A DNA stretch of 46,826 nt. It comes from Octopus sinensis (lineage: Eukaryota). Made by a program: the position numbers and the translations under genes. The notes below the pieces were generated by a model. It had not been told where the DNA came from, ran no database searches, and was given only the letters and a program-made list of their open reading frames with translations. Positions 1-46,826 of the stretch are shown here, one piece after another (positions within the stretch are counted from its first letter, which is position 1; every line of letters begins with the position of its first letter). The DNA is taken from contig NW_021834608.1 of assembly GCF_006345805.1 (NCBI RefSeq), positions 1 through 46,826 of the forward strand. The letters run 5' to 3'.

Positions 1-894
1 TATAGCCCTTATGGATGTAATCAATTGAACTTCATGTTCGTTCTCAATGTTTTTTAGGAGGTCGTTTTCAATTTTAGTTAACTTAACCACAATGTCTTAT
101 TTGTCAATTGAATCATTGGATTCTACTTCATTGGATTCTACTTCAGCTTCTACTTTTCTTCATTTTTTATTTTTCAATATCCTCAACGTCTTGAAATGTA
201 TCATTTTCAGAATATTCAAAATTAAGAAATTCTTCGACTTCTAAGGGATCAAAAATGTCAGTTTTTTCTACTGCAATATCTTGAACTTCAACTACATGAT
301 TCTTTTGAATGGGTTGCTTAATATTCCGAAACAATTTGCAATCGTTTTTTCAGACACATCTTCCCAAGCCATTTTTACGAAAATTACAGTAACTTTTGTA
401 GGAACTGTTACTGAAATTTTGCTGTTCCAACAAATCAGTCAAATACATTAACTTGTGTCGAGTAAAATGTGTTTTAAATGTTTTTATTATACCCAAATCC
501 ACAGGTTGAATAAGACCAGTACTATTTGGAGGAAAAACAATATTTTTATGTTATCCAATTTGATGAACACAATGTGAAGGACAATTGTCCATGAGAAATA
601 AAATTTGCGTTTTTTCATTTTTGAGATGGTAATCAAATTTATTTTGGATTTTTTTATAGTTAAAATCTGTATTTTTTGATAAAAATTGAGACGAGTAATT
701 ACCACGAGAATTGTTCGAAGACATAAAATAACTGAAATTTTATTAATTTGCAATTATATAAAATATGTTTTAAAATTTATGGTCAATTGAGATTGGCCTT
801 TCAATGGAAAGCGAATTTTCTTAGATAATTTTATAAGTGTGTCAATTTCAGAGGTGGCCAATTTCAGAGGTGGCCAATTTCAGAGGAGTCACTG
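1..894 (-). mobile_element. pogo/Tigger-type (DDE_1) DNA transposon remnant with one terminus
   Basis: Minus-strand translation across frameshifts gives ILFLMDNCPSH...NIKILFFPPNSTGLIQPVDLGIIKTFK (~470-600), a DDE_1 motif, plus an acidic tail. About three 16-bp subterminal repeats (GCCAATTTCAGAGGTG) at 841-886 end in CACTG|TA at 894-896. Confidence 0.8.
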
Positions 895-999
895 TACTTG
901 GATTTTTTGATGATGTTGAATTGATAAATGAGACTATTGAATATTGCAAGATATTGTTGCTTTGTAACTAAGAAATATAAAAATGCAGGATTGATCAAA

Positions 1000-1700
1000 T
1001 GAAAAATTAAGTCACGAAGTCCACTTATCTTGAAAAATTACAAATTCAATGAGTTATGTGTGAAATCGAGCAAGACGTAAACAGTTGTTAACAGTAAAAA
1101 ATGTAAATCGAAATGGGTACATAGAAGAGAACATCTGATAACATATGGAAAACGGTCATTTTTAGGAAAATCAATGTTTGATGTCTCTAATAATAAAAAA
1201 CTTAAAGTATTTATGGAAACTCGACATGCTTTCAAAAATGCAATATTCCGGCAGCCGTAAAGTACGAGGAGGAAGATTAATGATTTGGGAATGTTTCTCA
1301 TATGGAGTGGGGGAATCTTTTTTTTATTAAAAGGAAAATGAATAGCATCAATGATATTAATCTTTAACAAATGACTTTGTACAATCGCCCAAGGGGGGCT
1401 AAAATCATTTATTTTCCAACAAGATAACGCTCCATGCTACAAAGCCACATTGTAACCAAATATTTGAAAGACAATAAACACGAAATACTAAATTGGCCAT
1501 TCCAATCATCAGATCTTAATCATATAGAACATCTTGTGTCATGAAAAAATCGGAATTATCAAAAAAACCGCACAAAACATTAAGGAATTGGAGATACGGT
1601 ATTTAAAATTTAGGCGTCTGTACCAAAAACTTATTTGAAAAATTTTGTCTTTTCGCTAAAAAAAGAAGCTACGAAGCAAATTGACGCTCTCCATCATGTT
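1000..1700 (+). mobile_element. Tc1-like DD34E transposase remnant
   Basis: Plus-strand motifs GGRLMIWECFS (~1268), FIFQQDNAP (~1410-1434) and NWPFQSSDLNHIEHL (~1490-1535); multiple stops and frameshifts. Confidence 0.8.
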
Positions 1701-1850
1701 AATTTTAGCATTTGTCACTTAAAATTAAAACCAATTTTTTTGGTCAGATAAATTAGAGATGTTTGCTTTGAAATACAAATATATAGATAATCTGCTTAAA
1801 TTTATAAATAAGGTATTTTGGCAAATCATGTTAAATTTATAAATAAGGTA

Positions 1851-1946
1851 TAATGTCCCCCATGTAATGTCAGTCCTCTGAGTAGTCCACTTGGGGAGTA
1901 ATGTCCCCCATGTAATGTCAGTCCTCTGAGTAGTCCACTAGGGGAG
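1851..1946. repeat. 48-bp direct tandem duplication
   Basis: TAATGTCCCCCATGTAATGTCAGTCCTCTGAGTAGTCCACT(T/A)GGGGAG twice, one mismatch, at the 3' border of the CERT fragment. Confidence 0.95.
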
Positions 1947-2402
1947 TTTCTTCAGTTGCCTGTTCTTTTCTCGTTCCCTGTAGTACTTGTCCCTCCAGTG
2001 TGGGCAGAGGGGACACCTCCCTTCGCGGGACAACACATCCGAGTGGACAGACCCCTCACTTCCATACGCCGACTCCACCGAACTGTTCAGCAGGCCTCTC
2101 CTCCACCGACCGGGCTCGAATGTACCACACGGTGTCCTTCGTCCATATGTCCAACCTCCTCTCGTCGTAGTCGTCCGACTGGCATTACACACCAACCATA
2201 CTATCACTTGCACCTCCTTCACACACCCACGAGTCCCATAACACACGTCCTCCCAGGATTTGTAGTAACTCAGACTCCCCTTCTCCTAAATAAAGTATCT
2301 CTCCTGCCACCCGTATATGTAATTCGTCCATTTTAATAGTGTCGATTCATATTCCACACTAGTCACTGATCCACCACAGCTTCCCAACGATTCACAGGAC
2401 AT
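1947..2402 (-). pseudogene. CERT1: Ceramide transfer protein (CERT/COL4A3BP) N-terminal PH-domain fragment
   Basis: ATG at 2402; LLKWTNYIYGWQERYFI*EKGSLSYYKSWEDVCYGTRG...DDYDERRLDIWTKDTVWYIRARS matches the CERT PH domain (KWTNYIHGWQ...LSYYKSEDE..YGCRG...DFDECRFDI...VWYLRA). In-frame TAG at 2286-2288; no START domain follows. Confidence 0.8.
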
Positions 2403-2808
2403 ACTATTATTCTATATTTACACTTTTCTCTAATATATATAAAAAAAACATTATTTGTCTTTTTGCAAACATTTATCTTGGAGTGAGACAACGGACATCT
2501 GCAAACTTTTGATTAGTTGCCGTGAATACTCTAAAAAGCTCAAATAAACTTGCTGAGAGGTTTAGAAAACGGATAGTTTGATGTTATCAGCCAAGTTTCC
2601 GTGAACAGGGCCGAAAGTATATTTTCAATTATTCCGAATTGTGATAAGTTTTGGAACGAGTTCAGAATGTACAATTCATGTTTCGGGTTAAACCTAAATA
2701 GGTAAACCCATTAAAAAATAGTTTCGGTTTCGGAGAAGATAAATGCTTCAGTGTCGAAAGAAGAAAGTTAAATTTAGATTAGTCTTCGAGGTGACGTGTC
2801 TCTTTACA

Positions 2809-4680
2809 ATGGAGTCTAAAAAATGATTCAATGGGATAGACGAGGAAAACAGTTTGCGATTATTTAAAGAAATAACATATCTTTATTGGATGCCTCCAAT
2901 AAACGAAAGTTTCGGATGGAGGCTGTGAACACTACCGACCCTATAAACTTATTTTCTTTCCCGGTGATTCGAAACATTCCCGACAAGGTTTTGCAGTCCA
3001 TGACCTCCTTGTTCCTTGAATATATAAATTCTAGAAATTCAACGATCGGATGTGTGTCCTGCATATCAGGATGTATGATTTGTGCCTTCCAAAAGCTAAA
3101 TGGCAATCATCAACGTGTATGCTCCACACAGTGGAAGAGAGGAGTCATACATCGACGGGGCTGTAGAAATACCCTACACTACTGGGAGGGTAGAAATACT
3201 ATAATTTTTGTCAAGTGAATGATCTTTTCATTGGAAACATTGCCCTTATGCACCCAGTTCACCACAGGACCACATTAGCCGGTCTAAGGACAAACTTGTA
3301 TTGAATGATGCCCGTTCTATCGAGTGACCATAAAATGGTCATTGCCAAGTTCTGCCCGAAGAAGCACTTGGCAGGAAGACTTGGAGCCTACGCAAATCGC
3401 GGGCACCACACCATACCCATACGTATATAACTGAAAGGCTCTGATCTCAGCCCCCAGTGGGGAAAAAAATATCAAAAGGATATTGATAACCATTTGAACG
3501 CATTACTGACTAATATGACTATACAAGACATGTAGGATCAGACTAAAAACATTATTTACCTTGCTGCAAAAACCTACCTTGGAGTGAAACAATGGACATC
3601 TGGAAACATGTCACTAAGCCATTTTGATTCTACATTACTGCAAGAACAACGACGGGAACTATGCATAGACATTATAAACAAACCTCGATCTGAACGGAAT
3701 AAAATCAGGAAAATAATCCACAAACTTATGAACACTCATAGAATGACTTCTTATAATACTTTCTCAAGCTAGAGCAAATTAAAGGACAATGCACAAATGT
3801 TTGCTTAGTCCGTTTACTGCAAAGAAAGAAAAAAGCCACAATACATGTCACGGATGAGAACGGGAAGCTTATTTTGACCAGAAGAACAAGTCGAAATTGA
3901 TCGCCTCCCACTTGGAAAAACTACTCGATACCAACAGTCATGATCTCGTTCCTTTTATCACGAACTTTGGGAAGTCATCACACCCGAAAAGTCCAATACG
4001 CGTGCAGTAAGCTGAAGAATCGCATGAACGTAGGACCGGAAATGTGAACCAATGTGTTTTTTGAAATTATGCGCCTGTCGCTTCTAACCGGTTAAAATAT
4101 CCGGCAGAAAAATATCTGTCAGCATTCCAAAGTGGATTTCGTGAAGGAAGGTCGACAGCGGACATTCTGTGGAGACATAGATGGCGCTGTGCAACCGCTA
4201 TCAAAGAAAAATACACGAAATCGATTATGCAGATGACGTGGACTTTATATCCAAAGAAGCCTCACGGATATGATGAGAAATGCACCAGATAAATTGGGGG
4301 AATGGTTCCTTTTTGTCAATAAGGCCAAAAAGAAAATCACCGAAATCAAAAGAATGGACAATATCCTTAATGAACGCTGGCGACATGTCAACAAGCTTGG
4401 ATCTTTACTGCGCGACATAAAAGACATCATTAATAGGAAAAGACATGCTGGAGTAGCAATTAGAAAACTCAAAAAGGGATGGCTGAAAAGAATCGGTGTC
4501 AATCTACGGATACGTATGTACAATGTATTTGTGAAGTCGATACTGTTATACTATGCCAGCACTTGGCCTGTACGAATGCCGAATCAACATCTCTCGACAC
4601 GTTCCACAGAAAACAGCTTATTTGGTGTGAACTATTCTGTCAGAATTTCGAATTCTGAAATCTACAACAAATGAGGAGTA
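2809..4680 (+). mobile_element. Degraded RTE-like APE-RT non-LTR retrotransposon (copy 1)
   Basis: MESKK start, APE motif AIINVYAPHSG (~3105-3135), RT motifs FQSGFREGRSTADI (~4125) and IDYADDVDF (~4220), post-RT ORF 4270-4674 (VNKLGSLL...RIRMYNVFVKSILLY). Internally deleted. Confidence 0.85.
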
Positions 4681-4796
4681 GGCCTCTATCACTGACGCCA
4701 AATGGACAAAATAGATTAAGAAAACATATCCGACACGTCTTAATCAACCAAAACACAATGAACGAAATAGAAAACCCAAAACTAGTCAGGAACGTC

Positions 4797-6235
4797 TCAA
4801 TCAATGTCTATTTGACTGGGAACGTCCGTGTTAGTGGTCTTCTCCGTGTTAGTAGGAACGTCCGTTCTAGCTGGCGTTTCCGTGCTAGTTGGTGCCTCCT
4901 TGTTGGTGGCCGTCTCCGTATTACTCGGAACTTTGGTTGGTTCGTCGCTGGCTACCCCATTGGTTGGTTGATCGACAACCATAGTCTCCTGAGGAGGTGT
5001 CTAGGCCTAGAGAGGACAGGAATGATTTGAGTGTGGATGGTCTGGATAAGAGAGGGGTAGTACTTGTAGTTGTTCTCTGACTTGTGTGAGGGAGATGGGT
5101 GGGTCAGTGTAGTAGCAAATGTTGTGAAATGCCCGACAGGCCTGGTCATACCACTCCCGGAATCGACAGACGAGAGCACACACATGAGTGATCTCCTCCT
5201 GACTGAAATAATCATATTCCCCCTGCTTGTACAAGCACAATGTATACTGCCTCCATCAACTGGACACCCTCCCCAACACGTGTCAACTGACATCCCAACT
5301 CGTCGAGGACGTGAGGAAGGGACTCATATTGTGATGCTCGATGGAGAACGGGGAGTGAGTATTTCTGAGATATGGCAATGTAGTGTACCTCGATGTCAGT
5401 CAGCCTGTACTCTCTTTTCTCAGCGTCCTGTCCTTGGTCGTACAACCACTCCTCAGTGAGGTCGAGGAGAGTGGCACTCCTGTCCTACCACTCAACACAC
5501 ACAGTACGGCAGGGGGGACGAACGGACTCAACTCACACTCCACCCCACTACGGAAGGTGAGGACGAGTTCTTCCAATTTATTCTTGGCAAAGTCCCTCTG
5601 GACTTGCAGGTCGGTGGTCATTTGCATGTTGGCCTACACTGGACACAGCACACCAACCTCCATCTCCACATACGCATCCAACACGTCCTGGGGGAGACTG
5701 GCAGTTCGGGAGGTGACGGGCAAATTGGTGAGCCTCTTCTTCTGGTCGCCCGAGGCCACCACCTGCATTGAGTTGTCCTTGAACTGACAGATGCCCGCCT
5801 GGAGAGAGGTGTGGCCAAAGTCGAGGATGGTAATGTTCTGTTGCACGTCCCTCTTGTAGTAACCGTAACTCACACCAACTGCAATATCACCCACACACAA
5901 CCTGAGGTCACGTCACTGCTCACTTTGAGCACACTCAGCCCAACTATCGTCCATCACTGCCCTTCGTTGCCCCTCCGTGAAGTACACGGGCACCTATCAA
6001 TCACCGGACTGCACGACTACCATATCACCACATCAGTCACGCTCGTCTTCAGCCACATCTCCGCCGTCCTCTTCAGTTTGCCCAGAATCATCCCCACCAC
6101 CTGCGTGGGGCACAAACACACCTCCCCCCGTCGTACTCACCTTTATTACTACTGATCCCTCTCCACACACTCCGAATGACACTCCATCCAACACTCCCCT
6201 CACTTTCGGGTCCTCACATTCCCCACACATCAAAC
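4797..6235 (-). pseudogene. HSPA4: Hsp110/HSPA4-family chaperone fragment with large internal deletion
   Basis: QVVGMILGKLKRTAE...VPVYFTEGQRRAVMD...VSYGYYKRD...ILDFGHTSLQ (NBD), then a jump at ~5750 to QRDFAKNKLEELV and EEWLYDQGQD (lid). Introns of 23-27 nt; N-terminus absent; frameshifts. Confidence 0.85.
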
Positions 6236-6289
6236 TTTAGTGTTTTTGGCTTTTTGTTATTTAAACAAAATAATTTCCATGCACAAAAC

Positions 6290-6975
6290 ACCTTTTTGTT
6301 TAGGATTCGAATCTGGTCTGTGATTGTTGTCGAGATTCTTTCAAATTCTCCCCTTTTAAATTTTTTGTAATTGTAAAAACATAAAATTTCAATGACTTTC
6401 TTCTTTTCTTCGTCTTTGATAGTAGACATAAAGTATTTTTGTATTAATATATCCTTTTCAGTCAAAGACTTAATTTTATTTTGAATTCTCTGCTTCCAAT
6501 TCGTTTTAATTGGATCTCTCATTGTAATTTGTTGATCCACACATTGCGCGGAATATATTAGAGTTGAAATATCTTCTTTCATTTCCCACGATCGTGGGTT
6601 AGGAATCCCGCGATCGTGGCCATATGTGTTTTCTTTGAATTGACAGCCCGCAGAATTCCAGCTTTTCTCAGACACACATTAGATTTTCTTTCCAAATCAT
6701 AAAGGAATTGAAACAACATGCATTCACTTCTGAACACGATTGAAGTGAGCCCTCTTCCAAGTTTATTTCTTGGTAAATATAGCCTCTCTTTATTTGCAGG
6801 CTTTAAATAAAGTTTCGTCTCATAAAGAATACGCCGAACATCAACATCAATATCCTCAAACTCATGTGGTTCAATGTTTATTAGTCAATATAATATTGTA
6901 AAGTGGATAGTGCGGATTCGTTAATTGCTTTGAACATATTTACTAGCATTCAGTTTTGTGCTTGTCAGTTTTCAG
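6290..6975 (-). mobile_element. R4/Dong-like non-LTR retrotransposon fragments
   Basis: LNASKYV.AINE...RLYLPRNKLGRGL (6747-6786), a typical post-RT motif, followed on the same strand by a pre-RT-type segment ISTLIYSAQ...NWKQRIQNKIKSL (ORF 6214-6675). Confidence 0.65.
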
Positions 6976-8720
6976 TTCAGTGTCCGAGATCCCCCATGTT
7001 GACGATTTGTATAGTAGAACAGGCTTTACGAATGCATTATAAAGCCTTGATCGAGGGCCCGATTTATCGGCCAAGCTTGGAGCATTTTTTTACGAACGTA
7101 TTCTGCTCGAGCCGCAGTAGCAAGCATCTTTCTACGAGAATGTCTTCACTATCTCCAAATATGGAGCCGAGTTTGTTGGCTTTCCTCCATGTTTCGCCAA
7201 TTCTGGTGTCCATTCGTTTTATCTCCGTCAATTCGGTTTTGGAAGTGTTAATTATCAGGAACCATTTGTTAAGTACCCGTGGGGAATTGTTTAGTAGATG
7301 AATTAGATCATCTATGTTGTCCGAGGCAAAGTCCACATCGTCGGCAAATACAATTTCGGTAATAGAATCATTATAGAAAGTTCTCAAATCTTTCAAGGCG
7401 GCTTCCAGATAGATTACAAATAGCAGGGGGGAGAGAGAGTCTCCCTGAGGCGTGCCGACATTCGTTTTGAACCGCCTGGAGGAGGCTGACCCAATAAGAA
7501 CAGAAAGTTCTGTCTTAGCGAGTAGTAGTCGTATCATTCTCACTTCATCCACCTCTAGGAAGCTTTCCAGAACTTCGATAAGTAGGTCACGACGGACACA
7601 GTCAAAAGCCTTTGACATATCGATACCAAGGATAGCCGTAGCTTTTTTAAATTTCTGCTGGACAGCGCAGCGCCATCTGTGACTCCAGACTATATCAGCT
7701 GTGGATCTTCCAGCCCTGAATCCACTGTGACTGGGGGAGAGATTTCATTAACAGTTCGCACGACATCGGACCACATGGACTAGAAGTAGAACAATGGGGC
7801 CGGTGAACCTACATCAATCTACAAACAAATCGATTATATTCTTTGTCGACAAGCCGATAAGGCTACCCTATTCGACTCCCGATCATATGGAGGATCTCGG
7901 GTTGATAGTGATCATAAAATGGTCGTTGGACGTTTTAACATCAAGAAACACCATGCGCCCCTCAACGTGCGAAGACTCCCATCTGCTACAAGGAAAAGAT
8001 ATCTCACGGAAAAACTGTTGCACTCCTCCCTCACTCGGGAAAAGTATCAAAAATCATTGGAGAGCTATATCTCTTGTACAGGAACGGGTCTCTCCTCGAA
8101 GAACACATGGGAGTGCATTATGAATGGTATCTATATGACTGCTGACGAGCACATCGGGAAGCAACCAAATAATAATCAGTCTGGGAGATGCTGCCACCCA
8201 GATGTTCGAGCGATAATCATTGAGCAAAAGGATCTAAAGCTCAGAATTGAAAACAAGAATGATCATAATAACAAACAGGCACTGAAGAGGGAACGTGCCA
8301 GAATACAACGACTCATTAAGAAACTAAACCGTCATCACACTCTAACACTCTGGAAACCTTCTAACGAAATCGAAGGCTCAAGGACGCGCACAAATGTTTC
8401 AGGCCATGCTTCTCCTCAAAAGAAGAAAACCCACCAAACTCAAAATTACCGATGGCATGGGAAAAACCATCTACAAACCTGCTGAGCAAGCGAAATAATT
8501 GCTGATCACTTCGAACATCAATTTAATCTGAACACTGATGACATCGACCCTTTTACCTGCAAAACAGCACCTCTCAATAAGCCAATCGCAGTTGAAGAGG
8601 TCATCCAAGCTGCCAAGAAGCTTAAGAATTGTCGGGCAGCTGGACCTGATAATATTAATGCAGAACTGATCAAGTATGGTCCTAAACTACTTATGGAAAA
8701 ACTGACGAAAAACTGAATAA
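6975..8720. mobile_element. RTE-like LINE (copy 2), bipartite and inverted
   Basis: Minus 7760-6975: LSPSHSGFRAGRSTADI...GIDMSKAFD...PQGDSLSPLLF...FADD. Plus 7760-8720: APE end (RHRTTWT...QIDYILCR...SYGG..VDSDHKMV) through AAGPDNINAELIKYG. Confidence 0.9.
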
Positions 8721-8965
8721 AGAATCTTAAGATTATTTTATTTTTAATTATTAACCTATACGCCAATAAATAATTTTTAAGTAATTATAAAAATTATCTA
8801 ACGATAAGTCCTTCGAGAATTGGAAAAAAAGTTTTGGAATATTAAATAAAATTAAAAAAAGTAAAATTTTATATTAAATTTGTTTAATATAAAAATGAAA
8901 ATGTGGTAAATAAAATAGAATAAATTTTAACGCTGTCATTTGTTGTGTTGTTAATACTAGTCATA

Positions 8966-10101
8966 ATGCCAGAATCTAAACAAAAATCAATTTCCCCAGC
9001 TTTAAAACAACCAGAAGATTTACCCACAGTATTTCTAGCCTTGGATGGCGGTCAGGGAAAACAACATTTATAAACGTTTTTCAAAACCATTATTGAGTAG
9101 ATGTTAAATTCTAAACTTAAAATTTCGGGAACATCAACATACGTTATAAATCTCGATCCAGCAGTAGTCAATCTTCCATACATCCCAAATATTGGTATGA
9201 TAGTAATAATCACTCCTTTAGATATACGAGATAACATCTCGTATACAAAAGTAAGGAAGGACTACAATCTTGATCCAAATGGAGCAATTGTCTGTTCTTT
9301 TAATCTATATGCCACTCGATTCGACCAAGTTATTCGACTGATCGAATCCAAAAAAGGAAAAAATAAGTAATCCAAATTATAATGTGCAGATTTGTGATAA
9401 TTGATACTCCGGGACAAATAGATTTGTTTACATGATCGGCTTCGGGCACAGTCATTACAAATTTATTGGTAGGGACCGAAGGATATTAATATTTTACAGG
9501 CATCATCATTTCCCACGGTGCTGTTGTATATCACCGATTCAAACGTGAGTCGTGACCCAGTTATTTTTATGGTCAACATGCTCTACACCTGTTCAATGCT
9601 TTATAAATTTAATTTGCCGTTATTACTTTGTTTAAATAAGGTCTAAAAATATTGATGAATTTCAGTGTGATTTGGATGGCACTGGAGTCGTCTTGGAGTG
9701 GATAAGAAACTCTGATGTTTACTGTGAAGCTCTTGACCAAGATCCATCATATGACCTCATTAGGTCACTTGATTCGGTTCTTGATGAGACGATTGAGGTA
9801 TTTTTAAAGATTGTTTTGTTTCAGGCAGTTTGTGTTTCATCTACTATTGGGATTGGTTTTGATGAGTTGTGGGACGTTTTAATGATTTGAGGGAATTATA
9901 TTTTAAGTTTGATTCTGAACTTTATAGTATTTAGAGAATATGTGGAATATCATAATAATATGACTAAAGGAATTGATACAAGACAGTTATTGGTTATAAT
10001 CTTTTTAAGATTTTTCAGGAGATTCTGTCGAGTTTGGTACCGTTTGTAGTGACGGTTCTGATGTGTCACAATTGGAGGAGGATTTGATTAAAAAAATGTG
10101 A
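8966..10101 (+). pseudogene. GPN1: GPN-loop GTPase 1 (near full length, disrupted)
   Basis: YVINLDPAV..LPYIPNIDIRD...NGAIVCSFNLYATRFDQV...IDTPGQIDLFT*SASG...ASSFPTV. Introns 9195-9221, 9367-9389, 9469-9499, 9641-9665. P-loop frameshifted (~9040-9060); TGA at the conserved Trp (9433-9435). Confidence 0.9.
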
Positions 10102-10564
10102 ATTATTTTTTGATTTACATTTCAATTTGATTTTCTATTATTAAAAAACGGAAAATAGTTATTTTTTAGAATTTGTTGTAGTATATTTATTATATCTGAA
10201 TTAATGAATATCAAAACGTTTAATCGAAATAACTCTAAAGACAATCATTCGAAAGTATAAAAAATTACAATTAATAATACAGAAACGAAAATACCTGGGC
10301 GAATATTTGTTATAGAGATTTTTAAAGTTTGGTGAAAAGCTTTTATCGAAAGCCAAATGTCTTTTTTGTCGCAAAATATTGTGTAACGCTTCTCTTGTTC
10401 CTCCTGAATAATGATTGGATTAGGAATTTTTCATCATAGTCAATAAAAAATATTTCTTCCACTGAATATCAACAAATTATATTTTACGATTAAAATAGGA
10501 TGCTTTAACAAAGAACATCACCGGGACAATAATGTTAATCCAAAAAGTGCCCGGAGTCCGTTGA

Positions 10565-12637
10565 GCGACAACTCGCCTATAGACGAGTTGTCGCCTAACT
10601 CGCCTAAATTTTTTGGCGACAACTCGTCTACGAAGAAAAATATTTTAAAGGTAAATAAAATAAAATTTTAAAACAATTACTGTTTATTCTGAACTTTTAA
10701 AGCAAATCAAACCATCAATTAGCTTAAAATAGCAATCTACTTCAAATTCATGAAAATTTTCACATGCTATTCTCAGTTCAAGTTCCTTTTTGCAGTCTGT
10801 CGCAGACACTTCAAGATACCTCCCTGACTTAAGTTGTGTCATTTTCACAAAAAGTCTTTGTTCTTCCCTGGCCAAAACATTGACAAAAGCTGCCAAATTT
10901 TGGTGCGCTCTGTTAAAAGAACTGTTCAACAGCTTATGCCAAACTTCCAATGAATTGGTCGTCCTGGGCATTGACTTTAATACCCGATAAAAACAACTCC
11001 AAAAACTAACGTCATAAGATGGGTCAGCAATAAATTGGTTTTTAAAATAAACCAAAAATTCATTATCTGTTGGTTGTTTTCTTTTTTGTCGCATCAAGAG
11101 AAAATTTTTCAAATTCCATTAAAACATTTCCACAGGGATGAAAGATAAATGGTAGCATTTTCTCAATAATTTTCGTTCCCAACGATGAAACGTCTTTGTA
11201 GGCTCCCACAAGACAAGACATTGTATTTTCCGCCATATGATTTGGCCGAAATGGAATTGCAGCCAAATACATTAGACGACGAAAAAACTGATTTTGTGGA
11301 GTTAATTAACCCCTTTTCAAAATCAATTAAAATACTTGCTGGTGAAGTAACAACAAGTGTCTTTATTTCTTCAATAATGCACAGTAGGCTTTTCTGTTTT
11401 GTTGAGCAAAAGAGCGTGCGCAAGAGGCCAGAATTTACCTAAGTATTTTTCCTTGTATTGTAATCATTTGTTCGAATTGATTAGGCACGCTTTAAAGGTA
11501 CCATCAATAACCCAGACATCTGATTTTTTCAAAATGTCAATCTGATAATCCGAACAAAAAATGACGTAACGATTTATGTACATCATTAATTCCAGAATCC
11601 TTGCGATAAAAAATTTCGCCCCGATCATTATACCACAAACTTTCAGGAATTTCAGGAATGGTCGGAACAAAATTTGGTATCAGTGTTTCTCTTTCCCGTT
11701 GAACGAGACGAGTCAATGAACGTTCCTTTGGCAAGATTTTAATGACGTCAACATTGGCTCCAATGAGGCTTCTTGACACCACATTCATAGTTCTGTCTTC
11801 TGACGCCTTTGCGGCATCTTTCAGGTCAGAAACTAGTTTCATGCTTTTTATCTCATGATCCTCAAAAGGGCCATGATTATGAGCATTTTTTGTGCTCAAC
11901 TTGTTTTGAGCATCCACCGTGCACCTCGCACTGCATTCTCGATTTCTGCACCTCCATAGGTAAGACCGTCTTTTTTTCTATCTGTATTAACAAATAGGGT
12001 ATTCCAAATTTAGCATCTATAAATCTCGACTATAAGCAAAGATTTTAATTATTTTTTCATTTTTTATTAATTTAAGTTAAATTTAATGGATTTGTCTATT
12101 TTTTTAAGAATAAAAATTAAGCCGAAAAATCGTATTGTAAACTATTAAGAAGCAAAATGCAGCCGCTTCAACAATAGACATTCCATTTAGAATTAGTCAA
12201 TGTTGGCCATTGCATTCCACGTTTTTGAAGTATTTTTTTAATTATATGAGAAGTTTGGCGAAGCCATGGTGAACGGGTTGGTGGTTTGGTTCATTTGTTA
12301 GTTATTGACGATGTGTGTTTTCTTTAATTTATTAATATTAATTTATTTCTAAAAGGATTATTTTATAAAATTTTAAATAATTTATTTTCTTGTGGTTTAT
12401 AACAGACTAAAATTGGAGATTACCACAAATAGTTCCGGTGTAGTGAAAGTTTGCCACCTCTTTGGCTTTTAAGCAGTAAAAGTCAGTCATAATAAGGATT
12501 AAAGTAAAAAATTGTTGAAATTTTAATTAATTAAATTAATCTGGTAAAATAAAATTTTTTATTTATTTTAAGTAGGCGAGTTGTCGCCAAATAATTAGGC
12601 GAGATTGGCGACAACTCGTCTATAGGCGAGTTGTCGC
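10565..12637 (-). mobile_element. Mutator-like element (MULE) with FLYWCH plus MULE transposase, decayed
   Basis: About 65-bp TIRs (10565-10630 and 12573-12637) built on GCGACAACTCG. Minus-strand pieces: Y(W)RCRNRECSAR...HNH, VIDGTFK, ILIDFEKGLINS, PRTTNSLEVWH. No TSD found. Confidence 0.9.
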
Positions 12638-12781
12638 ATAGCCACTATATTTTATTAAAATCATTATTTAAAGAAAAACAAATCACTGAGCATTAAAAGG
12701 TTAAAAGTTCAATAATATTTTTAAAACGATATTCTGGAAGTTTTGATTTACAATCTATCGTAGTTTTTTGTAAGTTGTAAA

Positions 12782-13510
12782 TAGGGCAACCACAAAGTTG
12801 ACCCAAAAATATCAAAAATTGACCTCTAAAAGTCATCTAAATTGAACCAAAAAAAACGAAAGTTGACCAAAAAGTTGACCTAAAAAGAGCCAAGAATTTT
12901 TTTTTAAATCAAGAGTTATAAAGAATCATATAAAATTTAATGTTCTCCGGTTTAAAATTCCGATCTTTTGTCTAAATTTTATGGAGAATTGAAAATGAAC
13001 GCTCTACAGAACATGTAGTTGCCTGACATTGGAGTAGTCGCAACTTTTCCATAGGCGAAAAATTTTCTTCTCCGTTAACAATTTTCATAATTTCATTCTT
13101 ATTCATTCTTTTATCAATATATTCTTTTATTTTCAAGGTATCTTCTTTCAGATCGAGTATTTTCAAAAAATTGATAGCCTTCTCGATTGAAAAGTTTGTG
13201 GACTCAATTTCAGGAAGAACATCTGCAAATGGAAAATACTGATTCCATATTTCTTTTAAATCATTAACAAGTCCTTCATGGTTTATTGATTTTTTTGCCC
13301 TTCGAATCAATAGGGATTCTCCTTTTAACGAATTGCATATTCCCAACACTCTGGGAAAATGTTCCACGTAGTACTTGGTTGCTCGAAGCCAGCTTCCCCA
13401 TCTAGTAACAATAGGTTCTGGAGGTAGTCCTATTTCAGAAAATAGTTGCCTTCGACTACTGTTTTTGGAAACAAGTCCTGTAATGGAGGCAATTAAGTTA
13501 TCCACTGTAG
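12782..13510 (-). mobile_element. hAT transposase C-terminal remnant
   Basis: ORF 12972-13505 with LPPEPIVTRWGSWL and ATTCSVERSFS (hAT dimerisation motif). Putative terminus TAGGGCAACC at 12782 with AAGTTGACC subterminal repeats. Confidence 0.8.
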
Positions 13511-13739
13511 GGTAACTTAGTTTTATCCTGTCACTCCGTTATTGAATTCTAGGGTAAAATGCCCTGATTTCTTTGCAGTTATACGAGCCTTCCGTGCAGT
13601 CAAAGATTTTGTTAAAATATAGTAGAGAATTTGAGTTTGAAAAAGTGGATTCTCAAATATTATCTCAAGAAAAATAATTTGTTTATTAATAAATCTTTCA
13701 TACCATTTTAATAACAAAAATAAGACTAAGCTATGGATA

Positions 13740-14135
13740 ATGGATTTGGACGGTCGTGAGTTCGATTCCGAAGGAGGCCAGTTTTCATCCTGGGGCTAAT
13801 TCTCGTTATCGTTCCCCTGCCCGTGAGGCAACGAGTACTTCTGGCACGACACAGTTGGAAATGGGGATCTCTTACCTTCCGGGCTTAGCGTGGCGTTACG
13901 GGGTCCACCATGTCAGTTGGAAATTCCTTCGGATATGGCAACGCTCAGGAGGCACTTAATGCCTACCGAAAAAGGACTCTTAGCTTCTCAGACCCTGGGA
14001 CATCGTCGTCTCAGGCCGATCTTGCGGGAAGGATTGAACCTTTCAGAAGGATCTCCCTCGATTGGATCGGCGATCACGGGAATAACTATAATTAACTGAC
14101 TTTCCCCGTGTTTGGTCTTTAAATAATAATAAATA
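13740..14135 (+). mobile_element. Candidate SINE-like retroposon (tRNA-like B box, GC-rich body, TAA/TAAA tail)
   Basis: GGTCGTGAGTTCGATTCC at 13752-13769. The 3' part is homologous to 37643-37815 and ends GTTTGGTCTT followed by an A/T repeat tail. The A box is degenerate. Confidence 0.5.
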
Positions 14136-14326
14136 ATATAATAATTCAAATAAGCATTAGCACTGATAGACATGATGATCAGAAATAAACACGCGTTTAT
14201 AATAATTAATACTAAAACCAATTCTTTCAGTGCATTCTTGAGGAGTTTCGCCATCTTTTTGTTTCCATTTTGGTTTTTTTCTCATTGAATTTATTTTTTC
14301 GATGGTTGAAGTAGAAAGCGTATCTA

Positions 14327-15110
14327 TTATGTCATCATTTCTACACTACCAAAACGAACCTTGACTTTCCCAGTCGTGCCAAAGGGGTCCTCCACTACCC
14401 CATCTTCCCCACTCGTCAGCTTTCCGTGGAAAGAAATGAAATTATCCATAAAGTCAGACTTTATAGTAAACAGCCCATTGCAAATAATCGTTTTTTGATC
14501 CTCACAAACTCTCTCGGCCCAACCATTCTTTGTTTTGCGTCTCAAAACCTTAAGTCTTTGATCGACCTGATCTCCACTTCCACAAATTATTTGTCCGCTG
14601 AGTGCAATACCACATTTCAGGTCATGTCCAGACTCGAAATTAAAACCAATCAGAAAGGCTGACTCATAGTAGAGTGTAGTCGAGGTTCCAAAGTCCATCA
14701 GACAGTAAAACTGATCCCACGATGTGACTTGTTCCAAATATTGATAGCTCATATCAAAATTAAATGAAAGACTTGGATTTTCGTCCATAATTTTAGAGGA
14801 TGTAAAAAAATAGAGTTGCAGGATGAATTTGGTTGATGACTGCCACATGAAGATGGCACATTGAGAAAAGAGGTCGTTTATAATATAAAAAAGGAGAAAC
14901 AAAAGCAATAAGATAACGGGACCTTCTGACTAGAGAAAACCGTTTCTAGAAAGTAATTTATATATATAACCAGTGTTTTCGTCAAGACTTATTGTTTGAG
15001 CTGCTTCAAATGGAGACCGTAGATGAATCAGAGAAAAGGACATCACGTCGAGTATGTGAAAAATGTAATTCGAGTATGTCTTATCAATTTTAATTTAATT
15101 AATTTTAAAA
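14327..15110 (-). pseudogene. EEFSEC: Selenocysteine-specific elongation factor, C-terminal half
   Basis: ORF 14327-14908: SFNFDMSYQYLEQ...RLKVLRRKTKNGWAERV...GEDGVVEDPFGTTGKVKVRF aligns by eye to eEFSec domains 3-4 (SFNFSQEYLFQEQ; LKVYKLKHKHGLVER; GELGIIDSAFGQSGKFK). The GTPase domain is absent. Confidence 0.75.
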
Positions 15111-16339
15111 TATGAATAAATCTAAATTTTAATAAATTGTGCTTTCAGCACTTTCCAAAGAGGACTCCAATTGCTCCACGAAATATAAGACCTATCTCAT
15201 CCATGCCACAAAATCTCTATTTCAGAAAACAAAAGACATATTATCACTACTCTGACCAATCAATGCAGATGTCTCTCAAAAATACTCTTAACGAACTATT
15301 GGCAAATTGGGAAGAAACTAGTTCATGATTACATCTCATTTCGTGGTATCAGGATGTTTAAAAATTACAAATTTCTTGATTCTCCCCGCTGGTCTATCCT
15401 TTAGAACAATCACTCGACAGATACCTCCGTTTCCAGCTTGCACAACTTTGCTCGGGACATCATTCACTCATTTTTGAAACATACCACTCGCTAACCTCTA
15501 AAGACCTCTTTTTCTGTTCTGGACCGCCTCACCTATCACCACTTATCGAGATTCTGGGTCTCTGAGAGCGCTCAATCTCTGCTTCTCGCTACCTGATTGC
15601 AGCCGGCTTCCTACATGCTAGAGAAGCCGGGGTAACTAACTATACAGCCTTGTTGTTTGTACGCATGTAGATATTGGATAAATCAATTTCCTAGATCAAC
15701 AAATTGAAAATCGAGGCGAGCCTGAAAAGAGCTTTTACACTCACGAGCGTTAGAGTAGAGAAAAGTCATCAACTTTTACAAACATTAAGCTTTTTTGCAC
15801 TCGTGGACGATGATATAATTCAATCGCGGAGACCAGAATTACACGTACTAGACGCACATTGGCGGCCTTACGGGAGGAAAATCGGACACAGATGAAGACC
15901 CTTTTGAAACTTTCTGTATCAGTTATGGGTTCGAGTCTGGCTGTTGTCCTTCCGGTGGAGTGTTCCTTGCATTTACGATGTTTAGAAAAGGGTTTGACGA
16001 GTACGCCGTTACCAGTGGTCTTCCACTGCGGAGCCGAAATGATTTTTCTGTCCTTCAAATATCGAGGGATTCACATACCCGACAGTTTACATTAGTTGAC
16101 TGTTCTGGACACGCATCTTTGCTTAAAAAAATCATATGTGGTATTCTATAACATTATCATCCCCTCAGGGTTTTCCAGTTAGTCATCTATTTCTTTAAAA
16201 ATGTGGAAACGATCATGCATGCTGTTTTATTCACGTTTCTTAATTTCTTGTGGAGGTTGCTTTGATATACAGGCCTACGCATCATCAAATAAGCATAAAA
16301 TATGAATTTCAACAGCAGTTCAAAATACTTGCATTGAAC

Positions 16340-16620
16340 CATTTCTTAAGAATAAAAATTATTTACTTACTGCAAAAAAAGCAGTGCTTGCATATCATAC
16401 TGCGCTCCATAATGTTAGTTTTAATGTTCCCGAATGTTTTTCAACATTAATATCTATTTTGTTCGAACCAATATTCACTTCAGCTATAACGAAAACTGAA
16501 GCTGTAATATGTAATGCAATTTTTCCATTGGGCCAAGAAGAATTGACAACTGAATTAATGAAGGTCCGTTTTGTATTATCACGATTGACACGTCAAATAG
16601 AAAAGATTGCTATCAATAAA
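16340..16620 (+). mobile_element. hAT transposase N-terminal fragment
   Basis: LAYHTALHNVSF...TKTEAVICN...ELM...(F)VITIDTSNRK pattern (first catalytic Asp region) across a frameshift. Confidence 0.6.
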
Positions 16621-17868
16621 ATTGTGTTTATGATATTAAAAATGCATTAATGTTTGGGGTCATTTAATAAGCGAATAAAAAGTTTGCTCATAATTCCCTC
16701 ACATTTGTATCCCATTTATAATGTAGAAAATGGTTATAAAATTTAATCAAGACTTTGAACGCTCAGAAGATTAATAATGCATTTTCTCTAAGGATGCTCA
16801 GGAAAATCTTTTGAAGAGCCAAGAAGTTTCCTGCGGATATCTACTCTTTTTCGAAATAAGACCAATTTTTTATACATTAAGCAATAAATTATAAGTTTTA
16901 CCATTGTCATTATAAACACTGTCAAATTTGTATGCAAATAAAACAAATAGTTAGTTAAAATTTCAGTTTTGGTTGATTTTTGCGTCAGCCAGTATCGACG
17001 ATTTTCGCAGACCGTAATTTCAAGACATTTTTTTCCTGTTTTGCATAGAATATCATCTAGGTCAGGCATGCCAAAAGGAAAACAGGTGGTCCTTTTTGAG
17101 AGCCACAGAACATTTTAGAAAAGCCACAGAAATTCAGATCTTAAAGTCGGGAGAGTCGTCATTCTTTCTAACTGTCTATTTGAGCTGGTATCTATGCATT
17201 TGCCAATTATCTTCAACTTTTCTCACTCTCCTCACGTCAAGATGAAAATGGGTAGACTGAGTTTGTTGAAAACTTGCTGATTATTTGCAATATTAGAATT
17301 TCCAAAAATTGGGGGTTTGAAAACATAACCTATGTCAAATTGTCGGTGTGATTTTTGAATCTTTGTTGCATATTTGAAAATCCAAGATTGCAGATGCAGT
17401 GTCAATAGTCCCTTTTTAATAATTCGAACTAAATATTAAAGCCAAATTATTTCCGTCGTTTGTTTCGATAGTTTCCACTTCATATATTATGTACTTTACT
17501 GCATCTGTCTTCAAATACTTCCAAATAACAATGACTATTTAATACAGCTATTAATTCAACATCAGTCCTCAATAATAAGTTGTCGCGGATTTCTCAAAAT
17601 GATTTTCAAATCATTCAGTTTAAAGTTAATAATCACATCCCCCATTATTTTTCTTTTTAAGTTTCAAATCATGGATAAATTATACATGATTAGTTGAATG
17701 TTGATCAATCGATGTATGACTTTTACAGACATTTTGAATTGAAGAGTTTTGTGAATGAGTAGACATTTATGCACAGATCTCTAATTACTCTGATTACAAC
17801 GGGGAATTGAGATACTAAAGTGGAAATTAACTATTATTTAATTAAAAATATAATTTTATGACCTAGAA

Positions 17869-18200
17869 CAGCGGTTCTCAAATGCGGCCCCCAGGATTTT
17901 TTTGCGGCCCCTCTAGAGTAACTAACTTTTTTAATTTTTTTAGAACTCATTAATTTACAACATGATATAGAACTGGCGGCATTGTTCAAAAATGCGTCCA
18001 TTATTAATTTTTACGAATTAATTCCTCAAGACAAATTCAAAAATATAACACACAATGCATATATGAATCTACATATTTATGCAAATCAATATTTAGTAAA
18101 ATGGAAAATATAAAAATATATAATATATTTTTTGTGCGGCCCGCGAAGCTAATCTTAATTATCGATTTGGCCCTTGAGCTAAAAAGGTCAAGAACCCCTG
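17869..18200. mobile_element. hAT-family MITE (332 bp)
   Basis: Imperfect TIRs CAGCGGTTCT and AGAACCCCTG; perfect 8-bp TSD ACCTAGAA at 17861-17868 and 18201-18208; GCGGCCC subterminal motifs. Confidence 0.9.
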
Positions 18201-19039
18201 ACCTAGAATGTTCTTATCACACGGTATTTACTGTTCTTGCACTGGATTTTTATGCCTATCTAAAAGAAAAATTAAATCCTCGTTATCAGTTTAAATTCCT
18301 AGAGCAGGAAAAAGAATTTTTTGATCTCCTGGGTTTCTCTTATAAGAATAACGCCTTTCTTTCAGTCGTGATGAATGCTTAAATATATTTTGTTCACATA
18401 TCTCTTTGATGGCTGACAAAATAAAAATAACATTTTTTAATATACAAAATTAAATTAATTGTCACCGTCCAACTAAGGCTAATTCTCTAAGTATAAAAAT
18501 AAATATTTTTCCACTTTTTAATTTTTTAAATAAGTAGTTTCACAAAAATGAAAATGTTTATTGGCGGATAGCTCGAGAATTATCCCTGACTATAGCCATG
18601 GAGACTTGGTTGGCAGTGCAAAAAACAAAGAAATATTAGAATGAATAATTAATCACATTAATGTCAATAAAGTCATATTAAGAGAATTCTGAATAGCTGT
18701 CCATTTCAGGATTAAGATACCAATGGAGATTACAATCGGGAAGGTCTTTTTACAGAGGGTCAAATCTTAGTGCTCGACATGTATCTTTTTCAAATTATGT
18801 ATTTATCTTTGTGACTAGCGCATGTAACACTAATAGAGCTAAAAAGTTGAACAAAGAAAAATTGGAACAAATAATCAGGTTAGTAAATTAGAACACCAAA
18901 ATTTGTAATTTAAGCACAATCTTCTGTGCATAGAAGATTGCTGGGATTAGGGTATCGGCAGCGGTTGCAATCTAATGTGAGTAAACAAACACACCATATG
19001 CTTGTGCTGTAGTTAGTATTACTCCTTTAACTCGATTTA

Positions 19040-19720
19040 TAGTCATTCTTACACTTTTGGTGGCTAATAAGATGACCAGCCAACTTTTTTCATTAGTCAC
19101 TTTCGTAATCCTTATATGAGAATAACAAAGTATACATAGTGGGTTGAGACCCATTCGTGTATATGCACATTTTCGTTCTCTCAGTAATACTACACAGTCG
19201 TTAATGTAAAATACTAAAGGTTGAGCGGACGACTGATTTTTGGCGGCAGAAAAATGAAATTTGATGGCATATAACTTTAATGTAAAAATAGAATTTGTAC
19301 AGATGTATTAAACTGGGTAGACCTGCAAATGCATTTACATCAATGTAACGAAGATTACTGCATAAATAAAGGAATCTAGTGATTTAAAATATATGAATGT
19401 ACATCCAGGATAAGTGATCCAAGTTATCAAATGAGTTGCTTAGTATTTTTGTTAACGAATTTCCTCCACAGTTACTGGTAGTAATGAAATTTTATTACAA
19501 TATTATCAAGTTGGGTAAATTCGAAAATATTTCTCCATTTGGGAATTCAACGCCATTTAGAATTGTAAGTCGTTCTGTATGTGTCGAAACGTGTTCTGTA
19601 TTAAATTTACACTTTTGTAGTTCAATTCTTTCAAAATAAATAATTTTTAAAAACCCTTCTGCTAGGTTACAGTCGTTTTGGATCACAGAGCGAACAAAAA
19701 ATAGAACAAGTGGAATCATT
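19040..19720 (-). pseudogene. Leucine-rich-repeat protein fragment
   Basis: Minus-strand LRR-type units FSNLPNLIIL, LTKILSNSFDNLDHL and SNLRYIDVNAFAGLPSLIHL; possible LRRCT cap GLNPLCILC near 19150; stops present. Confidence 0.5.
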
Positions 19721-20089
19721 CTAATTAAAGGTTATATTTTATTGTGAATAACTCATTGGTTAGACATTTAATTGATATATTTTTTAACTGTTTTTGTTAA
19801 TATATATTACTTTACACATATATTCCGAGGCGTAATGACAACAAAATTTTTTTATCCGGATTGTATAAATATTTTACCTCTGAAGCATTTCGAGTAATGA
19901 CTGGATACTTCCATAAAATCCGTAAATAATTGGGGTTGGTTGACGTAGTGTTCGTGAACTAATGAAAATTTGTATCATTTGCAACAATTCGAACAGTCGT
20001 AAACGTTGGATCTACTGCGTTCGAATCCATTTCACTTGTCCTGTGCCAAAATGACCAAGAAAGCAATGTCCGCTATTTCCACTTGGAAT

Positions 20090-20838
20090 TGTTCTTAATG
20101 CCTAGGCACAGTCCGAACATCTCTAGCCACCCGTATGAAGAAAAACATTCGCTCCTTTATGGCTCGGGAATACTTCCCAGACTCGCCCCACTCCAATTAT
20201 CAATGACAATGGACCACTCAACCCGTCTCGGTCAGTCTTTGAGGCTTTACTCGAAAAACATCCACCGTCTCCTGTGGACCGTCACATTCTCTTTTCAGCC
20301 AATCTCACCGCTTTTGGCAAAAAACGTGGAGGGATCCGCTTAATTGCGGTCGGCTTTGTTTTTCGTTTGCTTGCAGCCAAGATCGCATGCAAGAAAATTA
20401 TCCCCACCATCGCCACAAAGCTCAGTCCAGTCCAACTCGGGTCGGCGTGCCTGGAGGGTGTGAATCTGCTGTTCATGCTATCCGCACTTTCTCAGATGCG
20501 TGCAGGAAATCACAATGTCCAAACATTTTGATCAAGCTTGACATCAGAAATGCATTCAACAGTATTTGACGGGACCGAGTTTTGGAGGCCTGCTCTGAGT
20601 ATTGTCCTTCTGGGTCAACTTTCCAATCACACGGCCAACCATCCTCCCTTATCTTTGTTCCGACACTATTTCGTCTGCTTCGGGAGTTCAACAGGGAGAC
20701 CCTCTGGGGCCACTCCTTTTCTGTCTTGGAATCTCCGAGGTGACCAAGCTTCTATCTTCGCCATTAAACCTCTGGTACCTCGACGACGCCACTCTTGGTG
20801 GCCCTCCGAATATCGTTCTGCAGGACACAATTAAGTAA
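20090..20838 (+). mobile_element. CRE-clade non-LTR retrotransposon, RT domain fragment
   Basis: LEKHPP...ANLTAFGKKRGGIRLIAVG...VQLGVGVPGGCESAVHA...KLDIRNAFNSI...GVQQGDPLGPLLFCL...WYLDDATLGG; ends abruptly at 20838. Confidence 0.85.
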
Positions 20839-20859
20839 AGTATTTAAAAACTACGAATT

Positions 20860-22240
20860 TCCCCAATTTTTCTGAAGGAATTCTCGATGTGCTTAGCAGC
20901 ACCAATGTCCTTTTAATCTTCAACGTACTACCCCCGTCTCACCATATTAGCACATCATCAAGACAGTCAGTAATTTAAGGATTGCTCCAAAGCTAAAAGA
21001 ACGTCAAATGCTCGAGGTTTTGGGCAAATTCGGCTCCCCCATTCATCTCCACATGAACGACCTGATCAATCCTGCACGTGAATGCTCCAAAAAGAAGATC
21101 CTCGGCCTCTTTAGTTGGCTCATCTCATCCGAACAAGTACCCCAATCCCTCCCACTCAAGAAAATGGAACTGATAGTCCAACAGACCCTCCAACTGCCCA
21201 CCGTGGTTCAAGACACGGAATTCCGTCGCCAATTTCCAGACAGGACTGACGATTCAGCCTTCGTTGACTTTTACGGTTGTTTGTTGGCTTATTTGAGGGG
21301 TCGGGGAGTTTCTGGAGTCGGACGAAGAAGCCCGACTGGACGCGGAACTGGCTGAATTGGACAGGGAGTTGTCAGTCTACAAGGAGAAATACGTATTCCT
21401 GCCTGTCTGGTTATGCAGGAGTCGGAAAAGAGGGAGGAAATGGAATGTGAGGAACTCAGGCGGGAGATCGATGCTATGAACTGCCAAATCAGTCTTCTAT
21501 TGCCGTCGATCGAGGAATTGAAGTTAGAACACAGCAAACTGAGACTGGACTGCGAATTCAGAGGTGGTGGGTGGAGGAATGTCGTAGAATTGGAGATTAA
21601 GCGAGGAAGGGGACTGTTGGGTGTGGAGAGTGTGCCGTCGGTGGAGGAGTTGACTTACTGTCCGGACATAGAGGACTGTACTCGGCAGGAGGAGGTGGTC
21701 AGGATGGACAAGTTGAGGGAGATTGCGGAGACGAATGTCAAATTGCGAGCACTGGTAGTCCACTGTGGTGAGTAGATATCGGAATATGTGATGTACTACA
21801 ATGAATGTGTGTCCGACGTGGAGAATGTGACGGAGTATGACAGTTTGCGACTGGAGGTGTACGACAATCCAGAAAATGGGTGTTTCGAAGTGGCTGGAGT
21901 GGAGGAGATGAAGGTGATGTGTGTGTTTATAGTAGACTGTCTGGTATGATTTGTTAGTCCAGGCATCGGAGAGGATAGTGGAGTATATGCACAAATATGC
22001 AGAACGACACAAAAGAGAGCGAATGGTATGGCTGGGTTATTACTCCACAGAGGGAGCAGATGAGACTGTCTCGACAGGAGGAAGTACGTGCTGTCCAATC
22101 TCTGTGGCGTTCACTCAATGAGTACGTCCTGCCGGTGAGTGTCCTCCATGTATGGTAGATTGTGGAGGAGCATCTTCAGGCCGAACAAGACGAAATAGAC
22201 AAGTATAATCAGTTGCTTAGCAATCTTTTATAACTGTCGT
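20860..22240 (+). pseudogene. CH-like plus coiled-coil protein fragment, tentatively NDC80/HEC1-like
   Basis: LEVLGKFGSPIHL...ILGLFSWL resembles the NDC80 CH motif (KDLGYPF...AALVWL); long Glu/Arg-rich heptad region; several short GT-AG introns; frameshifts. Confidence 0.35.
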
Positions 22241-22639
22241 GTTTTTCATTAAGTTTTTGAATTGTTTAGTTCATACAATTATAAATATTGAATGGACCTA
22301 GTTGGCCGGTTTGTTGTGGTTTGATTGAGTTTGTAAACATATGTTTGCAGTATGAAGAGGAAGACTTGTACTGATAAGTGCATGTAGGGGGAATGCACAT
22401 TACTCAAATTGAGGGATTAACTATATTGAAGTGTTCAAAGCGATCAAGAAATACTAGAGAGTGTTTGGGCATCCAGATTCCTCAGTTAGGAGTCAACTCG
22501 GACTTGTCTTAACGCATAGAAAATCCATGTTTTTTCTTGATGCTGCTCTCGACTGTCCTCACAGGGGAAAAGTCCTTCCGACTCGTTTTAGTATGTCGAA
22601 TCGTTTTTTAATGCAAATTTCAACTTTATAATTAATAAA

Positions 22640-23330
22640 TGTCACAGTCGGTTAATGAAACACGCCGTTAATGAAACCCAAACATCAAATTGATAAAATC
22701 CAATAAAATTCTTTCAATAAAACCAACATTCTTTCCACTTTTTTCGTTGCACCATTTTTTCACCAGCATTTATTAAATTCACGTATGCTTGCATGGTGCA
22801 CAACGAGAACTTACACGCTGTATCTCCCTTGTGACTCCATAAATCAATCTTCTCAGCTTTGAGAATAAGCGGTCCCGTCCAAAGCGATTAAGATTATGTT
22901 CCGCCTAAATTATATTGAGATAAATTCTACTTCAATAAATTTAAGCTTCAGCTCCATTTCATCCTCGCAAAAAATGCAATTTTAGAGCAGTTCCATCGTA
23001 GAATACAACTCCATTTTCGAATATAAAAGATTCAGATAGTTTTCTGATTCTGAACCTTTCGAGGCGGCTCATGCTATCTGGAAATCCAATTTCTGAATTT
23101 TGTTCTTTGATATTTTGTATAATACTGAGAATTTCTTTAGTTAGTCTCACTATCCGCATACTATCACGCTTCTTAATTTAAAACTTAAAAATCGGATTTT
23201 ATTAAAATTAATAACTAATTAATCTTTTCCAATGACGATTTGTAATAATTTATCCTTTTTTTGATATGATTTTTTGTCAATTTGATGTTGGCGTTACATT
23301 AACGGCGTGTTTCTTTATCGGACTGTGACA
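22640..23330 (-). mobile_element. Ginger-like (integrase-type) non-autonomous DNA transposon
   Basis: TGT...ACA termini; 59-bp TIRs with 7 mismatches. The interior encodes an integrase H2C2 zinc-binding remnant (EHNLNRFGRD.LFSKLRRLIYGVTREI...SRCAPCKH). No matching TSD. Confidence 0.7.
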
Positions 23331-23645
23331 TAGTCTAGTTGAATTGGAACAAACTGACAATATTTAATGTTAATTATTTTATTTTTTAAATGTTCTTAAT
23401 TTATCTAATTAAATACAATATATTTATCACGTGTTTAGTGTTCTTTATTTTTGTTGTTAGTTCTTATTTTATTCTTTCTTGCTATCAATGTTTTATTTTC
23501 ATAATATTTTCGTTTTTTATTTGTTTGAAGATTAATTAAATTGACTGCTTGTAAAATGTCCTTGATAAAGGTTTATTTTTCAGGTGAATTTGTATTCATT
23601 TTATTAATCTCCATTCATATGGATTTGTTTTAATTCGATTTATTT

Positions 23646-23690
23646 ATTTCTGTTATTTTTATTTCTGTTATTTTTATTTCTGTTATTTTT
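23646..23690. repeat. 15-bp tandem repeat, 3 copies
   Basis: ATTTCTGTTATTTTT three times. Confidence 0.9.
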
Positions 23691-23726
23691 CCCCTGTAAG
23701 TTCTTCGATTCTTTGTTTGCTCAGAT

Positions 23727-24080
23727 TTATCGAACGATTTTTTCATTTATTATTCGTTCCGAATTATATAATTTGCGGCATCCGAAATTAAAAAAAGGAA
23801 ATTTTCCCTTGTATTCATGTAGCGGAATGTTGTATTCATGCAATGGAATGTTGTATTCATGCAATGGAATGTTGTATTCATGTAATGGAATGTTGTATTC
23901 ATCGGCACTTTGGAGATGCCGCTGTAGATGGCACCGGCTGATCCAAAATCTATAATCCTTGGTGACCCATCCAAGGCGAGACAAACATATATATACACAA
24001 CGAGATGGAATTTATTGTGTGTTATTCTCCAAAATTTAACAAATTCAAGATGTTTTGGCTTGGATTCGCCTTTAGGATTT
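23727..24080 (-). pseudogene. Protein kinase fragment with internal deletions
   Basis: HLEFVKFWRITHNKFHLV (subdomain IV-like), LALDGSPRIIDFGSA (VII, DFG) and GKFPFF...LYNSERIINEKI (IX-X-like); no HRD motif. Confidence 0.55.
23809..23902. repeat. 21-bp minisatellite, 4.5 copies
   Basis: Units TTGTATTCATG(C/T)A(A/G)(T/C)GGAATG, head to tail, no spacers. Confidence 0.95.
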
Positions 24081-24128
24081 ATTTAACCTAAAATAACATC
24101 ATTTGATAAAAATATGTGTGCTGAGGGC

Positions 24129-24205
24129 CACCAGAGTGGACTACCAGTGCTCTCAATTTGACATTCGTCTCCGCAATCTCCCTCAACTTCTCCATCCTGA
24201 CCACC
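24129..24205 (-). repeat. 77-bp inverted copy of coding segment 21694-21770
   Basis: The reverse complement matches 21694-21770 with 3 mismatches. Confidence 0.9.
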
Positions 24206-25479
24206 GTACAAGCAATCTTGAATATGTCTAATTTTCGAAATCTTATTTGTGTCTATAAATTAATTTAGAGGTGAATACATTTTATGATTGTATTGTTGTT
24301 CTCCGGGAGTCAGCCGAATACACGAATCTTTTTTTCGAACGAATGTACACGATAGTTGATTTAAAACACTTTTATCGCCCTTTTCTATACTGCGTATTCC
24401 AAACAGTTGTGGGCGATCAATGGCCATTATTTTTGAGGGATTCCTATTTTGTCGAAATTTATAATATAGTGTGATACGTAATCCACGACATCAGGTATTT
24501 CCCCAAAACCAGTTACAATGGATGTGTCTACCACCCCCGAGTCTTTTTTGAAATGTCTTCGGCTTAAATTTGTGATCCTTCGTATTTGACTCCCTCGTTC
24601 GTTGATATAGACAATGCTAATCTGTTAAAACAAAAAACAAACTATAGTTTTCCCAGTCTTGGTGTCCTTGTTTATGGTATCTTTGGTTTTCAAGTAAGCT
24701 AACTGTTTGACTTGGACTTTTGTATGGAAGAATCTCTGGTAACTATAAGTTCATAACGGTGTGGATTATTATCACATTTTCGAAATAATTTGTCATTGCA
24801 AGTCGTCTCGATTTTCGAAATGTAATTGTTAGGTCCGTCATAACACACAAGGACCACATTCTATAAATTAAATGAAACTTTAATCGATTTTCCATCACTG
24901 CTCGGCTTTCTTTCCCAGAATGAGAGTAGTGGCTTCTCGACAAAATTTCTTGTTCCCGAAAGATGATGATTCGTAATTGAAATCATATTTTCCACCATTT
25001 ATGAGTTCTTTACAGTTTCATTGACAACTGCGAAATTATAGCGCCCTTGTGCCCGTTGTAGCACTCTTGGAGAGATAAAATATTTAATGTTACTTTCTGA
25101 AGTCAGACTGATTCTCCGTTGAGCAGATTCAGGGTTTTGATAAATATCATATGCCGGCATTGATTGAATAATCATTTCTGTTCTATTTAAATTGAATTTA
25201 AACGTATTAACATAATTTCTTGCTCGTAGAGATTAGTATTTGCCTAAATAAATTTTCATTTTGTTCCCAATAAATTGAAATGGTTGACCAGCAACTCAAG
25301 ATATATTTGCCGAGATTACTCCAAAAACACCTGAAATATGTGTTCATTCATCAAATGTGGCGTGATATGTTACAGTATGAGACATCACCCCATCATTCAA
25401 TAAGTTGACTGATAATACAGATAGTCTTGAAGTTTTTTCATCTTGCTGATATATTTTGAGTAAAATTTATACAAACAAG

Positions 25480-26825
25480 ACAAAAATTACAGATAGCTAA
25501 GTTAGTTAAAGGCCTCACGAGACAACCGACCAGCCGCGCGAATGGCGAAGACGTTCCCTCGGATCACAGCAATCGACAGACGTTCAGGAGCCAAGAAAAC
25601 TCTCTTGGATCGTGACTAGTCCTTGAAATCCGTCGACCGAGCGAGCGAAGGAAGCGGAGTGTCTTGGACCGAAGATCCCGGAGGACTCCAAGGCAATTGG
25701 AGTAAAGAGCAGCGAGTTGGACAGGTGGCCGTACTTGAGAATCTTTCGCTCCTCGGCCTGCCTGGAAGCGTGCCCAGGATTGGCGGCGGACAGCGCGAGA
25801 TTTCCCAGCGAGAACGTGTCCGAGCAGGTAGAATCCCAAATAAGGGATTTCCCCTGCTCGTAGAAGAAGGTGGACATGCCGTCAGGGCGTTTGCCATCCC
25901 CTCTATCCAATCCAACAGGTTCAAGGATAGACGGGATGCCTGCTGAGGCGAGGGCTCTCTGTACGACTGAGTTGAGTTCACTGTGACGGGGGGCACGACC
26001 GGCACTCCGCCGGCAAGCGAGGGGATGCAAACCGTACTCGTCAACAGTTCCCCCACAACGGCATTTGTGCGACTGGCAGATTTTCAGCCCGACACGGAGG
26101 GAGATTGCAATTCTTAGGCATTCCTTGTCCAACAGGTTCCCGATGGAAGGGAGAGGGAGAGCCTTTAACCAGACACCGCTGCTTTCACAGCGACCTGCAC
26201 GGAGGCAAGCGACACGGTGTTGATTGGAGACAGGAAGCAGGCCTTCGAAGATTACCTGACAAGAGATTTCGTCCCATTGGCGCTGTACAGATTGAGAGTT
26301 GGGCAGCTTCGAACCAAACCGAGCCTCCCACCGACCACGGGCTGCAGAGTAAACTTCAGACAATTTCCGTTCGGGGAGGTTTCTAAGAACGATGTCTGAG
26401 AGAGTACGAGAAGCGTGATGAGCGGATAGGAATGCCGGGAGGGCAAGATCGGAATAGGATCTCAAGCCAAGACCACCCCAGCGCACAGGCAGGGATGCCT
26501 GAGTCCAGCCTGGATCGTCGAAAGCCAGATTGCAAAGAGAGCTCGTACCGAGCCTGAGGATATTGTCAAGGTCGGAAAGAAGGTCGCCTCTTTGAAAGCA
26601 GGGTGCACATCTTAGGGTGTAAAGGATCTTAGGGACGGAGAAGTGGTTTCGGAGGAGGAAAAAAGCCAGATGAGGCTCGATGACTTTAAGCTTGTCGATC
26701 ATTTTGGATAAGTGGGAAATTTTTCCAGCGAGTGAGCATTCGAGGGCAGAAGGCCCCATGGGGGCACCGAGAATCGTAAGATTTGATTTGTCCGTAATCC
26801 GGACGTCTGAGAGAATGCCTCGTAA
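25480..26825 (-). mobile_element. CRE-clade non-LTR retrotransposon 3' half (thumb, CCHC, REL endonuclease)
   Basis: ORF 25584-26891: LTILGAP...LRCAPC...QASLPVRWGGLGLR...CRCGG.VDEYGLHPLAC...RH...GKRPDG...WDSTCSDT. After a frameshift: RLSIAVIRGN then a stop at ~25505 and a short T-rich 3' UTR. Confidence 0.92.
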
Positions 26826-26878
26826 TAAACGAATTAAATTTTGAGTAATAAACGAATTAAATTTATCCATACAAGATA

Positions 26879-27538
26879 CACCCCTCGACATAAATATTGG
26901 TGAATCTTCAACTTACTTCATTCATACAAAGAATGATTTAATTTTTTCTTCAGATATATTTTAAAATCTGATAAAATTGATAAAAATTAATTTAATTATT
27001 TAAATTTTGAAATTTTGTCTAAGAAATTCGGAAAAAACAACGACTTTCATTGGCATAAAATTTGGTTATTGTGAGATTAATATGTAAATTTAAATCTATT
27101 TTAATTATAAATACAAAATAAATATTATTTTAGAAGATCTAAACTTTAGATCCTTTATTTATTTATTTATAACCCCCAAGCTTGCACAACATGGCAAGCC
27201 CAGCACAAACAGTCACAACTAACTAATCAAATGAAGGAGCAAGGAACGAAGGGATTGCTTGTGCCGATCAACATTAGCCTCCAAATCTTCATTACAGCCA
27301 TCCGTCTCCAAAGAGAGGTGGGAATTCTGATATGTCCAGTTCCCATTTGTCAGCCAGCCTCTACCGTAGCTCACCGCACTTCATTTGGATCTGGACGGGT
27401 TTTGCATAATGGAGATTCTTCATCGGTAATGTGATCAGGGGAAGGTAGGAGGTCCCCCTTCTTAAAGTATGAATTTATTCGTTTTTAAATGAAAAAAAGC
27501 AGGAAAGATTAAATAACCAAATTTTTTGTCGAGGGGTG
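26879..27538. mobile_element. Tc1/mariner-superfamily MITE (660 bp) with nested insert
   Basis: TIRs CACCCCTCGACA(T/A)AAA..TTGGT (20/23 identical), flanked by TA on both sides; GC-richer insert at ~27155-27470. Confidence 0.85.
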
Positions 27539-27909
27539 TAAATCATCCGGGTTGCAGCGACGATTAAAACTTAACGTAGACCACCCTTTATATAACTGTG
27601 GTCTTATTTATAGCTTTCTGCTTTGTTGTGGCAAATGATAAAAGTGAAATCGAGAGGCACTGACTATAATCTGTCCACTTTGAACAAAGTTGATGCCGTG
27701 CACTCTCAACAACCAGTTGCGTAAAGGACACGGGGACTGTCAACTTGTGATGAAAAGTGTAAATTGATTACATTATTAGATTAACTTAATAGTTTATTGA
27801 AATAGTTAAACCAAGTAGGGTAATGGGTAAAATCGGGTGTTCCGAGTTTATATGTTCTGCCCAAACTGAGGTGATTACAAAGAAAGTGACGAGTAGGACT
27901 GTACATACG

Positions 27910-29700
27910 AAGTGACGTATCCCTCGGCGAGGCGATTAGTAAATGGTTATCGTGGGACAGGGTTAGTATAAGGGAGTTACAGTTAGAACGAGGAATCATC
28001 TGCTCAAGTAAAGGACCTCCTGTTGAATGGTCATTTCGAAATATTGAAGGTCTCTCATTCGGAACAGCGGGTTGTGTGCACTGCCTCACCATAAAGGAAT
28101 CAGAGCAAGAATGCAGTGCGGATTTGGGTATCTCAATGAGCTCACCATTATCCAAATTGCTCAGGTTGACTATACACGCAAGGCTCTATCAAACACACTC
28201 AAGTCGACCTTCAAAGAAGAAGTGCGAAGAAAAGTGGTGGTCGGGTTTGACGGCCGACACAACAGTAGAAGGTCCCGACATTGCCGGACTGAGTAGATAT
28301 GCTCACCTGGTGGTCAATGTCTTACGAAACGCACATGTGACTGTTTTCCTGTACAGTGAGTGTGTCCCCACTCCTCTCGTGGCTTTCGGGGTACGGCACT
28401 TGAAATGTTGTTGTGGTGTGATGATCACTGCCTCACACAACCCCAAACAAGACAACGGCTTCAAGTTATATTGGGAATACGGGGCACAGGTAGACAAGTC
28501 TGGTCTTCACGGGTAGGCCCCAGATGAAGTCGAGGACCAAGTTTTGAAGGAGATCTCCTCAAATCATGTGCCGTCCGAATCAGCGTGGGACACCTCTTCC
28601 ATAAATGACGACAATTCAGTCCTCAGTACAGCATTGAGTGGATATCTCAACGAATTGAACAAACTTAATTTTTACAAGTTAAATTGACAAATATGCAGAA
28701 ATACGTGGCTGTCCGTCCCCACGATAGTGTACAGTATGGTGGTGACCTACTCAGTGCGATGTCGACCCTGACTTTGGCACAGTCAAATGCCCCAATCCCG
28801 AGGAGGAGTCGTGCTTGGTCCATACTGTTTGAAAATCCGTAGGAACTTTCAATCAAGTTGGCCGAGAGGATTGGGGGCAGGTGACGTACTGCGACAGTAT
28901 TCCTTCCTGTTATTCCAAAGTCCAGAAGACGTGCATGGTGACCTCTGCAGTGAGTTCTAAATTTATAAGGACGATGGCCGAGGCTGAAGGCTTCATTTTT
29001 CAAGTATGGGGATGTTAGGAATGCTCAGGAGACATTGACGGGTTTCAAATGGATAGGCAACACCTGCAATGAACTGAGCAGAAAAAACAACTCAGTTCTG
29101 TTCGCTTATGAGGAAGCCATTGGATATATGTGCAACCCCAACATTCCGGATAAGGACGGAATCAGTGCAGCAGTCCTCATCGCCCAACTGACCGGATACC
29201 TCACAGCTCACCAGAAGAATCCATTCCTGAGTACTCTCCTCGAACGTCTCTACATGAAATATGGGAGACACCTCACCCGCAATTCCTACTTAGTGTCCCC
29301 CTCCCCTCAAATACCCTCCGAGTATTTGACCGTCTCCGCAATTATGATGGCCTGCCACAGTACGACCATTTATTTTTATTTTGGTAGTACCCACACTTTT
29401 TTGTGGTAAATTCCAAGTCAAGAATGTGCGTGACCTCACCACTGGGTTCGACAATCCATATCCCGACCGTAAAGCTGTAAATTGTACTGCACCATCATAG
29501 CGTATTCCCAAAAGTTCATCGCAAATGATAACATTTTATTTCGACCACTCGCTGACTCCCACTCTTAAAGCGAGTGGGACGGAGCCTAAAATCAAGTTTT
29601 ATATTAAGATTATTGGTCCACCTTCACAAAACTAGTCCCTTCTGACGATTTTAGAAATGTAAGTGAGAGTGAAGAGGCCAATTTCCGTAGACTCCTCGAT
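27910..29700 (+). pseudogene. PGM2: Phosphoglucomutase-2/phosphopentomutase with internal deletions
   Basis: WLSWDR, FGTAGIRA, VGFDGRHNS, PTPLVAF, MITASHNPKQDNGFKLYW, TLTGFKWIGN, FAYEEAIGY, DKDGISAA, ASGTEPKIKFY. Introns 27962-27986, 28071-28096, 28272-28296, 28490-28516. The HGVG and DPDADR segments are missing. Confidence 0.9.
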
Positions 29701-29769
29701 AAGTTTGTAGTGCGAAAAAAGGTGAGTTTACTCAGTTTAACAGCAAATTATGAAATAAGAAACATTAGG

Positions 29770-30236
29770 AGTTAGAATAGTTTTTAGGAGCGAGAGGCAG
29801 AAAGAGACTGCATTATGGAAGACCTCAAATTAAATTTTTTCTGATAGGGCAGATCGAAGGTGTGTGGTCTTATCCTGGATATATTTAATCTTGCGAACAA
29901 ATGTTCCTGTGCCTTGGAAATAGTCTAATATTGAGGCCACACACTCAACCATTTCTACAAAATAGCCTGTTCCGATATCAATAAGGACGTGTGAGCTATC
30001 TTCAAATGTCCCTCGGGTGAACAACTGGAATAGTATGGGGGATTGTTCTAACGTAGTTGGTTAGGGGGACGATCATGTCCTTCCCCCCTTTTTCACTGAA
30101 GAAAATTCGTTCAGCCATTCGTTGGAGTCGAGAAATCCCTCCTCGGCCATCTGAGAGATTCGATGCTGTTAGTTATGATTTGTATTTCCTTGTATCAATT
30201 GAGTAAGAATCTTGATTAGCTCTTTGGACAAAAGGC
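29770..30236 (-). pseudogene. PFDN5: Prefoldin subunit 5 (alpha), 5' end cut by LINE fragment
   Basis: MIVPLTNY|LFTRGTFEDSSHVLIDIGTGYFVEM|...VRKIKYI matches PFDN5 (LLVPLTSSMYVPGKL..VEHVLIDVGTGYYVEK); introns of about 25-28 nt. Confidence 0.85.
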
Positions 30237-30239
30237 TTG

Positions 30240-30650
30240 AGCATTCTGCTTTTAGGCGATGTTGAGGAGAATCCAGGACCCTATTTAATCATACTCCAAC
30301 TGAACATCAATGGAATAAGAGGGAAAGTTCTTGAATTATGACATACCTCAAAAACACAACATCGATGTAGCTGCCTCGCAAGAAACCAGATTAACACTTT
30401 CCTCTATTACTCCCTCATTCCCGGGATATAACTGTATCCGTTTGGACCGGCTAGACCGACTTGGCGGGGGCCTTCTGTTCATTATCAAAAACGGTTTGCA
30501 CTATACGGACTCCACGGATGACCTCAAGGCGACAATTCACGACAGCGAAATATCTGGAATTACCTTGAATACTAAATTCGGAAAGACTACTATTGCCAAC
30601 ATATATGTTGCACCCCTCCGTCTTGTCCAAAGGGATTCAACCAAAACTTC
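30240..30650 (+). mobile_element. APE-endonuclease LINE fragment preceded by a 2A (StopGo) peptide
   Basis: ILLLGDVEENPGP at 30243-30281 in frame with ILQLNINGIRGK; after a frameshift IDVAASQETRL...PGYNCIRLDR...GGGLLFII...IANIY. Confidence 0.85.
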
Positions 30651-31124
30651 TCAAAGCTATCCAATTTATGTTTTAGAAACTTTGTATCAACTTGATTTAT
30701 TTATTCGACATATTCAACTATTTAAGTATCGTAGCATTTTTTGGTAAAAACATTACCAGTTTGTTAATATTTTTTAACATGAACATATTGTGTACAAATG
30801 CTATCAAATAGTATTATCACCACCTTTAGACGTTTTTAGAAAAAAAGTAATTATTACTGTACTGGCCGCTAATAAATCTAAGGACTGATATTGATGAAAA
30901 AGACATTGACTTTGACAAGGGAATTGTCGACGGACTTAATGTTTAACAAGTTATATTTTTGACAGTTCTGAGTTCTTGTGAGATAAAGTTTAAAAAACTG
31001 GGGGTCACAACAAATTAAATAAAGTTTGAACAAAACGTCTGCGAAAGGGAGGATATGTAGTGATGAATTTTTTTGAGAATATTCCTCGATGATTTTTAGA
31101 GTTAATAGACTCTGTGTATATATA

Positions 31125-31720
31125 CAGTGGGGCCAGATAAGTCATATTTAATTTGACGTGTTTTTATAATGATTACTATGAATTCAAAATAAATATCATT
31201 GAAACTCACTTTAATTAAAAAATGCCAAATTTTATGTAGAAAAATGATGGGACTTAAAAGAATATGAATTTTTTCTGCAATAAGATATGAATGACTATCT
31301 ATTTGTAGCTTCTTTTTTCTTTAAAATGATTGATTACCGTAATTTCAATAAAATGATTAATAGATTATGATTCTTTTAAATACAATTTATTTTTCACTCA
31401 TTATTAAAATTATCATGTCGACAAGAGAAGAGCATTCTTTGGATCTAAAACAATGAGTTGTAATGACCTACCAAAGAGGCACAAATTATGAAAAAATTTC
31501 TAAATTGCTGATATTACCAAAAAGTACTGTTTGGAATATTATTACCCGATGGAAACAAAAAGAACTGTCATTAATCAACCAAGATCGGAATAACTCAACG
31601 TTCTTGCTCATTAATGAAAAGAATAGTCGGTACAAAATTAAGAATTACTCAAAAAGAATTGGCTGATGATTTAAAGATGACAGGAACATTATTATCCCTT
31701 CCTACAATTACTTCTACAGG
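31125..31720 (+). mobile_element. Tc1-like element, left end and HTH region
   Basis: TA|CAGTGGGGCCAGATAAGT terminus at 31125; ATG 31415 MSTREEHSLDLKQ*VV...YEKISKLLILPKSTVWNIITRWK; truncated. Confidence 0.75.
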
Positions 31721-31878
31721 ACGCAATGGAGGTATGTAATTATGGATATGTCTGGACTTGTTTTAGACATTCTTGATTGAGTTCTATTTAACTTGGTATA
31801 CGTTTTCTGGTATTTAAATATTTTTTAAAAAATTTATTTAAAATAATAATAAACTACTCATAATTTGTTTATGTCGCT

Positions 31879-32274
31879 TTGTGGTCTGTAATTTTGATTC
31901 TAATGTTAGATCAAATAGCAGGGCAGAAAAGATTAATTGACCTGTTTGACTCATCTATCAGTAAAAGGGTCATTTCTAAACTTAAATTAACAAAAGGTTT
32001 TTTCATAAATGACAATATTTATTCTTTAATAGATCCCATTGTACCTAAAGTTGATAAAAGTGAATCTGAACTGGACGTTTTGGTCGATCATGTATTTTTA
32101 AAAGTATTTAAAGGACTGCAAAAAATACGAATCGACAACACTATTAAATATATAGATAGTTGTGCTTGTAGTGGTGATACTGACCACAGTGAAGATCCGG
32201 CGAGTAAGGATCCCACTTTGTCTTCAAAACTCTCAAATATGGAGGAATTTCGTCGATTAAAGATGAAGGTGTAG
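31879..32274 (+). CDS. Unassigned coding-like exon (131 aa ORF)
   Basis: Long open frame in AT-rich DNA, flanked by short GT-AG intron-like segments; no recognised motif. Confidence 0.3.
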   Translation: MWSVILILMLDQIAGQKRLIDLFDSSISKRVISKLKLTKGFFINDNIYSLIDPIVPKVDKSESELDVLVDHVFLKVFKGLQKIRIDNTIKYIDSCACSGDTDHSEDPASKDPTLSSKLSNMEEFRRLKMKV

Positions 32275-32469
32275 TTTTTTGAAATACTTTTAATTATAGT
32301 ATATTAGGTTTTTAAATAATGATGATTCTTCCCAGGACTTCGTTGTACATGATTTGGGTGGTTATTTGAGAATTTATTTTTAGATGAGTCTTAAATACAC
32401 CCATTGATGAAGGTATTGAATTAATTTTATCTTTCCAGTAATAATAATTTTTTTGATAAAGTTTTGATA

Positions 32470-34340
32470 CAGTGCGACCTCGAATTGGGGAAAACCAAGT
32501 AGCGGGGAAACCCTCTTTTTTGGGGAAAACCTTGGTTTTGGGGAAATATTTTTGCCATCCCTATAAAATACGATGATTTTAATGAAATAAAACCCCCTAC
32601 CGGGGAAAATTTTTTATTATCATAAACGATTCATTAATATATTTGTATAATTTTTGATTTATTATTATTTATTTATTGTAACCTGTTTTTCCAAAATTTG
32701 TAATCAATAATTTAAAATTTATTTAACCTGGTAACTTAGTTAGTTAGCTAATTAACCTGGTAAAAACTGAAATTATCAATTTTTAAAGTTATTTTATAAA
32801 TTTTAGAAAGCCAATACCTAGAAAACTAAATCAAAGTGAAAAGATCAGAATTTGCAAGGATATACAGTCATAAGGACAAAATGATTTGTGAAGAATTTAA
32901 CATCTCTAAAGGAATGCTATACCGACTAAAAAAGAAAAGGAAGGAATCTTAGCTCAAGGTTTCTCAACATCCGAAGGGACAATTGGATACGAATTGAATG
33001 CCCAAGTTTACGAGATTTTTCGTAATCTCAGGTCGAAAGGTTTTCCAATTAATGGGCCAACCTTAAAGCTTATTGCACGTAAAATTGCGTATAGAAATTC
33101 AAATCATGATTTCACTGCTTCTAATGGATGGCTTTACAGATTTAAGAAACAATTCGAAATAAAATTCAGAATATTACATGGCGAATCACGATCAGCTGAT
33201 AAAGAAGGTGCGGAAAACTTCCAATCAACTTTCAATGATTTGCTTGAAAACTATGGGGGAGAAAACATTTTCAACTGTGATGAAACTGCATTATTTATAA
33301 AGCTGTTTCCAAAAAGAGTTTTGTTGAAAAAAATGAGTCACACAGCGGACATAAAATAAGAAAAGAACGTATGACACTTCTTTTGTGTTGCAGTTACACA
33401 GGAGAAAAATATAAACCGCTTATAATTGGGCGTACGAAGTCACCAAGAGTATTAAAAGGTGTGAATCTGAGAGAAATTGGCATTGAATATGATGCTTCGT
33501 GCAAAGCCTGGATGACAAAAAATATTTTTGAAAATTGGTTATCTCGATTTAACGAGGAAATGAGAGAGAAAAGAAGGAAAATAGCATTGTTAATTGACAA
33601 TGCAACTTGTCATGCTGTTTCTCTCAAACTTTCAAACGTCGACGTAATATTTTTTCAAAAAATACAATTTCCTTAATTCAGCCATGTGCCAAGGGATAAT
33701 AAAGGCATTTAAGAATCATTTTAATAACTGGATTATGAAAACAATTATCTATGATAAAAATCCTGCAGGGCAAATAGATGAAGCAATAAAGGGAATCACA
33801 ATATTGGATGCTATTTCATGTTCGAATTGGCATGGGACGAGATTACAGACACTTCAATACAACATTGCTTTGAAAAAGCTTTGGAATATGACTGTCGGGG
33901 AAAAAGAGGACATCGAAGAAAGTCTGATTAATTCCGATATTGTGGAAATACGATTTTGGAGAGTTTCTGTAGATGATAACAGTAGTGATGAAGAGGACTG
34001 CAGCGAACAATTTATGGAACATTTGGATGATCAACAAGTTATAAACAATGCGGAATGCGCATTCACAATGCTGCTAAATGTTATTAAGCAAGAGACTCCG
34101 GAAAATGTACTTGATCTATTCAGATTCAAAGCAAATATTATGAGTTCGATGTGAAAAAAACAAAACACTCGATTAAAATTAACTGATTTTTTTATTAAAA
34201 AATAAAAATTGTAGTTATCCGTCTCGGTTATATTATTAAGAGAGATATCGAACAGGCGAGACCTAAATTTAATGAAAAACCTTTTTTTGGGGGAAAACCT
34301 CAAAATTGGGGAAAAATTTCCCCAATACGAGGTCGCACTG
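32470..34340 (+). mobile_element. Near full-length pogo/Tigger transposon (1871 bp), transposase disrupted
   Basis: 24-bp TIRs CAGTGCGACCTCG(A/T)ATTGGGGAAA (23/24) with TA on both sides. ORF pieces: HTH, FTASNGWLYRFK...LHGES, NIFNCDETALF, LLIDNATCH, QPMCQGIIKAFK. Confidence 0.95.
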
Positions 34341-35444
34341 TATAAATTGGTATTTTTAATTTTAGAAAACTATTTATCTTCGGATATGTTTGAATTATTT
34401 TTAAACTTACATATGTTTTGTTTAATTTAGAAAGACGTTCTTTTTCATTTAAAGAAACGTTAAAAAATCTAATTTTAATAATTAGTTGTGACCCTGAAAA
34501 ATTCATAAAATTAATTTGTATTTCTGACAGTTTTTTTTGTAAAGTTTCTAAATTTCTTCAAGAAAATATTTTAATAAATTATTAATTATCTCAGTGAATA
34601 GTAAATCTAGATATCGCTACTTTTTTAATCCGTCCAGCAGGTTGGCCCCTATCTTAATAAAAAACTGACATTGTGTCACTTTTTTTCAAGAAGCTCAAGT
34701 TGTCGAAAAATAAGAAGAAACAAAAATTTTTTAACCAGTATTGACTGATACTCTCCAGTTTGAAATTAATGATATTTTAAACTTAATGGTCTATTCTGAA
34801 TGTCAAGAATTAAAAAAAAAATTCCAGCAAATCATCATGATTGACGGAATTAAAAACTTTTCTCATGTACAAATAAGCTGCTGCATGTGCTCTGTCCACA
34901 GAGCTGCATTCACACCCTGACAGTGTCTTTTAGTACTAAACTGAGACTAAATCAGATATTTGGAATTTTTTTATAAAAGCTATCGTAAATGAGAAATTCT
35001 GAATAGCTGTCGAAGTAATATTGATATTTAATCACTCTATAATTTAAACAAGTTAAAGTGGAAAAATGCATGAATATAACCTGTTAGCAAGAATTTGAAT
35101 TATTTATTGTATGAAAATACAACACCCGGTCTACTCAGTCTAAATTGCAGATAAATTAACCATTCTGGGATCCCTAGAAGGCTTTAAAAGAATGATAATA
35201 TTCGATTAAGATCATAAGTTTTACCTAAAACTATTAAAAAGTATACAATTTCTAACAATTCTTATAAATTTTTATTATTTGAACCTACAATAATGTTCCA
35301 TGTCTAATTAAATGGTTTTTATGTTCAAAAATTGATAGAAATTACAAACAAATTATTCAAAAAATAATCGGCCCAAATAATTTCGAAACTAGACGATCAA
35401 GATTTTATCGATATGAATCTTAAATTGTGAATCTTAAATTCGGT

Positions 35445-36790
35445 AAGGGGACTTGTATGGACTGGAAGGTCGTGTCCGCAGTATTACCGACCAGACCGTC
35501 CTCCTCGAGACCATGCACGGAGAACTGACCGTGATTTTGACTGTTTTGACATACCAGGACAAGACAGTGGAAGTACATATATCAGAACTGAGCAAACTAA
35601 TCAAGATTGGAGACTCAGTGAAGGTCATTCTAGGGGATTTTGTGGGGGATACTGGCATAGTGTTGCATGTGGATGGACGAAATGTGTTTATCTTATCAGA
35701 CTCCACTCAACGGGAGGTTTTGGGTTGTATATGTCAGTTGGAGACATCTTTGAATGAAATTCAGTTGAGTAGTGAGAGTCGTAGGGGAGTCCTTAGTTCA
35801 GGGATGTTCAAAATTGGGAATTGGTTCAAATCGAGTCAATTGAGTGTTTCATTGGTAGACCGCAGCTTGTGGGGGGCTATAACTCGACTGGAACGTCAAA
35901 ACTTTGTGATTCTTAATCAGTTCGGAAAGGTGGATTTTCAGAGGTGATTTTAGATTGTTAAGAAAAAAGAACAATTCGATAACAGTGAGGAAAGTGAGTG
36001 CCAATGCAGTGACTTTGGACTCGGATAACCAGGCAATAACAGTGGCCAGTTCGATCAAAGTCATCAAAGGGCCTTTGGATGTAAGTATATTACGTAATCA
36101 GTAGAATGAGACGGGAACAGTTACATGTATATACAAGAATTATGTGTTTGTCAAGTCATCCAGTCTGCGACATAATTCTGGGATATTTGTGGTGGTTGGA
36201 CGGAATCTGCGTCGGATGGTTGGTAGTGAGTGTTAGTCGGGGGTTGGACAGTGAGGCACGGAGGAATGCAGTCAAGGGTAAACTGGGTGGTTTTGGGTCT
36301 CCATTCCCGATTGCCTTTCCAATGCACTACGCCACCGCATCTACCAAAGTGGGGTCTCAGAGGAATGTGAGGGATCGTCGTCTTATTGGGAATGCCGTCA
36401 TGATCATTAAAGGACCACTGAAAGGGAATATTGGTATCATTAAGGACGCGAGTGAAAAGACAGCACAAGTTGAGCTTCACTGTAGTTGTCGTACCATCAA
36501 TGTGGATCGTGGCAATTTAATGGCCATTCGTGCCACTAATGATAACTCCTATGATTTGTCCACACAAGAGGGCAAAACGTTGTCGATTACTCCCACTGTG
36601 AGCAATATTCCTGTCCCTGTGGGGGAAGGACTCCTTTATATCCGCAGACCCCGTCCTATCCCCAGACTCCGTCATATCCGCACACACCATCTTATCCACA
36701 AACACCGATGATAGAGACAGAGGGAGGAGCAACCCCTCATCATTTGATGGAGGAGGGCATGTCTAATTCGTATTGGCTGTGTATGTTAAA
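35445..36790 (+). pseudogene. SUPT5H: Transcription elongation factor SPT5, KOW2-KOW5 fragment
   Basis: IGDSVKVILGDFVGDTGIV, GAITRLERQNFVILNQFGKV, ALTLDSDNQ, LIGNAVMIIKGPLKGNIGIIKDASEKTAQVELHCSCRTINVDR. The NGN and KOW1 regions are absent. Confidence 0.9.
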
Positions 36791-37079
36791 TTGTAGAGTT
36801 CAGTCGAGTCCTGCTACATTTGGGAGAATTAATTGGCAGTCCCCATTGGATACTCCATGTTTGTGTTTTGTAATATTGTTGTAGCTCATCTACTATTTGC
36901 TCAAGATTTTGACACCTTATTCTACTGGGTCGGTTTCCTCTAAACAACAGTCTGCAGATCAATAATTAATTTTAATTGTAATTTTCATTTTTTTATTTTT
37001 GTTAAGAACAGTTTCTCTGACTTTTTTTCTTGTGTATTAATTATCTATTTTTAAAAAATTAAGAAAAAAAATTATTCGA

Positions 37080-37230
37080 TTAATGACTGATAGGTTTCGA
37101 TTCGTTGACAAACAACACACCCGATCCTAAACATTTGGTTTGATTTTAAATTGAACAGTAAAGAAAATCCTTGTTCGCAAAAATATGTTGTTGGAAACAA
37201 AATCAAAAAATAAATTATAAATAATCCACT
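37080..37230 (-). mobile_element. hAT Buster/Charlie-type transposase C-terminal fragment
   Basis: LILFPTTYFCEQGFSLL motif. Confidence 0.65.
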
Positions 37231-37642
37231 GTTCCGATATTCCCAGATCATCATTTTGCACGAAAATTTAATTAATAGTGCAGATTTGAATAAGTTTTTG
37301 ACTTGTAAGAATATATTAATTTAATAAATTCTTGGATATTTGAGCATCAACAGAAAAGTCTCACAATATTCACATTATTTCCAAAAGGAACCCTATTTTT
37401 CTGAATTATACTCCTTCACATTTTCATGGCAGATTGTACACTAACTCAGAAACCAGTCTTACATCTAAGAATCAGGGGCGCCATAAAAAATTGCCACAAT
37501 ATAACTATCATAGATAGAAATCAAAAATGTATTCTGTTTGAAAAAAGCAATCAACTCCATCGTCAATATCGGCACCTTTTATCTTTTAAAATAAGGAAAA
37601 TAACAAAATGTCGAGTTATTAATTTAGTATATTGAGTCATTA

Positions 37643-37815
37643 TGCTCACCGAAAAAGGACCAATAGCTCTCCTACCCCCTGGGACATCGTCGTCGCAGGA
37701 CGATGCACTTTGCATAGGATTGAACCTTTCCGGAGGATCTCCGTCGAAGTGCGTCGGGATCACACGCTAATTAGTTTGGTCTTAACTGTGGTCTTATGGT
37801 TAAATAAATAAATTA
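37643..37815 (+). repeat. 5'-truncated second copy of the 13740-14135 repeat family
   Basis: Shared blocks ACCGAAAAAGGAC, CCCTGGGACATCGTCGTC, AGGATTGAACCTTTC, AGGATCTCC and GTTTGGTCTT, followed by a (TAAA)n tail. Confidence 0.75.
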
Positions 37816-37849
37816 ATTAATTTACAAATAAGTTTATTGAAAAGATAAG

Positions 37850-39780
37850 GATAGTTTTAATTATTTTTGATCTGATAAATTATTGGAAACAATACGAGTA
37901 ATTAGTTTATTCCATTTCCCACGATCTTGGGCGACGTCCCGTAGTGCATTGAGATCGTCCCCGTCCTTCAATTCTTAACCAGCCCTCTTTAGGTCTCTAT
38001 CTAGCGTACCCGGGAGAGTATTTCTTGGTCGCCCACGGAAACGATGATCCCCAGCTTCGAAATAGTCCTCCATAGCGGCGTTTGCCGGTGCATCCAAATC
38101 CATCCTTAGAATATGTCCAAACAGCCTCCATCTGCATTCGGTAATTTCGAGTGAGATTGGTTTGCTTGATGTTCTGGCATAAACTGTTCTGCTACTCAGC
38201 CTTGAATGCCACTTGGAGTACGTCGGAGGTGATCTCTATGGAAAGAGTCTAGGTTGTCTTTGTCTGTAGCGGAAAGTCCCCAAGTTCCGGCGTTATATAG
38301 GAGTATTGGCTTCACTAGTGAATTGTATAGTCGTATCCGTGTTTTTGTGCTGAGTCCTTTGCGTTTTAGCCAATTTTCCTTTAAGCTGCGTAGTGCACTG
38401 TTTGCATGTGTTTTCCGAATAATCACGTCTTGTTCGTCTCCCAATAGAGATCCGAGTTTCTTTACTTTTCTCCAATGTTCGTCCAGCTTAGACTTCTGTC
38501 TTGCTAGTTCAGTAAATTCTGTTTTCTCCACATTTACAATGAGGAACCACTCAGCAAGTATATTTGGCATCACCTCCAATAGGCTTTCCACTCCCTTGTC
38601 CCGGCACAATTTCTGTGAGGGCACGGTGGTGATGTTTTAGGCCCTGTAACCCCGAGGTTTCTTTTCAAGATTTCATTAAATGGGGCGATGAGTAGTTGTT
38701 CGTTCGGTCCTTGTAGTGCTTTTCGGAAACGATCTTGAGTTTTCTCGATTTTAACGCGGTTCGTTCCACTGATAACCCTCCCCCCCCCAGAGTTTGGGGA
38801 ATGGTTGATTTGGTTCCACACTTCCCAAATACGTATCAAGCAGGCATTTCCTATAGTTATCTCCCATTTGTTGTATTGAGAGTCCAATTAGGTCGAGTAT
38901 TCCTTCCTAAGGATATCCTGCCTCCCTTTGATATTTGTTTTGTTTTTGTTTAGATGTTTATTCTTGCAATGACCATTTTGTGGTCACTGTCAATGTTTGA
39001 CCACCATATGACCTTGCGTCAGTAAAAAGAGCTTTGCCTTTAGATCGATAGATCATATAATCTACCTGGTTGTAAATGTTTATAAATTCGCCGTATAAAT
39101 TCTTCCTAAACCCCGTCCAAGTAGTTTTGTGTCTTGCAGGGTGCATGAATGCAGTGTTGTAAATGAATAGACCGTTTGCCTGACAAAAATCGGCAAGTAA
39201 TGTTCCTGCCACGTTCCTTATTCCCCTCTCGTGTTTTCTCATAGAGGTTTCATCTGGGTTTCTTCGTAATCCCACTTTGGCGTTAAGGTCGCCAGCAATG
39301 ATAGTTATTGACGAGTGAACAAGTTCAGAATAAGCTTCAGACAGACAAGAGTAGAACAAGTCTATCTTAGTGGGGTCTTTTTCAATCCATCCACTGTGGG
39401 GTGCGTATACGTTTATAACGGATAGTAAGCTTTTAGATGGGCAAAGCTTATTCATGCTGATCTGAAGTACACATCAAATCCGATCATTTATGCTCAACAG
39501 CGATGAACCATTGGTTTTAATTCCTTCTTTATTACAAATCCTTGGCCAAAGTGTCTGCATTCACTTCGGAATAAGATGAAGTGATAGCCCGACAGTTCCT
39601 CTTCTAATCCCCCATGCAGTTTTGTCTCCTGTAAACATCCAACAGAGACTTTGTATCTTTTCAGATCTTCGCACAATGCTGTTCTTTTCCAAGATTTAGC
39701 GATTCCTCTGACATTAAACGAGAGTTGCGAAAAGGTGTTAGTTTCCTGCTTTTTAGACTCCATCTTTAAAGAACCCACGT
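37850..39780 (-). mobile_element. RTE-like LINE (copy 3) with RT core deleted
   Basis: APE pieces MESKKQ...SFNVRG...GCLQETK, VINVYAPHSG, IAGDLNAKVG, YNQVDY. Jump at ~38620-38640 to WFLIVNVEKTEF...LGSLLGD...RLYNSLVKPILLY, then WRLFGHILRM...RGRPR and a stop near 37860. Confidence 0.9.
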
Positions 39781-39884
39781 CACAAGTTCAATCGAAAAAG
39801 TAAAAAAAATTATTTCTGAATAATATTGGAAAATCTAAGAAAATTAAAATTGCGTTCGTACGATTAAATTAAACCTTGATCTAG

Positions 39885-40774
39885 CAGCGGTTCTCAACCG
39901 TGGTCCCCGGGGACCACTAGTGGTCCAGAAAATTTTAGTGGTCCCCAGGAATTTTCAAAAAATAAAAATATTAAAGTTAAAACTATTGTACAATTAAGTA
40001 TAAATCAAAACATTGAAATTAATCAAGCGGTTCTCAATCGTGGTCCCCAGAAAATTTTTAGTGGTCCCCAGGAATTTTCGAAAAATAACAATTATAATTT
40101 AAACTAATGTACAATAAGTATAAATCAAAACATTGAAATTAATCTGATTTGATTAGCGTAGTTTTATCATTCTAGTTATGGTTAACAAGAATCGTCGTCT
40201 TTGGTCGGATTCTTACGTACAATTTGGATTCACTAAATTCATTGCCCCAAAATAATGAATAAAGGCAAAATGCATGATTTGCCATAAAATTTTGGGAAAC
40301 ATTCACTGAAACCTTCTCAACTTAGGCGCCACAAAGAGTCTGTACACCCATAAATTCTTCCTCACATGAATATTTTAAAGTCAAAAGAACGAAGTTTGAT
40401 TCACAGTCAAAGCTTGAGTGGTTTAATAAATTTCAAGATAAACCGAGATTAGAAGCATCATATGCTGTAATTTTAATTTATATCTAAAACTACGGGTACA
40501 AGATGATATGCGAGTAGCTTTGTCGAACATAGAGCCTGATATAAATAAAATTATTCTGAGCAAACAAGATCAGAAATCTCACTAATTACTATTAAATTTT
40601 CCGTTATTTTTCATATGTTCATGTATTTTTATAATAAATATTCGAACAGTCTAAACCTGGCCCTGACGAGGCAAAAATTGTGCGCTAATACTAAAAATGT
40701 TTATTTATTTAAGGTGGTCCCACAAAATTTTATAGTGCAAAAGTGCCCCAGTCTAAAAAGGTTGAGAACCGCTG
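39885..40774 (+). mobile_element. Internally deleted hAT Buster-type element (890 bp)
   Basis: Perfect 15-bp TIRs CAGCGGTTCTCAACC; ATCTAG present in both flanks. Residual N-terminus (WSDSYVQFGF...CMICHKIL...LKPSQLRRH) is joined to a C-terminus (ALSNIEPDI...KQDQKSH*). Confidence 0.9.
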
Positions 40775-40859
40775 ATCTAGAGGTTCAACAAACAACGTTG
40801 TATCCCGTGGTAAAGATGATATTTAATTTTGGTTTAATTTAATTAAAACTCAATGTAAA

Positions 40860-41360
40860 TGTTATAAAATTCACCTTATGCGCATTGCATTTATCTACTA
40901 CAAGCAAAATTTTTCTATTATACTTCCCGAATTCTATTTTCTATTTCAAAAAAATTGATTAAAATTCGGCAATCCATCCATGCTTTTTAAGAATTAGAAT
41001 ATGTGACATATTTTTTAATAGCAAAACTTTTGAAACGTTTATAATTTTTAAATATCCCGATTAATAAGGGTGCTCGTTTATCCATACCATCCACATTTGT
41101 ACATAACATGACTAAAACTCTGTTTTTTAATACTTTATAGCCCGATTTAAGATTTTTAGAAACACTTTTGGACGGTATCATTTTGTAAAATAAGCCAGTT
41201 TCGTCGACATTATAAACATTTTGAACACCTTAGAGGTCAATTTTATTTTTAATTAATTTAATAAAATTTAGGGTCAAAATTTAAAGTTGGAGATTTTCCA
41301 TGCATATTTTGTAACTTCAAACCATTCCTCTTTTTAAATTTGACGAGCCACCTATTACTT
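40860..41360 (-). mobile_element. pogo-type transposase fragment
   Basis: NRWLVKFKKRNGL...HG, NVYNVDETGLFYKMIPSKS, RVLVMLCTNVDG.DK..PLLIG, VVDKCNAH. Confidence 0.75.
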
Positions 41361-41379
41361 TTTAAAATCATTGAATCTT

Positions 41380-42100
41380 CGTTTCAAAGCAAATATTTTG
41401 GCTTTCTTAGTAATAATTTTATTTCTGGACGATAATTCAATTTTGTTTAAAGCAAAGAACATTGCTAATATTTATGGAATTAAAGAGTTTAAAGCCAGCA
41501 ATGGATGGCTAAGTAAGTTCAAGATACGGAACAACTTAAAATTGAGGACTTTACATGGAGAATCAGGATCTACTGCAGTTGATCAAAAACAAGAAATTGA
41601 TGCATTTACTTCTTTGATCTCTGCAAAGATTCAACAATAGAATGCTGAAAACATTTATAACGCTGATGAAACTGGGATTTTTTTTAAATCTATCCCTTCA
41701 AAAAGTGTTTGTCAGAAGGTTTGATATGGACATAAAATCCTTAAAGAACGATTTAATTTTAATTTATTTTTCAGATTTTCTTTGTTGCTATGCTCAAATA
41801 TGACTGGGATAGACAAATTCGTTGGAACTAATCGACACCGTTATTAGAAATATGGCTGAATTAAAAAAAATTATTAAAGATTTTTTTGTTAATTTTTTCC
41901 TTTTAATTTCTTTCGATTCTCTTTGTTTCTTTGCTCAAATATGACTTGGAAGGCTCACTTATGATCGGAAAGTATCGAAAACCGAGATGTTTTTAAAATT
42001 TCAAAATCAAATTTATTGATTATTTCCATTGCTCGCCAAATTCTATTGCTTGCCATTTTTTCTTCGGTCCCGAAAATGGCGAGCACCAGAGGTTTTACTG
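41380..42100 (+). mobile_element. pogo-type transposase fragment with right terminus
   Basis: FKASNGWLSKFKIR...LHGESG, NIYNADETGIFFKSIPSKS; terminus GAGGTTTTACTG|TA at 42100 (reverse complement CAGTAAAACCTC). Confidence 0.8.
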
Positions 42101-42142
42101 TAGTTAAATTAGCTATTCTAACACTATAAAGTATTGTTAAAA

Positions 42143-44601
42143 TCAATTATTTTCATAACAAAATTCAACTTTTTCTGCAAGCATATGTTTAACAATGTCA
42201 ATATGGCATAAATGGCCACAACCAGGGCAGGAATCGTGTTTTGAAAACCACTGGATCATGTGTTCTATGTGTCCACCATGGTTACACTCCTGACACCAAA
42301 CTCCCAACTTGTTCACGGGTCCCTCACTATACTTAGAATTAAGCATCACAACCAAAAACAGCACATAAAACCATATTCACCACAGCTAGAGCATCTTGAA
42401 GACCCCAAATTCATCATTTCACAATGAGACTCGTTTAGACATCGAGGAATATAAGAAGCATGATGCAAACTTAATTCCCCGATCTCTTTATAACCACAAA
42501 ACTTTACAATCTCCGCCTGTTCAATCCAAAGCTCGAATTTTGCCATCAAATCTAAAACATTAAGTTCCAAAAACACCCAAATAATGAAGAATATATCCAA
42601 CAGTTCTATCATGATTCAATTTCCCCCTAAACCACTTTTCGCCCAGTGTGAGTATTGTTATGACTGCAGTCTGAATGTCTCCCTAAATCAATACGATAAA
42701 AAATAACACCATTTCGACAAAATCTTTGACAGTGTCGGTTACATAGCTGATCAGAATATCGTGACTATCAGCAACGTCTTTGGAATATTCAATTTTCGGC
42801 TGGTTTCGTGGAATCAAATACTGATACGAACTGCCACATGTCTCTTCGTCAGGGTCAATCTAACAATCCAAATTTATGTCTCAAATACATTTCCAGGACT
42901 ATCGGGGAAGAAATCAAGCGGATGTTCGTCTGGAATATAATATTCCCGGTCATTCTCTTCTGGGCTATCCACACAAGGACTCTCCTTTTCGATAGTCTCG
43001 TAAATATTTTTCAATATCAACCAAAAGTACGACGCCTACAATATAAATATAAACCAACTGTGTTTCTTTCCAGTTTTTGGCACATCGGAGTTCCTCTGGC
43101 ATAAAGCCGGAATTGGATCGCCGTGGAATTTCAGTTTTTTAGCCAATTCTATAAACCAAGAATTGCAGTCGCTCTAAACCGGTAACTTGTGGTTGTAAAC
43201 TCAACACAAACAATATCACTGCATATACTAGCCTTGCCCCAAAAAGGCTCAATTGAACTCTTTTTCTTTCTAATTGATTTTTTTGAGTGCTAAATTCGTC
43301 AGAGTTGATTTGTAGTGTTTCCTTGAGGTCCGTATTTTACATAAACTAGTGTTCCATCTGATCCTAGTTGAACACAGTTGTTTAATTTATTCATTGATGG
43401 AATCGACGACGGTTTTTGGAGTACAAACCGAGTTAGTCGATAGTTAAACTTCCAGTGAATAATTCGTCGCCATTTCGACCTCTCCATGTAATATCCACTG
43501 AAAAAAGCAACAAAAATACTTGTCGATCTGTCCTGTTGGCTGGAAATCTGAGCATGCGGAGAAAAGGGTTTTTCATATCCCAAAATAAATACTACGAGTT
43601 GAACAAGTCGAAAGTGTCAAAAACTGGGTTCTTCTATAAAAAATATTTATAAAAACGTGATCCTGGTCTCCAACGGACTTTTAGGACGCTTTCAGAACCA
43701 AGATTTATTCGATTGAGTATTTTAGGCTGTGGATCGAAGTCCCATGCCTAAATCTTAAGAAAGACGGTCACATAAACGTGATTTTGACCATCTCCAGCGG
43801 AAAGAATGACATTATAGTCAGCGTGCCAGTCAATTGAGTTTATTCTTCCCATATGTGCTTGAAAATCCCAAATTGGTTTATTAAAACGGCGTAAATCCCA
43901 TATTTTGATCTGTCCGTTGACCATCGCTGTGGCCAAAAAATGTGAACGTGTCTTTTTTGAGAAACGGACGTCGGATATGTCTGACTCGGCATAAATTGAC
44001 TTAGTTGGACGTCTACACCTTCTATCCTAAAAATCTAAAATATAAATATACGAGAATGTTGACTACTCCGTGTTTACGGGCCAGTAATAAATCATTTTTA
44101 TTGAAAGGGTCGAATGTCACGTGTTCGACAATGTGGGTATTTTCAGGCTTTTTAGACGCTAATTTTTTATAAATATTATAGAATATGTTTATTTATTAAC
44201 AAATAAATAATTAATAATCAATTACCGTAACAAGGTGTTCGTGTGTATGGGTGATTGAGGTCCCAGATATAGCAGCTACCACAGTTGTCAAGAGAAGCAA
44301 GGATATTTACTATTAAAAAAACAACAAATTCCTTACAATCTACTTTATTCCAACTCATATCCGTAATATTCTCCGTTGTTTCCGAACTCGTGAAATTGCT
44401 GAGAAGATCGTGAATTTCCTCGGGAAATCCGGTAGACTGGTTGACGGAATATACGGAAAAAACTGGCTTATATATAATAAGGCTACTATTTCGACCTCCA
44501 AGTGCGCAGTGAAACCCTTTCGAGTCGCAGCTGATGACGCTTATACGTCCACGTGTCAATAATTGATATTCTTTACAAGAAAGGTCAAAATCTGGGTCCA
44601 T
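42143..44601 (-). CDS. WDR24: GATOR2 subunit WDR24 (Sea2), apparently full length, with single-base frameshifts
   Basis: N-terminal WD repeats (ATAMVNGQIKIWDLRR...FQAHMGRINSIDWH), mid-region ALCQRNSDV...FWLILKNIY, C-terminal VWCQECNHGGHIEHMIQWF...CPGCGHLC, all matching WDR24. Multi-intron. Confidence 0.85.
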
Positions 44602-44969
44602 GCAAAATAATTTTATATTATTTAAATAATTTTCTTTCGTAAAATAATAAATTTAAAAATTATATTTTTTAATAAAACCATCATTACTTTGTGAATATGA
44701 TTTACTGTATTTTGATTAAATGAATTTATAATTAGTTTTCTTATCAAAATTTGTATCGAAAATCTTAAAAAACAAATATCGATTAAAAAATCGCTTGGTT
44801 TAAAAATACAAAATTGTCAAGTAAATTTAAATAATTTCAAATCTAAATAAAAAAATTCAAAATCGAATACAGCAAAAAGACAAGTTAAATTAGACAAAAT
44901 TGAAATCACTTTTAATTCGAAGACCAGTATTTTCCAATTGTAAAACAGTTTTCAATAGTACTGAGCAAA

Positions 44970-45467
44970 TTAGTACGATCTATTTATGCTTAGCAAATTT
45001 AACCTGTCATAGTCTGTTTGAGAAGTTTTTTTGTTTACTGGCTTTATATAGTAAAAAATAAGACCATAATTAGCTATTACAAGCAAAATAATCAAACAAA
45101 TGAAACATGAATAAATCCAACTTGGCACGGATTTTAAATTCTTACATTCAAAATAGTCCCAAATATTAATTACTGTGTTGATTGAGAGTTGGACGTAGTC
45201 GTAGGTGATTCCACGGTAAACAACAGAGTGACCGCAGTTTTCCACAATCTAGTAGTCAAAGAATACTTAAATGCCATTTTTCCTCTAATTTTTTGCACTT
45301 TAAAAAGCTTTTTTGCAATCAATGCAAATGCTAAAAGGACGATAATATTTTCCAGCACAATCCATGAAGGACCCCAACTCTCGGCAGTAGTTTACAAGAT
45401 GCTTGTTACATGTCGATTTATCAGAACTGAGTGCATAGCCTATTAAAACGATCGTCAAGACAAGCAT
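44970..45467 (-). pseudogene. OSTM1: Compact OSTM1-like single-pass membrane protein (interrupted)
   Basis: Signal peptide MLVLTIVLIGYALS; C...L..YC.....MDC...YRPFSICIDC...F and CGHSV...DYVQL...IWDYFECKN fit the OSTM1 Cys pattern (ARPVRLC..C; W..ANC). TM helix and short tail. In-frame TAA at 45300-45302. Confidence 0.65.
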
Positions 45468-45890
45468 TGTGGTAAAGTTTTGAAATATTTACTTTTGATG
45501 GTGGAATAACATTGGTCACAAACACGTTGATTTTTCGAAGCAGCTGCCAACTGAAGTCTACCTGTAGTACACGCAGCACAGAATATGGTTCCACAACAAT
45601 GATGCTACCCGATTAACTACTCCTCTAACCTTCCTTACTGTCAGAGAAAAAACTATTTTACAATTAGCACACAGTCGACAATCCTTATCCAAATGCCACT
45701 GAGTGTTGGATACTCGATTGGCGATTATCTAAATGTCTTGGTTACTCCATGTACCTGAAGGGACGAGTTTTCCGAGGCCAATTCACAGATTCTGGTGGTC
45801 AGATCAACGCTTTTGAGTTTCATTGCTAAAAACTGTTCTCTGGTCTTTTCGTCCCGTTCTTCAATCTTGAGATACCAGAGATTCCTTATA
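45455..45890 (-). pseudogene. Coiled-coil plus C-terminal FYVE protein fragment (RUFY/EEA1-like)
   Basis: WHLDKDCRLCANCKIVFSLTVRK|HHC--CGTIFCAAC...RVCDQC; 25-nt intron after RK; 5' end cut by a transposon terminus. Confidence 0.75.
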
Positions 45891-45896
45891 TTAATA

Positions 45897-45945
45897 CAGT
45901 GAATACCCCCAAATTCGCCAATTCTGAAATTCGCCACAATTTTTT
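45897..45945 (+). mobile_element. Tc1/pogo-type transposon terminus
   Basis: TA|CAGTGAATACCCCCAAATTCGCCAATTCTGAAATTCGCCAC; subterminal motif resembles that at 841-894. Confidence 0.6.
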
Positions 45946-46100
45946 AAAATTTTTAAATAAAAAATAAAAAAATATGGATAAATAATACATTTTTTAAAAG
46001 TTCTTGTTCAAGTTCGAAAAAAGACATGAATTCCGTCTGAGAAAATTGCATGGGCAGGTGAAAACTGATAAAAAAAAACGTTAACATGAAGGATTTTTAA

Positions 46101-46180
46101 ATGAATTTCAAAATTTATCCAAGTCCTATACTATCGATGGAAATACTATGAATTTCAAAATTTATCCAAGTCCTATACTA
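46101..46180. repeat. 33-bp direct repeat pair
   Basis: ATGAATTTCAAAATTTATCCAAGTCCTATACTA at 46101-46133 and 46148-46180. Confidence 0.9.
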
Positions 46181-46422
46181 ACCAGTCAGTCAACACACAA
46201 ACAACCTTCTTTCTCGTTTGTTTGAATTTGTAGTTTGTCTAAGCTTATTTTGAATGAATTTGTTTGATTGTGTCAGCTCAAAGTTTAATTTTGTGATTGA
46301 ATTGCAATTTTTTGTCAATTTTTTGCTGTAAATCAGCATTTTGTATTAAAAGGCAGTCAATCTCCTGTTTTCTAGATATATGGACAGCGTCGGCTTGGTT
46401 TAATTAGTTCTAAGTATAGGGG

Positions 46423-46525
46423 TTTTCGGATCAATATAATAATTTTTCGAACCAATATAACTTTTCGAATCATATAATAATTTTCGAATCAATATAATAA
46501 TTTTTTCGAATCAATATAATAATTT
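46423..46525. repeat. About 20-bp tandem repeat, roughly 5 degenerate copies
   Basis: TTTTCGAATCAATATAATAA units. Confidence 0.85.
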
Positions 46526-46618
46526 TTAAATTAAATAAAATTTAAATTTTATTGACCTGAATTTACTGTTAATGGATTTACATAATCAAAATGCTTCTGA
46601 ATATTCAATCGAACAGCG

Positions 46619-46826
46619 ATGGTTCGCCGACAAATAATATCTAATGATGTGAGGAAAGTTAACAGTATTTTGAAAAAATTCTTTAAAACGGGGGAAGTTA
46701 TTCCACCTAAACGTGGTGGAGATAGAAGGTCTAAGCTAACAGACGAAATGAAACAAGAATTAGTTGAATATGTTGATGAAGATTGCACCAGATCTTTGAA
46801 AGGATTTGTGCGAATGGATATTTTTC
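46619..46826 (+). mobile_element. IS630/Tc1-like transposase N-terminus running off the window
   Basis: MVRRQIISND...VNSILKKFFKTGEVIPPKRGGDRRSKLTDEMKQELVEYVDEDCTRSLK. Confidence 0.65.

Follow-up and report, generated by a model that had tools for sequence, protein, structure and literature searches.

A 47-kb stretch of most likely dicyemid DNA in which intron-bearing gene remnants are worn mainly by internal deletion

Unprocessed pseudogene clusters within segmental duplications consist of intron-keeping copies made at the DNA level, with several neighbours copied together and all of them disabled by frameshifts, stops, truncations and transposon insertions. In compact genomes, dead DNA can decay with a bias towards deletion, as described in the work on 'dead-on-arrival' retroelements in Drosophila. 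The stretch of DNA analysed here, 47 kb in length and referred to as the window, resembles both: neighbouring genes occur in it as disabled copies that keep their introns, its dead genes and LINEs appear to lose internal blocks faster than substitutions accumulate, and the leftover pieces are still open frames. The pseudogene decay that we describe is real, but it is a known kind of genomic decay. In our estimate there is an even chance that what the window contains is a chromosome segment copied redundantly and now decaying, with a strong bias towards deletion and with transposons invading it.

Most likely, the window comes from a dicyemid, one of the tiny parasites that live in octopus kidneys, and belongs either to a dicyemid assembly or to parasite DNA within the assembly of a host. 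The 23 introns that were read are 21-35 nt long (median 25) with GT..AG ends, matching the dicyemid pattern, in which most introns stay below 30 nt and show a minimal GT..AG signal. Among animals, introns below 30 nt have been reported from myxobolids and Dicyema japonicum alone (PMC13644364); Octopus sinensis serves as host to the latter. The GC content of the window is 0.367, and the D. japonicum genome has 36.7% GC and 49% repeats (PMC6736024). Several repeat families of the window match four contigs of GCA_006345805.1 ('Octopus sinensis') at 88-99% identity; one of the four, 519 kb long, has RPL10A in open form and a TRPML model that is open over 524 aa, both with introns of 24-48 nt. The window is thereby linked both to a cephalopod host and to contigs with intact micro-intron genes. 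Taken together, the micro-introns, the repeats held in common with Octopus sinensis contigs and the intact micro-intron genes found there indicate that the window is probably dicyemid. The intact genes of the 519-kb contig further imply that genes elsewhere in that genome are intact, and point to a living parasite genome as the contaminant. Neither RPL10A nor TRPML of this dicyemid-like contig was called by NCBI, so that dicyemid proteins are largely missing from protein libraries.

Two other sources were considered and rejected. An octopus origin is contradicted by the micro-introns and by the lack of octopus matches for the RTE elements; a myxozoan origin was set aside given the octopus link, although myxobolids have introns this short too. 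An earlier note on this DNA had read the introns as retained without drawing an organism from them; the micro-introns point to a dicyemid parasite.

Approximately 11 remnants of housekeeping genes were mapped in the window (Table 1). Micro-introns are present in the PGM2, GPN1, PFDN5, WDR24 and Hsp110 remnants and sit where the homologues continue uninterrupted, so that the claim of kept introns holds and the remnants are to be regarded as DNA-level copies. Every remnant examined closely carries disabling lesions of the reading frame, ranging from single-base lesions (GPN1, PFDN5, WDR24) to truncations and deletions that take out 100-1000 bp or more (PGM2, Hsp110, SPT5, EEFSEC). RTE transposons in the same stretch are also without internal parts, which supports the view of the earlier note that genes and transposons alike are worn mainly by internal deletions. 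The G+C content varies among remnants (Hsp110 0.53, PGM2 0.46, GPN1 0.34).

Table 1. Features mapped in the 47-kb window, in order of position
Feature	Position	Strand	Remarks
FAPP/CERT-type PH, first half	2211..2351	-	Isolated remnant; LLKWTNYIYGWQERYFI, an in-frame stop, then EKGSLSYYKS...
RTE-type LINE copy A	2843..4665	+	Endonuclease 2843-3289, RT C-terminus 4282-4665; tblastn with full-length RTE proteins
Hsp110 remnant	4800..6236	-	5' end cut off beside transposon sequence
RTE-type LINE copy B	6877..7741	-	Only RT residues ~604-866
GPN1 (XAB1) pseudogene	8966..10080	+	Full length, six micro-introns; Pfam ATP_bind_1
MULE-like DNA transposon	10565..12637	-	49-nt terminal inverted repeats; transposase frames broken
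hAT (Buster-like) transposase	12975..13538	-	C-terminal 188 aa only, by eye (...CSVERSFS... dimerisation motif)
EEFSEC remnant	14300..14929	-	Domain IV (human 429-567) at ~14300-14713; PDB search
EEFSEC GTPase G3-motif piece	16047..16118	+	QFTLVDCSGHASLLKKIICG; inverted relative to domain IV
Older R4/CRE-like LINE RT fragments	20083..21355	+	Three frames
Young R4/CRE-like LINE insertion	25463..26822	-	5'-truncated; target-site duplication ~TACTCAAAAT
PGM2 pseudogene	27902..29716	+	Collinear with residues ~9-601 of ~610, introns kept
PFDN5 (prefoldin 5) remnant	29833..30288	-	Tail to tail with PGM2
DAXX histone-binding-domain fragment	31864..32271	+	Pfam PF20920, 27.1 bits against a cut-off of 27
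Pogo/Tigger-type transposase (HTH + DDE)	32910..34151	+	Three overlapping frames, by eye
SPT5 middle part	35426..36710	+	KOW2 second half, KOW3, KOW4, KOW5, CTR repeats
RTE-type LINE copy C	37888..39512	-	Endonuclease 39512-39000, RT C-terminus 38576-37888; no RT core
WDR24-like (GATOR2) gene	42143..44601	-	Nearly whole
FYVE-finger protein remnant	45458..45943	-	EEA1/RUFY-type FYVE at ~45458-45600

Open frames were traced across GT..AG introns with a shortest-path test, which tells real genes from random sequence and gives a clean model of an intact control gene, but cannot prove intactness. As spurious introns may bypass lesions, as in PGM2 and WDR24, our lesion calls rest on the frame that matches the homologues. 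Pfam searches of joined reading frames found only GPN1, a reverse transcriptase (RT), DAXX and transposase domains, a low yield owing to the shortness of the exons. Scans for Rfam families and tRNAs found none in the window.

PGM2, mapped against full-length homologues (a six-gene chimeric protein query was informative for this gene only), indeed lacks the HGVG and DPDADR motifs, as claimed previously, through two internal deletions. One, accompanied by a frameshift, has removed the TAMHGVG block (junction 28739-28745), and the other (28879-28913) has taken at least 50 codons, DPDADR and GNE among them. At least six introns are retained, and outside the deletion borders the exons contain no stop over ~480 aligned codons. 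A gap of ~115 bp separates PGM2 from PFDN5, in which a 28-nt intron (30052-30025) is intact and a second intron of 23 nt (30188-30166) has the donor GA in place of GT; an in-frame start codon is absent from this remnant.

In Hsp110, the jump from nucleotide-binding domain (NBD) to lid reported at ~5750 is confirmed and falls inside a single open frame (5637-5912): NBD residues ~75-228 (6212-5754, minus strand) are followed by the lid (Sse1 residues ~543-607) at 5699-5400. The remaining NBD and the beta-sandwich are absent, and the natural C-terminal tail is kept with its stop at 4800. SPT5 does begin at KOW2, with residues ~400-760 of ~1000-1090 alone represented (35426-36540) and CTR repeats continuing after KOW5 to ~36710; NGN, KOW1 and KOW6-7 were found nowhere in the window. 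The absence of the GTPase domain from EEFSEC is essentially correct, domain IV being accompanied only by a short inverted G3 scrap overlooked in the earlier note. This piece of 24 residues (TLVDCSGHASL...) is a weak match alone, with 14 of 20 residues as in human EEFSEC. The presence of EEFSEC pieces on opposite strands implies rearrangement besides deletion.

GPN1 has two 1-nt frameshifts around the P-loop (~9047-9101), one of which, with readable context, falls in a short G run, and a TGG>TGA change at the conserved Trp of FTWSASG (9433-9435). The WDR24-like gene offers an open path of 688 aa with 11 introns, yet in the frame corresponding to WDR24 there is a disruption at ~43592-43660; its C-terminal half (~1.2 kb) splices cleanly, with the terminal RING exon and stop kept. 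Among the smaller remnants, the PH half-domain matches the PH domains of PLEKHA3 and COL4A3BP over residues 9-55 (E ~1e-11, PDB search). A kinase without HRD, listed previously, was not located in the window by motif scan, Pfam or a PDB search of a region judged kinase-like by eye. Scraps of LRR sequence were seen by eye only.

The internal collapse of transposons claimed earlier stands for the three RTE copies, which lack the RT core, and for Buster; one CRE copy is an exception, being a young insertion of the usual 5'-truncated kind. RTE copy A has lost most of its RT core, an RT piece on the opposite strand (8492-8707) lies near copy B, and positions 38591-38783 of copy C are occupied by a piece of another LINE family. 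The RTE remnants nevertheless retain open frames of 146-226 aa. When transposon proteins were searched as one combined query, the RTE proteins found no octopus relatives (best match 54%, to environmental contigs), and the pogo, hAT and MULE parts had no matches at all. Pogo-related fragments at 40990-41640 match HTH_Tnp_Tc5 and DDE_1 (Pfam). That at least one LINE inserted recently is shown by the young R4/CRE-like element, copies of which, at 99.2% and 97.4% identity, are present on contigs labelled Octopus sinensis; the older fragments are ~50-60% identical to its family. The open 442-aa frame of the young element (25587-26912) extends 90 nt beyond its 5' junction, and between the window and a related copy, L002, there are four single-base indels, all in homopolymers, over 1362 nt. 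Exact look-up of a 435-aa transposon frame returned no record.

The arrangement of the remnants fits one block, or a few, that decayed later. Native 3' ends are preserved, with the stops of Hsp110 and PFDN5 at or near the homologue ends and PGM2 aligning to within ~10 residues; no gene remnant is duplicated in the window, and no inverted repeats bracket the gene pieces. The interpretation offered in the earlier note is supported as to DNA-level copying, deletion-led erosion and the lack of an enclosing Pack-MULE, the sole long pair of terminal inverted repeats (10565-10613 and 12589-12637) holding only transposase-like frames. Its proposal of continual capture of gene segments finds no support, as the remnants have the look of entire genes duplicated together with adjacent ones, each occurring once.

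We propose that the window is a piece of dicyemid genome and not a working system, in which tightly packed, neighbouring ordinary genes would have been made redundant, most likely as a duplicated chromosome segment or its degenerate second copy. The block would now be in neutral decay, with a strong deletion bias of the lineage allowing large deletions to outpace substitutions; the same bias may have shrunk introns to ~25 nt. The ~480 stop-free codons of PGM2 and the open RTE frames support an excess of deletions over substitutions. Intact working copies of the genes would be expected elsewhere in the genome. Public protein libraries contained no close paralogues (PGM2 pieces best ~42% overall, the SPT5 exon best 37%), but the absence of parent matches is weak evidence given that dicyemid proteins are largely missing from them. 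The differences in G+C and decay among remnants could mean several events of different age instead of one block.

A programmed or developmental rearrangement, in which the window would be germline-limited or somatically rearranged DNA and its deletions the scars of circle excision or chromatin diminution, is unlikely in our view. In dicyemid somatic cells, chromatin elimination and developmentally regulated extrachromosomal circular DNA have been reported (PMC6543705, citing Noto 2003 and Awata 2006), and deletions of ~0.1-1.5 kb outweigh point changes in genes and RTE elements alike. However, an excision signature of short direct repeats was not seen at the junctions as read from the window alone; the point lesions and the LINE insertion with its target-site duplication resemble ordinary evolutionary decay, and intact genes sit on a neighbouring contig from these data. 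That the window is DNA handled differently in dicyemid germline and soma, whether as junk confined to the germline and eliminated or as a somatic product of developmentally regulated excision, with its many 0.1-1.5 kb deletions being chromosomal scars of the extrachromosomal circles known by report from D. japonicum embryos, we consider improbable. We likewise give a low probability to an assembly artefact, whereby a low-coverage or chimeric contaminant contig would show deletions and frameshifts through consensus or joining errors. The homopolymer indels of L002 mean that errors of this type occur in some of the contigs, and the GPN1 frameshift in a G run could be another; yet the intact 442-aa transposon frame, the cleanly spliced half of WDR24 and the clean PGM2 exons speak against it, and domain-level deletions, the TGG>TGA change, the GT>GA donor and a target-site duplication are atypical of consensus errors. 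The worry about assembly or MDA chimeras raised in the earlier note is not supported by these substitution-type lesions, the clean transposon insertion and the long intact frames.

A capture compartment, in which transposons or repair repeatedly took up short gene segments that were then eroded, is decidedly improbable. The small isolated remnants (half of a PH domain, a piece of DAXX, the FYVE domain and the inverted scrap of EEFSEC), the uneven G+C and the filler from another LINE at an RTE deletion site would all suit it, whereas among the larger remnants entire genes are preserved, their ends native and their spacing native-looking, unduplicated and unbracketed by inverted repeats. Parasite-to-host transfer, leaving an old dicyemid insert useless and decaying in an octopus chromosome, would account for the near-identical transposon copies on contigs filed as Octopus sinensis, and in a transferred block all genes would be expected to be dead alike, as they are here. 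It is nevertheless very improbable: the window has no junction to recognisable octopus sequence, its RTE proteins have no octopus match and, in the combined query, its pogo, hAT and MULE proteins no match of any kind, and the 519-kb contig of the same repeat network has intact micro-intron genes. SPT5 and GPN1 are essential in eukaryotes, which argues against in-place loss, the discarding of original single copies during parasite genome reduction; nor would ~11 neighbours be expected to die together under gene-by-gene loss. Loss of EEFSEC, PGM2, DAXX or WDR24 is conceivable, and D. japonicum has only ~5,000 genes (PMC6736024), but we allow this explanation a very slim chance.

A pseudogene graveyard is in itself ordinary biology. 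As part of a redundant, decaying chromosome segment, however, the window would offer a compact natural record of the erasure of dead DNA in a genome with 25-nt introns, and the impression that large deletions outrun substitutions bears on the shrinkage of dicyemid genomes and introns. The richness of the locus in deletion junctions also makes it a concrete test site for the somatic rearrangement and elimination reported in dicyemids. Furthermore, parasite DNA appears to make up large contigs of the Octopus sinensis assembly, which matters to users of that assembly and amounts to an unexploited dicyemid genome resource. On those contigs, the annotation presents transposon proteins as octopus genes and omits the real genes.

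Several further systems invite comparison. Pack-MULE and Helitron capture likewise leaves gene pieces amid DNA transposons, one of which is MULE-like in the window; here, however, no single element encloses gene fragments within its terminal inverted repeats, and the remnants represent entire genes next to their neighbours and not snippets of exons within an element. The SPT5 truncation and the inverted 5' piece of EEFSEC recall the LINE-mediated copying of processed pseudogenes, whereas the remnants of the window, unlike retrocopies, keep all their introns; in the 3' ends read for PGM2, Hsp110 and PFDN5, a poly(A) tail was not noticed. B and germline-restricted chromosomes, and dicyemid diminution with circular-DNA formation (PMC6543705), share a transposon-rich character and degenerate, intron-bearing housekeeping copies, but the window is known here from sequence alone and an excision signature was not seen. 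Compared with the deletion-biased decay of Drosophila, the lineage is dicyemid, for which we found no measurement of this kind in the literature consulted, and the excess of deletions over substitutions is read from the sequence and not from rates. Finally, set against the unprocessed pseudogenes of segmental duplications, membership of which we infer, the window is distinguished by the dominance of large internal deletions and by introns of ~25 nt.

The window is eukaryotic DNA, 36.7% G+C and free of N runs, along which transposon remnants alternate with remnants of conserved cellular genes. The genes were mapped by fetching full-length homologues and running local tblastn against the window, by comparing three-frame translations, with stops masked, to PDB sequences, and by reading the DNA at frame changes. 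About eleven gene remnants are present, and none of those examined closely is intact. Wherever a homologue continues uninterrupted, short GT..AG inserts are found, with a median length of 25 nt (n = 23 introns in the window). Examples from PGM2 are gtcccgacattgccggactgagtag (25 nt), gtatggggatgttaggaatgctcag (25 nt) and gtaaattgtactgcaccatcatag (24 nt); those of GPN1 measure 27, 23, 31, 25, 27 and 26 nt, PFDN5 has one of 28 nt and the WDR24-like gene eight of 24-31 nt. The earlier note was correct that introns survive in these remnants and that they were therefore copied as DNA; the extreme shortness of these introns had gone unmentioned.

Coordinates of the main gene and transposon features
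Feature	Position	Strand	Remarks
Hsp110 NBD, residues ~107-142 and 143-224	6127-5754	-	probable extra piece back to residue ~75
GPN1	8966-10080	+	full length; two 1-nt frameshifts around P-loop
MULE-like element, 2.1 kb	10565-10613 / 12589-12637 (TIRs)		49-nt TIRs (92%); transposase split, three frames
EEFSEC domain IV only (human 429-567)	~14300-14713	-	homology match
R4/CRE-like LINE	25463-26822	-	young, 5'-truncated; target-site duplication TACTCAAAAT; open 442-aa frame
PGM2	27902-29716	+	collinear with residues ~9-601 of ~610-residue homologues
PFDN5	29833-30288	-	no in-frame start codon
SPT5	35426-36540	+	residues ~400-760
WDR24-like gene	44601-42143	-	readable as 688-aa frame, 11 introns
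Open RPL10A and open 524-aa TRPML, locus L003 of the 519-kb contig (VCDQ01002078.1, 231710-253754)	~18819-19560 and 15613-13773 of L003	-	24-77 nt introns

PGM2 had been described as lacking HGVG and DPDADR, and both blocks are indeed missing, at two junctions. A frameshift follows IVYSM (28724-28738) and the sequence restarts with PTQCDVDPDF from 28746 on, without the TAMHGVG block; further on, ...LSIKLAERIGG ends at 28878 and homology is back only at SKVQKTCMVTSAVSSKF (28914), a gap that removes at least 50 codons, the DPDADR metal-binding loop and GNE among them. The jump of Hsp110 from NBD to lid at ~5750 was likewise borne out, and occurs within a single open frame (5637-5912) that goes from ...MQVVASG into ...SLPQDVLDAYVEME; the latter and subsequent exons match the lid (Sse1 543-607), with an acidic tail and a stop at 4800. 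The G+C-rich stretch containing the PH and Hsp110 remnants is bordered directly on its left by an exact-looking (98%) 48-bp tandem duplication (1851-1946). SPT5 does begin at KOW2, as proposed: matches to the human PDB sequence and to 25 full-length homologues were confined to the tabulated residues, CTR repeats of the TPSYPQ type continue up to ~36710, and NGN, KOW1 and KOW6-7 have no match anywhere in the window. The supposed loss of the EEFSEC GTPase domain agrees with the isolated domain IV but is not total, as a G3 piece of 24 residues survives on the opposite strand (16047-16118). The kinase said to lack HRD was itself not found by a motif scan, by Pfam or by a PDB search of a kinase-like region.

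No micro-intron is able to rescue the 5' frameshifts of GPN1, and the codon for the conserved Trp of FTWSASG has changed from TGG to TGA (9433-9435). A 23-nt intron of PFDN5 (30188-30166) has the donor GA instead of GT; both changes count as lesions of the G-to-A type, at positions with clear functional meaning. In an open-frame path test, shuffled versions of the WDR24 stretch either required at least 17 introns or failed outright; the test also failed for the reverse complement of that stretch and for two more stretches of the window. Despite the readable path, the frame matching the WDR24 blades is broken at ~43592-43660. Smaller pieces comprise a FAPP/CERT-type PH half-domain, a FYVE finger and a histone-binding piece of DAXX. 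The G+C content varies between remnants (Hsp110 0.53, PGM2 0.46, SPT5 0.45, PFDN5 0.42, WDR24 0.38, GPN1 0.34), a spread that could reflect expression-linked codon usage in the parent genes or copies of different ages.

The internal collapse claimed for the transposons holds for the three RTE copies, each of which has the endonuclease and RT C-terminus without the RT core, and for the hAT copy, a C-terminal piece; one CRE, the young LINE, is instead an ordinary truncated insertion. Over 25463-26912 this LINE shows a 19-nt stretch duplicated as filler at the 5' junction and has no poly(A) tail; a near-identical copy, at a locus sharing repeats with the window (L002), ends in ~30 A residues. Exactly at the lost RT core of RTE copy C lie 190 bp from another LINE family (38591-38783), 88% identical to L003 21351-21543 and 95% over 76 bp to a further such locus, L001; this piece has the look of filler, or of a nested fragment, at the deletion site. 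Elsewhere, a 77-nt inverted repeat (96%; 21694-21770 / 24129-24205), both arms of which encode ...DKLREIAETNVKLRALVVH..., brackets 2.4 kb with a MITE-like 690-bp inverted repeat (22639-23331) and a 21-nt tandem array (23809-23902). A coiled-coil-like frame occupies 21413-21775.

On two contigs of GCA_006345805.1, an assembly filed as Octopus sinensis, there are copies of the young LINE with 98% protein identity and DNA identities of 99.2% and 97.4%. A 519-kb and a 668-kb contig of this assembly have further repeats in common with the window at 88-99% identity. Just outside the LINE, an unclassified repeat (26877-27059) shares 183 bp at 98.9% identity with the end of L004, on the 668-kb contig; this similarity reaches the edge of L004 as compared and may extend further. 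On the 519-kb contig, RPL10A starts ATGAG and has introns of 77, 26 and 24 nt, and mucolipin (TRPML) can be modelled as a clean frame interrupted by nine introns (24-48 nt) and is collinear with human TRPML1. Both are uncalled in the NCBI annotation; transposon frames from contigs of this kind have entered the records as octopus LOC proteins, among them LOC115227578. In protein searches the window RTE had no octopus matches (its best, at 54%, was to environmental contigs), no hits of any kind came back for pogo, hAT and MULE, which were combined with it in one query, and no close relative of any window remnant was found. We attribute this lack of close relatives to NCBI having called neither gene; the negative searches therefore tell us little as to the existence of parent copies.

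Because the same methods find intact genes on the related contig and only damaged ones in the window, the damage is local and no general property of the data. The base-level quality of the window looks good, judging by the 1.3 kb over which a transposon frame is intact, the ~1.2 kb over which WDR24 splices cleanly and the clean exons of PGM2, and some lesions are substitutions (TGG to TGA, the GT to GA donor), so we take them as real. The earlier note's observation stands, apart from the kinase and the one CRE, but its interpretation, a compartment that continually captures and erodes gene segments, is only partly supported. The larger remnants resemble whole genes: stop codons terminate Hsp110 and PFDN5 at or near the ends of their homologues, PGM2 is nearly full length, its alignment reaching within about ten residues of the homologues' end, and in the WDR24-like gene the terminal RING exon and the stop are preserved. 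About 115 bp separate PGM2 from PFDN5, the two being arranged tail to tail, and the window holds no second copy of any remnant. This pattern agrees better with a copied block of neighbouring genes than with snippets captured repeatedly.

The best explanation, to which we would give an even chance, is that the window represents a redundant block of genes in the genome of a dicyemid, a tiny parasite of octopus kidneys, and that this block would now be decaying. Germline-limited DNA, as the earlier note suggested, is a minority reading, kept alive by the chromatin elimination and extrachromosomal circles reported during somatic development in dicyemids (PMC6543705). As regards the decay of a redundant block, the surviving exons contain few stops, yet genes and RTE transposons miss blocks of 100-1000 bp or more, so deletion seems to be its main mode. 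Such decay would be expected in a lineage whose introns have shrunk to ~25 nt.

The simplest reading is that dicyemids are the source of both the window and these 'octopus' contigs; the 519-kb contig, filed under Octopus sinensis, looks like parasite DNA in a host assembly. Parasite contigs hidden in this way are a by-product worth pursuing. Animal introns shorter than 30 nt have been reported only from myxobolid myxozoans and Dicyema japonicum (PMC13644364); the host of the latter is O. sinensis, and its genome has 36.7% G+C and 49% repeats (PMC6736024).
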